A DNA stretch of 64,000 nucleotides from an uncultured Actinomycetes bacterium (GCA_963767005.1 CAVYCN010000002.1:384001-448000), one strand, 5' to 3'. Shown: positions 1-64,000, numbered from the stretch's first letter. Program-made: numbers and translations. Notes: a model not told the origin generated them from the sequence alone.

Positions 1-504
1 ATCCTCGACTCGGGCGGCGCCGAGAGCCTGCTGGGCGACGGCGACATGCTCTTTCACCCCTATTCGAGCGCCAAGATGCTGCGTGTCCAGGGCGCCTTCA
101 TCTCGTCCGAGGAGATGGCGTTCATCACCGGCCACTGGCGCTCTCAGGCCGCGCCCGAGTATCGCCAGGACCTCGTGGAGAGCGCCACCGGCGATTCCGG
201 CGAGGGCGCGCCCGGCGGCGACGGCGGCGACGGCCTGCTGCCCGAGGCGATCACGACGGTGGTCCGCACCGGCGCCGCGTCGGTCGCGCTCCTGCAGCGT
301 CGCCTGCGGGTGGGCTACGCGCGGGCCGGGCGTCTCATCGACATGATGGAGGAGCGCGGCATCATCTCGGGCTTCGACGGCAGCAAGGCACGCAAGGTGC
401 TGATCGACGAGGACGACCTGCCGCGCGTGCTGGGCGGCGCGACGTCGGCCGAGAGCGCCGACGCGGAGCCGTCCGCCGACGACGGCGAGGAGCCGCTCGA
501 CTGA
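1..504 (+). CDS. ftsK: DNA translocase FtsK/SpoIIIE, C-terminal part (5' truncated by window)
   Basis: Frame open from base 1: ILDSGGAESLLGDGDMLF...RVQGAF, then gamma domain ASVALLQRRLRVGYARAGRLIDMME. Confidence 0.95.
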   Translation: MLDSGGAESLLGDGDMLFHPYSSAKMLRVQGAFISSEEMAFITGHWRSQAAPEYRQDLVESATGDSGEGAPGGDGGDGLLPEAITTVVRTGAASVALLQRRLRVGYARAGRLIDMMEERGIISGFDGSKARKVLIDEDDLPRVLGGATSAESADAEPSADDGEEPLD

Positions 505-673
505 GAACAGTGGTCGAGGCGAGGCCGTCCCGGCGTCCGTTCGCGGAACGCCCGTCCTTGGCCGGAATTGTGTTCTCGTCGGGGCGAACGTAGACTCGCG
601 GTGAGGCGCGGCCGTCGACGGCGGCATGGCCAGCGCGCCTCGCCGTCGGACAGCGACCGGGAAGAGAAGCTCC

Positions 674-1396
674 GTGTTCGAGATCGGAAGCACGCTGCGC
701 GAGACCAGGGTGCGTCGCAAGACCACCCTCCAGCAAGCCGAAGACGACACGAAGATCCGCGCCAAGTACATCCAGGCGATGGAGAACGACGACTTCGATC
801 TCATGCCGTCGCCGGCGTACGTCAAAGGCTTCCTGCGGACCTACTGCGAGTACCTGGGGCTCGACGCGAACGTCATCCTCGACGAGTACAGGTCGCGGTT
901 CGAGCCCGACGAGGAGCACGAGCCCTTCGGCGGTAACTCGGCCCTCGGGCGCCCACACGCCCACCGGCGGCGCAACACCCTCACCTTCATCGCCGTGGTC
1001 TGCCTGCTCATCCTGGGGCTGCTCTACATGCTGGGGCTGGGTCGGTCGGGGAACAAGTCGACACCCCCGCCGGTCACCGTCCTCAGCCCGACACCGCAGA
1101 CCACGCCGAGCGTGCATACCACGACGGCGACCGCCACCTTCAGCGTGCGCATCGTGGCCGACCAGGGGGCATGCTGGGTGCAGGTCACGCGCGGCGGCGC
1201 GAGCGGGCCGGTCCTCTACCAGGCGACGCTGGCGCTCGGCCAGGCCCACACGCTGCACACGCGCCGCCCGATCTACGTGCGTCTCGGGGTGCCGTCCGAG
1301 GTATCGATCAGGGTCGCCGGCAGAGCCCCATTCCGGCCGGCCGAGACCGTCTCTACCACCTACGAGGTGACGAGGAAGGGCGTGGTGAAACTGTAG
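674..1396 (+). CDS. rodZ: RodZ-like HTH membrane protein (HTH_25 + TM + DUF4115)
   Basis: IGSTLRETR...TKIRAKYIQAME...YVKGFLRTYCEYLGLD, one TM helix, Pro/Thr linker; typical ftsK-rodZ-rimO-pgsA order; GTG 674 chosen as start. Confidence 0.85.
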   Translation: MFEIGSTLRETRVRRKTTLQQAEDDTKIRAKYIQAMENDDFDLMPSPAYVKGFLRTYCEYLGLDANVILDEYRSRFEPDEEHEPFGGNSALGRPHAHRRRNTLTFIAVVCLLILGLLYMLGLGRSGNKSTPPPVTVLSPTPQTTPSVHTTTATATFSVRIVADQGACWVQVTRGGASGPVLYQATLALGQAHTLHTRRPIYVRLGVPSEVSIRVAGRAPFRPAETVSTTYEVTRKGVVKL

Positions 1397-1888
1397 ATGG
1401 CCCAGGACTTCTCGTTCGACGTGGTCTCCGAGGTCGATCGCGACGAGGTGCGCAACGCCGTGAACCTCGCGCAGAAGGAGATCACTACCCGCTACGACTT
1501 CAAGAAGTCGGTGAGCAAGGTCACGCTCGATGGCGACGACCTCGTGCTCGTCTCCGACAACGAGGGCAAGCTGCACTCGGTGACCGATTTGCTCGAGGAG
1601 AAGCTCGTGCGCCGCAAGGTGCCGCTCAAGGCGCTGCAGTACGGCAAGGTCGAGCCCGCCCTGGGCGGCACGGTGCGGCAGCGCGTGCTCGTCACCCACG
1701 GCATCCCCGACGAGAAGGCGCGCGAGGTCACCAAGCTGCTGCGTCAGCGCTTCAAGAAGGTGCGGCTCCAGGTGCAGGGCGACGCCGTGCGCGTCTTCTC
1801 ACCCAAGAAGGACGAGCTTCAGGCCGCCATGCAGGCGCTGCGCGAGCACGACTTCGGCATCCCGCTGCAGTTCACGAACTACCGGTAA
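1397..1888 (+). CDS. yajQ: YajQ family nucleotide/c-di-GMP-binding protein
   Basis: SFDVVSEVD...EITTRYDFK...VQGDAVRV...KKDELQ...LQFTNYR signature. Confidence 0.95.
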   Translation: MAQDFSFDVVSEVDRDEVRNAVNLAQKEITTRYDFKKSVSKVTLDGDDLVLVSDNEGKLHSVTDLLEEKLVRRKVPLKALQYGKVEPALGGTVRQRVLVTHGIPDEKAREVTKLLRQRFKKVRLQVQGDAVRVFSPKKDELQAAMQALREHDFGIPLQFTNYR

Positions 1889-1916
1889 CGTCGTCGCCTC
1901 CTCGCGCGAGCCCGAC

Positions 1917-3203
1917 GTGACGTCGCCCGCCCGGGCCACCTTCGCCGTCGTCACGATGGGGTGTCCGAAGAACGAGGCCGACTCCGACCGTCTCGAAGCG
2001 GCGCTCGTGGGGGCGGGCCACCGGCCCGCCCCCACGAGCGCCGCCGACCTCGTCCTCGTGAACACCTGCGGCTTCATCGACGCCGCCAAAGAGGAGTCGA
2101 TCGCCGTCCTGCTCGACGCCTGCGACGAGGCTCACGCGCGCGGCGCCCGGGTCGCGGCCTACGGCTGCCTCGTGGCGCGCCACGAGGCCGAGCTGGCGGC
2201 CGCGCTCCCCGAGCTCGACCTGCTCTCGGCGTTCGACCTGGCGCCGGTCCTCGAGCTGCTCGCGCGGCTCGAGTGGCGGGGCGGCGCCACGAGCCCGGGA
2301 TCGCGCCGGCGCCGGCGGCCGCTCCACGCGTACCTGAAGGTCTCGGACGGCTGCGACCGGCGCTGTGCCTTCTGCGCCATCCCGCTCATCAAGGGTGCCT
2401 ATGAGACCGTCGCGCCCGACGCCGTCCTCGCGGCGGCGCGCGCGGCCCTCGACCGCGGCGCGCGCGAGCTCGTCCTCGTGGGGCAGGACACGACGCGCTG
2501 GCGGGTGCCGGGCTACGGCGGCCTCGAGCGTCTGCTGGCCGACCTGCGCGCGCTCGAACCGCTCTGGCTGCGACTCATGTACCTGCAGCCCGAAGGCCTC
2601 AGCGACGGCGTGCTCGAGGCGCTTGCGGGCTTCTGCGTGCCCTACGTCGACCTGCCGCTGCAGCACGCCTCGGGACGCGTCCTCGCGGCGATGGGGAGGG
2701 GCGGAGACGCCGCAACGCATCTCGCCTTGCTCGAGCGGGTGCGGGCGAGCCTGCCCGGCGCCGCGGTCCGCTCCGCGTTCATCGCCGGCTACCCGGGTGA
2801 GACCGACGACGACGTCGAGGAGCTGCTCGGCTTCGTGGCGGCGGCCGAGCTCGCCGTGGCCGGCGTGTTCGTCTTCGACCCGCAGGAAGGCACGCGCGCG
2901 GCCGCCCTGCCCGGTCAGGTGCCGCCGGCACTGCGCGCGGAGCGGGCCGCACGTCTGGGCGACGCCGTGGCCGCCGCTGCACGCCGCTACTGGGCATCGT
3001 TCGTGGGCCGCACGGTCGAGGTGCTCGTCGAACGGGGCTCGCGTGGCGTGGCGGCGGAGGTGGCTGGTAGAATCGCAGAACAGGCTCCCGACGTGGACGG
3101 CCAGACGTGGGTGGCAGGGGCGAGAGCGCGCCGCGGCCAGGTCATCCGCGCGTTGGTCGACGACGCCGACGGGTACCATCTCTCTGGACAGGCCGTGACA
3201 TGA
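1917..3203 (+). CDS. rimO: Ribosomal protein S12 methylthiotransferase RimO
   Basis: MGCPKNEADS, VNTCGFIDAAKEES, radical SAM CDRRCAFC, QAPDVDG TRAM region. Confidence 0.9.
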   Translation: MTSPARATFAVVTMGCPKNEADSDRLEAALVGAGHRPAPTSAADLVLVNTCGFIDAAKEESIAVLLDACDEAHARGARVAAYGCLVARHEAELAAALPELDLLSAFDLAPVLELLARLEWRGGATSPGSRRRRRPLHAYLKVSDGCDRRCAFCAIPLIKGAYETVAPDAVLAAARAALDRGARELVLVGQDTTRWRVPGYGGLERLLADLRALEPLWLRLMYLQPEGLSDGVLEALAGFCVPYVDLPLQHASGRVLAAMGRGGDAATHLALLERVRASLPGAAVRSAFIAGYPGETDDDVEELLGFVAAAELAVAGVFVFDPQEGTRAAALPGQVPPALRAERAARLGDAVAAAARRYWASFVGRTVEVLVERGSRGVAAEVAGRIAEQAPDVDGQTWVAGARARRGQVIRALVDDADGYHLSGQAVT

Positions 3204-3790
3204 GCGTCGACACCGACAAGCGACTCGTCAGCCGCTCGGCGCTCAACGCCGCCAACACCATCACGGTCGCGCGCATCCTGCTGATCCCGGTGTTCGTGGT
3301 GCTGCTCGTGGCGCACGTGCCCTGGGGCGCCCTCCTGGCCACCTGCGTGTTCGCCGTCGCCGCCCTCACCGACAAGCTCGACGGCTACGTGGCGCGCTCG
3401 CGCAACCAGATCACCACGCTGGGCCAGTTCCTCGACCCGCTCGCCGACAAGCTGCTGGTGTCGGCCGCTCTCATCGCCCTAGTGGGGCTCGGCAGGCTGC
3501 CGGCCTGGGTGGCGATGGTCATCATCGCCCGCGAGTTCGCCGTGAGCGCCCTGCGCGTGCTCGGCATCGACCAGGGCGTCTCGATACCGGCGAGCCCCCT
3601 GGGCAAGGCCAAGACGACGAGCCAGATCGTGTGCGTCATCCTCCTGATGCTGGGCCACGGGCACCTCACCTGGGTCCGCTGGCTCGACGTGATCTCGATC
3701 GTCGTCATGGTGGCGCTCACGCTCATCTCGGGCGTGCAGTACTTCGTGAGGGCGCGCGACAACCTGCACCTGCCCGGAAGCAGCCGATGA
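3200..3790 (+). CDS. pgsA: CDP-diacylglycerol--glycerol-3-phosphate 3-phosphatidyltransferase
   Basis: NTITVARI, TDKLDGYVAR..T.LGQFLDPLADK motif; ATGA overlap with rimO. Confidence 0.93.
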   Translation: MSVDTDKRLVSRSALNAANTITVARILLIPVFVVLLVAHVPWGALLATCVFAVAALTDKLDGYVARSRNQITTLGQFLDPLADKLLVSAALIALVGLGRLPAWVAMVIIAREFAVSALRVLGIDQGVSIPASPLGKAKTTSQIVCVILLMLGHGHLTWVRWLDVISIVVMVALTLISGVQYFVRARDNLHLPGSSR

Positions 3791-5034
3791 CCCCACCCGT
3801 GGCGGCCGTGCTGCTCACCGGCAGCGAGCTGCTCGACGGCCGCACACGCGATCGCAACGGCTTCTATCTGACCGGCACGCTCGCGGCCGCCGGCTTCGAC
3901 GTGGCCCACATGGTGCTCACGCCCGACGAGCCGGCGGCCCTGCGCCGCGACCTCGCCGGCCTGCTGCAGGAGCGACCGACGGTCCTCGTGCTGTCCGGCG
4001 GCCTGGGCACCACCCACGACGACCTCACCGCGCAGATCGTGGCCGACGTCACCGGCCGGGCGCTCGCCGAGCACCCCGCGGCGCTGCGCATGGTCGAGGA
4101 CACGACGCGCCGTGTCGCCGAGCGCCGCGGCTTGCCGCTCGCCGAGCTGCTGTCCGACATGCGTCGCCAGGCGTTTCTGCCGGGCGGCGCTCGTCCGGTG
4201 CCGCCGGCCGGCGTGGCGCCCGGCTTCGTCGTCGAGCACGAGGGCACGGCGATCGTGGCGCTGCCCGGCGTGCCCTGGGAGGTCGAGAGCATGTGGCCCG
4301 CCGTGCTCGACGAGCTCGCGGGCGCCCACGGCGCCGTGTCGCCGCGCACCGTGCAGGTACGGTTCTACGGATGGGGCGAGGTCCAAGTCGCCGCCCTGCT
4401 GCGCGCCCGGGCGACCGACAGGCTGCGGGTGGCGATCACCGCGTCGCTCGGCGAGGTCACGGTGACGGCCCGTCATCAGGCCGGCGACGGCGCCGCGGCC
4501 GCCCAGCTCGACACGCTGGTCGGGGCGCTGCGCGCCGGCGGCCCCGTGTTCTCGAGCGACGGCCGCGGCATCGACCAGATCGTCGCCGACCTGCTGCGCG
4601 CCCGCGGCGCGACCGTCGCGACGGCGGAGTCCTGCACCGGTGGCCTGCTCGGCGGACGTCTTACCGATCTCGCCGGCAGCTCCGACTACGTCGTGGGCGG
4701 GGCCGTGACGTACGCCGACGACGCCAAGCGCGACCTGCTCGGCGTACCCGCCGACCTTCTCGCGGCCCACGGCGCGGTGTCGGAGCCCGTGGCGCGCGCC
4801 ATGGCCGAGGGCGTCCGTGCGAGGACGGGCGCCACCTTCGCGCTCAGCACGACCGGCATCGCCGGCCCCGGCGGGGCGACGCCCGCCAAACCGGTCGGCC
4901 TGGTCTATGTCGGCTGCGCCGCGCCCGGCGGCACGGCGGTGCGGCGCCATGAGTTCCCGGGCGACCGCGCCACGGTCCGCGCCTGGAGCGTGGTGGCCGC
5001 CCTCCACCTGTTGCGGCGCGCGCTCGAGACATGA
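3787..5034 (+). CDS. cinA: Competence/damage-inducible protein CinA (MocF + PncC domains)
   Basis: GSELLDG, SGGLGTTHDDLT, LPGVPWE, TAESCTGG, GAVSE, TGIAGPGG..KPVGLV. Confidence 0.93.
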   Translation: MTPPVAAVLLTGSELLDGRTRDRNGFYLTGTLAAAGFDVAHMVLTPDEPAALRRDLAGLLQERPTVLVLSGGLGTTHDDLTAQIVADVTGRALAEHPAALRMVEDTTRRVAERRGLPLAELLSDMRRQAFLPGGARPVPPAGVAPGFVVEHEGTAIVALPGVPWEVESMWPAVLDELAGAHGAVSPRTVQVRFYGWGEVQVAALLRARATDRLRVAITASLGEVTVTARHQAGDGAAAAQLDTLVGALRAGGPVFSSDGRGIDQIVADLLRARGATVATAESCTGGLLGGRLTDLAGSSDYVVGGAVTYADDAKRDLLGVPADLLAAHGAVSEPVARAMAEGVRARTGATFALSTTGIAGPGGATPAKPVGLVYVGCAAPGGTAVRRHEFPGDRATVRAWSVVAALHLLRRALET

Positions 5035-5064
5035 GCCCGGACTACGCGCGCGACGGAGTCACGC

Positions 5065-5715
5065 ATGCGTGAGCGGCAACGACGCAGTCTATCGCCGGAC
5101 TATCCGGCGCGACCGCGGCGCGCGGGTCGGCCAGCCGAGGTTCGCGGCCGTGACAAACCGGGTGCGCCCGGTCGCGAACCCAGCCGGCGGCTCTTCGTCG
5201 CCTGCGACCTGCCGCTGGCGGCGCTCGCCGCCGTGACCGACTGGCAGGCCCGCGAGCTCGCGCCGCGCGACGACCTGCGCCTGAACCACAGCCTGCACCT
5301 GACCCTCTGCTTCCTGGGCGCGGTGCCCGAGCGCCGCGTCGACGACGTCGCCGCGGCGCTCGCCGGGCTCGACCTGCCGGCCCTGCCGAGCGGGCTCGGC
5401 GCGGCGCTGTTCCTGCCCGAGCGCGGCCTCAAGCGGGTGATGGCCCTGGCCCTCGATGACCCCACCGGGGCGCTCGTCGCGACCCAGCGTTCCGTCTCCG
5501 AGGCCCTGTACCATCTCGGGGTGTACGCGCCTGGGAAACGCCCCTGGCTGGCCCATCTGACGGTGGCTCGCTTCCGCCGTCCCGGTCAACCTTTTTCGCT
5601 GCAAAACGTGAACATCGCGCCGTTTGGACTGCCCTCGGTCATCCTGTATGCTAGCGTCCTGGAGCGGGGTGGGGCAGTCCACACGCCCCTTGCCACGTTT
5701 CCCACCTCAGCCTGA
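5065..5715 (+). CDS. thpR: RNA 2',3'-cyclic phosphodiesterase (2H family); start uncertain
   Basis: RLFVA, HLTLCFLG and HLTVAR HxT motifs; between cinA and recA. Confidence 0.88.
   Translation: MRERQRRSLSPDYPARPRRAGRPAEVRGRDKPGAPGREPSRRLFVACDLPLAALAAVTDWQARELAPRDDLRLNHSLHLTLCFLGAVPERRVDDVAAALAGLDLPALPSGLGAALFLPERGLKRVMALALDDPTGALVATQRSVSEALYHLGVYAPGKRPWLAHLTVARFRRPGQPFSLQNVNIAPFGLPSVILYASVLERGGAVHTPLATFPTSA
5624..5652 (+). promoter_or_regulatory. Possible sigmaA promoter for recA inside thpR 3' end
   Basis: TTGGAC-17 nt-TATGCT in a locally AT-richer patch about 80 nt upstream of recA. Confidence 0.4.
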
Positions 5716-5733
5716 CGAGAGGAGCACGCCACC

Positions 5734-6825
5734 GTGGATAAAGACAAGGCCCTCGAAGCCGCCGTCACCCAGATCGAGCGCCAGTTCGGCAAGGGCAGCA
5801 TCATGCGCATGGGCGAGCATGCCGCCGCGGCCGACCTGCAGACCGTGCCGACGGGCTCGCTCGCCCTCGACATCGCGCTTGGCGTCGGCGGCATCCCGCG
5901 CGGGCGCATCGTCGAGATCTACGGGCCCGAGTCATCGGGCAAGACGACCCTCGTCTACCACCTCATCGCTCAGGCCCAACGTCTCGGGGGCGTCGCCGCC
6001 TTCATCGACACCGAGCATGCCATGGACCCCAACTACGCGCGTACCATCGGGGTCAACGTCGACGATCTGCTGGTCAGCCAGCCCGACTACGGCGAGCAGG
6101 CGCTCGAGATCACAGAGATGCTCATCCGCAGCGGCGCCATCGACATCGTCGCGATTGACTCGGTGGCCGCGCTCACGCCGCGGGCCGAGATCGAAGGCGA
6201 GATGGGCGACAGCTTCGTGGGCCTGCAGGCGCGGCTCATGAGCCAGGCGTTGCGCAAGCTGGCCGGCACGCTCAGCAAGTCGGGCACCATCTGCGTCTTT
6301 ACCAACCAGCTCCGCGAGAAGATCGGCGTCATGTTCGGCAACCCCGAGACCACGACCGGTGGCAAGGCGCTCAAGTTCTACGCCACCATCCGGCTCGACA
6401 TCAGGCGCATCGAGACCCTCAAAGAGGGCACTGAGGCGGTCGGCAACCGGGTACGCGTGAAGGTCGCCAAGAACAAGGTGGCGCCGCCCTTCAAGCAGGC
6501 CGAGTTCGACATCATGTACGGCACCGGCATCTCGCGCGAGGGCACGCTGCTCGACCTCGGCGTCACCGCCGACGTCGTGCACAAGAGCGGCGCCTTCTTC
6601 AGCTACAACGACGACCGCCTCGGGCAGGGCCGCGCCGCCGCGCGCGCGTTCCTGCACGACAACCCCGACATCGCCGACGACATCGAGCGCCAGATCCGCG
6701 ACCGCGCCGGGCTGCCCGCGGCGCCTGCACCGGTCGCCGCCGCGGGCGCCGACGGCAAGAAGTCGGCCGCGGCGGCGCTCGCCCAGGCCGAAGCCCAGGC
6801 CGCCGCGCCCGACGCCGAGCGGTAG
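5734..6825 (+). CDS. recA: Recombinase RecA
   Basis: [54 protein letters not shown]. Confidence 0.99.
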
Positions 6826-6844
6826 CCGGTCGCCGGGGCCGTCG

Positions 6845-7489
6845 GTGCCCACCGTCACGGCTCTCAAGGCGACTCGGCGCGGCCACGTCGCGATCCACGT
6901 CGACGACGCCTTCGTCGCGGCGGTAGGCGACGCGTTCGTCGTGCGGCACGGTCTGTTCGTCGGCCTCGAGCTCGATGCCGCACGGCTCGACGAGCTCGTC
7001 GCCGCCGCCGGCGTCGAGCGCGCGCTCGCCGACGCCTACCGCCTGCTGGGCCATCGCGCCCGTTCCCGTACCGAGCTCGCCGAGCGCCTGCGCGCCAAGG
7101 GCCATCCCGAGCCCATCGTAGCCGGCGTCGTCGAGCGTCTCGTCGCCGAGGGCCTGCTGAACGACCCCGCCTTCGCGGCCGCGTTCGTCGCCGACAAGCG
7201 CCGTCTGGCCGGCTGGGGCGCCGGCCGCATCGCTCGCGAGCTCGCGCGCCACGGCGTCGCCGACACGATCGCGCAGGCCGCCCTGTCCGGCTCCGGCGAC
7301 GACGCCGACGAGCTCGCCCGCGCCCTGCAGGCGCTGGCCCGTCGCGGCCCGGCGCGGGCGCCCCTCGACGCCGCCCGCAAGCGCGCCTACGACTACCTGC
7401 TGCGGCGCGGCTACTCGACCGCCGTGGCCTACCGTGCCGTGCGCGACTGGTCGGCCGCGGCCGCCGGTTCGGGCCAAGTCACCGATTGA
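6845..7489 (+). CDS. recX: Regulatory protein RecX
   Basis: LLGHRARSRTELAERL, LLNDPAFA, GAGRIAREL, LLRRGY; directly after recA. Confidence 0.9.
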   Translation: MPTVTALKATRRGHVAIHVDDAFVAAVGDAFVVRHGLFVGLELDAARLDELVAAAGVERALADAYRLLGHRARSRTELAERLRAKGHPEPIVAGVVERLVAEGLLNDPAFAAAFVADKRRLAGWGAGRIARELARHGVADTIAQAALSGSGDDADELARALQALARRGPARAPLDAARKRAYDYLLRRGYSTAVAYRAVRDWSAAAAGSGQVTD

Positions 7490-7515
7490 CAGTGCCTTCG
7501 AGGCGAACCTACAAT
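7486..7515 (+). promoter_or_regulatory. Near-consensus sigmaA promoter
   Basis: TTGACA (7486-7491)-18 nt-TACAAT (7510-7515). Confidence 0.75.
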
Positions 7516-7560
7516 CACAAGTGAGCAGCTTGCTCACTGACTTTGCGTATGACTGTGGCA

Positions 7561-7748
7561 CCTGAAGGCCATGCATTCCGGTCCTAGGCGGCCGGCCTGT
7601 CGAACGAGCGACGTAGGGGTCTCACACAACGTAGGGAGCTTTTCGAGAGCACTTCCGGGCTTTCCCCGAAGCCGCACGTCAAACGACTGCAAAGATGCTC
7701 AAAGAACCGCGTGAGTGCCGGTAGGCACCGCGGCATGGCACCGTCAGG
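7561..7748 (+). ncRNA. Structured ncRNA of about 190 nt, probable 6S RNA (family unconfirmed)
   Basis: Ends pair (CCTGA/TCAGG and GCCATGC/GCATGGC); internal A/C-rich stretch then GGGAGC; GCTCAAAG and CGGCA on the 3' side; own promoter and terminator; upstream of rny. Confidence 0.5.
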
Positions 7749-7767
7749 GACGACGACCGTACGAGAG

Positions 7768-7792
7768 GCCGGGCGAGTTGCCCGGCTTTTTT
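7768..7792 (+). terminator. Intrinsic terminator
   Basis: GCCGGGC-gagtt-GCCCGGC followed by TTTTTT. Confidence 0.8.
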
Positions 7793-7846
7793 CGTCTCAT
7801 TTGACGTGACGTCGCAACTGACGATCACCGGCACAAGGGGACCAGC

Positions 7847-9376
7847 ATGACCGCAGTGTTCATCGTGATCGCGCTCGCCGCCGGCGTGGCGGCCGGATAC
7901 CTGGTCAGGCGCTATCTGGTCGACAACCGGGTGAAGGGCGCGCAGGGCGAGGCGCAGCGCCTGCTGCGCGACGCCCAGCGCGAGGCCGAGGCCACCGTCA
8001 AAGAAGCCCGCCTCGAAGCCAAAGAGGAGCTCCACAAGGTGCGCACCGAGGTCGAGAACGACCTGCGCGAGCGACGCCTCGAGCTCAAGAACGCCGAGGA
8101 TCGCGCCGCCCAGCGCGAGGAGCAGCTCGAACGGCGGGCGGCCGAGCTCGAGCGCCGCGACCAGCAGGTCTTCGAGCGCGAGGAGCAGGCCGCCGCTCTC
8201 ACCGAGCAGCTCAAGGTCGCGCAGGCCGAGCAGGCCGCCGCCCTCGAGCGCATCTCGGGCCTGACCGGCGCCCAGGCGAAGGAGATGCTCCTGCGCAAGA
8301 TCGAAGAAGAGGCACGGCACGACATGGCCCGCCTCGTGCGCTCTATCGAGGACGAGGCCAAGCGTGAAGCCGACCGGCGGGCCCGCAACATCCTCTCGCT
8401 GTCGATCCAGCGCACCGCCGCCAACCACGTCGCCGAGACCACGGTCTCGGTCGTGCCGCTGCCCTCCGACGACATGAAGGGCCGCATCATCGGCCGCGAG
8501 GGGCGCAACATCCGCGCCCTCGAGAACCTGACCGGCATCGACTTCATCATCGACGACACGCCCGAGGCGGTCGTGCTGTCGGGCTTCGACGGCGTGCGGC
8601 GCGAGATCGCCCGCCTCACCATCACCAAGCTGCTCGCCGACGGCCGCATCCATCCGGCCCGCATCGAGGAGATGTACGGCCAGGCCAAGGCCGAGATCGA
8701 CGCGACCATCGAGGAGGCCGGCGAGCAGGCCTGCTTCGACGCCAACGTGCACGGCGTGGCGCCCGAGCTCGTCAAGGTCCTCGGCCGGCTCAAGTTCCGC
8801 ACGAGCTACGGCCAGAACGTGCTCAACCACTCGGTCGAGGTCGCCCACCTGGCCGGCATCATGGCGAGCGAGCTGGGCGCGAACCCCAAGATCGCCCGGC
8901 GCGCCGGCCTGCTGCACGACGTCGGCAAGGCGATCGATCACGAGGTCGACGGCTCCCACGGCCAGATCTCGGCACAGCTCGCCCGCAAGTACCGCGAGAC
9001 TCAGAGCGTCGTGCACGCGATCGAGGCGCACCACCAGGACGTCGAGCCGCAGACCGTCGAGGCGGTCCTGGTGCAGGCCGCCGACGCCATCTCGGCCGCC
9101 CGCCCCGGCGCCCGGCGCGAGACCCTCGAAGGCTACGTCAAGCGCCTCGAGTCGCTCGAGAAGATCGCCGAGAGCAAGCGCGGCGTCGAGAAGTCGTATG
9201 CCATGCAGGCGGGCCGTGAGGTGCGCGTCATGGTCAAGCCGGCCGAGATCAGCGACGACGATGCCGTGCTGCTCGCGCGCGAGATCGCCAAGGAGATCGA
9301 GGAGACGCTCGACTACCCCGGCCAGATCAGGGTGACCGTCATCCGCGAGAGCCGCGCCACGGAGCTCGCCAAGTAG
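7847..9376 (+). CDS. rny: Ribonuclease Y
   Basis: N-terminal TM, coiled coil, KH ([14 protein letters not shown]), HD (LLHDVGK), [15 protein letters not shown]. Confidence 0.98.
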
Positions 9377-9387
9377 GAGCGGTCCAC

Positions 9388-10686
9388 GTGCGCACGTTCT
9401 ATCTGCGGTCGTTCGGCTGCCAGATGAACGACCACGACGCGGAGCGTATCTGCGCGCTCCTCGAAGCGGATGGTCTCGTCCGGGTGTCGCGCGTCGACGA
9501 CGCCGACGTCATCGTCTACAACACCTGCACGGTGCGGCGCAGCGCCGACGACCGACTCGCCGGCCACCTGGGCGAGGCGGCCCGCGTCAAGGCGCTCGAC
9601 CCGGCGCGGGTGGTCGTCGTCGCCGGCTGCCTGCCGCAGGTCGAGCGCGAAGGCCTCTTCGAGCGCTTTCCGTTCGTCGACGTGGCCCTTGGACCGCAGC
9701 ACCTGGCCGAGCTGCCCGACGCCCTGCACGCCTGCGGGCAGCGCGGTTACTTCGACGGCGAGGGCGGGTTGTCGAGCGCTCTGCCGGCGCACCGCGAACG
9801 CGCGTTCCAGGCCTGGGTCCAGGTGATGTCGGGCTGCACGAACTTCTGCTCGTACTGCATCGTGCCGGCCGCGCGCGGGCCCGAGCGCAGCCGTCCCCTC
9901 GACGACGTGATCGCGGAGGTGCGCACCCTCGTCAGCGACGGCGTGCTCGAAGTCACGCTGCTCGGACAGAACGTGAACGCCTATGGCAACGACCTGACGG
10001 TGGCAGATCCGCCGACGTTCGCCGCCCTGCTGCGCAGGCTCGACGGGCTCGCCGGCCTGCGCCGCGTGCGCTTTACGACCTCGCATCCGCGTGACCTGTC
10101 CGACGAGCTCGTCGCTGCCATCGCCGAGCTGGCCACCGTGTGCGAACACGTGCACCTGCCGGCGCAGTCCGGCTCTGATCGCGTGCTTACCGCCATGGGC
10201 CGTGGGTATACGATGGAGTGGTACCTGGGGAGGGTCGACGCCTTGCGTGCAGCGGTGCCGGACATCGCGATCACCACCGATCTCATGGTCGGCTTTCCCG
10301 GCGAGACCGACGCCGACTTCGACGATACGATGACCCTGGTCGAGCGCGCCGGCTTCGACGCCGCCTTCACCTTCGTCTACTCGCCCCGGCCGGGCACACC
10401 GGCGGCGGCGTTGCCCGACCCCGTCGCGCCCGACGTCGCTCGCGAGCGTATCGTGCGCCTCGTGGGGGCGACGCAGGCGCAGAGCGGGCGCCGGCGGGCC
10501 GCGGTGGTGGGTTCGACCGTCGAGGTCCTGGTCGAGGGCGAGAGCCGGCACGGCCGGTTGTGGCGCGGCCGCACGCGGCAGAACGTGACCGTCAACTTCG
10601 CGGGCACGGCCGCGCCCGGCGAGCTCGCGCCGGTCCTGGTCACCGCCGCGACGTCGACCACGTTGAGCGGCCGGCGCGTCACCTGA
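9388..10686 (+). CDS. miaB: tRNA-2-methylthio-N6-dimethylallyladenosine synthase MiaB
   Basis: SFGCQMNDHD, CTNFCSYC, LLGQNVNAYG, TTSHP, YSPRPGT, TRAM. Confidence 0.95.
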   Translation: MRTFYLRSFGCQMNDHDAERICALLEADGLVRVSRVDDADVIVYNTCTVRRSADDRLAGHLGEAARVKALDPARVVVVAGCLPQVEREGLFERFPFVDVALGPQHLAELPDALHACGQRGYFDGEGGLSSALPAHRERAFQAWVQVMSGCTNFCSYCIVPAARGPERSRPLDDVIAEVRTLVSDGVLEVTLLGQNVNAYGNDLTVADPPTFAALLRRLDGLAGLRRVRFTTSHPRDLSDELVAAIAELATVCEHVHLPAQSGSDRVLTAMGRGYTMEWYLGRVDALRAAVPDIAITTDLMVGFPGETDADFDDTMTLVERAGFDAAFTFVYSPRPGTPAAALPDPVAPDVARERIVRLVGATQAQSGRRRAAVVGSTVEVLVEGESRHGRLWRGRTRQNVTVNFAGTAAPGELAPVLVTAATSTTLSGRRVT

Positions 10687-10692
10687 GGGGGG

Positions 10693-11469
10693 ATGACCGT
10701 GCGAGGCTGTGTATGTCCCCATCCGCCGTTGCTGATCCCGGCCGTCGGCGGTGAGAACCGGCGCCAGGTGCAGGCCACGGTCGACGCGATGGAGCGCCTG
10801 GCCGCCGACGTCGGCCCCGCCGACCTCGCGATCGTCATCTCGCCGCACACGCCGGGCTACGCCGACGCAGTGGCGGTGCGCACGCCGGCCACCCTCTGGG
10901 GCGACTTCGCCGCCTTTCGCAGTCCCAGCGTGGGGGTCGAGATCGACAACGACGTCGAGTTCGTCCAGCGCCTGATCGAGCGGGCCGACGGCGAGGCGGA
11001 CCTCGACGTCGAGCCGCTCGACGACGAGCTCCTCGACCACGGCGTGCTCGTGCCGCTCTTCTTCTTGAGCGCGCGGCGCCTCGTCAACCTTGCCGTGGCG
11101 CGCCCGTACGAGCTGCACGCCCGCCTCGGACGCCTCATCCGCGAGACCGTCGACGAGCTTGGCCGCCAGGCCCTGTTCGTGGCCTCGGGCGACCTGTCTC
11201 ATCGCCTGCAGCCGGGCGCGCCGGCTGGCTACGACCCGCGCGGCGCGCAGTTCGACGCCACCGTCGTCGATCATTTCCGTCGCGCCGACCTCGACGGCCT
11301 GCGCCGCCTCGACCCGTCGCTGGTCCAGGGGGCGGGGGAATGCGGGCTGCGCTCGTTCATCGCGCTGGGCGCCTACCTGGGCGCCGACGCCGGCCCGGCC
11401 CGGGTCCTGTCCTACGAAGGGCCATTCGGCGTGGGCTACGCCGTCGCCGCCTTTGGCGAGGTCTCATGA
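10693..11469 (+). CDS. amrB: AmmeMemoRadiSam system protein B (MEMO1/LigB-like fold)
   Basis: PHPPLLIP, ISPH, LDHGVLVPL, ASGDLSHRL, AGECGLRS, SYEGPFGVGY. Confidence 0.8.
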   Translation: MTVRGCVCPHPPLLIPAVGGENRRQVQATVDAMERLAADVGPADLAIVISPHTPGYADAVAVRTPATLWGDFAAFRSPSVGVEIDNDVEFVQRLIERADGEADLDVEPLDDELLDHGVLVPLFFLSARRLVNLAVARPYELHARLGRLIRETVDELGRQALFVASGDLSHRLQPGAPAGYDPRGAQFDATVVDHFRRADLDGLRRLDPSLVQGAGECGLRSFIALGAYLGADAGPARVLSYEGPFGVGYAVAAFGEVS

Positions 11470-12044
11470 GCGGCCCGGGACCCGTCGAGGAGCCGGGCAC
11501 GTCCGGTGCGGCGCTCTCGACCGGACCGGCCGACTACGCCCGCTCGTGTATCGAGGCGTTCGTCGCCGGCCGGCCGGCCCCCGCGCCGCCGGCGGACGCC
11601 CTCTACGACACCGTGGCCGCGTGCTTCTGCTCGCTCAAGAAGCACGGCGAGCTGCGCGGCTGCATCGGCACCCTGTCGCCTGCCGAGCCCTCACTCGGCA
11701 ACGAGATCGCGCGCAACGCCTGGGCGGCCGCCTTCCGCGACCCGCGCTTTCCGCCGGTCGCCGCCGGCGAGGTCGCCGCGCTCTCCTGTTCGGTCGACGT
11801 GCTCGACCCGAGCGAGCCCTGTGGTCGGGCCGACCTCGACCCCCGCCGGTACGGCGTGATCGTCGTCGCCGGGGCGCGCCGCGGCGTGCTGCTGCCCGAC
11901 CTCGCCGGCGTCGATACGGTCGAGCGGCAGCTCGGCATCGCCTTGCAGAAGGCCGGCATCGACCCCTCGAGCCCGTATGCGATCGAGCGCTTCACCGTGC
12001 GGCGCTTCGGCGAGGGCGCCGGCTGCGACGTCGCCTGTGGCTGA
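11466..12044 (+). CDS. amrA: AmmeMemoRadiSam system protein A (AMMECR1 domain)
   Basis: LRGCIGT signature, AAFRDPRFPPV, SVDVL, GVLLPDL. Confidence 0.88.
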   Translation: MSGPGPVEEPGTSGAALSTGPADYARSCIEAFVAGRPAPAPPADALYDTVAACFCSLKKHGELRGCIGTLSPAEPSLGNEIARNAWAAAFRDPRFPPVAAGEVAALSCSVDVLDPSEPCGRADLDPRRYGVIVVAGARRGVLLPDLAGVDTVERQLGIALQKAGIDPSSPYAIERFTVRRFGEGAGCDVACG

Positions 12045-12966
12045 CGAGCCCGCGCCGCCGCTCGTCGCCCTCTTCGGGCCGACGGGCATGGGCAAGACCG
12101 AAATCGCCGTCGCCCTCGCGGCCGAGCTCGGTGCCGAGATCGTGTCGGCCGACTCGATGCAGGTCTATCGCGGCCTCGCGATCGTCACCAACCAGCCGAC
12201 CGCCGAGCAGCTCGCCGCGGTGCCGCACCATCTGGTCGGCGTGATCGATCCGCGCGACGAGTTCTCGGCGGGCCGCTACGCCAGGCTGGCCGAGGCGGCG
12301 ATCGCCGCCGCCCGGGGGCGCGGCCGGCGCGTGGTCGTGGCCGGCGGCTCCGGCCTCTATCTGCGCGCGGCGCTGGGCGGCCTGACCTTCGGCGGGCCGC
12401 CCAGCGCCGCGCGCCGCCCCGAGCTCGAGGCGCTGGCGACGCGCGATCCCGGCGAGGCCCGTGAGCGGCTGCGGCGGGTCGACCCCGAGGCCTATGCGAC
12501 GATCGATCTCGCCAACCCGCGCCGCGTCGTGCGCGCCCTCGAGGCCGCCGCGGCGCGTGAGGCGGGCGAGCTCGCGAGCACCGCCGCTCGGGGCGAGCTC
12601 TGGTCGCCCGAGGCGACGCGCCACGAGACCCGCCTCTTCTGCCTCGACGTCGAACGCACCGGCCTGCGTGAGCGCGTCGAGCGGCGCGTCGACGACATGG
12701 CGCGCCGCGGCCTGCTGGCCGAGGTGGCTGCGCTGCCGCAGCCTGTGTCGCGCACCGTCGCCCAGGCCATCGGCGTGCGCGAGATGCTCGCCGTGCTCGC
12801 CGGCGAGTCGAGCCTCGAGGCGGCGCTCGACCGCATGAAGGCCCGCACCCGTGCCTACATCAGGCGCCAGCTCACATGGATGCGCAAGCTGAACGCTGAT
12901 ATCATCCCCACGTCCGCTCGTCCCCCCGAGTCCGTCGCGTCCGAGCTCGTGCGGCGACTGTCGTAG
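12037..12966 (+). CDS. miaA: tRNA dimethylallyltransferase
   Basis: GPTGMGKT, SADSMQVYRG, GGSGLYL, NPRRVVRALE, RRQLTW. Confidence 0.95.
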   Translation: MADEPAPPLVALFGPTGMGKTEIAVALAAELGAEIVSADSMQVYRGLAIVTNQPTAEQLAAVPHHLVGVIDPRDEFSAGRYARLAEAAIAAARGRGRRVVVAGGSGLYLRAALGGLTFGGPPSAARRPELEALATRDPGEARERLRRVDPEAYATIDLANPRRVVRALEAAAAREAGELASTAARGELWSPEATRHETRLFCLDVERTGLRERVERRVDDMARRGLLAEVAALPQPVSRTVAQAIGVREMLAVLAGESSLEAALDRMKARTRAYIRRQLTWMRKLNADIIPTSARPPESVASELVRRLS

Positions 12967-12983
12967 ACCAAGGAGGCTCCGCC

Positions 12984-13849
<866 letters not shown>

Positions 13850-13853
<4 letters not shown>

Positions 13854-15031
13854 CCGACACCTTCCAGCCCCGCCTGTCCGAAAGGGTCGAGAGCCTGCCG
13901 CCCTATCTCTTCGCCGAGATCGAGCGCAAGGTCGCGGCCAAGCGCGCCGCCGGCGTCGACATCATCAGCCTGGGTATCGGCGACCCCGACTCCCCGACGC
14001 CCGAGCACATCGTGCAGGCCATGATCGAGGGCGTGCGCACGGCCCGCAACCACCAGTACCCCACGAACCGCGGCACCGCCGAGTTTCGCGCGGCGGTGGC
14101 GTCCTACTATCACAATCGTTTTGGCGTGCGCCTCGACCAGGACAGTGAGATCGTGCCGCTTCTGGGCGCCAAGGAGGGTATCGCCCACATCTGCTTCGCG
14201 CTGCTGAACGAGGGCGACCTGTGCCTGTCGGCCGATCCCGGATATCCGGTCTACACGACCGGCCCGCTGATCGCCTCGGGCAGGGCCGTGCACCTGCCGC
14301 TGCGGCCCGAGCTCGGCTTCCAGCCCGACCTCGCGGCGATCGACGACGAGACGCTCGCCCGCGCCCGCATGATCTTCGTGAGCTACCCGAACAACCCGAC
14401 GGGCGCCGTCATCGAGGACGACTTCTTCACGCGTCTCGTGGCCTTCGCCCGCGAGCACGACATCGTGGTCGTCCACGACAACGCCTATGCCGACATCACC
14501 TTCGACGGCTACGTGGCGCCGAGCTTCCTGCAGACGCCCGGGGCGCGCGAGGTCGGCGTCGAGCTCTTCTCGCTGTCGAAGAGCTACAACATGACCGGCT
14601 GGCGGGCCGGCGCCATCGTCGGCAGCCCGGCCGTCGTCGACGCCTACTGGCGCCTCAAGACGAACATGGACTCCGGCATGTTCGGCGCCCTGCAGCACGC
14701 CGCGGCGGTCGCGCTCACCGGGCCGCAGGACTCGGTCGCCGAGCTCTGCCGCCTGTACGCCCATCGCCGCGACCTGCTGGTCGCGGCGCTGGGCCGCGTC
14801 GGTATCGGCGTCGAGCCGCCCAAGGGCACGATCTACCTGTGGGCGCCCGTGCCTGCCGGCCACACCTCGGGCAGCTTCGCCGAGCTCGTGCTCAACCAGG
14901 CCGACGTGATCGTCTCACCGGGCGCCGCCTACGGTCCGTCCGGCGAGGGCTACGTGCGCTTCTCGCTCACGGTGCCCGACGACCGCCTGAACGAGGCGGT
15001 GGCGCGCATCGAGGAGCGCGTCAGCCTGTGA
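13850..15031 (+). CDS. dapL: LL-diaminopimelate aminotransferase
   Basis: LPPYLFAEI, LGIGDPD, YPNNPTG, SLSKSYNMTGWR; adjacent to dapF. Confidence 0.88.
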
Positions 15032-15086
15032 CGGCGGTCCGGCGGCGTTTCACCCGCGGCCGTCTCGCGGTCGCCCGCCCCCTGCC

Positions 15087-16442
<1,356 letters not shown>

Positions 16443-16444
16443 AG

Positions 16445-16912
16445 GTGGACCTGCCCGTGGTGCGCCTGCGGCCTTCGGCCCGCTTGCCGGTGCGCGCCTA
16501 TCCCGACGATGCCGCGTTCGACCTGCACGCCGCGGTCGACGCCGTCGTCGCGCCCCAGGGTCGTGCCGTCGTGCCTACCGGCATCGCGCTCGGCTTGCCG
16601 CCGGGCGTCGCCGCGCTGACGCTGCCGCGCTCGGGCCTGGCCGCAAGACACGGCGTCACGCTGCTGAACACGCCCGGTCTGATCGACCCCGGCTATCGCG
16701 GCGAGGTCCAGATCGTGCTCCACAACACCGACCCCGAGCACGAGTTCGTCGTGCATGCAGGCGACCGCATTGCCCAATTGCTCATCGTCGGCCTGCTCGA
16801 GGTCGCGCTGCTCGAGGTCGACCGCCTCGACGATACCGCGCGAGGCGAGAGCGGCTTCGGTTCGACGGGCACCGACGCCGCACCCAGCTCGACCGCACGG
16901 TCCTCACCGTGA
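16445..16912 (+). CDS. dut: dUTP diphosphatase
   Basis: AAFDL, PRSGLA, NTPGLIDPGYRGE, GDRIAQL, RGESGFGSTG. Confidence 0.96.
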   Translation: MDLPVVRLRPSARLPVRAYPDDAAFDLHAAVDAVVAPQGRAVVPTGIALGLPPGVAALTLPRSGLAARHGVTLLNTPGLIDPGYRGEVQIVLHNTDPEHEFVVHAGDRIAQLLIVGLLEVALLEVDRLDDTARGESGFGSTGTDAAPSSTARSSP

Positions 16913-17421
16913 GCGCCGCGCCCGCAGACCACGCCGCCGCAGCCGGACGTCGTACGACTGCCGTCGGAGGGTGTGAACGCACGCCTACTGTGCGCGCGGC
17001 CGCACTTATCCTTGATGAGCGTGGTCTGCTGCTCGTCCGCCAGCGTCGCCTGGAGCGCACGTACTGGCTCCTGCCGGGCGGCGGCGTGCGCTTCGGCGAA
17101 TCGCTTGCCGAGGCGCTACGCCGCGAGCTCCTCGAGGAGCTCGCGCTCGACGTCGTGCCGGGACGGCCGCTGGCCGTCGCCGAGGCGATCTCGACCGACA
17201 TGGCGGCCTACCCGAAGCACGTCGTGCACGTCGTCCTGCAGGCCACGCCGGTCGAGCCCGACGCCGTGCCGCAGCCGAGCGACGACGCCATCCTCGAGGC
17301 GCGCTACGTGACGAGGGGCGAGATCGCCGACCTGGCGCTGACACCGCCGATCGCGCCGTTCCTCGACGGCTGCTTCGCTGCGCCGCCGCGGGCCATGACG
17401 TACCTCGGCGTGGTGTGGTAG
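16909..17421 (+). CDS. NUDIX hydrolase
   Basis: Nudix box LPGGGVRFGESLAEALRRELLEEL; GTGA overlap with dut. Confidence 0.88.
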   Translation: MSAAPADHAAAAGRRTTAVGGCERTPTVRAAALILDERGLLLVRQRRLERTYWLLPGGGVRFGESLAEALRRELLEELALDVVPGRPLAVAEAISTDMAAYPKHVVHVVLQATPVEPDAVPQPSDDAILEARYVTRGEIADLALTPPIAPFLDGCFAAPPRAMTYLGVVW

Positions 17422-17508
17422 ACGCTCCCTGGTGACCGCAGAGGCCGCTGCCGACCGGGCCATCCGGCCGGCAGCGGCGACACAGGGCGTTCTACGAACG
17501 TGATTCAA

Positions 17509-17536
17509 ACGCACGATAATCAATGTTATGTAAAGC
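17509..17536 (+). other. dif: dif site (XerCD chromosome dimer resolution)
   Basis: ACGCACGATAA-TCAATG-TTATGTAAAGC, 11-6-11 with XerD-type arm TTATGTAAA; AT-rich island at the point where gene orientation flips. Confidence 0.85.
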
Positions 17537-17950
17537 TACGACCGTCAGCGACTTCTGAGCCGGTCATGCGCCTCGATCACCGCCTCCGCTCCCCCGACGG
17601 CCACCGAGGTGCCCGTCCAAAGCCGGATTTCTGCGAACACTCTCACCTGACAGCCCATCTCGTCCCGTGACGGCGCCGCACCGGCACAGACCGGTGAATC
17701 GCTCGCACCACGGCGGCCGGCGCGCGTTCGTCAGCGTGGTCATTCGCGCCGCACGCTGAGTCACGACCCCTCGACTTGCGCCGCTGCGGCGGATCGCCGG
17801 ACGTTCTTGTGCCTGTCGACGTTTGATCGCGTGCCTCTTCCCCGGCCGCCTCCGACCACCGCATACGATGCGCATCGTGACAGCGGCAGTCTGGCCGTCT
17901 GGCGCGCCGTGCTTTGCGCTTGGCCGCGCGGTATGATGTCGCCCATCAGG

Positions 17951-17964
17951 CGAACAGACGTTCG
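17951..17964. promoter_or_regulatory. Gram-positive-type LexA (SOS) box
   Basis: Perfect CGAAC-AGAC-GTTCG, just downstream of a TATGAT -10 (17932-17937). Confidence 0.6.
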
Positions 17965-18025
17965 CGCCGAGCCGCGCCGCCGTCGACCGGAGCTTGCGGT
18001 CGCGGGCACGACGCAAGGGGGTCTC

Positions 18026-18916
18026 GTGAAGGCGACGATCATTGCCGTACCGTACGCCGCAGGGCGTTTCGCCACAGGCATGGGGCTGGGCCCCGTGAAG
18101 TACCTGGCGACGCACCCCGAGGTGGCGCTCGCTGCAGGGGGACACGACGTCGAGGTGGTCGAGGTGCGGCCCCGCCTCGACCCCGCGTTCGATGAGCCGG
18201 CGGCCGTCGCCGTGATCGACACCGCGCTGGCGGATGCCGCGGCGGCGGCCCTTGCCGCGGGGCGGTTCCCGCTGGTCCTGGCCGGCAACTGCAACAGCGC
18301 CCTCGGCACGCTCGCGGGCATGCAGGCGACCGGCGCGACCCGCGTCGGCATCGTCTGGTTCGACGCCCACGGCGACCTCAACACCCCGGATACCACGCCG
18401 GGCGGGTTCTTCGACGGCATGGGCCTGGCCATCGCCACCGGGCGGACGGGCGCCGACATCGCCGCGGCGATCGGCGTCCGCCCGGTGCTCGAGGCGCACG
18501 TGCTCCACCTGGGTGCTCGCGACCTCGATCCGCCGGAGATCGCCTATCTCGCGCGCGGCGTCATGCCGTCGATCGGCGCCGCCGCGCTGCAAGCCGACGT
18601 TGCGGGCGCGCCCGACGGCGCGCTCCGCGCTGCCTTGGCGGCGCTGCGCGCCGCCACCGACCAGGTCTACCTGCACGTCGACATCGACGTGCTCGCGGCC
18701 GGCTTCGCACCCGGCGTCGACTTCCCGTCCGCCGGTGGCCTGTCCTTGCCCGACCTCGAGAACGCGCTCAGGCGGGTCGTCGCCGAGCTGCCGGTGCGCG
18801 CCGCGGCGCTCACCGCCTACGATCCCGATCGTGACCGCGGCGAGGTCACCCTGCGCTCGGGGCTGCGTCTGGTGACCGTGATCGCCGACGCGCTGCAGGC
18901 GAAGGCCGGCCGCTGA
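18026..18916 (+). CDS. Arginase/ureohydrolase family protein (atypical active site)
   Basis: WFDAHGDLNTP, LGARDLD, HVDIDVL, GGLS; SD-like AAGGGGG before GTG. Confidence 0.85.
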   Translation: MKATIIAVPYAAGRFATGMGLGPVKYLATHPEVALAAGGHDVEVVEVRPRLDPAFDEPAAVAVIDTALADAAAAALAAGRFPLVLAGNCNSALGTLAGMQATGATRVGIVWFDAHGDLNTPDTTPGGFFDGMGLAIATGRTGADIAAAIGVRPVLEAHVLHLGARDLDPPEIAYLARGVMPSIGAAALQADVAGAPDGALRAALAALRAATDQVYLHVDIDVLAAGFAPGVDFPSAGGLSLPDLENALRRVVAELPVRAAALTAYDPDRDRGEVTLRSGLRLVTVIADALQAKAGR

Positions 18917-18936
18917 GCCGCCCGACGCCGGCCGGG

Positions 18937-19464
18937 TCAGTACGAGATCAGCGTGAAGACGTCGACGCCCGGCAGCTTGTCGCGGCCACCGAGGTCGGCG
19001 AGCTCGATGAGGAACGCGGCGCCGACGACGTTACCGCCCATCTTCTGGGCGAGACGCACCTTCGCAGCGGCCGTGCCGCCGGTGGCGAGCAGGTCGTCGT
19101 GGATCAGGACGTTCGTGCCGGGCGCGATCGCGTCGGCGTGCACCTCGAGCGCGTCGGTGCCGTACTCGAGCTCGTACGACTCGGACACAGTGTCGAACGG
19201 CAGCTTGCCGGGCTTGCGGGCGCACACGAAGCCGGCGCCCAGCGCGTAGGCGAGCGCCGAGCCCAGGATGAAGCCGCGCGACTCGGCCCCCAGCACCACG
19301 TCGACGTGACGGCCGGCCGACCACTCGGCCATGCGGTCGACGGCTGCGCGCAGCGCGCGCGGGTCCTGGAGCAGCGGCATGATGTCGCGAAAGAGGATGC
19401 CGGGCTTGGGAAAGTCGGGGATCGCACGGATGCGTGCGGCGAGATCGACCTGGGCGTCCTGCAC
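18937..19464 (-). CDS. apt: Adenine phosphoribosyltransferase
   Basis: IPDFPKPGILFRDI, ESRGF, RKPGKLP, YELEYG, DDLLATGGT. Confidence 0.97.
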   Translation of the reverse strand: MQDAQVDLAARIRAIPDFPKPGILFRDIMPLLQDPRALRAAVDRMAEWSAGRHVDVVLGAESRGFILGSALAYALGAGFVCARKPGKLPFDTVSESYELEYGTDALEVHADAIAPGTNVLIHDDLLATGGTAAAKVRLAQKMGGNVVGAAFLIELADLGGRDKLPGVDVFTLISY

Positions 19465-19510
19465 GGTGTCCTCCTGGTGCCGTGGCGCGGGCTGACCGGT
19501 CCGCGAGCCG

Positions 19511-20230
19511 CTAGACCGTGAGCCGTCGGATGTAGCGCGTGAGCAGCAGCTGCTGGAGCTGCGACATGGCCTGGGCGAGCTCCTCGAGGGCGTCGAGGGC
19601 CTCCTGACGTTGCTCGGCCCGGCGCGAGCGCAGCGCCGGCAGGATGACCTGCTCGATGAGGCCGCCCTCGCGGTCGACGGCGCTCTTCATGGCGCGCAGG
19701 TTCTTGGGCCGCAGACCGGCGCGCGCCAGGCGCGCCGCCGTGGCGACCACGCTGGCCTCGAGCTCGGTGTAGCGGCGCACGCCGCTCACCTGGCGGCCCT
19801 TGACGAGCTCGTACTCCTCGAGCTCGGACAGCAGGGCGCCGTCGGCGCCGGCGAGCTGCTGCAACTCCTCGGCGGTGAACTCCTTCTCGCCCGCGGGATT
19901 GGGCACGAAGTCGGCCTTGCGCAGGCCGCCACGCGCCGGCCCGGCCACGCCCGCCGGCGCGCGCTCGATCTCTTTGCGGATCACCTTGAGCGGCAGGTAG
20001 TCGTCGCGCTGCATGGCGAGCACGCGGATGAGACGCTGGTAGTCGTCGCGCGAGAAGAGCCGGTAGCCGCCCTTAGTGCGGCGCGGCGCGACCAGGCCCT
20101 GCTCCTCGAGGTAGCGCAGCTTGCTGACGCTGATGTCGGGGAACTCGCCCTTGAGGCGGTCGACCACCGCCCCGATGGTCATGAGCTTCTCGTCGCCGAT
20201 GTCGAACAGGACTTCGGTCTTCTCGTTCAC
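19511..20230 (-). CDS. MerR-family regulator (actinobacterial FtsR/Rv1828-like)
   Basis: MTIGAVVDRLKGEFPDISVSKLRYLEEQGLV.PRRT.GGYR, YLPLKVI; follows FHA gene. Confidence 0.85.
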   Translation of the reverse strand: MNEKTEVLFDIGDEKLMTIGAVVDRLKGEFPDISVSKLRYLEEQGLVAPRRTKGGYRLFSRDDYQRLIRVLAMQRDDYLPLKVIRKEIERAPAGVAGPARGGLRKADFVPNPAGEKEFTAEELQQLAGADGALLSELEEYELVKGRQVSGVRRYTELEASVVATAARLARAGLRPKNLRAMKSAVDREGGLIEQVILPALRSRRAEQRQEALDALEELAQAMSQLQQLLLTRYIRRLTV

Positions 20231-20682
20231 GGCGTGATGAAGGTGAGCTTGTACTTGCCGACCTGCAGCTCGTCGCCGTCGAGGAGGGTCTGGCGCTCGA
20301 TGCGCCGGCGATTGACGTACGTGCCGTTGAGGCTGCCCTGGTCGGCGATCACGTAGGCGTCGTCCTCGCGCGTGACCACGGCGTGGTTGCGCGACACGGT
20401 GACGTCGTCTAAGAACACGTCGGAGTCGGGGTGGCGCCCGATCGCGGTGCGCTCGCCCTTGAGCTCGTAGGTCTCACCCGCGCGCCCACCGCCGCTGCGG
20501 ATGACGAGCGTGGCGCGCTCGGGCAGTTGACGCGAGAGCGGCGGCAGCGTTTCGGGGCTGTCGCCGGGCGAGTAGTTCATGGTGGTCTGGGGGTCCGTCT
20601 TGTCGGCGATCAGGCTGGCGCCGCAGCGCACGCAGAAGTTGACGCCCTCGGAGTTGCGGTACCCGCAGTTCGGGCAGAACAC
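20227..20682 (-). CDS. garA: Zinc-ribbon + FHA domain protein (GarA/OdhI-like)
   Basis: CPNCG...CVRCG, QTT, FHA GRHPDSDVFLDDVTVSRNHA, GSLNGTYVN. Confidence 0.8.
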   Translation of the reverse strand: MFCPNCGYRNSEGVNFCVRCGASLIADKTDPQTTMNYSPGDSPETLPPLSRQLPERATLVIRSGGGRAGETYELKGERTAIGRHPDSDVFLDDVTVSRNHAVVTREDDAYVIADQGSLNGTYVNRRRIERQTLLDGDELQVGKYKLTFITP

Positions 20683-20686
20683 GGGT

Positions 20687-20968
20687 CTAGTGCCCGCCGC
20701 TTGCGCCTTCGCCTTCGGCGAGGCCGGCCGCGGGATGCTTGCCGGCGAGGATCTCGGAGAGGCGTGAGACGTCGTCGGCGGTGATGATCGACTCGCCGGC
20801 CGCGTGCTCGCGCTGCAGACGCAGGACGAGTTCGGCCCGCAGGATGTCGATCTTGCCGTGGAGGATGCGCCGCTGACGGGAGACTTCCTGCTCCTCGGCG
20901 GTCAACGTGCCGATGAGCGCCTTGAGCTCCTCGTCGGACAGCGACACGAAGTCGATGATGTCGTCCAT
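20687..20968 (-). CDS. rsiG: Single-motif RsiG-like c-di-GMP-binding anti-sigma factor
   Basis: LSDEEL...EQEVSRQRRILHGKIDILRAEL = E-x3-S-x2-R-x3-[Q/H]-x3-D; WhiG encoded in the same window. Confidence 0.7.
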   Translation of the reverse strand: MDDIIDFVSLSDEELKALIGTLTAEEQEVSRQRRILHGKIDILRAELVLRLQREHAAGESIITADDVSRLSEILAGKHPAAGLAEGEGASGGH

Positions 20969-21003
20969 CGCTGGTCCTTTTCGTCGTACCGACCGGGAGA
21001 GTT

Positions 21004-21044
21004 ACCTTACAGGACCCGAAGGCAACCTTCAACTTCACGTTGAG
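21004..21044 (-). promoter_or_regulatory. sigmaA promoter of rsiG-FHA-merR overlapped by an inverted repeat
   Basis: TTGAAG-17-TAAGGT on -; TCAAC-ttcac-GTTGA at 21029-21043. Confidence 0.45.
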
Positions 21045-21096
21045 ATATCCCCGTTGACGGACGCACCGACGCCGCAGCGCGCGCCCGGCGCGACGC

Positions 21097-21636
21097 TCAG
21101 GTCACGAGGCGCACGACGTCGCGCTCGCGCAGCCGGGCGACCGCGAGCAGCACGTCGTACTCGTCGGCCATGCCCTCGACGAGGGCACCCGCGACGATGT
21201 CGCCGACGCTGCGCCGGCCGGGCCCGAGAAAGCCGAGCACGGTGGCCTCGACCGAGTCGTGCGGTTCGCCGCCGAGCAGTGAGACCAGGCCGTACGACGG
21301 CAGGGCGTCACGCAGCCGGCCGATCTCGTCGACGCGGCGCATGGCCTCCATGAGGAGCGAGCCCGTGGGCAGGTCGGCCGCCGGCGCGTCGCCGGGGTCG
21401 AGGTCGGGATCGAATACGAAGCCGCCCTCCTTGAGACCGATCAGGGCGTAGAAGGCACGCTCGCCGACCAGCGCTCCGCACGAGGCCGACGTGAGGGTGC
21501 CGCCGCGAAAGGCGAGGCGCCCGGCCGGGGAGCCGTCGGCCTGGGTGACGTCGAGCACGCCCGTCTTGCCGCCCAGCGCCGTGATCTCGACGAGGTCGCA
21601 CAGCGCAAGCTCCGAGAGGTTGCCCGTGAAGCTCAT
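21097..21636 (-). CDS. DUF4388 (PatA_N-like) domain protein
   Basis: MSFTGNLSELALCDLVE...KTGVL...GERAFY...EGGFVF...LLMEAMRRVDE. Confidence 0.8.
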   Translation of the reverse strand: MSFTGNLSELALCDLVEITALGGKTGVLDVTQADGSPAGRLAFRGGTLTSASCGALVGERAFYALIGLKEGGFVFDPDLDPGDAPAADLPTGSLLMEAMRRVDEIGRLRDALPSYGLVSLLGGEPHDSVEATVLGFLGPGRRSVGDIVAGALVEGMADEYDVLLAVARLRERDVVRLVT

Positions 21637-21817
21637 GATCGTCCTCGAGCGGCCGTTTCCACGCCCGGCAGTCTACCACGCGGCCTCGCCTTCCCTCCCC
21701 CGCCGGCTCATGTTCGGCGCCTCGCGCGACGATACAGCAAGCGGTGCAACGCAGGCACTCTTGCGGCGGCTGCCTGATATACTGCGCCAAAAGCGCGCCG
21801 TGCTCGAAAGGAGACCT

Positions 21818-22318
21818 GTGGCGAAGCGGAAAGGCCTCGTCATCAACGACCGCCAGCTCGACCTGTGCGACGACCTCCTGCGCAAGCTCAAGGACGTCAC
21901 CGGGTCCACCTTCCTGGCGCTCATCTCCACCTCGGGGCAGCCGATCACGACGGCTTCCGACGACTATCACCCCGAGACCCTGTCGCTCGCGTCGCTCGCA
22001 GCGAGCTCGTTCGCCGCGACGCAGCAGCTCGCCAGCATCCTCGACGAAAAGGAGTTCACGCTCCTCTTCCACGAGGGCAAGACCTCGAACCTGCACGTGT
22101 CCCAGGTCTCCGACCAGGTGCTGCTCATCATCACCTTCGGGCGCGAGACCCAGGTCGGCAAGGTGCGTCTGTACACGCAGCGCGCAATCGAGGTGCTGCG
22201 CCCCATCTTCGAGGGCTCAGACGAAGAGAACGAAGCGCTGTCGGTCGACGACGATTACGAAGTCACGGCCGGCAAGGCGATCGACGACCTGTTCGCCGAC
22301 CTCGAGGGACAGCCCTGA
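21818..22318 (+). CDS. mglB: Roadblock/LC7 protein, MglB-like
   Basis: SLASLAASSFAATQQLASILDEKEFTLLFHEG, LIITF..ETQVGKVRL; SD AGGAG; precedes mglA. Confidence 0.85.
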   Translation: MAKRKGLVINDRQLDLCDDLLRKLKDVTGSTFLALISTSGQPITTASDDYHPETLSLASLAASSFAATQQLASILDEKEFTLLFHEGKTSNLHVSQVSDQVLLIITFGRETQVGKVRLYTQRAIEVLRPIFEGSDEENEALSVDDDYEVTAGKAIDDLFADLEGQP

Positions 22319-22319
22319 G

Positions 22320-22898
22320 ATGCCCCTGATCAACTTCGCCGCGCGCGAGATCAACTACAAGATCGTCTACTACGGCTGCGGGCTCTGCGGCAAGACGACG
22401 AACATCCAGTACATCCACCGCAAGATCAACCCTTCGGCGCGCGGCAAGCTCGTCTCGATCGCCACCGAAGAGGAGCGCACCCTCTACTTCGACTTCCTGC
22501 CGCTCAGCCTCGGCACGGTCAAGGGCATGCAGACCCGCTTCCACCTGTACACCGTGCCCGGCCAGAGCTACTACAACGCGAGCCGCAAGCTCGTCCTGCA
22601 GGGCGTCGACGGTGTGATCTTCGTGGGCGACTCGCAGATCACCCGCCTGGACGAGAACGTCGAGAGCTACCTGAACCTCTGGGACAACCTCATCGCCCAG
22701 GGCGACGACCTCTCACGGCTGGGCTTCGTGATCCAGATGAACAAGCGCGACTTGATCGACATCTTCTCGGTCGAGGACCTGAACGAGTTGCTCAACCACA
22801 CGCAGTCGCCGGTGATCGAAGCCTGCGCGGTGAGCGGTCTCGGCGTGTTCGATACGCTCAAGCTCTGCTGCAAGCAGGTGATCGCGAAAACGGCCTGA
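22320..22898 (+). CDS. mglA: MglA-family small GTPase
   Basis: INFAAREINYKIVYYGCGLCGKTTN, RTLYFDFLPL, YTVPGQ, NKRD. Confidence 0.92.
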   Translation: MPLINFAAREINYKIVYYGCGLCGKTTNIQYIHRKINPSARGKLVSIATEEERTLYFDFLPLSLGTVKGMQTRFHLYTVPGQSYYNASRKLVLQGVDGVIFVGDSQITRLDENVESYLNLWDNLIAQGDDLSRLGFVIQMNKRDLIDIFSVEDLNELLNHTQSPVIEACAVSGLGVFDTLKLCCKQVIAKTA

Positions 22899-22987
22899 GG
22901 GCCGTCCGCTCCAGCGCGGATCGACGCTCGGTCCCCTCGTCCCACCTGTGGCGCCCTCGTCCCCCTGTGCCGCCGGACCTCGGCGTG

Positions 22988-24802
22988 CTACTGCTCGGTC
23001 CCGACACGCTCGATCCAGTCCTTGGGCGCGTAGGTCGACACGAACGAGTCCACGAAGAGCACGCGGCCGTTCTGCCGGACGGTACGCACAACCTTGACCG
23101 TGCGGCCGGCGAAGCCCTGCTCGTACGACACGATGCCCTTGGGCAGCGTGTCGTCGGTGATCACGCGCGGGTGCTGACGCGAGGTGTCCGTCGGCACCCA
23201 GTCGTAGAACGCGCTCGTCGTGAAGGTGACGGTGCGCCCCGTGCTGCCCACCAGCACCACGGTCACCTGGCCGCCGCCGGCCCAGCAGCGCAGCAGGAGC
23301 GCGTGGCCCGTGTCGTTGCGAAAGCGCAGGTCCTGCGAGCCGTAGGCGACCTGCGCGTCGCGGCCGATCGGGTAATGGTCGATCCAGAAGTCGTGCGGAT
23401 GCCGCTCCACGACCGGCAGGCCGGCGAAGAAGACGGCGTTGAACAGCGTCGTCGCGAACTGGCACAGACCACCGCCGACGCCGAGCCGCAGCACTCCGCC
23501 CTCGATCACCGGGGCGTAGTCGAAGCCACGGTCGAGCGTGCGCGGCCCGAGGGTCTGGTTCAGCGAGAAGACCTCGCCCGGCTTGATCACGGTGCCGTCG
23601 CAGAGCTTCGCGGCCTGGATGATGTTCTGGGCGCGCGGCTTGTTCGTCTGGTCGTAGTAGGTCGTGAACTGGGAGCCCAGGCCGTCGAGCCCGAGCGACG
23701 TGAGGTCCTCGGTCGTGGTCGTGGGCTCGAGGGTCGTGAGCGGCACGACCACCTGGCGCAGGCCGGGCTGGCTTGCCACATAGTCCATGTCCGACAGCAG
23801 GGTGGGCATGTCCAGGCCGAAGCCGGCGCTGCTCGGCGTGATCGACACCTCGCGGCCCTTGACCACTACGCGGGCGTTCACGGCGGGGTGGTCCGTGAAG
23901 GCGAAGAGGCGGTGCAGCCTGGCGCGCGCCCGCGGATTGTCGAAGGTCAGCGGGCTCGTCGTCGCGTCCGCGCCGGTGTTCACCGTCAGCATGGTCGCCA
24001 TGGTCGCCGGGCTCAGGTCGATCTCCTGACCTCTGAAGCGCAGCCGCAGCGGGCTGCTCAGGTACGTCGCGGCCTGCTCGGCCGCGACCTGGGCGGTGGC
24101 CGTGGTCACGGTCGGCTGGCTCGCCTCGAGGGGCACCGGCCCTTCGTAGCGGCCCCAGGCTGCCAGCGCCTGCTCGAGTCGCAGCCGCAGCGCGGCCGCG
24201 TCGATGGCGCTGCCCGTAGTGGCAGGACGCACGCTGACGGTCGTGCCGACCAGCACGAGGCGGGCGTCGCGGGGCGCCGTCTCGACATACGGCGCGATGC
24301 GCTCGACCGCGGCGGCGAGAGTGGTGACGTTGCAACGCACGACGGGTGCCACGACGCGGTGGCCGCCGAGCCACAGACGCAGCCCGAGCACGTCGACGCG
24401 GCCCGCCTGAGCGGCGCGTCGGGCCGTCGCCGCGGCGTCGACGCGCAGGCCCAGGTCGGCGAGCGTGAAGCGGACCGCGCCCTGCTTTGTCTGCAGCAGC
24501 ACGGTCCCGAGGTCGCGCGCCGCAAGGAGTCCGGCGATGGCCGTGCGCGCCGGCGCCGGGCCGTCGCCGGCGAGACTGCGGTCGCCGGCCGTCACGCCGA
24601 AGGCGACACGGCCGTACAGGTAGCCCTGCAGGGCGCAGAATGCGATGACCACGACGGCGAGGCCCATCAGGGCGACGCGCAGCAGCGGACCGACGCGACG
24701 TGCGCCGGCCCCTCCTCCCCGGGCCGCGTGCGCCGGCCGGCGGCGGCGCCGCGCGCCGCCGCTCTCAGCTGGGTCCACGGGTGGTTCGGGATGGCTCGTC
24801 AT
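22988..24802 (-). CDS. VanW-family membrane-anchored protein with PG-binding-4-like repeats and G5-like tail
   Basis: IKPGEVFSLNQTLGPR, GGGLCQFATTLFNA, ERHPH, GRDA.V...DLRFRNDT; N-terminal TM. Confidence 0.85.
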   Translation of the reverse strand: MTSHPEPPVDPAESGGARRRRRPAHAARGGGAGARRVGPLLRVALMGLAVVVIAFCALQGYLYGRVAFGVTAGDRSLAGDGPAPARTAIAGLLAARDLGTVLLQTKQGAVRFTLADLGLRVDAAATARRAAQAGRVDVLGLRLWLGGHRVVAPVVRCNVTTLAAAVERIAPYVETAPRDARLVLVGTTVSVRPATTGSAIDAAALRLRLEQALAAWGRYEGPVPLEASQPTVTTATAQVAAEQAATYLSSPLRLRFRGQEIDLSPATMATMLTVNTGADATTSPLTFDNPRARARLHRLFAFTDHPAVNARVVVKGREVSITPSSAGFGLDMPTLLSDMDYVASQPGLRQVVVPLTTLEPTTTTEDLTSLGLDGLGSQFTTYYDQTNKPRAQNIIQAAKLCDGTVIKPGEVFSLNQTLGPRTLDRGFDYAPVIEGGVLRLGVGGGLCQFATTLFNAVFFAGLPVVERHPHDFWIDHYPIGRDAQVAYGSQDLRFRNDTGHALLLRCWAGGGQVTVVLVGSTGRTVTFTTSAFYDWVPTDTSRQHPRVITDDTLPKGIVSYEQGFAGRTVKVVRTVRQNGRVLFVDSFVSTYAPKDWIERVGTEQ

Positions 24803-24880
24803 GGCTCCGCTCGGCGCTTGCGACTCGCGTCAGGGTTCACCGTACGGCCCGCGCTTCCCTGCAGAAGGTCCACATCCCCT

Positions 24881-24907
24881 TCATCGGTCGTCGGGCCGTG
24901 AGCTTGA
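24881..24907 (-). promoter_or_regulatory. Possible sigma28/WhiG-type promoter (vanW-like gene)
   Basis: TCAA-15 nt-ACCGATGA. Confidence 0.4.
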
Positions 24908-25000
24908 CCGATCGCCGCGGCTGGAGCGTGGCCCGGCGCTGGGCATGCGGCCGGCGCCGGCTCGAGCGGTGCCGGCGTCGCGCCGTGAGAGCGCGCCGGC

Positions 25001-27517
25001 TCAGTCGGCCTTGGCGGCGATCACGGCCCTGACCTTGCCGACGAAGCCGTCGGCCAGTCGCTCGGAGGCGTCGCCGTCGACGCCCTCGGCGTAGATGTGG
25101 AACAGGGCCTCGTCGGCGTCGGGGATGATCTGCGCCCAGCCGCCCTTGTAGAAGACCTTGATGCCGTCGAGCAGGCTGAGACGGTGCCCGTCGCTGCGCT
25201 GCAGCTCTTCGGTGACGGTGCGCATGACCGTGCCCTTGAGCGACCACGGGCAGCCCACGGTCTTGTGCACGAGGTTGCTCGCCGGGATCGCCGCGACCTG
25301 CTCCGAGAGCGGCACGGCGCTCGAGGCGAGCAACTCGAGCAGCTTGCCGAGGCTCATGAGGGCGTCGAAGCCCGGCAGGAAGCGCGGGAAGATGTAACCG
25401 CCGCCGATCGCCCCGGCAAAGGCGATGTCGGGGGCGGTCGCGGCCTCCATGAGCGCCGGCAGCGACACCTTCGTGCGCTCGATCTCGACGCCGAAGGGCC
25501 GCGCCATCTCCTCGGCCAGGCGGGTCACGGTGAGCGGCAGGGCGATCTTCTGGCCCTTGGGCAGCGATCCGGCCACGAGGCGCACGAAGAGCAGCAGCGC
25601 GCGCTCGAGGGGGATCTCCTGGCCGAGCTCGTCGACCAGGTAGAGACGTTCGGCGCCGGGGTCGATCACGGCGCCGAGGTCGGCACCCATCACCTTGACG
25701 ACGCGTTGCGCATCGGCGATGGTCACGCCGCGCTCGCCCGGCACGCCGCTCGCCTTCTGCTCGTCGGTGAAGGCATGCAGCGAGATGATCTCGGCGTCGA
25801 GATAGGGCAGGACCAGGGGCAGCACGAGCGCGGCCGGCGAGTACGAGTAGTCGATCACGAGCCGGTAGCCACGCGCGCGGATACGCTCGATATCCCACGA
25901 GCCCACGAGGCCGCGCACGTAGGTCTCCTGGGCGCGGTCGGGGTACTGGATGCGACCGAACTCGGTGTAGAAGGCGCGCCGGAAGTCCTGGCGGCCGTAG
26001 TACTTCTCGATGTTCTTCTGGGTCTTCTCGCTCACCGGGATGCCGGGCGGCTCGAACACCTGGATCTGCACGACCTCGGGGTCCCAGCTCGAGATGCGTA
26101 CGTGCACGCCGCCCTGCGCGTTGCCGCTCTTGATCTCGAAGCGGTTGACGGCCGCCGGGCTCACGCGCAGGTCGCTCACGCCGACGCCGGTCGAGTTGAG
26201 GCCGCTGATCATCGCCCGCTTGATCACGCGCGAGGCCGGATGGGCGTCGCGGCTCGTGACCACCTTGGCGCCGTTCGGCAGGGTCGTGCCGTATGCCAGC
26301 GCGAGCTTCAGTCCGAGCTCGGCGGTGATGTCGACGTTGATCAGGCCGACCACACCGTCCTTGCCGAAGAGCTGCGCCGTGCCGCGCGACTCCCAGATGA
26401 TGCTCGAGTTGACCTGGGCGCCGGACTCGACCGTCTTGAAGGGGTAGATCTTGACGTCCGGCCCTACGTAGGCCTGCTCTCCGATCACGCACTCGTCGCC
26501 GATCGCGGCGCCCTCGCTGAGCGTGGCGCCGGGCTTGATGTCGCAGTTCTTGCCGACGATCGCGCCGTAGACCTTCGAGCCGGAGCCGACGTAGGTGTTG
26601 GCGTCGATCACGCTGAAGCGCGTCTCGGCGTGGTCCTTGACCACGACGTTGCTGCCCATCACCGTGTAGGCCCCGATGCGGGCGTTGCCGTCGACCTTGG
26701 CGTAGTTGCCGATCACCGCGGGGCCGGTCACGTGATCGAGCGACTCGATGCTCACGTTCTCGCCGATGTAGATGCCGTTCTCGAGGCGGATGCCGGGGAT
26801 CTGCGCCTGCACCTTGCCGTCGAGCACGTCGCGGTTGGCGGCCAGGTACTGGCCGAGGCTGCCGATGTCCTGCCAGTAGCCGTCGGCGATCGTCCCGAAG
26901 AGCGGCTTGCCGAGCTCGAAGAGCTTGGGGAACAGCTCCTGACTGAAATCGTAGGCCTGGGAGGCCGGGATGTAGTTGAAGACCTCGGGCTCGAGCACGT
27001 AGATGCCGGTGTTGACCGTGTCCGAGAAGACTTGGCCCCAGGTGGGCTTCTCGAGGAAGCGCTCGATGCGGCCCTCGCCGTTCACGACCACGACACCGAA
27101 CTCGAGCGGGTTCTCGACGTGCTTGAGGACGATGGACACCATCGCGCCGCGGCGCTCGTGCTCGGCGATGATGGCGGAGAGATCGAAGTCGGTCAGGGCG
27201 TCGCCGGAGATCACGATGAAGCGCTCGCCGAGCAGCTCTTCGGCGTTCTTCACGCTGCCGGCGGTGCCCAGCGGCACCTGCTCGACGGAGTAGTTGATGT
27301 TCACGCCGAGCTCGCTGCCGTCACCGAAGTAGTCGCGGATCGCCTTGGGCAGGAACGCGACGGTGACGACGATGTCGTCGATGCCGTGCCGCTTGAGGAG
27401 CTCGACGATGTGCTCCATGCAGGGCTTGTTGGCGACCGGCACCATCGGCTTGGGCTGGTTGCTCGTGAGGGGCCGCAGGCGGGTCCCCTCTCCCCCTGCC
27501 ATCACGACGGCGCGCAC
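25001..27517 (-). CDS. Mannose-1-phosphate guanylyltransferase / phosphomannomutase-like fusion
   Basis: [12 protein letters not shown]...PKPM, GTAGS, EKP, hexapeptide LbH region, C-terminal PGM/PMM domains (LFGKDG...DGIKV). Confidence 0.88.
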
Positions 27518-27668
27518 GGTCAGGCCGTCCGTGCGACGCTGGGCTGTGAGGCACTCGCCATGCGCTGATAGTACCAGAAGCAAGCGGCGCTTCAGGGCGT
27601 GTGACCGGGGCTTCTCCCGCGTTGTCTCGCGAGCGTGGCGCCGGGTCGACGCCCCGCCGGCGGGCGCC

Positions 27669-28223
27669 TCAGGCCGTCGTCGCCGACGACGGCCGCGCCC
27701 GCCGCCAGCGCCTGGACCGGCGCCAGATGTACCCGCAACCGCTGACCAGGTAGAGCGTCCCGCCGAACGCGTACACGGGCCAGGCGACCGCCCGGGCGCC
27801 GACGATGAACAGCTCGATGCCGCAGAAGAGGGTGAAGTTGGCGAGGCGTCCGCCGCGCAGGATACGGGGCGGCTCGTGGTAGTGGAACAGCATGAGCGCG
27901 GCGCCGGCCAGCATGAGGGCATCGCGCACCACGAGCGGTACGACGGCCCACCAGGGCAGCGCCCCGAACAGCAGCAGCGCGCCGAGCAGGAAGAGGAAAG
28001 CGACGCGGTCGGTCACCGGGTCGAGCACGCGGCCGAGCTCCGTCTGCCAGCCGAAACGGCGCGCGAGCCAGCCGTCGAGCACGTCGGTCGCCGCCAGCGC
28101 GAGCACGAAGGCCGCGGTCGGCCAGCTCGCCTGCGGCGCCCGCAGGCTGTAGAGCCAGAGGAACAGCGGCAGCGCGCAGAGGCGCGCGATCGTGATCGCG
28201 TTGGGGATCATGCGGCGCGACAT
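27669..28223 (-). CDS. CDP-alcohol phosphatidyltransferase (PgsA2-like)
   Basis: [34 protein letters not shown]; TACACT 7 nt before ATG suggests leaderless mRNA. Confidence 0.88.
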
Positions 28224-28372
28224 GCGGCGTAGTGTACACGGAACGACCGACGCGAAGGCGGCCCGGGCGGCCGCCGCGTGGCGGGCGTCGCGGCCGCCAC
28301 ACGGACGGCCCTAGGCCGCCGCTAGGCACGAGTGGCCAAGGCGAGCGATGTGCTACACTACGGCCTCGCGGT

Positions 28373-28450
28373 CGGCGTGTGGCGCAGCCTGGTTAGCGCA
28401 CTAGTCTGGGGGACTAGGGGTCGCCAGTTCGAATCTGGCCACGCCGACCA
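28373..28450 (+). tRNA. tRNA-Pro(GGG)
   Basis: Acceptor CGGCGTG/CACGCCG, anticodon arm CTAGT-CTGGGGG-ACTAG, GTTCGAATC, 3' ACCA. Confidence 0.97.
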
Positions 28451-28491
28451 AGTCGCCTTCTCCCTCGCGGATCCGTCGTGTCCGGCCTCGT

Positions 28492-29454
28492 CTACGACTG
28501 CGTGGCTGCCTCGACGGCGGCGCCCGTCCCAGGCTCGGCCGGCCCGAGAGTGATGACCGCCGCGCCCCTCTCCGTGGGGATCGACAGGGAGCGCCAGTGC
28601 GGGTGCGCGCTCAGCCAGAGCGCGAGCACCCGCTTCTCGGCCGGCCGGTCGGTGTCGTGCAAGAAGATCACGGCGTCGTCGCGCAACGAGGTCTCGAGCA
28701 AGGGCACTGCCGGATACCGGGCGATCTCGTGCACCCAGACCGGCGGGCCGTCGACGATGAGGACGTCGATCGAGGGCAGCTTCACGTGGTCGAGGCTGTA
28801 CCAGCTCCACTCCTGTGCGCCGATGGTGTGACCTACGAGCGGCGCGTGGACGACCTCGACGAAGTCGCCGACACCGGCTGCCGCCACGTAGCCGCGGACC
28901 TGCTCGGCGAAGGCCGCGTCGTTTTCGAGCGACACGATGCGGCCCCGTGCGCGTCGTTGCAGCCAGAGGCCCAACCACACCGTCGAAGCACCCGAGCCGC
29001 ACTCGAGGATCGTCGGCTCGTCGAACCTCTGGGCGCGCAGGATCACCTCGACGAGAACGTCCGCCGAGAGCGCCCAGCCCCCCATCGGGGGCAGCGCCAC
29101 CGTCGGCCGGCAGAGCTCGTGAAGGACGAAGAGGGCTTCGGTGCGGCGCTCGCTGAAGCCGCGCCCCTTGACGACGGCGGCCATGAGCCTGGCAAGGAGT
29201 CGGCGGTACAGCCACGTGGCGGTGAAGACGCACACAGCCGTGCCCAGCACGACGGCCGCGATCACCGCTTCGCTGAAGATCGCAAGGACGACGGCCACGA
29301 CCACGACGGCGATCCAGGCTCCGCCGGCCCGGAACGCGTAGGAGCGCGGATTGAGCTTCTTCATCTGCGATCGACTCCTCTGCTTGCCGATTGGCATCGA
29401 GGTGCGGCGACGGGCCAGACGTCGATGCGGGTCCGGATCGGCCCCATCGCGCAT
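28492..29454 (-). CDS. Membrane-anchored class I SAM-dependent methyltransferase (Methyltransf_24-like); alternative start 29364
   Basis: Two N-terminal TMs, ILECGSGAST, VSLEN, IDVLIVDGPP, LHDTDR. Confidence 0.75.
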   Translation of the reverse strand: MRDGADPDPHRRLARRRTSMPIGKQRSRSQMKKLNPRSYAFRAGGAWIAVVVVAVVLAIFSEAVIAAVVLGTAVCVFTATWLYRRLLARLMAAVVKGRGFSERRTEALFVLHELCRPTVALPPMGGWALSADVLVEVILRAQRFDEPTILECGSGASTVWLGLWLQRRARGRIVSLENDAAFAEQVRGYVAAAGVGDFVEVVHAPLVGHTIGAQEWSWYSLDHVKLPSIDVLIVDGPPVWVHEIARYPAVPLLETSLRDDAVIFLHDTDRPAEKRVLALWLSAHPHWRSLSIPTERGAAVITLGPAEPGTGAAVEAATQS

Positions 29455-29575
29455 CGCGGGCTCCCCCTGTGACCGCGCCAGTCTACGGCTCCGCGAACGG
29501 TATGCCGAGCACGGCTGTTGCCTGGAGCCTGCGGCACGAGCGGCCAGAGGGCGCCACCGCCGCCGGGCGAGCGTT

Positions 29576-30409
29576 CTAGCGAGCCGCGGCGAGCCGGCGG
29601 TAGAGCAGCCGGCGCAGCTCGCTGTTGAGCGCCGCACGCACGGCGCCGCAGCGCGCGTCGAGCGCCGATACCCCGTAGCGCCGGTCGCCCGCGAGTGCGC
29701 CCAGCAGCGCCTTCATGTCGGCCGTCTGCTCGTCGGCCACGTGGGCGCTCCACGAGCCCGTGGTCACGCGAAAGGCACTCAGGGTGTCGGGGATCACGTA
29801 CAGGTCGCCGAGCAGCAGAAGGCGGCACCAGAGCTCGAGGTCGACTGTGTAGCGCGCCTCGGCCTGGAACCCGCCGGCGCGCAGGGCCGCCTCGCGGCGG
29901 AAGAGCGCGGCCGAGGGCTCGCCGACGAGGTTGGTGCCGCGTCGCGCGATGCGGCGCAGCGCGCGCGCGCCCGCCACGCGGCCGGCGCGTGGCCCCCAGC
30001 GTCGGCGCAGCAGGCGTCGGCCGCCGGCGTCGACCACGTCGCGGCCGGCCGCGACCAGCACGACGCCGCGGTTGCCCGGATCGTCGAGCACCGCCGCCTG
30101 ACGCGCGAGCGACCCCGGGTAGAGCCAGTCGTCGGCGCAGAGGATCTTGACCAGGTCGCCTCGCGCTTCGCTGAGGCAGCGACTCCAGTTGCGCCCGGCG
30201 CCGATGTTAGTCTCGTTGCGCAGCAGCCGCAGGCGGGGGTCGTCGAGCTCGCGCACGATGTCGACGGTGCCGTCGGTCGACGCGTTGTCGATCACGAGCA
30301 GCTCGAGGTCGACGCCGGTCTGGGCCAGCGCCGACGACACGGCCTGCCGCACGAAGGGCGCACCGTTGTAGACCGGCAGGCAGACCGAGACGTGGGCCGA
30401 GCCGGTCAT
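29576..30409 (-). CDS. GT2 glycosyltransferase
   Basis: VSVCLPVYNG, IDNASTDGT, LCADD, VGEPSA. Confidence 0.9.
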   Translation of the reverse strand: MTGSAHVSVCLPVYNGAPFVRQAVSSALAQTGVDLELLVIDNASTDGTVDIVRELDDPRLRLLRNETNIGAGRNWSRCLSEARGDLVKILCADDWLYPGSLARQAAVLDDPGNRGVVLVAAGRDVVDAGGRRLLRRRWGPRAGRVAGARALRRIARRGTNLVGEPSAALFRREAALRAGGFQAEARYTVDLELWCRLLLLGDLYVIPDTLSAFRVTTGSWSAHVADEQTADMKALLGALAGDRRYGVSALDARCGAVRAALNSELRRLLYRRLAAAR

Positions 30410-31458
30410 CGGGGCAGCGCCGGCTCCTTGGCCGGTCGCTTGCGCCGGCCGGCCGCCGCGGCGCCGCGCAACTCGTCGTCGAGGCCGCCGACGCGCGTGC
30501 GCACGACGTACAGCGGCCGTTCCTTGCTCGCGCTGAACACGCGCCCGACGTACACACCGAGGATGCCGATCGACAGGAGCTGTACGCCGCCGAGGAACAG
30601 GATGGCGACCAGCACCGACGTCCAGCCGGCGACCACGGAGTGCGGGTCGGTCAGGCGGTTGGCGACGATCCACACGAGGTAGATGAAGGCGCCCACCGTG
30701 ATCGTGGCGCCGAGCTGCGCGGCCAGCACGAGCGGGCGGCTCGAGAAGCTCGTCACGCCGTCGAGCGCCAGCTTGACCATCTTCCCCATCGAGTACTTCG
30801 TCTCGCCGGCATAGCGCTCGTCGCGCTCGTAGGGCAGGGCCTCCTGGCGAAAGCCGGCCCAGGCGACCATGCCGCGCAGGTAGCGGGCGTCCTCGCGCAT
30901 GTCGCGCAGCACGTCGGCGACCGCGCGGTCGAGCAGCCGGAAATCGCCGGCGTCGAACGGCAGCGGCGTGTCGCTCAACCGGCCGAGCGCACGGTAGAAG
31001 AGCTTGGCGGTGGCACGCTTGAAGACGCCTTCGCCGTGGCGCACGCTGCGCGCCCCGTAGACCACGTCGGCGCCGGCCCGCCAGCGCTCGATCATCGCGG
31101 GGATGACCTCGGGCGGGTCCTGCAGGTCGCCGTCGATCAACACGACGGCGTCGCCGGCGGCGTGGTCGAGGCCGGCCGTGATGGCCGCCTGGTGGCCGAA
31201 GTTGCGCGACAGGCCGACCACGCGCACGCGGCCGTCGCCGGCCGCGATCGCGCGCAGCAGCTCGAGCGTGTCGTCGCGGCTGCCGTCGTCGACGAAGATG
31301 AACTGTCCGGCGAGGCTCTCGAGCCCGTCGAAGACGGCCGCCAGGCGCCGGTACATCTCCTCGACCGTATCGTGCTCGTCGAAGACGGGCACGACCACCG
31401 AGACGAGCTCCCCCTCGCCGGGCAGTGAGGCCCGGCGGCGTGTCGGTTCGGGCGTCAT
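30406..31458 (-). CDS. GtrB/YfdH-like polyprenyl-phosphate glycosyltransferase (GT2)
   Basis: VDDGSRD, LSRNFGHQAA, IDGDLQDPPE, AGDFRLLDR, two C-terminal TMs, RPLY. Confidence 0.9.
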   Translation of the reverse strand: MTPEPTRRRASLPGEGELVSVVVPVFDEHDTVEEMYRRLAAVFDGLESLAGQFIFVDDGSRDDTLELLRAIAAGDGRVRVVGLSRNFGHQAAITAGLDHAAGDAVVLIDGDLQDPPEVIPAMIERWRAGADVVYGARSVRHGEGVFKRATAKLFYRALGRLSDTPLPFDAGDFRLLDRAVADVLRDMREDARYLRGMVAWAGFRQEALPYERDERYAGETKYSMGKMVKLALDGVTSFSSRPLVLAAQLGATITVGAFIYLVWIVANRLTDPHSVVAGWTSVLVAILFLGGVQLLSIGILGVYVGRVFSASKERPLYVVRTRVGGLDDELRGAAAAGRRKRPAKEPALPR

Positions 31459-32336
31459 GCGTGCACCACCAGTCGTCGAAAGCCGTCCTCGAGGGAGACC
31501 TCGGCCCGCCATCCGGGCAGCGGGCTGCCCGCGGGCGGCGTCATGACCTCGCGCGGCCGGTACGGCCGCTCACCCCAGCGCACCGGCACCGGCCGCCCCG
31601 CCGCCGCGCCGTAGGCCGCCACGACCGCACGCAATGTGCGCGCCTCGCCGGTGCTCACGTCGAAGCGCTCGTGGCCGCTGCCGCCGCCGTCGAGCAGCCG
31701 CCGTCCCGCCGTGGCGAAGGCGGCCGTGACGTCATCGACGTGCACGAGATCGAGCAGCTGCTCGCCCGGCGAGAGCGACAGCGGCGTGCCACTGCGCAGC
31801 GCTCCGGCGAGAGCGCTCACGAGCTTGGGGCGCCGGTCGTCGGGGCCGTAGGTGTCGTACAGCCGCAGCGTGATCGCGGCGAAGCCTTCGGCGCTGACGT
31901 AGTAGGTCAGCACGTCCTCGAAGGCCTGCTTGGTGGCCGCATAGAGGCAGACCGGGTCGTAGCCGCCCTGGAGGTCCCGCTGCCACGAGGTGCCGGTGTT
32001 CACGATGAGCCGGCGATCGGTGCGCAGCATGGCTTCGGCGACCCGTGCGCCCGCCAGGACGTTCGACTCGACCAGCGGCGCCACGTCGGCCGCGGCGTGC
32101 TCGGCCACGAACATCGAGGCGAGGTGGAAGACGACGTCGGGCGCGGCCGCGGCCACGGCGGCGACGGCGCCGTCGGTGGAGCCGTCCCACCAGTGATCGT
32201 CGACACCGGCGAGCGGCGTGGCGGACTCGAGCCCTTCGCGCAGCAGGCGGGCGACCCGCCAGCCCTCGGCGGCCAGGCGGGGCACCAGGTGGCCGCCCAC
32301 GAAGCCGGTCGATCCGGTGACGAGGGCACGGCTCAC
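31455..32336 (-). CDS. NAD-dependent sugar 4-ketoreductase/epimerase (RfbJ/AscF-like)
   Basis: TGSTGFVG, NTGTSWQ, YAATK, LYDTYGPDDRRPK. Confidence 0.75.
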   Translation of the reverse strand: MSRALVTGSTGFVGGHLVPRLAAEGWRVARLLREGLESATPLAGVDDHWWDGSTDGAVAAVAAAAPDVVFHLASMFVAEHAAADVAPLVESNVLAGARVAEAMLRTDRRLIVNTGTSWQRDLQGGYDPVCLYAATKQAFEDVLTYYVSAEGFAAITLRLYDTYGPDDRRPKLVSALAGALRSGTPLSLSPGEQLLDLVHVDDVTAAFATAGRRLLDGGGSGHERFDVSTGEARTLRAVVAAYGAAAGRPVPVRWGERPYRPREVMTPPAGSPLPGWRAEVSLEDGFRRLVVHA

Positions 32337-32896
32337 GGCGCCACCTCAGCCTCGGAGCTGAAGACGAACGGCGAATCGAATGCGCTCAGCGCCGGCAGCG
32401 CGGCGTCGCGGTCGGATACGTTGGGCCGTTCGAACGGCCAGACGAAACCGATCGAGTCCCAGCGCACGCCGGCGTCGGTGCCGGCGGCGTGCTCACCGAC
32501 CGTGGCGTAGCTCATCACGCAGCCCTCGGTGAGGGCGGCAAAGCCGTGCGCCACGCCGCCGGCGACGACCAGCGCGTCACCGGGGCCGCGCAGGGCGAGC
32601 GACACGGGACGACCGTAGGCTGGCGAGCCGCGCCGCAGGTCGACGAGCACGTCGAGCGCCTCGCCGGCCACGCAGGCGACGAGCTTCGCGCCGTCGTCAG
32701 GCGGCAGCACGACGTGCATGCCGCGCACGACGCCGGCGTGCGACGAGCTGTGGAAGAGCTCACGGAAGGGCTCCCGAAGCCCGGCGGCGCTGAAGGCGGT
32801 CGCCACGAACGGCTTGGCGAAGCTGCCGCGAGGGTCTTCGTGCACGTCTGCGGCGACCAGCAGGCAGCCCGGCACGTCGAGGGGTGTGAGCTTCAT
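32333..32896 (-). CDS. NDP-4-keto-6-deoxysugar (3,)5-epimerase (RmlC/AscE family)
   Basis: DPRGSF, SHAGVVRGMH, VDLRRGSP, GVAHGF, SDRD. Confidence 0.88.
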   Translation of the reverse strand: MKLTPLDVPGCLLVAADVHEDPRGSFAKPFVATAFSAAGLREPFRELFHSSSHAGVVRGMHVVLPPDDGAKLVACVAGEALDVLVDLRRGSPAYGRPVSLALRGPGDALVVAGGVAHGFAALTEGCVMSYATVGEHAAGTDAGVRWDSIGFVWPFERPNVSDRDAALPALSAFDSPFVFSSEAEVAP

Positions 32897-34185
32897 CGCG
32901 CCGCGCCTCTCCAGGCCCGCAGGCGCAAGGCGCGAGCGACGGGGGCCGTCCTCTCCTGGCGCACGGCGTCGCCGATGGTCAGCACGACGAGCGCGGCCAG
33001 CGCCGCGGCGTAGACGATCACCGAGACCGAGGCGTCGATCGTGCCGAGCGCCGGCAGGTACACGTAGTCGACGGGGATCAGCAGCACGCCGAACAGGGCG
33101 ACGTAGACGAGGTCGTAGCGCGACACGCGGCGCGAGCTCAGGAACATGACGAGCGGAAAGTAGATGAGCGGCGTCGTGTAGTCGGCCGACACGAAGGGCA
33201 GGGTGATCGCCGCGATCACCATGAGCGCGGCCTTGCGCCACGACTCGCTCTCACGGAACGTTGCGTGCACGGCGAGCAGCCCGAAGACCGCGATGACGGC
33301 CAGCACGTAGGCGGTGTGCTGCCAGGGCTCCTCGACGCCGTGCAGCAGCAGGCTCGGTGCGCGCAGCAGGCCCCACAGCGTGTGACTATGCTGCATGCCG
33401 GCGCCAGCGTCGACCTGGATACCCTGATAGGTGCCCTTCTCGGCGTAGGCCTGCTGCCACACGGACATCATCGACCGGCCGGTGAGCAGCGCCAAGGCTC
33501 CGGTCGCGCCGACCGTGAGCGCCACCGCGCCGACCGCCGCCACGATGGCGGCCTTCAGGCGGCGCTCCGCTATGAGCAGCACGATCAGGGTCGCCGGGTA
33601 GACCTTCATGGCGATGGCGGCGGCTAGGCAGAGCCCCGCTCCCCACGCCGACTCGCGCCGGTAGACGAAGTAGAACATGCCGCCGACGAGCAGGAAGATG
33701 ACCATCTCGAGGTTGCCGCGATCGAGCGTGAAGAGCACGGGGTAGGACAGCGCCACCAGGATCACCGCGTACTGCAGCTTGAGCTGCCGGCCGGGCAGCA
33801 CGTCGAAGGCGTGACGCCACAGCAGCGTGACGAGGCCCGACACGTAGGCCAGGGCAAGCAGGGCGAGGCCGACCGACATCGGCAGCAGCGTGGCCCCGGC
33901 CACGAACAGGAAGGCAAGCGGGAAGTACACGAAGGGCGCCGGCTGGCCCTGCAGGAAGTGCGACACGTACCGATACGTGTTGTTCCAGTCGTTGAAATGA
34001 TCGCTCGGCAGGAACAGGAACGTGCTGTAGGGGTAGCCGCGGCCCAGGTAGTAGGCCATCACGTAGTGGAACACGACGGCCGCGGTGGTGCCGGTCAGGA
34101 CGATCGACGCAAGGAGGGCAAGACGGCGGCGCCTAGCGTCGGTCACGCCATCGCCGTCGAACGCTCGCACCGATCGGTCGCCCAC
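32893..34185 (-). CDS. GT87/DUF2029-like GT-C membrane glycosyltransferase
   Basis: Multi-TM, DHFND, VYFP, LDRGN, AMKVYP. Confidence 0.7.
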   Translation of the reverse strand: MGDRSVRAFDGDGVTDARRRRLALLASIVLTGTTAAVVFHYVMAYYLGRGYPYSTFLFLPSDHFNDWNNTYRYVSHFLQGQPAPFVYFPLAFLFVAGATLLPMSVGLALLALAYVSGLVTLLWRHAFDVLPGRQLKLQYAVILVALSYPVLFTLDRGNLEMVIFLLVGGMFYFVYRRESAWGAGLCLAAAIAMKVYPATLIVLLIAERRLKAAIVAAVGAVALTVGATGALALLTGRSMMSVWQQAYAEKGTYQGIQVDAGAGMQHSHTLWGLLRAPSLLLHGVEEPWQHTAYVLAVIAVFGLLAVHATFRESESWRKAALMVIAAITLPFVSADYTTPLIYFPLVMFLSSRRVSRYDLVYVALFGVLLIPVDYVYLPALGTIDASVSVIVYAAALAALVVLTIGDAVRQERTAPVARALRLRAWRGAAR

Positions 34186-34286
34186 TGTTCCCCTTCCCTT
34201 CGCTGTGGCCCCCGAGAGGCGCCATCCGGCGGGTGTGCGGCGGCGCTGGGGGCACGCCACGGGCAGCCCAGCTCCGCTCCCCCCAT

Positions 34287-34313
34287 CTATCGGCGATATC
34301 CGGCGAAGGTTTA
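34287..34313 (-). promoter_or_regulatory. sigma28/WhiG-type promoter of the GT87-epimerase-reductase-gtrB-GT2 operon
   Basis: TAAA-15 nt-GCCGATAG, immediately downstream of a terminator. Confidence 0.75.
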
Positions 34314-34327
34314 CGAAGCGGGCAACG

Positions 34328-34352
34328 AAAAACGACCGGCCGGGGCCGGTCG
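34328..34352 (-). terminator. Intrinsic terminator after XRE gene
   Basis: CGACCGGC-cccg-GCCGGTCG-TTTTT on -. Confidence 0.7.
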
Positions 34353-34383
34353 CGGAGGGCGGAAGGGCGCTCTCGCCGTCGCG

Positions 34384-34788
34384 TCAGACGGCCAGGATCT
34401 GCGAGCGTTCGCCGTTCGTGTGGCCGTTACCGGAGCGCTCCAGCATGGCCTTCATCTCGTCGGACAGCGGCGTGTGCAGCAGCAGCACGCTGTAGAGAGC
34501 GTCGATCAGGTGCGTGGAGGCGTCGAGCACGTCGGCCACCTGGCGCAGGCGGAACTCGAGGAAGAAGTCGGGCTCGACGCAGAGTGCCGTCGCGATGATG
34601 CGGATGACCGGGTCGGCGGGCACCGGACGGGTGCCCTTGGTGAGATGGTTGAGGTAGCCGGCCGAAAGCTGGGTCTTGTAGGCGAGCTGCCGGTAGCTCA
34701 GGTGGCGCTCCTCCATGAGGCCCTTGAGAGCAGCCTGGAAGCGCTCGCGAGAGTAACGCGGCCGGTTCGGTTTGAGCATGGTCTGCAT
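34384..34788 (-). CDS. XRE-family HTH regulator
   Basis: LSYRQLAYKTQLSAGYLNHLTKGTR.P...IATALCVEP. Confidence 0.85.
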   Translation of the reverse strand: MQTMLKPNRPRYSRERFQAALKGLMEERHLSYRQLAYKTQLSAGYLNHLTKGTRPVPADPVIRIIATALCVEPDFFLEFRLRQVADVLDASTHLIDALYSVLLLHTPLSDEMKAMLERSGNGHTNGERSQILAV

Positions 34789-34799
34789 ATCGCTAGACG

Positions 34800-34827
34800 T
34801 TATCGCCCAAAGCCGCCAACAACTTGA
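34800..34827 (-). promoter_or_regulatory. sigma28/WhiG-type promoter of XRE gene
   Basis: TCAAG-15 nt-GGCGATAA. Confidence 0.55.
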
Positions 34828-34907
34828 GGGGACTGCAGGCCTTTTGTCGCCCGTTCAGACAACGCGCGAGCCTGAGCCGCGGCCGGCCGCGGGGGCGCGA
34901 CGGCGCG

Positions 34908-36602
34908 CTACGAGGCGGCGAGCGCCGCGCGGACGGCGTCGACGAGGTCGGCCACGGGCACGTCGCGACGCTCGCCGCCGGCCCGCTGCTTGAGCTCGGC
35001 CACTCGCTCAGCGGCCCGCTTGCCGACGACCACTTGGAGGGGGCAGCCCAGCAGGTCGGCGTCGTTGAACTTGACGCCGGCCGACACGTCGCGGTCGTCG
35101 AGCAGCACTTCGACGCCGCGCGCCTGGAGCTCGGCGTGGATCTCGTCGGCGAGCGCCGCCTGGACGGCGTCGGCCGGCCGCACGACGACGACATGTACGG
35201 TAAACGGCGCGAGCGCCGCCGGCCAGACGATGCCGTGGTCGTCGTGGTGCTGCTCGACCGCGGCCGCGGCGATGCGGGCCACGCCGATGCCGTAGCTGCC
35301 CATGATGATCGGCTGCTCCTCGCCCTGCTCGTCGAGGTAGGTCGCGCCCATCGGCAGCGAGTACTTGGTGCCGAGCTGGAAGATGTTCGCGACCTCGATG
35401 ACCCGCTCGCCACGCAGCGGCGTGCGGCACTCCGGGCAGCGGTCGCCGGCGTGCACGACGCGCAGGTCGTGGTAGTCGCCGACGATCTCATCGGCGGCGA
35501 TGCCGCTGAGATGGTGATCGGGCTTGTTGGCGCCGCCGGTGAAGATGCCGCCGCGCAGCGCCTCGTCGGCGACGATCGGCAGCGGGCTGCCGACCGGACC
35601 GACGAAGCCCGGCTCAACGCCCTGGGCGGCCAGTACCTCGTCGGCGGTCGCCAGGCGGAACTCGCCGATCACGCGGCGCAGCTTGCCCTCGTGCAGGTCG
35701 TGGTCGCCGCGCACGAGCGCGAGCACGGGACCGCGCTCCTCGCTCACCACGACGAGCGACTTGACGAGGTCGCGCGGCTCGATGCCCAGGAAGGCCGAGA
35801 CCTGGGCGATGGTGCGCTGGCCGGGTGTGGCCACCTCGCGGCCGCCCTCGCCGACCCCGCCGGCGGGCGGCGGGGCGTCGTCGGGCGCGGCGACGGCGAG
35901 CTCGACGTTGGCGGCATAACCGCAGCTCTCGCAGAACACGATCTCGTCCTCGCCGGCCTCACTCGGTGCCATGTACTCGTGGGCGATGGCGCCGCCCATC
36001 ATGCCCGGGTCGGACAGCACGAGGCGTACGGTCAGGCCGCAGCGCGCGAAGATGCGGTCGTAGGCGCCGATGTGCTTCTCGTAGCTCACCTGCAGCGCGT
36101 CGAAGTCGGTGTCGAGGCTGTAGGAGTCCTTCATGATGAATTCGCGCACGCGCAGGAGGCCGCTCTTGGGGCGCGCCTCGTCGCGCTCCTTGATCTGCAG
36201 ATGGAACCAGAGCTGCGGCAACTGGCGGTACGAGTGGACCTCGTGGGCAGCGAGCCAGGTCACGACCTCTTCATGGGTCATGGCGAGGACCATGTCGGTG
36301 CCCTTGCGGTCCTTGAACCGGAAGAGCTCGTCGCCGATCGACTGCCATCGGCCCGACTGCTGCCAGATCTCAGCGGGGTTCACGACCGGGTAGAGCATCT
36401 CCTGACAGCCGATCGCCTCCATCTCCTCGCGCACGATGGCCTCGATCCTGCGCATGACGCGCCAGCCGGCCGGCAGGAAGATGTAGATGCCCGCCGCGAG
36501 CTGGCGGATGAGGCCGGCGCGGACCATGAGCTTGTGGCTCGCCGCCTCGGCGCCGGCGGGGTCTTCTTTGACGGTCGGAAGCAGCAACTGGCTGGCGCGC
36601 AA
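34908..36602 (-). CDS. proS: Proline--tRNA ligase (with INS editing domain)
   Basis: SHKLMVRAG, THEE, ERDEARP..GLLRVREF, IFQLGTKYS, GSYGIG; AGGAG before TTG. Confidence 0.97.
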   Translation of the reverse strand: MRASQLLLPTVKEDPAGAEAASHKLMVRAGLIRQLAAGIYIFLPAGWRVMRRIEAIVREEMEAIGCQEMLYPVVNPAEIWQQSGRWQSIGDELFRFKDRKGTDMVLAMTHEEVVTWLAAHEVHSYRQLPQLWFHLQIKERDEARPKSGLLRVREFIMKDSYSLDTDFDALQVSYEKHIGAYDRIFARCGLTVRLVLSDPGMMGGAIAHEYMAPSEAGEDEIVFCESCGYAANVELAVAAPDDAPPPAGGVGEGGREVATPGQRTIAQVSAFLGIEPRDLVKSLVVVSEERGPVLALVRGDHDLHEGKLRRVIGEFRLATADEVLAAQGVEPGFVGPVGSPLPIVADEALRGGIFTGGANKPDHHLSGIAADEIVGDYHDLRVVHAGDRCPECRTPLRGERVIEVANIFQLGTKYSLPMGATYLDEQGEEQPIIMGSYGIGVARIAAAAVEQHHDDHGIVWPAALAPFTVHVVVVRPADAVQAALADEIHAELQARGVEVLLDDRDVSAGVKFNDADLLGCPLQVVVGKRAAERVAELKQRAGGERRDVPVADLVDAVRAALAAS

Positions 36603-36840
36603 GCGGGACTCCTGACGTGTCGTTCGGGCGGGGCCGGGGCGCTGCCGCCGGCCCCCCTGACGTGGCCCCCGGCGGGGCGACCGGCGCGGGGCGACGGCTG
36701 TCATGATACGGCACCCGTGGCGCGAGCCGCAATCGTGGGGCCGGCTTGCGCCAGCCCCGTTGCGGAGGCTCGCGCCGCCTCCATATACTCGCCCTGACCC
36801 CGGGCGCCGTTCCGGTCCGGGAGCGGCGAAAGGAGCGGTC

Positions 36841-37800
<960 letters not shown>

Positions 37801-37806
37801 CCCGAG

Positions 37807-39969
37807 GTGAGCTCCCGCAAGCGGCGCGCCCCCGCGCGGACCGGCCGGCGGCCGCCGGCCCCGCGCGCGGCCCCGCCCCCCGCCGACCGCCCCACCGCGG
37901 CGCCGCCGCCCCGGCCGGCCACCGCCGCGGGTGCACCGGCAGCCGCACCGGCCGCCCGCTTCATGCCCGCGGCCACCCTGGCGGTCACCTTCGCCGGCGC
38001 GCTCATCCTGTTCGCCCTGACGCTCGCGCCCACCATCACCTTTGAGGACGCCGGCGAGCTGATCGCCGCGGCCTCGTCGCTGGGCGTCCCCCACGAGCCG
38101 GGCTACCCGCTCTGGACCCTGGTCGCCCACGCCTTCACCTGGCTGCCGATCGGCAACGTCGCGCTCCGCTGCAACCTCATGTCGGCCGTCTTTACCGCCC
38201 TGGCGGCGGCGCTCGTCGCGTGGGCGACGATGCTCATCGTCGACGACTGCCGGGGCGGCGGGGCCGGCGGCCGGCCGGGCAGCGCACGACGGTCCGGCTC
38301 CGCCGCCCCGGGCCGGGCCCAGGCCGACTTGGCCGCGGCCTCCCCGTGGTGGCCGGCGACCGGCGCCGGCAGCCTGCTCCCGTGTGCCGCCGGACTGGCG
38401 GCCGGCCTGCTGGCGGCCACCGCCGCCACCACCTGGAGCCAGGCGATCATCACCGAGGTCTACGGCCTGAACGCCGCGCTTGTCGGCCTCCTCCTCGTGC
38501 TCACGCTGGTCTGGGGCCGGGCGCCGACGGCGCGCCTGCGGGGCCGGCTGTTCCTTGCGATCTGCCTCGTGATGGGGCTCGGCCTGACGGCCCACGACAC
38601 GTTCATCGTCTTTCTGCCGGTCGTCGCCCTCTACGGCCTCGTCCTCGAACGCCGTCTGCGACCCTCGTGGGGGCGCCTCGCGGCCGGCGCCGGCATGTAC
38701 TTCCTCGGCCTTGCTCCGTACCTGTACCTGCCGCTCGCCGCCGCCCGCTCACCGCTGATGGACTGGGGCGATCCCCGCTCCTGGACGACCTTCTGGCGGG
38801 TGGTCACGCGGCGGCAGTACGTGACCGGCGGCCACTCCGGCCCGCGCGCCACGCTCGCCGAGCTCGGCACGAGCGTGTCGCTGCTCGTCCACCAGTGGCT
38901 GCCCTTGCTGCTCGTGCTGGCCGCCGTCGGCCTCGCCGTCCTCTTCACGCGGCGCCGGCCCCTGTTCTGGCTGGCCGTCGCCCTGGTGGTCGCCACCTGG
39001 CCGGTAGTGACCCTCGTCACCGACTTCCCCACAAACACGGCCACAGCCTCGCTGAACGCCGACGACCGCGCCCTCGTGTCCGTCTTCTACATCCCCTCGT
39101 ACCTCGTGCTCGCCCTGCTCATGGGGCTCGGTGCCTGGTGGCTCGCGGCGCGGGTGCTGACGTGGCGCGCCGCGCAGCGGTCGGCGGGTGCGCCCGCGCT
39201 CGCCGGCGTCCTGGCGGCCATTCTCGTGGCCGTGCCGCTCGGCCTCGGCGCGGCCCGCGCGCCGAGCCTCACCATGCATCGCTACCGCTTCGCCGACGCC
39301 TACATCCACAACGTGCTGCTCCTCGCCGCGCCGCACTCCCTGATCATGGTCGACCGCGACCAGTTCGGCTTTCCACTCGACTACGCCCAGGACGTCGACG
39401 GCCTACGGCCCGACGTCGTGGTCCTCGACCAGGAGCTGCTGCGCCGGAGCTGGTACCTGCACGACCTGCAGCGCCGCTACCCCGCGCTGATCGCCGGCTC
39501 ACGCACCCAGGTCCAGGCGTTCCTGACGGCGGTCGCGCCGTTCGAGGCGGGCCGGCCGTACGACGGCAGCGCGATCGACACCGCCTACTACGCGATGATC
39601 GCCTCGCTCGTGCGTCAGTACGCCGCTGCCGGGCGCAGCGTCTATTTCACGTATGGTCCCGACGCGCGCATCGTGAGCGGGTTCTACGGCGAGCCGCTCG
39701 CCGTCGTGCTGGGGGCGCGTACCACAGGGCCGGGCAAGACCGAGGCCGCGCTGCAGCGCTGGCTCACGCCGGTCGACCTCGGCCGCTACGACTTCGCCCA
39801 CCTGACCGACGGCACCGTGCCGCTCGACCGCAACGTGCTCATGATCCGCACCTGGTACGGCGAGGTCCTCTCCAGGCGCGCCGAGCTGCTCGCCGAGGCG
39901 GGCAGTGCGAGCCAGGCCGCCGCCTTTGCCGCGCTCGCCACGAAGTTCGGGGCAAAGAGCGGCAACTAG
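37807..39969 (+). CDS. DUF2723 / TMEM260-family GT-C membrane protein
   Basis: TLAPTITFEDAGELIAA..LGVPHEPGYPLW, WSQAIITEVY, YLYLPL...DWGDP. Confidence 0.82.
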   Translation: MSSRKRRAPARTGRRPPAPRAAPPPADRPTAAPPPRPATAAGAPAAAPAARFMPAATLAVTFAGALILFALTLAPTITFEDAGELIAAASSLGVPHEPGYPLWTLVAHAFTWLPIGNVALRCNLMSAVFTALAAALVAWATMLIVDDCRGGGAGGRPGSARRSGSAAPGRAQADLAAASPWWPATGAGSLLPCAAGLAAGLLAATAATTWSQAIITEVYGLNAALVGLLLVLTLVWGRAPTARLRGRLFLAICLVMGLGLTAHDTFIVFLPVVALYGLVLERRLRPSWGRLAAGAGMYFLGLAPYLYLPLAAARSPLMDWGDPRSWTTFWRVVTRRQYVTGGHSGPRATLAELGTSVSLLVHQWLPLLLVLAAVGLAVLFTRRRPLFWLAVALVVATWPVVTLVTDFPTNTATASLNADDRALVSVFYIPSYLVLALLMGLGAWWLAARVLTWRAAQRSAGAPALAGVLAAILVAVPLGLGAARAPSLTMHRYRFADAYIHNVLLLAAPHSLIMVDRDQFGFPLDYAQDVDGLRPDVVVLDQELLRRSWYLHDLQRRYPALIAGSRTQVQAFLTAVAPFEAGRPYDGSAIDTAYYAMIASLVRQYAAAGRSVYFTYGPDARIVSGFYGEPLAVVLGARTTGPGKTEAALQRWLTPVDLGRYDFAHLTDGTVPLDRNVLMIRTWYGEVLSRRAELLAEAGSASQAAAFAALATKFGAKSGN

Positions 39970-40014
39970 GTCGCGCGCGACGACGGGTCCGCCGATCGAG
40001 CCCGTCGCTGAGGC

Positions 40015-41181
40015 TCAGCCGGGTGCGAGTTCGTCGCGCGCTTCGCTACCGCCGTCGAGCTCGGCGTCGATGAGCGCGAAGAGCGCCCCGACGAGATCGG
40101 CCTCGGGCACCGTGGCGACCTTCTCACCGTGCGCGAAGACGATCCCCTCTCCCCTGCCGGCCGCGATCCCGAAGTCGGCGTGGCGCGCCTCTTCGGGGCC
40201 GTTCACGCGGCAGCCCATCACCGCCACGCTGATCGGCGCCCGGTAGGCGGCCAGACGCGCCTCGACGGCCTCGGCCAGGCCGACCAGGTCGACCTCGGTG
40301 CGCGCGCAGGTCGGGCACGAGATGAGGTTGGGGCCGCGACGGCGCAGCTCGAGCGCGGCGAGGATCGCCCAGGCGACCCGCACCTCCTCGACCGGGTCGC
40401 CCGTGAGCGACACGCGCAGCGTGTCGCCGATGCCCTCGGCCAGCAGAGCGCCGATGCCGACCGCGCTCTTGATCGTGCCGGCCCACGGCGTGCCGGCCTC
40501 GGTCACGCCGACGTGCAGGGGAGCGTCGGTGCGCGCCGCCAGAGCCCGGTAGGCGGCGATGGTGTCGGGCACGCTGGAGCTCTTCACCGACAGCTTGAAC
40601 TCCGTGAAGCCCCACGACTCGCAGCGCTCGGCGTGGCGCACAGCGGCTTCGACCAGGGCCTCGACCGGCTTCGTGACGGCCAGCGCGCGCAGGTCGCGCG
40701 GCAGCGAGCCGGAGTTCACGCCGATGCGTACGGCCGCGCCGTGCTCCGCGGCGGCCCGCACGATGGCACGCACATGCGCGTCACTACCGATCGTGCCGGG
40801 GTTGATGCGCACGGCGGCGGCGCCGTGCTCGAGCGCCGCCAGCGCAAGACGCCAATCAAAATGGATGTCGGCGACGATCGGCACCGGCGCATGCCGCACG
40901 ATGCGGGCGAAGGCCTCGACATCGGCGGCGGCCGGCAGCGACACGCGCACGAGCTCGCTGCCGGCCGCCGCCAGCGCGCCGACCTGGGCGAGGGTCGCCG
41001 CGGCGTCACCGGTCGGCGTGTTCGTCATCGACTGCACGGCGACCGGGGCGCCGCCGCCCACCGGCACACCGCCCACGCTGATCTGTCGCCTGCTGGGCAC
41101 GCCGGGGCCTAACGCCGCGCGCCGCCGGCCGGCGGCCTGTCGGTCAAAGGGAACGTTGCCATCACGGTCGGAGGATACCAC
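40015..41181 (-). CDS. ispG: 4-hydroxy-3-methylbut-2-en-1-yl diphosphate synthase
   Basis: VQSMTNT, ADIHF, RINPG, GVTEAG, GIGDTLRVSL, SCPTC, VMGC.VNGPEEA. Confidence 0.96.
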   Translation of the reverse strand: MVSSDRDGNVPFDRQAAGRRRAALGPGVPSRRQISVGGVPVGGGAPVAVQSMTNTPTGDAAATLAQVGALAAAGSELVRVSLPAAADVEAFARIVRHAPVPIVADIHFDWRLALAALEHGAAAVRINPGTIGSDAHVRAIVRAAAEHGAAVRIGVNSGSLPRDLRALAVTKPVEALVEAAVRHAERCESWGFTEFKLSVKSSSVPDTIAAYRALAARTDAPLHVGVTEAGTPWAGTIKSAVGIGALLAEGIGDTLRVSLTGDPVEEVRVAWAILAALELRRRGPNLISCPTCARTEVDLVGLAEAVEARLAAYRAPISVAVMGCRVNGPEEARHADFGIAAGRGEGIVFAHGEKVATVPEADLVGALFALIDAELDGGSEARDELAPG

Positions 41182-41198
41182 CCGACCGCACTCGCGCC

Positions 41199-41948
41199 TC
41201 AGCCCGAAGCGAGCGCCTCGAGGGCGGCCGGCACGTCGGAGAGGCGAGCCACGACGGCGTCCGCGCCGCCGCGCGGCGCCCCCTCGGCGGCGATCAGGAT
41301 CGCGCGGCAACCGGCGGCACGAGCCATGGCCACGTCGCTTGCCGTGCTGTCACCGACCACGACGATCTCGGCCGGTCTCAGGCCATGGTCGCGCTCCACG
41401 CATTCGAGCAGGTACGTGCCGGGCTTGCCGGCGCAGAAGTCCCAGGAGCGCCCGAGACGCGCGACGACCCTGTCGATCGTCTCACGCGCCGCGGGCCGGC
41501 GCTCGCCGTCACCGACCGGGTAGTCGGTGTCTAGGTTGGCGGCGATGAACTCGGCGCCGGGTGCGAGATCGAGCGGCAGCGACGCGGCGTCGAACTGCGG
41601 CGCGAAACCGACGACGAGCGCCTGGGCGCGGACCGGGTCGGCCGTCACGGCGACTCCATGGGCGCGCAGCTCGTCGCCCAGACCGGGCAGCCCCACGACG
41701 TAGACCTCGGTGTAGCCGCGCTCGACCGCATAACGCGCGACCGCCACGGCCGACGAGTAGATCTCGGCCCGCGCTGCCGCGATGCCCATCGCGGCGAGGC
41801 GCTCGCACAGCCCGCGGGCACCGACGGCGGAGGCGTTGGTGACGAACAGCGTCGCCAGGTCGCGGGCGCGCACCGCGGCGACGACCTCGGGGGCTCCGGG
41901 CACCACCCGACTGCCGACATACAGCGTGCCGTCGAGGTCGAAGGCCAC
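41199..41948 (-). CDS. HAD-IIA (NagD-like) phosphatase; true start possibly upstream
   Basis: FDLDGTL, VTN, GKP, VVGDS..SD. Confidence 0.85.
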   Translation of the reverse strand: MAFDLDGTLYVGSRVVPGAPEVVAAVRARDLATLFVTNASAVGARGLCERLAAMGIAAARAEIYSSAVAVARYAVERGYTEVYVVGLPGLGDELRAHGVAVTADPVRAQALVVGFAPQFDAASLPLDLAPGAEFIAANLDTDYPVGDGERRPAARETIDRVVARLGRSWDFCAGKPGTYLLECVERDHGLRPAEIVVVGDSTASDVAMARAAGCRAILIAAEGAPRGGADAVVARLSDVPAALEALASG

Positions 41949-42012
41949 CGCCCTGACCGGATCGGTGACGGGCGCCGTCGCCGGCGCCGCCGACGAGCCG
42001 CCGCGGCCGGCC

Positions 42013-42828
42013 TCAGCCGTAGACGCCTCCGGCCGCCTCGATCAGCGCGTCGTAGCGCGTCTGCAACATCTCGAGGCGCATCGCGTCCTCGCAGGAGATC
42101 GCCTGGTAGAAGTCGCGCTTGTTCTTGAGCCACATGAGCTCGAAGCCGACGGCCTTGAGGATGCCGGCATCGGCGCCGCTGCAAAGCGCTGCGGGGCACT
42201 CGAAGATGACCTTGCGGGTCTCATAGCGGTCGAGGCAGCCATCGGGCAGGTCGCGCATGAACGGCAGCGAGGCGGCCGACACGCCGCCGCCCATGCCGCA
42301 GGCGAGGCCAGAACCCTTGGCCCGCGAGAACAGGTCGGCGGCCATGGTGAAGATCGCGGGCTCGTTGATGTCCTCGCGGCTCATGCCCAGGGAGCCGGTC
42401 ATGTCGACCCGGCCGAGCACGATGCCGTCGAGCTCGCCGATCTCGGGCAGGGCGAGCATGTCGGCGAACTTCTCATAGCCCGTGACGGTCTCGACGTTGA
42501 CGCAGAACTCGACGTCGGCGCGCTCGTCGTCGGGGAAGGCCAGGCGTACCGCGGCGAGGTACTTGCGCAGGGCGTGCGGCGACTCGACCATGGGCCCCAC
42601 AACGCGCTGCACGCCGATCACTCGCGCCTCGTACATGTCGCGCACGGCCTCGCAGCCGCCGATCTTGATGGTCAGCCCGAGGCCGGCCTGCGTCACGACC
42701 TCCTTGAGGCGCAGCGCCTCTTCGAGTCGCGTGCCCTCGGCCTCGAACTCGGCCTTCACACCGCTCACGTGGTGGTTCTCGCGCAGGTCGATGAGCGCGT
42801 CGACCATGCGGTGTTCGAGTGCGTTCAT
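42013..42828 (-). CDS. HpcH/HpaI aldolase / citrate-lyase-like protein
   Basis: KAEFEAEG, KIGGCEA, PMVES, NVET, GRVD, YETRK. Confidence 0.7.
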   Translation of the reverse strand: MNALEHRMVDALIDLRENHHVSGVKAEFEAEGTRLEEALRLKEVVTQAGLGLTIKIGGCEAVRDMYEARVIGVQRVVGPMVESPHALRKYLAAVRLAFPDDERADVEFCVNVETVTGYEKFADMLALPEIGELDGIVLGRVDMTGSLGMSREDINEPAIFTMAADLFSRAKGSGLACGMGGGVSAASLPFMRDLPDGCLDRYETRKVIFECPAALCSGADAGILKAVGFELMWLKNKRDFYQAISCEDAMRLEMLQTRYDALIEAAGGVYG

Positions 42829-44705
42829 GCGTCCCGCCCCTTTCGCTTCTGTGCCGTCCGCGCGGCCCCGCGAGCGGGCCGCCACTGCGGCACGAGCATG
42901 TTCTCGGCAAACTCGGCCCGCTCCATGAACGGCCACATGTCCTCGAGTGGCTTGGAGACGATGGTGCCGTCGGGCAGCTTCTCGGCCGCGACCTTGGGCG
43001 CGAACTGCTGGTCGGCCGCCATCACCACGTCGCAGAGTGCCGGGCCGTCGCCCGCGAGCGTCGCGGCGATCGCCTGCCCGAGGTCGTCGTGACGGTCGAC
43101 GCGTCGCGCCGGGATGCCGTAGGCGCCGGCCAGCGCGACCATGTCGGGCAGCGACAGGCCGCTGCCCGGCCCCTCGCCCACGCGGTGCCCGGCAAAGAGG
43201 TTGTCCTGCATCTGTCTGATCGACAGATAGCCGCCGTTGCCGAACACGAAGATCTTGACCGGCAGACGGTGGTGGACGATGGTCTGCAGCTCCTGCAGGT
43301 TCATCTGGATGCTGCCGTCGCCGGCCAGGCACACCACGCGCCGGCCGCCGGCCGCGAGGCAAGCGCCGATGGCGGCCGGCAGGTCGTAGCCCATGCCGGC
43401 CGTGCCCGAGTTGGCGATCAGACGCTGACCCCGTCGCACGCGCAGCGCCTGAAAGGCGACGACGCAGGCGGCGCCGTTGGCGCAGACCACGATGTCGTCG
43501 GGCTCGAGGGCGTCCGAAAGCTCGTCGACGAACACGTAGGCGTTGACCGGCGAGGAGCTCGCCCGGTACGAGGGCAGCACGACCGGATAGCGGGCGCGGC
43601 GCTCCCGGCACCAGGCCAGCCACGGTTCCCAGCTCGCCGGCCGTCGTGCGGGCCACTCCTCGCCGAGCGCCGTGCCGAGCTCTTCGAGGAAGAAGCGCGC
43701 GTCGCTGTGCACGGCGAGGTCGGGCGCCACCGTGGGTTTGCGCAGCTCGAGCGCGTCGACGTCGACGAGCGCGCGCCACGCGGCCCGCGCGAAGGCCTCG
43801 TGCTCGTAGCCGATCTGCCTGATGTTCAAGCGACAGCCGACGGAGAGCAGCAGGTCGGCGTTCTGCACGACGAAGTTGCCGGCCCGGTCGCCGACCGTCC
43901 CCGGCCGTCCCGCGTACAGGGGATGCTCCTCCCATAGCAGGTCGTGGGCGTTCCAGGCGGTCACGACCGGCGCCCCGAGGCTCTCCGCGACGGCGAGCAG
44001 CACGTCGGCCCCTCCCGCGCTGCGCACCCCGCTGCCGGCCAGCACCACCGGACGCTCCGCGCGGGCCAGACGGGCGACGAGCTCGTCGACCTGTCGCGAC
44101 ACGAGCGCGCGGTCGTAGGCGGCATCGGGGTCGAGCGCGGGCGGCGCCTTACGCCGCCCGCGCTCGATCGCGGCGTCGTCGACGTCGGCGCCCTGCACGT
44201 CGACCGGCACGTCGAGCCAGACCGGCCCGGGCCGGCCGCTCGTCATGAGCCGGATCGCGGCGTCCATGTGGGCGCCGATGCTCTCGGGCTCGCGCACGAG
44301 CGCGGCGTACTTGGTGATCGGCCGCACGATATCGACGATCGGGCCTTCCTGGTCGCCGAGCTGGCGCAGCGGCAGTCCGGACAGCGCGACGGTCGTGTCG
44401 GAGCGGACCTGACCCGACACGTAGAGCACCGGCACGGAGTCGTGCCATTGACCGAGCACGCCGGTCACGGCGTTGGTGCCGCCGGGGCCGCTCGTGACGC
44501 ATACCGCCGCCGGGCCGCCGCGCACGCGCGAGTAGCCTTCGGCGGCGATGGCGCAGGCCTGCTCGTGATGGTTGCACACCAGGGCCAGGTCGGCGCGCCG
44601 GCCGAGCGAGTCGTCGAGATGCATGGCGCCGCCACCCGTCACCAGGAAGACGTGCCCCACACCGAGGCCCGCCACGCGCTGCGCGACGTAGTCGGACAGC
44701 TTCAT
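42825..44705 (-). CDS. ThDP-dependent enzyme, YerE/acetolactate-synthase-like
   Basis: VTGGGAMHL, HHEQA, TSGPGGTN, GDGSIQMNLQEL...NGGY; located in a CDP-dideoxysugar cluster. Confidence 0.82.
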   Translation of the reverse strand: MKLSDYVAQRVAGLGVGHVFLVTGGGAMHLDDSLGRRADLALVCNHHEQACAIAAEGYSRVRGGPAAVCVTSGPGGTNAVTGVLGQWHDSVPVLYVSGQVRSDTTVALSGLPLRQLGDQEGPIVDIVRPITKYAALVREPESIGAHMDAAIRLMTSGRPGPVWLDVPVDVQGADVDDAAIERGRRKAPPALDPDAAYDRALVSRQVDELVARLARAERPVVLAGSGVRSAGGADVLLAVAESLGAPVVTAWNAHDLLWEEHPLYAGRPGTVGDRAGNFVVQNADLLLSVGCRLNIRQIGYEHEAFARAAWRALVDVDALELRKPTVAPDLAVHSDARFFLEELGTALGEEWPARRPASWEPWLAWCRERRARYPVVLPSYRASSSPVNAYVFVDELSDALEPDDIVVCANGAACVVAFQALRVRRGQRLIANSGTAGMGYDLPAAIGACLAAGGRRVVCLAGDGSIQMNLQELQTIVHHRLPVKIFVFGNGGYLSIRQMQDNLFAGHRVGEGPGSGLSLPDMVALAGAYGIPARRVDRHDDLGQAIAATLAGDGPALCDVVMAADQQFAPKVAAEKLPDGTIVSKPLEDMWPFMERAEFAENMLVPQWRPARGAARTAQKRKGRDA

Positions 44706-44781
44706 CGCCGCCTGCTCACCTCGCTCCTGTCGGGCTCCGTCACGCCTCTGCCGCCTCCGCGGCCGGGTTCGCCGGTCCTCG

Positions 44782-45666
44782 TCATGGGTCGACCAGCAGC
44801 AGCGTCCGGTCGATGCTCGATCGGCGTTGCGCATACCAGTCGTAGAGCTCGGCCACGGCCTGTTCCATGGGCGGCGGCGCCAGGTCCGGCAGCTCGTCGC
44901 GCAGGCGCCGGCCGTCGCCGCTGTACTCCACGCCCAGGCCTTCGTTCGCGACGAGCACGGGCACGTCCTTCCCGCTCAGACGCACGACGAGGCGAGCCAG
45001 GTCGAGGAGGCGCCACGACTCGGAGGCCGAGACGTTGTAGGCGCCGTGGGCCGGATCGTGCGTGAAGAAGCGTTCGATCACCAGCGCGAGGTGGCGCACC
45101 GGCGTGTAGTCGAAGCGACGGTCCTGATGCAGGGTGACCGGCAGGTCGAGGAGCGTCTTGCAGATCGCGTTCGAGATGAACCTGATGGCGTAGTCCTCGT
45201 GGGGCCCGAACACGCCAAACGGCCGCAACTCGACCATGTCGAGTCGCGTCGCGGCGTAGGCCGCGCACAGGTACTTCGAGAAGCCGTGCTCGTCGCGCGG
45301 GACGTGCTCGCCGAACGCGGTCTCGGGCAGCCGCGGGCGGTAGTGACGCTCGTCGTAGACCGCCCCGGAGCTCACGAAGACGAGCCGCCGGTACCGGCCT
45401 CGGCAGCGCGCCAGGTTGGCGAACATGCGCACGTTGCGCTCGAGCTGACCGCTCGGGTCGGCGGCGTGACGATGGCCCGGACGCACGGCGCAGTGCACCA
45501 CGACCTCGACGGCGTGGGTATCGAGGTACGCCTCGACCCGCTCCTCGTCGAGCAGCTCGAGCTCGCCGTGTGGCGGCGCGAGCAGCTCCCAGCGCGCGCC
45601 GAGCTCCTCGACCAGGTTGCGGCCGATGAAGCCGGCGCCGCCGGTGATCAGCACCGCGCCGCTCAC
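44782..45666 (-). CDS. NAD-dependent epimerase/reductase (SDR)
   Basis: ITGGAGFIG, SSGAVY, HGFSK (YxxxK variant), FGVFGPHE. Confidence 0.82.
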   Translation of the reverse strand: MSGAVLITGGAGFIGRNLVEELGARWELLAPPHGELELLDEERVEAYLDTHAVEVVVHCAVRPGHRHAADPSGQLERNVRMFANLARCRGRYRRLVFVSSGAVYDERHYRPRLPETAFGEHVPRDEHGFSKYLCAAYAATRLDMVELRPFGVFGPHEDYAIRFISNAICKTLLDLPVTLHQDRRFDYTPVRHLALVIERFFTHDPAHGAYNVSASESWRLLDLARLVVRLSGKDVPVLVANEGLGVEYSGDGRRLRDELPDLAPPPMEQAVAELYDWYAQRRSSIDRTLLLVDP

Positions 45667-47357
45667 GACCGGCTCCCAGCGGCCGCGAACGCCCCACCGG
45701 GGACCCGTCGAAACACGACGTACTGGGGCCGCACGAGCACCACCCGGCAGTCGAGACCTGCGCTGAAGCGAGCGCGCAGCGTCGCGTCGGTGAGGCCGGC
45801 GGTGCCCACCAGGCGGATGACGACGTCGGGCAGGACGTGCGTACGGGCGTAGTAGGCGAGCGTCGCCGGCGGCAGTGCCCCGGGGTCGTCGTTGACGTCG
45901 AGCCCCTGCGCGCTCGAGATCCAGACCGAGTTGGTGGCCACGCCGTGCGGCCAGAACAAGTAGAAGGCGGGCGCCTGATAGAACACGAGCAGGCGGTCCG
46001 TGGGGCGCGTCAGGCGGGCGAGGTCGCCGCGCAGCTGCGCGAGGTACGCCGCTCGCTCGGGCGTCGCCCGCACGCCGGCGTACGGGCCGCTGTGGATCGT
46101 GGCGGTGAGATGCGACAGAGGCACGGCACGCGGCAGGAACTGATACTCGTAGACGACGGTGACGGCGAGCATGCCGGCCAGGCAGGCGACACCGAGGGCG
46201 GGCAGGGCGCGGCGCAGCCGCGCCGGCTCGCCCTCGCGCGGCGAGAGCGAGAGCGCCAGGAACACGCCGGAGAGCACGACCGCCGGCAGCAGCCCCACGT
46301 CCATCTGCAGCCAGCCCGAGGCGCTCGTGTAGCCCGACACGAGGCCGGCGGCAAGCGACGGCAGGTACCCCCAGAGCAGGAGGGTGGTCACGAGCGCGCG
46401 ACGCTCGGCCGGCGCGAAGAGGGCGAAGTACGGCGCCGCGAGCCCGTAGATCACGGCGAAGCCGTCGCCGCCCGACACGAGCTGCTCGCCGAAGGGCAGC
46501 AGCGCGAGCGGTGCCGCGACGAGGGCGAGGCGGGCAAGCGGCAGGCGCCGGTAGGCCACCCACAGCGCGAGGGCCGCGACCACAACGAGCGGGTACAGCT
46601 CGAGATGGCCGGCGGCGCCGTCGACCACACCCCAGAGCTTCGCCGGGCCTCCGCCCGAGTTCAGGCGGCCCCAGTCCGCGAGCTGGTAGCGCAGGCAGCG
46701 CAGTACGTTGCTCACGCCGAAGAGGGCGAGCAGGAGCGCCTCGCCGGCCAGCGTGACCGCGGCGCCCAGGACGAAGGCGACGAGGCTGCGCCGGCGGCTA
46801 CCGCGAGCGGCGGCCGCCGCGAGACAGGCGGCGCTCACCGGCAGTACGGCGACGAGCGACGGGTAGGCGAGGACCGCGAGCGCCTGGGCGGCACCGGCGC
46901 CGGCGAGGCTGCGCCGGCCGGCGCCGCCCGTGAGCGCGCGGGTCCCGAGGGCCATGGCGATCACGAGAAGGCCAGCGCCGATCGTGTTGTAGGTGAGGTC
47001 GCTGGTCGTCGCGATCACGAACGTCGAGCACACGAGCGCGGCCAGCAGCGCGTGCTCCCAGCGCACGACCCGGCGCAGGGCGCTCCAGACGACGCTCGCG
47101 ACGACGAGCGTCCAGGCAAGGTACAGGTGACGCATGAACAGCACGATGCCGGTCGAGCCGCGCAGCGCCACGTACAGCTTGACGAAGGGGTACGAGAAGA
47201 ACCCCACGGTCTGCAGGATGTTCATCTCGTCGACGAAGGGCCGTGCACCGAGCGCGAAGCGGTAGGGCACCGCGACCGCGAAGCCCTCGTCGGTCAGGTC
47301 GACGCCCAGAAACAGGCGGCGCCAGGCGAAAACGAGCGCGATCGCGGCCAGGGCCAC
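45663..47357 (-). CDS. Multi-TM putative GT-C glycosyltransferase; start possibly at ATT 47432
   Basis: GVDLTDEG acidic first-loop motif, many TMs, C-terminal extracytoplasmic domain; follows gtrB-like gene. Confidence 0.6.
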   Translation of the reverse strand: MALAAIALVFAWRRLFLGVDLTDEGFAVAVPYRFALGARPFVDEMNILQTVGFFSYPFVKLYVALRGSTGIVLFMRHLYLAWTLVVASVVWSALRRVVRWEHALLAALVCSTFVIATTSDLTYNTIGAGLLVIAMALGTRALTGGAGRRSLAGAGAAQALAVLAYPSLVAVLPVSAACLAAAAARGSRRRSLVAFVLGAAVTLAGEALLLALFGVSNVLRCLRYQLADWGRLNSGGGPAKLWGVVDGAAGHLELYPLVVVAALALWVAYRRLPLARLALVAAPLALLPFGEQLVSGGDGFAVIYGLAAPYFALFAPAERRALVTTLLLWGYLPSLAAGLVSGYTSASGWLQMDVGLLPAVVLSGVFLALSLSPREGEPARLRRALPALGVACLAGMLAVTVVYEYQFLPRAVPLSHLTATIHSGPYAGVRATPERAAYLAQLRGDLARLTRPTDRLLVFYQAPAFYLFWPHGVATNSVWISSAQGLDVNDDPGALPPATLAYYARTHVLPDVVIRLVGTAGLTDATLRARFSAGLDCRVVLVRPQYVVFRRVPGGAFAAAGSRS

Positions 47358-47421
47358 GGTGACCGTGGCCAGCAGCGGCGGCGCCGCGCGCCGCCGGCGT
47401 CGCGCGAGCAGATCGCCGGCC

Positions 47422-48354
47422 TCAGTCGAAATTGATGCGCTCCTTCTCGACGACGAGCGGGCGATGGTAGACCTGCGTGTGGATGGCGCCGATGTACTCG
47501 CCCACGATGCCGATGAACAGCAGCTGCACCGCGCCGAAGAAGTAGATGCCGATCAGCACGGGCGCCAGGCCGAAGTCGAAGGTGTCCCAGAAGACGAGCT
47601 TCATGACGAGGTAGATGACCGAGATGCCCATCGCCAGGACGGCCATGAGAAAGCCGGCCATCGTGGCCAGGCGTAGCGGCACCTTGGAGTGGTTCGTGAT
47701 GCCGAGCATGGCGAGGTCCCAGAGTGTGTAGCGGTTGTTCTTGGTCAGGCCGTGTTTGCGGGCCGGCTGGTAGTAGCTGATCTCGGCGCGCTCGTAGCCC
47801 AGGTCGCAGATCATGCCGCGGAAGTACGGGTAGGGGTCGTCGATCTCGCGGACCTTGTCCATGACCTCGCGGTCGTACAGGCCGAAGCCGGTGAAGTTGC
47901 GCACGAGGGGCACATCGGACAGCCGTTCGATCACCGAGTAGTAGGCGGCCCGGATCCAGCGCATGGGCGGGCGCTCCTCGCTCGCCGCTCGCACGCCGAC
48001 GACGACCTTGTAGCCCTCCTCCCAGCGTTGCACGAACTCGGCGATGAGCTCGGGTGGGTCCTGCAGGTCGGCAACGATGTAGATGACGGCCTCGCCGCGT
48101 GCCTCCAGCATGGCGTGGTGGGGCGAGCGCAGGTGGCCGAAGTTGCGCGTGTTGACGATGACGCGCACGCGGGGGTCGGCCGCGGCCAGCTCACGCAGCG
48201 CGGCGACGGTGCCGTCGGTGGAGGCGTTGTCGATGAACAGGTGCTCGTACGTGTAGCCGGGCAGCCCTTCGACGACCGCGCGCACTCGCTCGTAGAGCTC
48301 GCGCACGTTGTCCTCTTCGTTGTAGCAACCCGTGACCACGGAGATGAACGGCAT
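47422..48354 (-). CDS. GtrB-like polyprenyl-phosphate glycosyltransferase (GT2)
   Basis: CYNEEDN, IDNASTD, RNFGH, ADLQDPPE, two TMs, GEYIG..RPLV. Confidence 0.9.
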   Translation of the reverse strand: MPFISVVTGCYNEEDNVRELYERVRAVVEGLPGYTYEHLFIDNASTDGTVAALRELAAADPRVRVIVNTRNFGHLRSPHHAMLEARGEAVIYIVADLQDPPELIAEFVQRWEEGYKVVVGVRAASEERPPMRWIRAAYYSVIERLSDVPLVRNFTGFGLYDREVMDKVREIDDPYPYFRGMICDLGYERAEISYYQPARKHGLTKNNRYTLWDLAMLGITNHSKVPLRLATMAGFLMAVLAMGISVIYLVMKLVFWDTFDFGLAPVLIGIYFFGAVQLLFIGIVGEYIGAIHTQVYHRPLVVEKERINFD

Positions 48355-48395
48355 GGGCGGCAGTCCTTTGTGACGCTTGGCGACGTACTGTTGCC

Positions 48396-48423
48396 TTATC
48401 GGCTTACACCGGCCGTTCCGTTA
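48396..48423 (-). promoter_or_regulatory. sigma28/WhiG-type promoter of gtrB-GT-C-SDR-yerE-aldolase-HAD
   Basis: TAAC-16 nt-GCCGATAA. Confidence 0.7.
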
Positions 48424-48449
48424 GACGTCGGCGCCCTCCCCGGAGGCCG

Positions 48450-48887
48450 CTACCGTGCCGGCGCGAAGCTGAAGTACTTGTTGGCGACGTAGGTGCTGAC
48501 CACGACCGCCACAGTGAAGGCCGCCTGGATCAGGTACACGCTGAACGGCAGGGTGCGCAGGGCCACGGGCAGCACGATCAGGTTCACGACGAGCACGGCC
48601 GCGTAGACCACGAGGAAGCGCGGCACCTCGCGCCGCACCGGGCCGTGGCTGCGGAACACGATGGTGCGGTAGAGCACGTAGTTGTTGATCACCCCAACGA
48701 CGGTCGAGGCGACCAGGGCGGTCATCGAGCCGCTCACCCGGGCCATGCCGGCGGTGTCGTGCAGGAGGTGGTAGAAGAGTGCGAAGGCGCCGTAGCCGAA
48801 CAGCGTGTTCCAGCCCCCCACCACCACATACAGGACCTGCTCGCGGCGACGCACGAGGGTCTCGCGGGCGCCCGCCCAGCCGATCAT
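48450..48887 (-). CDS. GtrA-family flippase-like protein
   Basis: YVVVGGWNTL, NNYVLYRTIVF, four TMs, YVANKYFSF. Confidence 0.85.
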   Translation of the reverse strand: MIGWAGARETLVRRREQVLYVVVGGWNTLFGYGAFALFYHLLHDTAGMARVSGSMTALVASTVVGVINNYVLYRTIVFRSHGPVRREVPRFLVVYAAVLVVNLIVLPVALRTLPFSVYLIQAAFTVAVVVSTYVANKYFSFAPAR

Positions 48888-48894
48888 CAGCGCC

Positions 48895-50403
48895 TCACTC
48901 GGACACGCTGCCCGCAGCCACGGAGGCCCGGGCGTCGGCGGACGCCGGTGCGCCCGAGGCGACATCGCCCGCAGGCTCGCCGAGCCGCACGCTCACGAGC
49001 AGCAGCAGCTGCAGCACGACGAGGAGCGTGTACTTGCTCCCTTGCAGCGAGGCCGAGATCAGGAGCGTCGATCGGGCCAGCAGCATCATGGTGAGCGACA
49101 GGGTGGCAAACAGCACGACCCAGGTCGTGCCGGGTCCGCGCCGCGCCGTCGCCAGCGTGGTCGCAAGCACGGCGATCGGCAGGACGCACAGGACGAGCTT
49201 GTAGTCGTTGCTGACGGTCGGCACGATCGCCATCATCGGCACGCAGGCGGCGCCGAGCAGCACGGCGCCGCGCTCGCTCCACCCGCGGCGCACGACCGCG
49301 ACGACGGTGGCGAGCCACAGGGCGGACGGCGCCGCGATGAGCGGCCAGAAGATCCAGGTGGGCGCCCAGCTCGTATGGTCGCGCAGCACGTAGGCCGTGG
49401 CGGTCGCGGAGTCCTGGCCCCACCACTCCTGCGTGCTGCTCGTGCTCAGGGCCCGCAGCGTCGTGAATGCGTGCAGCATGTTGGCCGGCCCGGCGACGAG
49501 CAGCACGACCGCGGTGGTCACGGCCACGGGCAGAAGCGCCTTCAAGCGGTAGCGCCAGAGCAGCACGACCACGAGGATCGCCGGGTAGAGCTTGAGGCCG
49601 GTGGCGAGGGCGAGGGCGGCGGCCGCCGGCCAGGGCGAGCGCGTGCCGCGCACCGTGAGCCAGAGGGCGAGCAACGAGAAGGCCAGCGCGTAGAGGTCGA
49701 TGTTGCCGCGGTCGACCTCGTAGAAGAAGCCGTACGAGGTGAGCAGCCACAGGCCGGAGACGGCCGCCACCATCGTCGTCTCGAGGGGCCGCCCGGCGCG
49801 CGCCGCAGACCTCTCCCCCACCGCGCGCATCGCAAGGTGGGCGGACAGCAGCGTGGCGCCGAGCGCCAGCGCGACGAGGATGACCACCTGCACGTGATAG
49901 CCGGCGGTCAGGCTCAGCAGCGTGAACGGCTTGCCCAGGTAGAGCGACAGCGGCGGCCAGGCGCTGTGCACGGTCGTGAAGGCGCGCGCCGGGTCGTACA
50001 GTCCGTCGCGAAAATCGACGCCGGCCGGGTGTGCGCGCGGCACGAGCAGGGTCCACACGCCGCGGCCGAACTTGAGCGAGTAGACGCAGATGTTCCAGCC
50101 GACGCCGGCCAGGGCGACGACGCCGAGCCAGACGACGGCGTTGGTGCGCTCGCCGCCGACCTCGAGGGCGGCGAGCGCCGCGACCAGACCGGCGACCGCG
50201 ACCGGCACCATGAAGCCCAGGCGCGGCACGACGACGAAGTAACCGCCGCCCCGGGCGAGCACGACCGCGATCTCGAGGGCACCGAGCGCCCCGAGCAGCA
50301 GACCCACCCAGGCGCCGGTGCGATGCAGCGCCGAATCGCCCGACGACTGCCGCGTCGTGGGCAACCGTCCGGCCACCCGCGTTCCTCCGGCGTCGCCACT
50401 CAT
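48895..50403 (-). CDS. GT87/DUF2029-like GT-C membrane glycosyltransferase
   Basis: GVDF, WPP, EVDRGNID, GLKLYP, SNDYKL; multi-TM. Confidence 0.7.
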   Translation of the reverse strand: MSGDAGGTRVAGRLPTTRQSSGDSALHRTGAWVGLLLGALGALEIAVVLARGGGYFVVVPRLGFMVPVAVAGLVAALAALEVGGERTNAVVWLGVVALAGVGWNICVYSLKFGRGVWTLLVPRAHPAGVDFRDGLYDPARAFTTVHSAWPPLSLYLGKPFTLLSLTAGYHVQVVILVALALGATLLSAHLAMRAVGERSAARAGRPLETTMVAAVSGLWLLTSYGFFYEVDRGNIDLYALAFSLLALWLTVRGTRSPWPAAAALALATGLKLYPAILVVVLLWRYRLKALLPVAVTTAVVLLVAGPANMLHAFTTLRALSTSSTQEWWGQDSATATAYVLRDHTSWAPTWIFWPLIAAPSALWLATVVAVVRRGWSERGAVLLGAACVPMMAIVPTVSNDYKLVLCVLPIAVLATTLATARRGPGTTWVVLFATLSLTMMLLARSTLLISASLQGSKYTLLVVLQLLLLVSVRLGEPAGDVASGAPASADARASVAAGSVSE

Positions 50404-51791
50404 GCGCCCGCCCCGCGCAGACCGTCGGCGATCGCGCCCGCGATGTGGTCGACCATCTCGTCGGTGAGACCCGGATACACACCGACCCAGAGCGCGTCCG
50501 TCATCAGGCGGTCCGTGTTCTCGAGGCTCGAGGCCACCCGGTAGCCGGCGCCGCTCGCGCGCAGCCCGTCGAAGCACGGCTGGCGGACGATGTTGCCGGC
50601 GAAGAGCATGCGGGTCTGCACGCCGGCCGCCTCGAGGTGGCCCACGAGACGATCGCGCACGATGCCGTCGTGCCGGGCCGCGGCGGTCAGGGTGAGCAGG
50701 CAGCCGAACCAGCTCGGCTCGCTGCCCGGCGTGGCGCGCGGCAGCACGAGCAGGTCGGCAAACGGCTCCAAGGCAGCGATCAGACGGGCGTGGTTCGCGC
50801 GGCGCCGCTCCGTGAACTCGTCGAGCCGGGCGAGCTGGGCGCAGCCGACCGCCGCCTGCAGGTCGGTGGGTCGCAGGTTGTAGCCAAAGTGCGAGTAGAC
50901 GTATTTGTGGTCGTAGCCGTAGGGCAGCTCACCCAGGTGGTGTGAGAAACGCCGCCCGCAGCTGTCGTCGACCCCGGGCGGGCAGACGCAGTCGCGCCCC
51001 CAGTCGCGCAGCGAGGCGACGATCGAGCCCAGCTCGGCGCTCGAGGTATAGACCGCACCGCCCTCTCCCATGGTCACGTGATGGGGCGGGTAGAAGCTGC
51101 TCGTGGCGAGGTCGCCGAAGGTCCCCGTAAGACGGCCCCCGTAGCGCGAGCCGAGGGCGTCGCAGTTGTCCTCGATGAGCCACAGCTCGTGCTCGTCGCA
51201 GAACGCCCGTACGGCCGCCACGTCGAAGGGATTGCCCAGCGTGTGGGCAAGGAACACGGCCTTGCTGCGCGAACCGAGCGCGGCGGGCAACAGGGTCGCG
51301 TCGACGTTGGCCGTGGCCGGGTCGACGTCGACGAACACCGGCACCGCGCCGTACTGGACGATGGGCGCCACCGTGGTCGGGAAGCCGGCGGCCACCGTGA
51401 TGACCTCGTCGCCGGGCATGACGCGGCGCTCGCCGAGGCGCGGGCTCGTCAGTGCCATGAAAGCCAACAGGTTGGCCGACGAGCCCGAGTTCACGAGCAG
51501 GCACCGGCGCACGCCGAGCAGCGCCGCGAGCTCGCGCTCGAAGCGCGCGCTGTAGCGTCCGGCGGTCAGCCAGAAGTCGAGCGCAGCGTCGACCAGGCCG
51601 ACGATCTCCGCGGCACCGAACACGCGCCCGCCGTAGGGCACGCGCGAGCTGCCCGGCACGAAGCTGTCGGGGTCGGTGCCGGGGGCGGCGAGGGCGCGCC
51701 GTGGCGCGCCCTCGCCGCCCCCGAACGCCTCGTCGTAGTAGCGCTCGACGAGGGCGAGGATCTCGATTCGCAGATCGTCGGCGCGTGTCAT
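50400..51791 (-). CDS. rfbH: CDP-4-keto-6-deoxy-D-glucose 3-dehydrase (E1)
   Basis: DFWLTAG, AHTLGNPF, EDNCDALG, SFYPPHH (His in place of PLP Lys), DWGRDCVC...SC, YDHKY. Confidence 0.93.
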   Translation of the reverse strand: MTRADDLRIEILALVERYYDEAFGGGEGAPRRALAAPGTDPDSFVPGSSRVPYGGRVFGAAEIVGLVDAALDFWLTAGRYSARFERELAALLGVRRCLLVNSGSSANLLAFMALTSPRLGERRVMPGDEVITVAAGFPTTVAPIVQYGAVPVFVDVDPATANVDATLLPAALGSRSKAVFLAHTLGNPFDVAAVRAFCDEHELWLIEDNCDALGSRYGGRLTGTFGDLATSSFYPPHHVTMGEGGAVYTSSAELGSIVASLRDWGRDCVCPPGVDDSCGRRFSHHLGELPYGYDHKYVYSHFGYNLRPTDLQAAVGCAQLARLDEFTERRRANHARLIAALEPFADLLVLPRATPGSEPSWFGCLLTLTAAARHDGIVRDRLVGHLEAAGVQTRMLFAGNIVRQPCFDGLRASGAGYRVASSLENTDRLMTDALWVGVYPGLTDEMVDHIAGAIADGLRGAGA

Positions 51792-52978
51792 ACCGTCCGT
51801 CCCGCGATCGCGGTCGCGCGTGCCGTAGCCCACTCCAGGCCGCTCTCTCGAGCGGCCGTCACGAAGGCGGCGACGTCGGCGCGCATCGCGACGCGAGCGT
51901 CGCCGCCGGCCGCCCGCTGTCGATACCAGGCGGCGCTGCGCGCGACGGCCTCGTCGACCGTCCAGACCGGCCGCACACCGAGCCGTTCGCGCGCCAGTGA
52001 GCTGTCGAGGGTGAGCGCCGCGGCCTCGTGCGGCTCTGCCGCGACGGAGCGCAGCGGATGCCAGGAGCCGGCGCCGTAGGCCGCCAGGAAGGCCGTGACC
52101 ACATCACCCACGGCCACGCAGCCGGCAGCGTCCGGTCCCAGGTTCCAGGCGCGGGCGAGCACGCCGTCGCCGGCCAGCAGGCGCGCGCCCAGCCAGAGAT
52201 ACCCGGCGAGCGGCTCGAGCACGTGCTGCCAGGGCCGCACGGCGTCGGGGCGGCGCACCACGACGGGTGTGCCGGCGGCCACGGCGCGCACGCAGTCGGG
52301 CACGAGACGGTCGACCGCCCAGTCGCCGCCGCCAATCACGTTGCCGGCGCGGGCGCTCGCCACCTGCACGCCGGCCGCGGCGCAGAAGCTCCTGCGGTAC
52401 GCCGCCGTGACGATCTCGGCGCAGCCCTTGCTCGCGCTATAGGGGTCGTGACCGCCGAGCGGGTCGTCCTCGGCAAACGGCGCGCGCGTCGCGGCGCGGC
52501 GCGCGCCGGCCGGCTCATCCTCTGTCTCCGGGTTCTCATAGCACTTGTCGCTCGTGACGACCACGACGGCGCGCACCGACTGACAGGCCCGTACCGCCTC
52601 GAAGAGGTTCACGAGGCCCATGACGTTCGTTGCGAACGTGCCATGCGGGTCGTCGTAGGAGGCGCGCACGATGGGCTGAGCGGCGAGATGCACGACGAGC
52701 TCGGGCGCAAAGCCGGCCACCGCCGCGGCGAGCGCGGCGAGGTCGCGTACGTCCCCGGCGACGTGCGCGACCTCGTCGTCCAGGCCACCCAGCACGAAGA
52801 GGCTCGGGTCGGTAGGCGGCTCGAGCGCGTAGCCTCCGACCACGGCGCCCAGGTCGGCGAGCCAGCCGCACAGCCACGAACCTTTGAAGCCGGTGTCGCC
52901 TGTCACCAGCACCCGCCGGCCTTCGTAGAGACCACCGAAGGGGGCGTCGCCGGTGTGCGGGGCTGCCTCGGGCGTCAC
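51788..52978 (-). CDS. rfbG: CDP-glucose 4,6-dehydratase
   Basis: TGDTGFKGSWL, HLAAQPIV, TSDKCYEN, DPYSASK, RAGNVIGGGDW, RPWQHVLEP. Confidence 0.95.
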   Translation of the reverse strand: MTPEAAPHTGDAPFGGLYEGRRVLVTGDTGFKGSWLCGWLADLGAVVGGYALEPPTDPSLFVLGGLDDEVAHVAGDVRDLAALAAAVAGFAPELVVHLAAQPIVRASYDDPHGTFATNVMGLVNLFEAVRACQSVRAVVVVTSDKCYENPETEDEPAGARRAATRAPFAEDDPLGGHDPYSASKGCAEIVTAAYRRSFCAAAGVQVASARAGNVIGGGDWAVDRLVPDCVRAVAAGTPVVVRRPDAVRPWQHVLEPLAGYLWLGARLLAGDGVLARAWNLGPDAAGCVAVGDVVTAFLAAYGAGSWHPLRSVAAEPHEAAALTLDSSLARERLGVRPVWTVDEAVARSAAWYRQRAAGGDARVAMRADVAAFVTAARESGLEWATARATAIAGRTV

Positions 52979-53748
52979 CAGACCCTCCAGGGCGCCGCGC
53001 CCGAGCGCCAGAGCTGCTCGAGCAGGGCTTTGTCGCGCAGCACGTCGACCGGCTGCCAGAAGCCGCGATGTCGGTACGCCATGAGCTCGCCGTCGCGCGC
53101 GAGGCCTTCGAGCGGCTCGTGCTCGAAGTAGGTCTCGTCGCCGGCGATGTAGTCGAGCACGGCGGGCTCGAGCACGAAGAAGCCGCCGTTGACCCAGGCG
53201 CCGTCGCCGGCCGGCTTCTCGGTGAACGACGTCACGTGCCGGCCCTCGCGGTCGAGCTCGAGCGCGCCGAAGCGGCCGAGCGGCTGGACCGCCGTCACCG
53301 TGGCGAGGCGCCCGTGGCCGGTGTGGAAGTCGACGAGGGAGCCGATGTCGACGTCGGCCACGCCGTCGCCGTAGGTCAGCAGGAAGCGCTCGCCGTCGAG
53401 GTGCTCGGCGACGCGCTTCACCCGGCCGCCGGTCTGCGTGTCGGCGCCGGTGTCGACCAGCGTCACGCGCCAGGGCTCGACGTCGCCGTCGTGGACCTCC
53501 ATCGTGCGCCCCTGCAGGTCGAAGGTCACGTTCGCACTGTGCAGGAAGTAGTTGGCGAAGTACTCCTTGATCACGTAGCCCTTGTAGCCGAGACAGATCA
53601 CGAAGTCGGTGAAGCCGTAGTGGCCGTAGATCTTCATGACGTGCCACAGGAGCGGCCGGTCGCCGACCTCGGCCATGGGCTTCGGCTTGACCTGCGTCTC
53701 CTCCGACAGGCGAGTGCCGAGCCCGCCGGCAAGGATCACGACCTTCAC
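52975..53748 (-). CDS. rfbF: Glucose-1-phosphate cytidylyltransferase
   Basis: LAGGLGTRLSEET..KPKPM, TGGR, TYGDGV, NGGFF, GFWQP. Confidence 0.96.
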   Translation of the reverse strand: MKVVILAGGLGTRLSEETQVKPKPMAEVGDRPLLWHVMKIYGHYGFTDFVICLGYKGYVIKEYFANYFLHSANVTFDLQGRTMEVHDGDVEPWRVTLVDTGADTQTGGRVKRVAEHLDGERFLLTYGDGVADVDIGSLVDFHTGHGRLATVTAVQPLGRFGALELDREGRHVTSFTEKPAGDGAWVNGGFFVLEPAVLDYIAGDETYFEHEPLEGLARDGELMAYRHRGFWQPVDVLRDKALLEQLWRSGAAPWRVW

Positions 53749-53825
53749 GTGCGCCCTCCAGAGTGCGTCGATGGCCGAACGCCGCGCCGGGGGCGGCACC
53801 CCGTCTCCCGCGCGGCACAGCCCTT

Positions 53826-53853
53826 GTATCGGCACCGTTGCCCGTTTTGGTTA
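53826..53853 (-). promoter_or_regulatory. sigma28/WhiG-type promoter of rfbF operon (proximal)
   Basis: TAAC-16 nt-GCCGATAC. Confidence 0.65.
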
Positions 53854-53879
53854 CGGCGACGGCACGACGAACCCTCTCA

Positions 53880-53907
53880 TCATCGGCGGGTCGGTCGTGT
53901 GACCTTA
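53880..53907 (-). promoter_or_regulatory. sigma28/WhiG-type promoter of rfbF operon (distal)
   Basis: TAAG-16 nt-GCCGATGA. Confidence 0.6.
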
Positions 53908-53965
53908 AGGGGTCTTCGGGGGCCGCGGCGCTCCCCACGAGGGCCTCAGCCGAGGCGCGGGAGCC

Positions 53966-55153
53966 TCAGCCGAGGTGGAAGATACGCTGAATGTCGTTGT
54001 AGGTGATCAGGAAGAAGAGCGTGACGAGGACCACGACCCCGATCACGATCGCGCGCTCGAGCACGCGCGGGTCGACGCGCCGGCCGCGCACGGCCTCGAC
54101 GCTGTTGAAGAAGATGTGACCGCCGTCGAACGGCAGGAAGGGCAGCAAGTTGACGATCCCCAGGTTGACCGACACGAAGGCGAGCAGCAGCGGATACCAG
54201 CTCTGGCGCTCCGCGGTCTGCGACACCGAGAGGATGCCGACCGGGCCGGTGGCGCCCTCGGGCCCCGCCGGGTTGATCTTGCCCGTCACGACGAGCCAGA
54301 GCCCCCGGAAGGTGGCCCCCACGATGCGCGCGGTCTCGGCCACCGCCACGCCCGCAGCGCGCCAGGGCGTGGGATAGATCGGCGCGCCGCGCGGGCTCAC
54401 GCCGAGGAAGCCTTTGCCCGGCTGGCCGGGACGCGTCGTGAGCCTGACCGAGACGACCCTCGAGACACCTGTTGCCGTCCGGTAGCCGAGGCTGACGGTG
54501 TCGTGCGGGTGCGACTCGAAGAAGGTCGTCGTCTGATCCCAGGTGCGAAACACGACGCCGTTGCCCGACAAGAGGCGGTCGCCGGCGCGAAGACCGGCCG
54601 CGGCGGCCGGCGTGCCCTTCACGACCTGGGCGATCGTCAGCGTCGGCTTTGCCAGATAGCCCCCCGCCTGGATGAACACGAACATGATGACGACGGCCGC
54701 CACGAAGTTCATGACCGGGCCGGCCGCGATCGTGACGTTGCGCTGCCACACGGGCTTGCTCGAGTACGCGCGCGGCACGACGTCGTCGGGCAGCTTCTCG
54801 TCGGGCGTCATGCCGGAGATGCGACAGAAACCGCCCAGCGGGATCACACCGACGCCGTACTCGGTCTCGCCCCACCGGCGCCTCACCACCGCCGGCGGGA
54901 AGCCGATGTAGAAGCGCTCGACCCGCATGCCGAAGGCCTTCGCCGCCAGGAAGTGCCCGAGCTCGTGGACGAAGATGAGCAGCGCCAGGCCGAGCACCGC
55001 CACGAGGAGCGTCCAGTGCCCGGTGACCAGGAGCGCGGCGATGGCCACGAGCAGCAGCAGGCTCCACGGCGACGGGCCGCCGCGCTCAACGTCGCCGTCG
55101 ACCCCGGAAGGTCTCTCGGGGACCTGCCCGCTCTTGCGCGACGTCTGCGTCAA
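53966..55153 (-). CDS. rseP: RIP metalloprotease RseP
   Basis: HELGH, IPLGGF, AGP.MN, PDZ, NLLPFLPFDGG. Confidence 0.93.
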   Translation of the reverse strand: MTQTSRKSGQVPERPSGVDGDVERGGPSPWSLLLLVAIAALLVTGHWTLLVAVLGLALLIFVHELGHFLAAKAFGMRVERFYIGFPPAVVRRRWGETEYGVGVIPLGGFCRISGMTPDEKLPDDVVPRAYSSKPVWQRNVTIAAGPVMNFVAAVVIMFVFIQAGGYLAKPTLTIAQVVKGTPAAAAGLRAGDRLLSGNGVVFRTWDQTTTFFESHPHDTVSLGYRTATGVSRVVSVRLTTRPGQPGKGFLGVSPRGAPIYPTPWRAAGVAVAETARIVGATFRGLWLVVTGKINPAGPEGATGPVGILSVSQTAERQSWYPLLLAFVSVNLGIVNLLPFLPFDGGHIFFNSVEAVRGRRVDPRVLERAIVIGVVVLVTLFFLITYNDIQRIFHLG

Positions 55154-55348
55154 GTCTCCCTCTGTCGGTCGTCCGGCCGAGCGTGCGCGCCGGCCCTGAG
55201 CCCATGATGCATCATCGGCACGCCGGGCGCGAACCGTATCGTTCCCGTCAAGCCTCTCATCGACGCAGCGGGCCACGGAAGGAGCCGCCGGGCGCCGTGG
55301 CCGGCCCCGCGGCGAAGGCCGCGCAGGTGGCGCAAGCCGGCTGCGAGA

Positions 55349-56692
55349 TCAGCGCGAGGCGGCGACGATCGCCGCCGCCTCGCGCCGCGCCAGCGCGTCG
55401 CAGGCGAAGACGTCGTCGAGACCAGCGATACGACCATCGCCCATGCCCTCGAGCACCCGCTCGACGACCTCGGCGATGGCGAGAAAGCCGATGCGACCGT
55501 CGAGGAAGGCCTGGACCGCCACCTCGTTGGCGGCGTTCAGGGCGATGGGGGCGGCGGCGCCCGCGCCGCCGCCCCCATCGCCCGGCGTGCTCCCTTCCCA
55601 GGCACGGGCGCCGGCCTCGCCGGCGGCTCGCGCCAGAGCGAGGCAGCGGAACGTCTCGGTGTCGGGCGCCGCGAAGGTGAGCTCTGCGGCGAACAGGTCG
55701 AGGGCCGGCACCATGGGCAACGGAGCGCGGTCGGGCCAGCTCAGTGCATAGCCGATCGGTACGCGCATGTCGGGGACGCCGAGGTGGGCCAGCACGGCGC
55801 CGTCCGAGAAGCGCACCAGAGAGTGCACGATGGACTGCGGGTGCACGACCACGCGCACCGCGTCGTAGGGCACCCCGAACAGCTCGTGGGCTTCGATCAC
55901 CTCGAGCCCCTTGTTCATGAGCGTCGCCGAATCGATCGTCACCTTGGGACCCATGACCCAGTTCGGGTGCCGCAGCGCCTGCGACGCCGTCACGCCGCCG
56001 AGCTCATCCGGCCCGCGCCCGCGAAACGGTCCGCCGGACCCCGTCAGCAGGATCTCCTCGGCGTGCAGCAGCGGGTCGTCGCCGGGTCGCCCGGCCGCGG
56101 CGCGCGCGGCCGGCATACTTGCCAGCGCGGCGCGGCCGGCGACACCCATCCTCCCCGCTCCAGGGCGACCCGCCTCGAGGCACTGGAAGATGGCGCTGTG
56201 CTCGCTGTCGACCGGCACGATCGCGCTGCCCGCGGCACGCGCGGCGGCCAGCACAAACGGGCCGCCGGCCACCATGCTCTCCTTGTTGGCGAGAGCCAGC
56301 GTCGCTCCCGCCTTGAGCGCGGCCAGGCTCGCGCGCAGGCCGGCGGCCCCCACGATCCCGTTCAGCACGACGAGCTCGGCTGCGGCGGCTCGAGCAGCGG
56401 CCGCCGCGCTCGCGATCAGCTCGGCGATGCCCTCGTCGCCGGCGAGGACCGGCCGGTCGGTCGCGGCCGCCGTCGCGGCGGCCGCCGTACCGTCGGCCAG
56501 GGCCAGCGCGGCGGCCGCGCCACACGACCCCGCGCAGTCGAGCAGGCCGGCGCCGTCGCTGCCGGCCACAAGACCGACCACCGACAGTCCGGGCAGCACG
56601 GCCGCGACCTCGATCGCCTGCCGGCCGATCGAGCCGGTGGCGCCCAGGATGACGAGCTGCCGCGGCGGCCGCTCAGCCGGGGACTCATGCAT
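55349..56692 (-). CDS. dxr: 1-deoxy-D-xylulose 5-phosphate reductoisomerase
   Basis: LGATGSIG, LANKES, PVDSEH, HPNWVMGPKVTIDSATLMNKGLE, NAANE. Confidence 0.97.
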   Translation of the reverse strand: MHESPAERPPRQLVILGATGSIGRQAIEVAAVLPGLSVVGLVAGSDGAGLLDCAGSCGAAAALALADGTAAAATAAATDRPVLAGDEGIAELIASAAAAARAAAAELVVLNGIVGAAGLRASLAALKAGATLALANKESMVAGGPFVLAAARAAGSAIVPVDSEHSAIFQCLEAGRPGAGRMGVAGRAALASMPAARAAAGRPGDDPLLHAEEILLTGSGGPFRGRGPDELGGVTASQALRHPNWVMGPKVTIDSATLMNKGLEVIEAHELFGVPYDAVRVVVHPQSIVHSLVRFSDGAVLAHLGVPDMRVPIGYALSWPDRAPLPMVPALDLFAAELTFAAPDTETFRCLALARAAGEAGARAWEGSTPGDGGGGAGAAAPIALNAANEVAVQAFLDGRIGFLAIAEVVERVLEGMGDGRIAGLDDVFACDALARREAAAIVAASR

Positions 56693-56715
56693 CGTGCCTC
56701 CTGATCGTTCGCTTT

Positions 56716-56882
56716 GACTACGTCGTCGTCGCTCAGGCAAGCGTGACTTCGTCGCGCGCCTAGTCCGTCGATTCGACTACGTCGTCGTCGCTCAGGCAAG
56801 CGTGACTTCGTCGCGCGCCTAGTCCGTCGATTCGACTACGTCGTCGTCGCTCAGGCAAGCGTGACTTCGTCGCGCGCCTAGT
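56716..56882. repeat. Perfect 59-bp tandem repeat, about 2.8 copies
   Basis: Unit GACTACGTCGTCGTCGCTCAGGCAAGCGTGACTTCGTCGCGCGCCTAGTCCGTCGATTC starts at 56716, 56775 and 56834 (last copy 49 nt). Confidence 0.95.
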
Positions 56883-57732
56883 GCAAAAGGAGGATCACGT
56901 AGTAGCCCGCCACGGCGGCGAACAACAAGCCGTCGAACCGGTCGAGCATGCCGCCGTGGCCGGGAAAGAACCGCCCGGCGTCCTTGATCTCGACGTCGCG
57001 CTTGAGCAACGACTCGAACAGGTCGCCCAGGGGCGCCACCACGCCGATCACGAGCCCGAGGATGAGCGAGTCCAGCTCGCCGATGCCGTGGTAGTAAAGG
57101 CCGATGAACACGACCATCAGGACCGTGCCGATGAAGCCGCCGACGAAACCCTCCCAGGTCTTCTTTGGCGAGAGTCGCGGCGCCATGGGCGTGGCGCCGA
57201 ACCAGCGGCCGGTGAAATAGGCGACCGTGTCGCCAGCCCAGGACCCGAAGATGATCATGAGGGCGTAGCCCTGACCGTCGGCGAGACGCCGGACGAGCTC
57301 GAGGTGACCCACGCCAAAGCCCACGTAGACCAGGCCGAGCATGGTGATGGCCACCCGCACGCTGACCCCGGGTCGCGGGCCCGGCGCGGCGCCCAGGACG
57401 AACGAGAGCAGCAGACCCAGGGCGACGATCCCCATGAGCGCCCGCGGTGAGTACGTCCAGGCGGCCCACGCCATGAGGCCCACGCCCACGAGCGCGATCA
57501 GCGTGAACGGACGATACGGCCGCATCATGCGGCAAAACTCGTTGGCCGCGACGAGCGCCACGATGAGCGCAACCACGAAGAAGGGGACTCCGCCGTGTAT
57601 CGTCACCACGAGCGCGAGGAGGGCGAGCACGACGCCCACGATGACGCGCGTGCCTAGCACGAGCGGCCTCCGCGCCGTGGCTGAGGCGAGCGCGACCTCA
57701 TCGGCCCCCGAATCGCCGGGTCCGCGTCGCAT
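56878..57732 (-). CDS. cdsA: Phosphatidate cytidylyltransferase
   Basis: DTVAYFTG, SPKKTWEG, GDLFESLLKR..IKD.G..PGHGG.LDRFD. Confidence 0.95.
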   Translation of the reverse strand: MRRGPGDSGADEVALASATARRPLVLGTRVIVGVVLALLALVVTIHGGVPFFVVALIVALVAANEFCRMMRPYRPFTLIALVGVGLMAWAAWTYSPRALMGIVALGLLLSFVLGAAPGPRPGVSVRVAITMLGLVYVGFGVGHLELVRRLADGQGYALMIIFGSWAGDTVAYFTGRWFGATPMAPRLSPKKTWEGFVGGFIGTVLMVVFIGLYYHGIGELDSLILGLVIGVVAPLGDLFESLLKRDVEIKDAGRFFPGHGGMLDRFDGLLFAAVAGYYVILLLH

Positions 57733-58549
57733 ACACGGCGAGCGCCTGGTCGAGGTCGTCCGGACCGAAGTCGGGCCAGAGCTTGTCGCTGAAGTAGAGC
57801 TCGGTGTAGGCGAGCTGCCAGAGCAGGAAGTTCGAGATGCGTTCTTCGCCGCTCGTCCGGATCAGCAGTTCGGGGTCGTGCATCTCGGGCGCATAGAGGC
57901 GCGCCGCGAGCGCCTCCTCGGTCACAAGCTCCGCGATGGCCCGGGTCGAGCGGGACGCGTCGCCGGGTTCGTCGCCCAGGGTCGCCGCAGTCGCCGTCAG
58001 CGCCTGCGCGGCGAGCGCCCGGGCCGCGTCGACGATCTCGGCGCGGGCGCCGTAGTTGAAGGCGATGAACATGGTCATCGCCGGCGCGGCCGGGTTGGCG
58101 GCCTCGGCCGCGTCGATGCGGGCGAGAAGGTCGGCGGCGACTCCCTCGCGGCGTCCGACGAACGTCACGCCCACGCCGCGACCCTGCACCTCGGGCACCT
58201 CGGTCTCGATCTGTTCGACGAACAGCTCCATGAGAGCGTCGACCTCGTCGCGCGGACGCCGCCAGTTCTCGCTCGAGAACGAGTAGACGGTCACTTCAGC
58301 GAGACCGCGGTCGAGGGAGTGCTCGATCAGGTCGCGCAGGGCCTTCGCGCCGGCCCTGTGCCCGGCCGCCACCGGCAGGTGCCGGCGCCTGGCCCAGCGC
58401 CCGTTGCCGTCCATGATCACCGCCAGGTAGCGGCACGTCGCGCCGCCGGCCGCCTGCTCGGCGGCCGCGCCACGAGCAAGGCGGCGGGCCGCGCCGGCCT
58501 TACGCAGCAGCGACGACTGCCGTCTCGGTGTGGGATCGTCTGAGCTCAC
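57698..58549 (-). CDS. uppS: Polyprenyl (undecaprenyl) diphosphate synthase
   Basis: IMDGNGRWA, FSSENWRRP, NYG, RTSGEERISNFLLWQ, RRFGG. Confidence 0.96.
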   Translation of the reverse strand: MSSDDPTPRRQSSLLRKAGAARRLARGAAAEQAAGGATCRYLAVIMDGNGRWARRRHLPVAAGHRAGAKALRDLIEHSLDRGLAEVTVYSFSSENWRRPRDEVDALMELFVEQIETEVPEVQGRGVGVTFVGRREGVAADLLARIDAAEAANPAAPAMTMFIAFNYGARAEIVDAARALAAQALTATAATLGDEPGDASRSTRAIAELVTEEALAARLYAPEMHDPELLIRTSGEERISNFLLWQLAYTELYFSDKLWPDFGPDDLDQALAVYATRTRRFGGR

Positions 58550-58586
58550 CGCTCGTGAGGTCTGCCTCTCCTTGCGGGGAGAGGCG

Positions 58587-59144
58587 TCAGACCTCGAGGA
58601 TCTCGGCCTCTTTGTGCTTCAGGAGCTCGTCGATCTCGTGTGTGCTCTTGTCGGTGAGCTGCTGGAGCTGCTCCTCGGCGCGGCGCTCGGCGTCCTCGCC
58701 GACCAGGCCGTCGTTCTTGAACTCCTTAAGGTCCCTCATGGCGTCGCGCCGGATGTTGCGCACCGCCACGCGACCGTCTTCGGCGAGCCGATGGACGAGC
58801 TTGACGAGGTCGTGCCGTCGCTCCTCGGTGAGCGCTGGGATCGGCAGCCTGATGACGGTCCCGTCGTTGCTCGGATTGAGCCCGAGATCGGACTCCATGA
58901 TGGCCTTCTCGACCGCCTTCATGGACGACCTGTCGTAGGGCGTGATGGTGATGAGGCGCGGCTCGGGGGCCGCGACCGTAGCCATCTGCTTGAGGGGCGT
59001 CGAGACGCCGTAGTAGTCGACGTGGATGCGGTCGAGCAGCGCGGTCGAGGCCCGTCCGCTGCGCACCGTGTTGAACTCGGTGCGGGTGGCCGCCACGGCC
59101 TTGGCCATGCGCTGGGTCGCGTCGTCGAGCAACTCCTTTTCCAC
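58587..59144 (-). CDS. frr: Ribosome recycling factor
   Basis: RSGRA, VDYYG, LGLNPSNDG, LTEERR, VRNIRRD. Confidence 0.98.
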   Translation of the reverse strand: MEKELLDDATQRMAKAVAATRTEFNTVRSGRASTALLDRIHVDYYGVSTPLKQMATVAAPEPRLITITPYDRSSMKAVEKAIMESDLGLNPSNDGTVIRLPIPALTEERRHDLVKLVHRLAEDGRVAVRNIRRDAMRDLKEFKNDGLVGEDAERRAEEQLQQLTDKSTHEIDELLKHKEAEILEV

Positions 59145-59168
59145 CTCAGAGCCCTCCTTGCCTGTCGG

Positions 59169-59939
59169 TCATCGTGGGCTTACCACTGCTGGCGAGCTCA
59201 CGATCGTGCCGACCCGCTCGCCGGCGAGCACGCGCTCGATGTTCTCGCCGGTCATGCGGAACACGAGGATCGGCACGCGATTGTCCATGCAGAGCGACAG
59301 CGCCGTCGTGTCCATCACCCTGAGGCCCCGCTCGATCGCCTCGAGATGGGTGATCTCGGCGATGAAGCGAGCGTCCGGCACCTTGTCGGGATCGGCGTCG
59401 TAGACGCCGTCGTACTCGCGCTTGGCCATGAGGATGGCCTCGGCGCCGAGCTCGAGCGCCCGCAGGGCGGCCGCCGAGTCGGTCGAGAAGTACGGGTTGC
59501 CCGTGCCGGCCGCGCAGATCACCACACGGCCCTTCTCGATGTGACGCAAGGCGCGCCGCCTGATGTAGGGCTCGCACACGGCCTTGATCTCGATGGCGCT
59601 CATCACGCGCGTGTCGACACCCTCCTTCTCGAGGGCGTCCTGCAGCGCGAGCGCGTTCTGCACCGTGGCGATCATGCCGATGTAGTCGGCCGTCGCCCTG
59701 TCGAACCCGCGCGCCGCCGCCGCCACGCCGCGGAAGATGTTGCCGCCGCCCACGACGACGGCGAGCTCCACGCCGCGCTCGCGGACGCGTCGCACGTGGC
59801 GCGCCATCTCGTGCGTGCGCTCGGGGTCGATCGACTGGGCGCCGCCGCCCAGCGCCTGCCCGCTCAGCTTGAGCAGGACACGGTGGAACGGACCGCGCCC
59901 GGCCGTGCTCCCCCCGTCGCCCGGCTCACTCTCCCCCAT
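59169..59939 (-). CDS. pyrH: UMP kinase
   Basis: LLKLSG, GGGNIFRG, GTGNPYFSTD, DGVYDADP, VMDTTA. Confidence 0.97.
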   Translation of the reverse strand: MGESEPGDGGSTAGRGPFHRVLLKLSGQALGGGAQSIDPERTHEMARHVRRVRERGVELAVVVGGGNIFRGVAAAARGFDRATADYIGMIATVQNALALQDALEKEGVDTRVMSAIEIKAVCEPYIRRRALRHIEKGRVVICAAGTGNPYFSTDSAAALRALELGAEAILMAKREYDGVYDADPDKVPDARFIAEITHLEAIERGLRVMDTTALSLCMDNRVPILVFRMTGENIERVLAGERVGTIVSSPAVVSPR

Positions 59940-59947
59940 GTCGACCC

Positions 59948-60550
59948 CTAGCCCTCGGCGGTCTCGCCGAGCTGGAAGCGCACGAAGCGCCGCACGTCGA
60001 TGTTCTCGCCGATCACGCCGATGAGGTCGGTGCGCAGCTGCTCGATCGTGCGGTCGGGATCCTTCACGAAGGGCTGCTCCATGAGGCAGACCTCCTGAAA
60101 GAACTTGTTGAGCTTGCCCTCGAGCATCTTCTCGACGACCTTGTCGGGCTTGCCCTTGGCCTGCTCGCGATAGATGGCCTTCTCGCGCTCGACCACGTCG
60201 GCCGGCACCTCGTCGCGCCTGACCCACAGCGGGCTCGACGCGGCGACCTGCATGGCGAGATCGTGCGTGAACTCCTTGAACGGCTCGCTGCGGGCGACGA
60301 AGTCGGTCTCGACGCCGACCTCGACCAGCACGCCGATCTTGCCGCCCGCGTGGACGTACGAGTCGATGGTGCCCTCACGTGTCGTGCGCGCCGACTTCTT
60401 CTGGGCCGCGGCGAGGCCCTTCTTGCGGAGCTCGTCGATCGCCTTGTCCATGTCGCCGGCGGTCGCGGCCAGCGCCTTCTTGCAGTCCATCATGCCGGCG
60501 CCGCTCTTGTCGCGAAGCTCCTTGACCATGCTCGCGGTGATGTCAGTCAC
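59948..60550 (-). CDS. tsf: Elongation factor Ts (short form)
   Basis: VKELRDKSGAGMMDCKKAL, ETDFVAR, IGENI.VRRFVRF. Confidence 0.98.
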   Translation of the reverse strand: MTDITASMVKELRDKSGAGMMDCKKALAATAGDMDKAIDELRKKGLAAAQKKSARTTREGTIDSYVHAGGKIGVLVEVGVETDFVARSEPFKEFTHDLAMQVAASSPLWVRRDEVPADVVEREKAIYREQAKGKPDKVVEKMLEGKLNKFFQEVCLMEQPFVKDPDRTIEQLRTDLIGVIGENIDVRRFVRFQLGETAEG

Positions 60551-61752
60551 TACGCCTCACTCTCTTCACTTGTGCCTTCGGGCACGCCCTTCGTGTCGGC
60601 AGCCGGCGCCGCGGCCTCGGTCTTCGTGCTCTTGCGCGCGGCCGGCTTGCGTGTGGGCGCCTCGGCCTCGGCCCGCTTTGCCGGTGTGTCGGCAGCCTTC
60701 GCCGGTGCCTCGGCGGGCTTCGGCGATGCGTCGACGGGCTTGGCCTCGGCTTCGGCAGCCTTCGCCGGTGTCTCGGCGGGCTTCGCCGGCGCGACCGTCG
60801 GCTTCGCGCCGGGATGCGCCGGCTTTGCCGCAACGTCGGCGACCTTCGCCGCAGCGTGCGTGGGCTTGGCCGGGGTCTTGGCCGCGACCTCGGCAGCCTC
60901 GACCGCGGCCGGCGCAGCGGGTTTCGGGGCGGCGGCGCGCTCGTCGGCCGCCTGGGCGTCCGCCAGAGCCTCGGCCTCGGCGGCGACGGCTCGGGCTAGC
61001 TCAGCCTCGGCCTCGGCGGCGGCCTGCGCGGCGGCGCGCTCCTCGGCGGCCTTGAACTCGGCCAGCGCGACCTGCGCACGGCCTTCGGCGACCGCGCGGG
61101 CCATGGCCTTGACGATCACAGAGCACGAGCGGATGGCGTCGTCGTTGCCAGGGATGACGTAGTCGACCTCGTCGGGGTCGCAGTTGGTGTCGACGAGCGC
61201 GACGATCGGGATGCCCAGCTTGCGGGCCTCCTTGACGACGATCGCCTCTTTGCGTGGATCGATCACGAACACGGCGCTCGGCAGGCTGTCCATGCCGGCC
61301 ACGCCGCCGAGGTTGGTCTCGAGCTTGGCGAGCTCGCCGCGCAGCTTCATCTGATCGCGCGTCGGCAGGACGTCGATCGAGCCCTCGGCGACGAGCTGGC
61401 GCAGCTCGTGCAGGCGCTTGATGCGCTTTGAGAGTGTGACGTAGTTGGTCAGCAGACCGCCCAGCCAGCGGGTCGCCACGTAGGGCTGGCCCGCGGCCTC
61501 GGCCTCTTCCTTGATGGACTCCTGGCACTGTTTCTTGGTGCCCACGAAGAGCACGCTACCGCCGCGCCCGGCAACGTTGCGCAGGAACGCGTAGGCCTCG
61601 TCGATCAGGACGGTCGTCTTCTGCAGGTCGATGATGTAGATGCCGCCGCGCTCGGTGAAGATGTAGCTGCGCATCTTGGGGTTCCAGCGGCGGGTCTGGT
61701 GGCCGAAGTGGACGCCGTTCTGCAGCAGGTCCTTCATGCTGACTGTAGGCAC
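60550..61752 (-). CDS. rpsB: 30S ribosomal protein S2 with long Ala/Pro/Lys-rich tail
   Basis: [45 protein letters not shown]. Confidence 0.98.
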
Positions 61753-61895
61753 AGGTGCCTCCTCGAGGGTCGGTTACGCGATCTCGGTCCGCCGACGGAA
61801 GGAGGCGTGGACCCCGCGTGCGGGGCACCGCCACGCGCCCGTGACCCGTCGGGTCGTGGGTGTGCAGGGACGAAGCAGCGATAGATGGTACCACA
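61753..61895 (-). promoter_or_regulatory. rpsB promoter and structured leader (possible S2 autoregulatory RNA)
   Basis: Extended -10 TGTGGTACCAT (61885-61895); leader with GCACACCC, GACCCGACGGGTC and CCCCGCACGCGGGG hairpins. Confidence 0.5.
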
Positions 61896-61994
61896 AACGG
61901 GGGCGGGCGTACGCACAAGCAGCAGACCGCGCACGCTCCGACCAGGAGCCGCCGCCGGCGGGCCCGGTGACGGACCGTCGGGAGCGCCGTGGCG

Positions 61995-62813
61995 TCAGCC
62001 GATGACAGCCGGCTCGATCTCGTCGCGCAGGCGGCCCTTGAGGCGCAGGATCGCCTTGGTATGCAGCTGCGAGACTCGCGACTCGGTGACGCCGAGGACC
62101 TCGCCGATCTCGCGCAGTGTCAGGTTCTCGTAGTAGTAGAGTGCGATCACGATCTTCTCACGCGGCGGCAGGGCGTCGATCGCGGCCGCGAGCCGGCTCT
62201 TCATCTCGGACAGGTCGAGCATGCGCGAGGGGTCGCGGCTCTTGGGGTCTTCGATCGTGTCGATCAGCGACGCGGTGTCGCCGTCGGAGCCCGAGATCGC
62301 CCAGAGCTCGTCGAGCGCGACGAGCGACGTGTTGGCGATCTGCGAGAGCGAGTGGTGGAACTCGGGCAGCGAGACGCCGAGCTCGGCCGCGATCTCGTCG
62401 TCGGTGGGCGCCCGCTGGAGCTGGTTCTCGAGCTTGGCGCAGACCCGCTCGATCTCGCGCGCCTTGCTGCGCACGGAGCGAGGCACCCAGTCGAGCGAGC
62501 GCAACTCGTCGATGATCGAACCCTTGATGCGCGAGATGGCGTAGGTCTCGAACTTGATCTCGCGATGCGGGTCGAAGCGCTCGAGCGCGCCGATCAGGCC
62601 CAGCAGGCCGTAGCTGATGAGGTCGGATTCTTCGATGTGGGCCGGCAGGCCGCTGCCCATGCGGCCGGCCACGTACTTGACGAGCGGCGCGTAGGCCAGG
62701 ATCAGGCGGTCGCGCGCTTGCTGGTCGCCCTCTTCCTTGAACCGGCGCCAGAGATCGTTGATCCTGCTCTCGTCGAGGCGACCCATCGTCGCGACCTTAC
62801 CCACCGCCGTCAC
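61995..62813 (-). CDS. whiG: FliA/WhiG-family sigma factor
   Basis: LVKYVAGRM, DLISYG, KFETYA, IIDELRSLDWVPRSVR, LGVTESRVSQLHTKA. Confidence 0.93.
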   Translation of the reverse strand: MTAVGKVATMGRLDESRINDLWRRFKEEGDQQARDRLILAYAPLVKYVAGRMGSGLPAHIEESDLISYGLLGLIGALERFDPHREIKFETYAISRIKGSIIDELRSLDWVPRSVRSKAREIERVCAKLENQLQRAPTDDEIAAELGVSLPEFHHSLSQIANTSLVALDELWAISGSDGDTASLIDTIEDPKSRDPSRMLDLSEMKSRLAAAIDALPPREKIVIALYYYENLTLREIGEVLGVTESRVSQLHTKAILRLKGRLRDEIEPAVIG

Positions 62814-62982
62814 CGGGTACCCGCTGCCCGCGTCGCCACCGGGGGCGACGACGCTCTCATGCTACCACCACTGCAGGTCGTGCCGTAGTACCGGGGCTCG
62901 GCGCGTCGCGCCGGGGACGCCGCCGCTGCCTGGTCGAGGCGCCCGCCCGGGGCGGCGCCCGCCGCGCTGAAGGACGCGGTGC

Positions 62983-63912
62983 TCACGCCCGGGGGTGGTG
63001 CCGGCGATGGACGGCTTTGAGGTGCGCGCCGCTCACCGCCGTGTAGATCTGCGTGGTCGACACCGAGCTGTGCCCGAGCAGCTCCTGGATCGCGCGCAGG
63101 TCGGCGCCGTGCTCGAGCATGTGCGTGGCGTAGGCGTGGCGGAACATGTGCGGCGAGGCCGTGAGGCCGGCCGCGCCGGCGTACTTGGCCACGATCCGGC
63201 GCACGTCGGAGGTGCGCAGCGCCCGTCCGCTGCGCGTGAGCAGCAGGGCGCCGTCGGGCGATGCTGCCGCGGCGCCGCGCCGTTCGAGAGCGCCCTTGCC
63301 CGCCGTGAGGTAGCGCTCGAGTGCCTCGGCCGCTTCGTCGCCGAGCGGCACGACGCGGCTGCGGCCGCCCTTGCCGCGCACCAGGAGCTCGCCCTGCACG
63401 GCGCGGACGTCGCCGGGCCGCAGGTCGACGAGCTCCTGGCTGCGCAGGCCGCAGCCGTACAGCAGCTCGAACAGCAGGCGGTCGCGCAGGGCGAGCGCGT
63501 CGCCGCCGGTCACGGCGTCGCAGATGGCGTCGACCTCGGCCGGCCGCAGGGAATGCGGCAGTCGCCGCCGGCGACGGGGTCCCGGCAGGTAACGCGCCGG
63601 ATCGGAGGGCAGCACGCCGCGTGCGGTGAGGAACCGGCACAGCGAGCGCAGGCTCGACAGCTTGCGGGCCAGCGTAGCCGGCGCGTAGCCGCGACGCCCG
63701 AGCTCGGCGGCGAAGGCGCGCACGGCGACGCGGTCGAGGCACTCGAGCGCCACGCCCCGCTCGCCCGCCCAGTCGTCGAGCTGGGCGAGGTCGGAGGCAT
63801 ACGAGCGTCGCGTCGCCGCCGAGGCGCCGCGTATCTGCAGGTCGCGCAGGAACTGTGCGATCAGCGTGTCGCCGCTCAGCGACGGTCTGTCTGTCGGTGC
63901 GGTCGTCGTCAT
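62983..63912 (-). CDS. xerC: Tyrosine recombinase XerC/XerD family
   Basis: RKLSSLRS, LYGCGLR, GKGGRSR, SPHMFRHAYATHML, QELLGH...TTQIYT. Confidence 0.9.
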   Translation of the reverse strand: MTTTAPTDRPSLSGDTLIAQFLRDLQIRGASAATRRSYASDLAQLDDWAGERGVALECLDRVAVRAFAAELGRRGYAPATLARKLSSLRSLCRFLTARGVLPSDPARYLPGPRRRRRLPHSLRPAEVDAICDAVTGGDALALRDRLLFELLYGCGLRSQELVDLRPGDVRAVQGELLVRGKGGRSRVVPLGDEAAEALERYLTAGKGALERRGAAAASPDGALLLTRSGRALRTSDVRRIVAKYAGAAGLTASPHMFRHAYATHMLEHGADLRAIQELLGHSSVSTTQIYTAVSGAHLKAVHRRHHPRA

Positions 63913-64000
63913 CGTCGTGCGGGCGCGCCGCCGCCCACTCGGTGAGCCGGCGCATGTCGCCCACTCGGCAAGTTCGCCGCCGGCGTCGGGGCATCCTGCC

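What the first reader, a model, noticed from the sequence alone, without database searches (positions are those of the whole stretch)
34287..53907. Candidate c-di-GMP/RsiG-WhiG regulon that switches on rare-sugar surface glycosylation
Seen: five intergenic sigma28-type boxes, all on - and directly upstream of operon starts. They are TAAA-N15-GCCGATAG (34287-34313, GT87 operon), TCAAG-N15-GGCGATAA (34800-34827, XRE), TAAC-N16-GCCGATAA (48396-48423, gtrB operon), and two in tandem before rfbF, TAAC-N16-GCCGATAC (53826-53853) and TAAG-N16-GCCGATGA (53880-53907). The housekeeping promoters I could read use sigmaA-like boxes instead. The window also encodes WhiG with KYVAGR (61995-62813) and an RsiG-like protein (20687-20968). 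Established: FliA/WhiG recognise TAAA-N15/16-GCCGATAA; RsiG holds WhiG inactive when c-di-GMP is bound; in Rubrobacter this switch is linked to type IV pili. Inference: when c-di-GMP falls, WhiG turns on synthesis and lipid-carrier transfer of unusual sugars onto a surface target, perhaps pili. I do not know of this link having been described.
Basis: partly seen in the sequence, partly recalled or inferred. Interest (0 to 1): 0.85.

Follow-up and report, generated by a model that had tools for sequence, protein, structure and literature searches.

The report
WhiG regulon coupling pili and glycans

Summary
All five boxes are present as written and belong to a genome-wide sigma-28/WhiG motif: 62 intergenic sites at 16 bits or more against 2.8 in shuffles, 61 facing a gene, with a matrix trained without them. 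The genome has one WhiG, a single-motif RsiG and no flagellin. The motif also precedes pilA, pilM, pilT, pilB, six DGC/PDE genes, a capsule wzc operon and an operon ending in two Pmt-type transferases.

The window cluster is predicted to make a CDP-derived branched 3,6-dideoxy sugar and export it through GtrB/GtrA to GT-C transferases. In two relatives from two other genera this whole cluster lies inside the pilus locus just before pilA. However, 35 of 40 sampled pilus loci carry no glycan gene.

New layers found: a palindromic operator (TGTTGYC-N6-GRCAACA) at the xre, rfbF, gtrB and whiG promoters, and a c-di-GMP-I riboswitch in the pilA leader.

Corrections: the proximal rfbF box is not conserved (2 of 11), the gtrB box is an internal promoter, and the GT87a operon is nearly strain-specific. 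No start sites, WhiG dependence or glycoproteins are shown. Verdict: a new variant of a known regulon.

The parts
53880..53907 (-). distal sigma-28-type box, 131 nt before rfbF; the conserved one
   Evidence: 19.1 bits; -10 GCCGATGA and the block behind it invariant in 11 of 11 aligned genus loci, -35 variable
53836..53855 (.). palindromic operator-like site (TGTTGYC-N6-GRCAACA family), about 25 nt behind the distal -10
   Evidence: 11.9 bits with a matrix trained only on xre upstream sites of relatives; 11.7 bits or more in 11 of 11 genus loci; position
53826..53853 (-). proximal sigma-28-type box, 77 nt before rfbF; not conserved
   Evidence: 20.5 bits; present in G000 and G011 only, 2 of 11
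52975..53748 (-). rfbF, glucose-1-phosphate cytidylyltransferase
   Evidence: TIGR02623 above cut-off
51788..52978 (-). rfbG, CDP-glucose 4,6-dehydratase
   Evidence: TIGR02622 above cut-off
50400..51833 (-). rfbH, E1-type 3-dehydratase
   Evidence: NF011936 657 vs 423 bits
48895..50376 (-). GT87-family GT-C transferase (GT87b)
   Evidence: PF09594
48450..48887 (-). GtrA-type flippase
   Evidence: PF04138
48396..48423 (-). internal sigma-28-type box at the gtrA 3' end, 41 nt before gtrB
   Evidence: 21.2 bits; kept in 7 of the 11 genus genomes with a gtrB match, moves with gtrA, precedes GT87b in G007 and G010
48389..48408 (.). palindromic operator-like site overlapping the -10 of the gtrB box
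   Evidence: 11.3 bits; position
47422..48354 (-). GtrB/ArnC-like GT2, predicted polyprenyl-phosphate sugar synthase
   Evidence: PF00535; best NCBIfam PgfS and ArnC, both below cut-off
45663..47357 (-). membrane protein without Pfam or NCBIfam family; predicted GT-C fold with soluble C-terminal domain (GTC564)
   Evidence: AlphaFold pLDDT 87.7; Foldseek top hits AglB/STT3, ArnT, AftD
44782..45666 (-). NAD-dependent epimerase/reductase (YerF/ErwF-like role inferred)
   Evidence: PF01370
42825..44705 (-). ThDP enzyme (YerE/ErwE-like branching role inferred)
   Evidence: Pfam TPP domains; below the acetolactate-synthase equivalog cut-offs shown; best PDB match 8RPH, E 8e-133
42013..42828 (-). 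HpcH/HpaI aldolase (predicted supplier of the keto-acid donor)
   Evidence: PF03328, 24.6 bits, just under the 25 cut-off
41199..41948 (-). HAD phosphatase
   Evidence: PF13344
34845..34864 (.). palindromic operator-like site ending 17 nt upstream of the xre -35
   Evidence: 19.6 bits; found in 15 of 16 proS-linked family loci
34800..34827 (-). sigma-28-type box 11 nt before xre (near-leaderless)
   Evidence: 18.5 bits; 11.8 bits or more in 16 of 16 proS-linked family loci
34384..34788 (-). conserved XRE-family regulator; candidate binder of the palindrome (inferred)
   Evidence: PF13560; homologue in 17 of 18 family relatives
34287..34313 (-). sigma-28-type box 140 nt before GT87a
   Evidence: 20.7 bits; GT87a follows xre in 1 of 10 genus relatives
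29576..34146 (-). second glycan operon: GT87a, RfbC/RmlC-type 3,5-epimerase, NAD-dependent epimerase/reductase, two GT2
   Evidence: PF09594, PF00908, PF01370, PF00535
20687..20968 (-). single-motif RsiG, E-x3-S-x2-R-x3-H-x3-D
   Evidence: PF22802; PDB matches 6PFJ and 7LQ2-4; sequence
61995..62813 (-). WhiG (WhiG2-type residues K57, G61, R62, L236, Y239, E240, L242; T235 is A)
   Evidence: NF004935 above cut-off; alignment to 6PFJ; single copy
62831..62850 (.). palindromic operator-like site just behind the sigmaA-type -10 of whiG (62859-62867)
   Evidence: 15.4 bits; 15 bits or more in G000 and 6 of 11 genus relatives
   Evidence: 15.6 bits; boxes before vanW also in G003, G011 and G014

Best explanation
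These boxes are predicted WhiG promoters of one surface programme that covers type IV pili, c-di-GMP enzymes, a capsule operon and this rare-sugar cluster, and the sugar is likely loaded on a lipid carrier and added outside the membrane to pilin-linked or neighbouring surface glycans when falling c-di-GMP would free WhiG from RsiG. Steps: (1) RsiG dimers hold WhiG while c-di-GMP is bound (established for Rubrobacter and Conexibacter pairs; inferred here from the intact motifs). (2) Free WhiG would fire about 60 promoters (motif shown, firing inferred), among them xre. (3) RfbF, RfbG and RfbH make CDP-4-keto-3,6-dideoxyglucose (family assignments shown). The ThDP enzyme, reductase and aldolase would turn it into an acyl-branched sugar of the yersiniose/erwiniose kind (inferred); the tailoring genes differ between species (shown). 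(4) GtrB would load it on undecaprenyl phosphate, GtrA flip it, and GT87b/GTC564 transfer it (folds predicted, chemistry inferred). A Pmt or PMT_2-type GT-C may place the first sugar on Ser/Thr of pilin (inferred). (5) A palindrome-binding regulator, most simply the WhiG-induced XRE, would damp whiG and the glycan promoters, and a c-di-GMP-I riboswitch gives pilA a second c-di-GMP input (sites shown, binder and direction inferred).
For: Motif statistics. One WhiG with the FliA-type region DELR..WVPRSVR, RsiG present, no flagellin found. Targets: pilA1 25.4 bits (rank 1), pilT2 20.1, pilM 19.6, pilB 18.8, a second pilA 17.3, six GGDEF/HD genes. Glycosyltransferase units boxed 5 of 31 vs 1.2 expected. 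Footprints keep -35 and -10 around a variable spacer at xre and at the gtrA end. The wzc box scores 13 bits or more in 12 of the 16 closest orthologues, from six genera; background is about 4%. The whole rfbF-G-H/TPP/gtrB/GTC564/GT87b cluster lies between pilC-sigF and pilA in G044 and G092, two other genera, behind a 24.3-bit pilB box. A PMT_2 GT-C sits between the pilins in G000 and in a pilus context in 9 of its 20 family loci; one copy sits directly before rfbF. The short major-type pilins are 14-22% Ser/Thr vs 10.6% for the proteome. The riboswitch lies between the box and pilA in G000, and 9 of 10 relative pilus loci have one.
Against: No transcript, mutant or glycoprotein data. 26 of 31 glycosyltransferase units have no box, including the PMT_2 gene among the pilins and the TMEM260-like gene in the window. 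35 of 40 pilus loci sampled hold no glycan gene, and 11 of 20 PMT_2 loci are not at pili. The distal rfbF -35 is weak in 6 of 10 genus relatives (TCCAG, 12.9 bits) and is cut off by the contig end in a seventh; 6 of 13 rfbF genes in genus g20 and those of G012, G017 and G086 have no box. Strict boxes in three other genera (50 matches) lead to regulators, small proteins, rho and pilus genes. In that listing only one precedes a capsule-locus gene, and at 629 nt; the G016 wzc box seen got no gene call there. GT87 enzymes usually extend glycans rather than proteins (recalled), so lipoglycan, wall polymer or capsule acceptors remain open. No E3 reductase gene was seen in the cluster. Relatives are not independent samples, and G044 and G092 are single assemblies.
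Confidence: 0.55

Rival explanations
1. WhiG does control the sugar cluster, but the GtrA/GtrB/GT-C system decorates a wall polymer, lipoglycan or the co-regulated capsule, not pilin. Its insertion into two pilus loci reflects capture of strong WhiG promoters.
For: Three-component systems classically modify O-antigen and other glycans (PMC11127046, passages). The wzc operon is in the same regulon. 35 of 40 pilus loci lack glycan genes. In many genomes the cluster sits beside the uppS-cdsA-dxr-rseP-ispG lipid-carrier genes.
Against: The same slot before pilA is filled by different glycosylation genes in several lineages: PMT_2 GT-C, GT87, GT87 plus Pmt, and whole clusters. Pilin accessory glycosylation genes in P. 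aeruginosa lie in the pilA operon (PMC12035536, passage).
Confidence: 0.3
2. The pilus and DGC/PDE boxes are true WhiG promoters, but the glycan boxes are weak secondary promoters. The cluster is mainly read through from the housekeeping uppS-rseP run and set by the palindrome-binding regulator.
For: Weak -35 at the conserved rfbF box; proximal box in 2 of 11; no box in 6 of 13 g20 genomes, in five of which rfbF directly follows cdsA; gtrA-end box missing in 4 of 11.
Against: Invariant -10 in 11 of 11. A different promoter position (31-33 nt) with box, and in three cases the palindrome, in 5 genomes of g20. 20-21-bit boxes at gtrB and GT87a in G000. Stand-alone PMT_2 genes carry their own boxes in G001 and G003.
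Confidence: 0.12
3. The sigma factor encoded in the pilus locus (C2 502109-502846), not WhiG, reads these boxes, so RsiG would not control them.
For: It sits directly before pilA and is conserved in most pilus loci seen.
Against: It is SigB/F-like (TIGR02980 best, FliA/WhiG far lower) and lacks the DELR..WVPRSVR segment that WhiG shares with FliA. WhiG-less G029 has only 2 strict matches, although WhiG-less G025 has 7 (control 4) and WhiG-bearing G024 only 5.
Confidence: 0.05

Closest known systems
Rubrobacter radiotolerans (RsiG)2-(c-di-GMP)2-WhiG switch (PMC8325347; read: section 14, passages, one supplement searched)
   Same: Single-motif RsiG, WhiG, TAAA-N-GCCGATAA-type boxes before type IV pilus and DGC/PDE genes, no flagellin found here.
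   Different: Here about 60 sites, many with a TCAA -35 variant; glycan, capsule and Pmt operons are targets; a second operator and a pilA riboswitch are added. 'Glycosyl' does not occur in the paper's text; its Fig. 6A lists four further promoters that I could not see.
Predicted WhiG regulons across Actinomycetota (bioRxiv 10.64898/2026.01.14.699351, parts 1-4 of 6 read; published as PMC13595943, text and three supplementary files searched)
   Same: Same motif logic; DGC/PDE, pilus and regulator targets.
   Different: No Thermoleophilia in its text and no glycan category in its target table. That table gives only GO-type labels, so glycan genes could hide under 'catalytic activity'.
Clostridioides difficile SigD control of flagellin glycosylation genes CD0240-0244 (PMC3865298, passages)
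   Same: A sigma-28 factor co-expresses a surface filament and its glycosylation genes.
   Different: Flagellum, FlgM control, genes read through from fliC; here a pilus, RsiG/c-di-GMP, dedicated boxes and lipid-carrier GT-C chemistry.
Pseudomonas aeruginosa TfpW pilin arabinosylation (bioRxiv 10.1101/2020.04.19.049825, abstract; 10.1101/150227, listing)
   Same: Pilin-associated transferase with a lipid-linked sugar and a GtrA-like component; accessory gene beside pilA; strain-variable; protects against phage.
   Different: D-Araf from PRPP rather than a CDP-dideoxy sugar; no sigma-28 control stated in what I read; no direct comparison with TfpW was possible.
Yersiniose/erwiniose branched-sugar pathways, YerE-YerF and ErwE-ErwF-ErwI (PMC9306805, passages)
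   Same: CDP-4-keto-3,6-dideoxyglucose acceptor, ThDP enzyme, reductase, neighbouring aldolase.
   Different: There the sugars go into LPS or lipooligosaccharide (partly recalled); here the genes are paired with GtrA/GtrB/GT-C in a monoderm actinobacterium.

Membership tests
WhiG2/RsiG c-di-GMP switch | FliA/WhiG-clade sigma factor | tested here: met
   NF004935 367.7 vs 343 bits; E 1e-88 to 6PFJ chain A
WhiG2/RsiG c-di-GMP switch | c-di-GMP contacts K57, G61, R62 and RsiG contacts T235, L236, Y239, E240, L242 | tested here: met
   7 of 8 identical, T235 is A (residue list)
WhiG2/RsiG c-di-GMP switch | RsiG with E-x3-S-x2-R-x3-[Q/H]-x3-D | tested here: met
   One motif with H; the H form of Conexibacter binds c-di-GMP (PMC8325347)
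WhiG2/RsiG c-di-GMP switch | c-di-GMP-dependent RsiG-WhiG binding of this pair | not testable with these tools
   needs binding assays
sigma-28/WhiG promoter | -35 T[A/C]AA, 15-16 nt, -10 GCCGATAA-like, intergenic, facing a gene, above chance | tested here: met
sigma-28/WhiG promoter | conservation of both boxes in relatives | tested here: inconclusive
   met for xre (16 of 16) and the gtrA end (7 of 11); -10 only for distal rfbF; not met for proximal rfbF (2 of 11)
sigma-28/WhiG promoter | start site behind the -10 and WhiG dependence | not testable with these tools
   needs TSS mapping and genetics
three-component extracytoplasmic glycosylation (GtrA/GtrB/GT-C) | polyprenyl-phosphate sugar synthase, flippase and GT-C transferase together | tested here: met
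   GT2, PF04138, PF09594 and a predicted GT-C fold in one run; definition in PMC11127046
three-component extracytoplasmic glycosylation (GtrA/GtrB/GT-C) | lipid-linked donor formed and transferred | not testable with these tools
   needs enzymology
pilin glycosylation system (TfpW/TfpO-like) | GT-C gene in the pilA locus | tested here: inconclusive
   met in G000 (PMT_2) and for the window-type cluster in G044 and G092; not met in 35 of 40 sampled loci
pilin glycosylation system (TfpW/TfpO-like) | homology to TfpW or TfpO | not testable with these tools
pilin glycosylation system (TfpW/TfpO-like) | glycosylated pilin | not testable with these tools
   needs mass spectrometry
YerE/ErwE branched-sugar pathway | RfbF, RfbG, RfbH plus ThDP enzyme and reductase in one cluster | tested here: met
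YerE/ErwE branched-sugar pathway | E3 reductase partner of RfbH | tested here: inconclusive
   none seen in the cluster; not searched for elsewhere in the genome
c-di-GMP-I riboswitch (pilA leader, outside the window) | Rfam score above gathering threshold | tested here: met
   63.1 vs 59 bits for RF03167; RF01051 or RF03167 in 9 of 10 relatives

The most novel reading that the evidence does not exclude
This Thermoleophilia family runs an inverted c-di-GMP surface programme: low c-di-GMP turns on pili together with a capsule and a swappable, species-specific branched-sugar coat on pilin (a glyco-cassette slot before pilA, probably a phage shield). A WhiG-induced XRE acting at a new operator, TGTTGYC-N6-GRCAACA, closes a negative loop on whiG and the glycan promoters, and a riboswitch gives pilA a second c-di-GMP gate.
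Probability: 0.25. Interest if true: 0.82.

Novelty: new variant of a known kind. Interest (0 to 1): 0.62.

Why it matters
The RsiG-WhiG switch has known outputs in spores (Streptomyces) and pili plus DGC/PDEs (Rubrobacter). A glycan arm, including a capsule operon kept across six genera, would make polysaccharide synthesis rise when c-di-GMP falls, opposite to the usual rule (recalled). It would extend 'sigma-28 co-expresses a filament and its sugars' from flagella to type IV pili. It points to candidate pilin GT-C enzymes in a Gram-positive lineage and to a route that puts branched 3,6-dideoxy sugars on a lipid carrier. The promoters, the operator and the riboswitch are short parts that can be tested in vitro without culturing the organism.

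Tried and rejected
- The conserved 60-nt block before rfbF as a known RNA: no Rfam match in the window except a tRNA, one copy in the genome and no shared fold. It resolved into a -10 box plus a palindrome.
- A first symmetrised palindrome matrix was out of register and showed no enrichment; it was redone. The matrix was trained on the glycan sites themselves and is not used as evidence.
- The palindrome as ordinary hairpin bias: 0 of 150 column permutations reached the real count, and only spacer 6 peaks.
- XRE as BldD or another named regulator: only generic HTH matches.
- Pattern counts for the palindrome are higher in family f1 (10-49 strand matches) than in other families (0-13, one 21); the reversed-pattern control is weak, so this does not identify the binder.
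- Riboswitches in the long leaders of other targets: no c-di-GMP-type match in eight loci or in the capsule locus.
- No RNA holder was listed.
- Actinoplanes EPS papers: the passages found gave no FliA/WhiG link (PMC13390465, PMC12691653).
- Searches for a published WhiG-glycosylation link found none. bioRxiv supplements and figure panels were not visible.
- Complex prediction was not run: RsiG-WhiG is a textbook pair.
- Gene calls come from my own hexamer model, so starts and unit borders are approximate. One GT2 hit fell in no called gene and was left out of the 31 units, and G092's rfbF was missed but found.
Full report
Setting. The window is G000:C2:384001-448000 of a 3.44-Mb, 71% GC genome. 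Homologous records are titled Thermoleophilia or unclassified Actinomycetota. Genes were called with a self-trained hexamer model (3020 genes), so starts are approximate.

Observation. The five boxes are in the sequence as written. TAA-N16/17-GCCGAT occurs 23 times in the genome, 22 of them intergenic. A first matrix from 18 sites outside the window gave 38 sites at 16 bits or more vs 2.7 in shuffles. Retrained on 31 sites outside the window and the C8 capsule locus, it gave 62 vs 2.8, with 61 of 62 facing a gene; the five boxes rank 22-37. The motif has two -35 forms (TAAV, TCAA) and a distance peak at 19-20. The strict pattern exceeds its reversed control in relatives, for example 24 vs 0 in G014 and 14 vs 0 in G016.

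Who reads it. G000 has one WhiG with the c-di-GMP contacts K57/G61/R62 and four of five RsiG contacts, one single-motif RsiG with the His variant that binds c-di-GMP in Conexibacter, and no flagellin match. The sigma factor in the pilus locus is SigB/F-like and lacks the FliA-type region 2.4-3.0 sequence. whiG itself has a sigmaA-type extended -10 and no sigma-28 box.

The regulon. Boxes precede pilA1 (rank 1), pilM, a second pilT, a second pilA, a receiver-MshEN-PilB protein, pilB (inside the upstream gene), six GGDEF/HD-domain genes, a LuxR-type response regulator, NlpC/P60, CAP, mraZ, rho and several small unknown proteins. This matches the Rubrobacter pattern (PMC8325347 section 14). The glycan arm is the addition: the two window clusters, four boxes in the C8 capsule locus (wzc 21.6, epimerase 21.2, priming transferase 16.3, GT4 16.0) and a 24.4-bit box before HD-GYP, DUF5317 and two Pmt-family genes. 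Units with a GT2, GT4, GT87 or PMT_2 gene are boxed in 6 of 31 cases vs 48 of 1345. With the Pmt site also left out of training the count is 5 of 31 vs 1.2 expected at matched size, P=0.007. Most glycosyltransferase units (26 of 31) are unboxed.

Conservation of each box.
- xre: 16 of 16 proS-linked family loci, both boxes kept around a variable spacer.
- gtrA end: 7 of 11 genus genomes; it travels with gtrA and precedes GT87b in two.
- Distal rfbF: -10 invariant in 11 of 11, -35 weak in six relatives and cut off in one (G004's rfbF is in another context and was left out).
- Proximal rfbF: 2 of 11.
- GT87a operon: follows xre in 1 of 10 genus relatives.
- Genus g20: 6 of 13 rfbF genes have a box of 12 bits or more, five of them at 31-33 nt; one lies in the pilus operon; six have none. 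G012, G017 and G086 have none and G099 is doubtful. Background for 12 bits is about 5%.
- wzc: 13 bits or more in 12 of the 16 closest orthologues (six genera) and in 3 of 14 more distant ones.
- HD-GYP: box in 11 of 12 best loci, but Pmt follows in only 6 of 10.
- The 50 strict matches in three other genera mostly lead to non-glycan genes.

What the cluster makes. RfbF, RfbG and RfbH pass their curated cut-offs. A ThDP enzyme, a reductase and an HpcH-type aldolase follow, the arrangement described for erwiniose, with yersiniose as the prototype (PMC9306805). An acyl-branched 3,6-dideoxy sugar is therefore inferred. Relatives swap the tailoring genes (NeuB-like, FkbM and other methyltransferases, radical SAM), so the sugar likely differs by species. 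GtrB-like GT2, GtrA, GT87 and the orphan 45663-47357 (predicted GT-C fold, best hits AglB/STT3 and ArnT) form a three-component system (PMC11127046).

The acceptor. In G000 a PMT_2 protein with a predicted GT-C fold (Pmt1 and ArnT hits) lies between the pilin genes, about 60 kb from the window cluster. It is found in 16 of 89 family genomes; 9 of its 20 loci are in a pilus context, one is directly before rfbF, ten are elsewhere. In G044 and G092, from two other genera, homologues of rfbF, rfbG, rfbH, the ThDP enzyme, gtrB, GTC564 and GT87b lie in order between pilB-pilT-pilC-sigF and pilA. This looks like an accessory slot, as with tfpO/tfpW in P. aeruginosa, and not a fixed part. I put pilin or pilin-linked glycan as acceptor at about 0.55-0.6 given WhiG control.

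A second operator. Upstream of xre, 15 of 16 family loci carry TGTTGYC-N6-GRCAACA. A matrix from these alone finds 25 intergenic sites at 15 bits or more in G000 vs 0.9 in shuffles; 0 of 150 column permutations match that count and only spacer 6 peaks. Ten of the 50 best sites lie within 200 nt of a box, where 4.7% of intergenic DNA does. It scores the rfbF and gtrB sites at 11.9 and 11.3, within the top 50 of about 407,000 positions. It also scores a site just behind the whiG -10, at 15 bits or more in 6 of 11 genus relatives, and overlaps the rfbF -35 in three g20 genomes. Its position suggests activation at xre and repression at gtrB, rfbF and whiG. XRE as the binder is an inference from self-proximity (about 0.4). 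I do not recognise the motif from memory and did not search papers for it.

A riboswitch. A c-di-GMP-I-type aptamer lies between the top-ranked box and pilA1 (C2 501906-501985), and one is found in 9 of 10 relative pilus loci. It has the canonical G20/A47/C92 bases by recalled numbering. It shows the leader is meant to be transcribed and ties pilA to a cyclic dinucleotide independently of the motif; its direction is unknown (fold).

Comparison and novelty. The switch and its pilus and DGC/PDE targets are published (PMC8325347; PMC13595943). A sigma-28 factor co-expressing a filament and its glycosylation genes is published for C. difficile flagella (PMC3865298). I found no paper linking WhiG to glycosylation or capsule; figure panels, bioRxiv supplements and most subscription papers were not visible. 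An earlier AI note of this scan (e1-7089321) reports boxes before pilus and glycan operons in another genome; it is unchecked and not counted as support. Verdict: observation confirmed, interpretation partly supported, new variant of a known kind, interest 0.62.

Noticed in passing
L002:17907-17986 (-), G000:C2:501906-501985: c-di-GMP-I-type riboswitch in the 280-nt pilA1 leader, behind the best WhiG box; one in 9 of 10 relative pilus loci, two copies in G013.
   Followed up: partly
window 34845-34864, 48389-48408, 53836-53855, 62831-62850 and over 20 other sites: Family-wide palindrome TGTTGYC-N6-GRCAACA; the best site lies before the gene ahead of the capsule priming transferase (C8 129316).
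   Followed up: yes
L002:18110-18847 (-): SigB/F-like sigma factor conserved between pilC and pilA across the family; its promoters were not sought.
   Followed up: partly
L002:12294-14665 (-): ABC ATPase, ABC permease and a 252-aa unknown gene between pilA and pilD, resembling Myxococcus pilGHI or Geobacter xap genes (recalled).
   Followed up: no
G000: C2 498867, 500797, 501373, 631945; C7 51877; C11 68972; C16 9159: Seven short, similar major-type pilins spread over the genome; only two have a strong box, which suggests alternative pilins.
   Followed up: partly
window 21097-22898: DUF4388 gene divergent from an mglB-mglA pair whose proteins are 95-99% identical across the genus; no box.
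   Followed up: no
window 37963-39969 (+): TMEM260/DUF2723-like protein O-mannosyltransferase next to the cluster, without a box, present in some relatives only.
   Followed up: partly
G000:C2:70325-70351 and C3:197571-197597: Strong boxes before mraZ (division and cell-wall cluster) and rho; the rho box recurs in G007 and G014.
   Followed up: partly
L013:1331-1528, L014:1920-2168, L105:1438-1722, L102:583-990: Small proteins without a clear Pfam family; three have boxes conserved in other genera and are candidate new WhiG targets.
   Followed up: no
L011:6584-6683 (-): PYLIS element match in a methylamine methyltransferase-like gene that my caller split at this point; suggests pyrrolysine read-through.
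   Followed up: no
window 20990-21060 (approximate): Inverted repeat TCAAC-N5-GTTGA upstream of the rsiG-FHA-merR run.
   Followed up: no
window 55212-55238 (-): Weak box (TACGG...GCCGATGA, 11.8 bits) before rseP, like the TACAG form before rfbF in genus g20.
   Followed up: no
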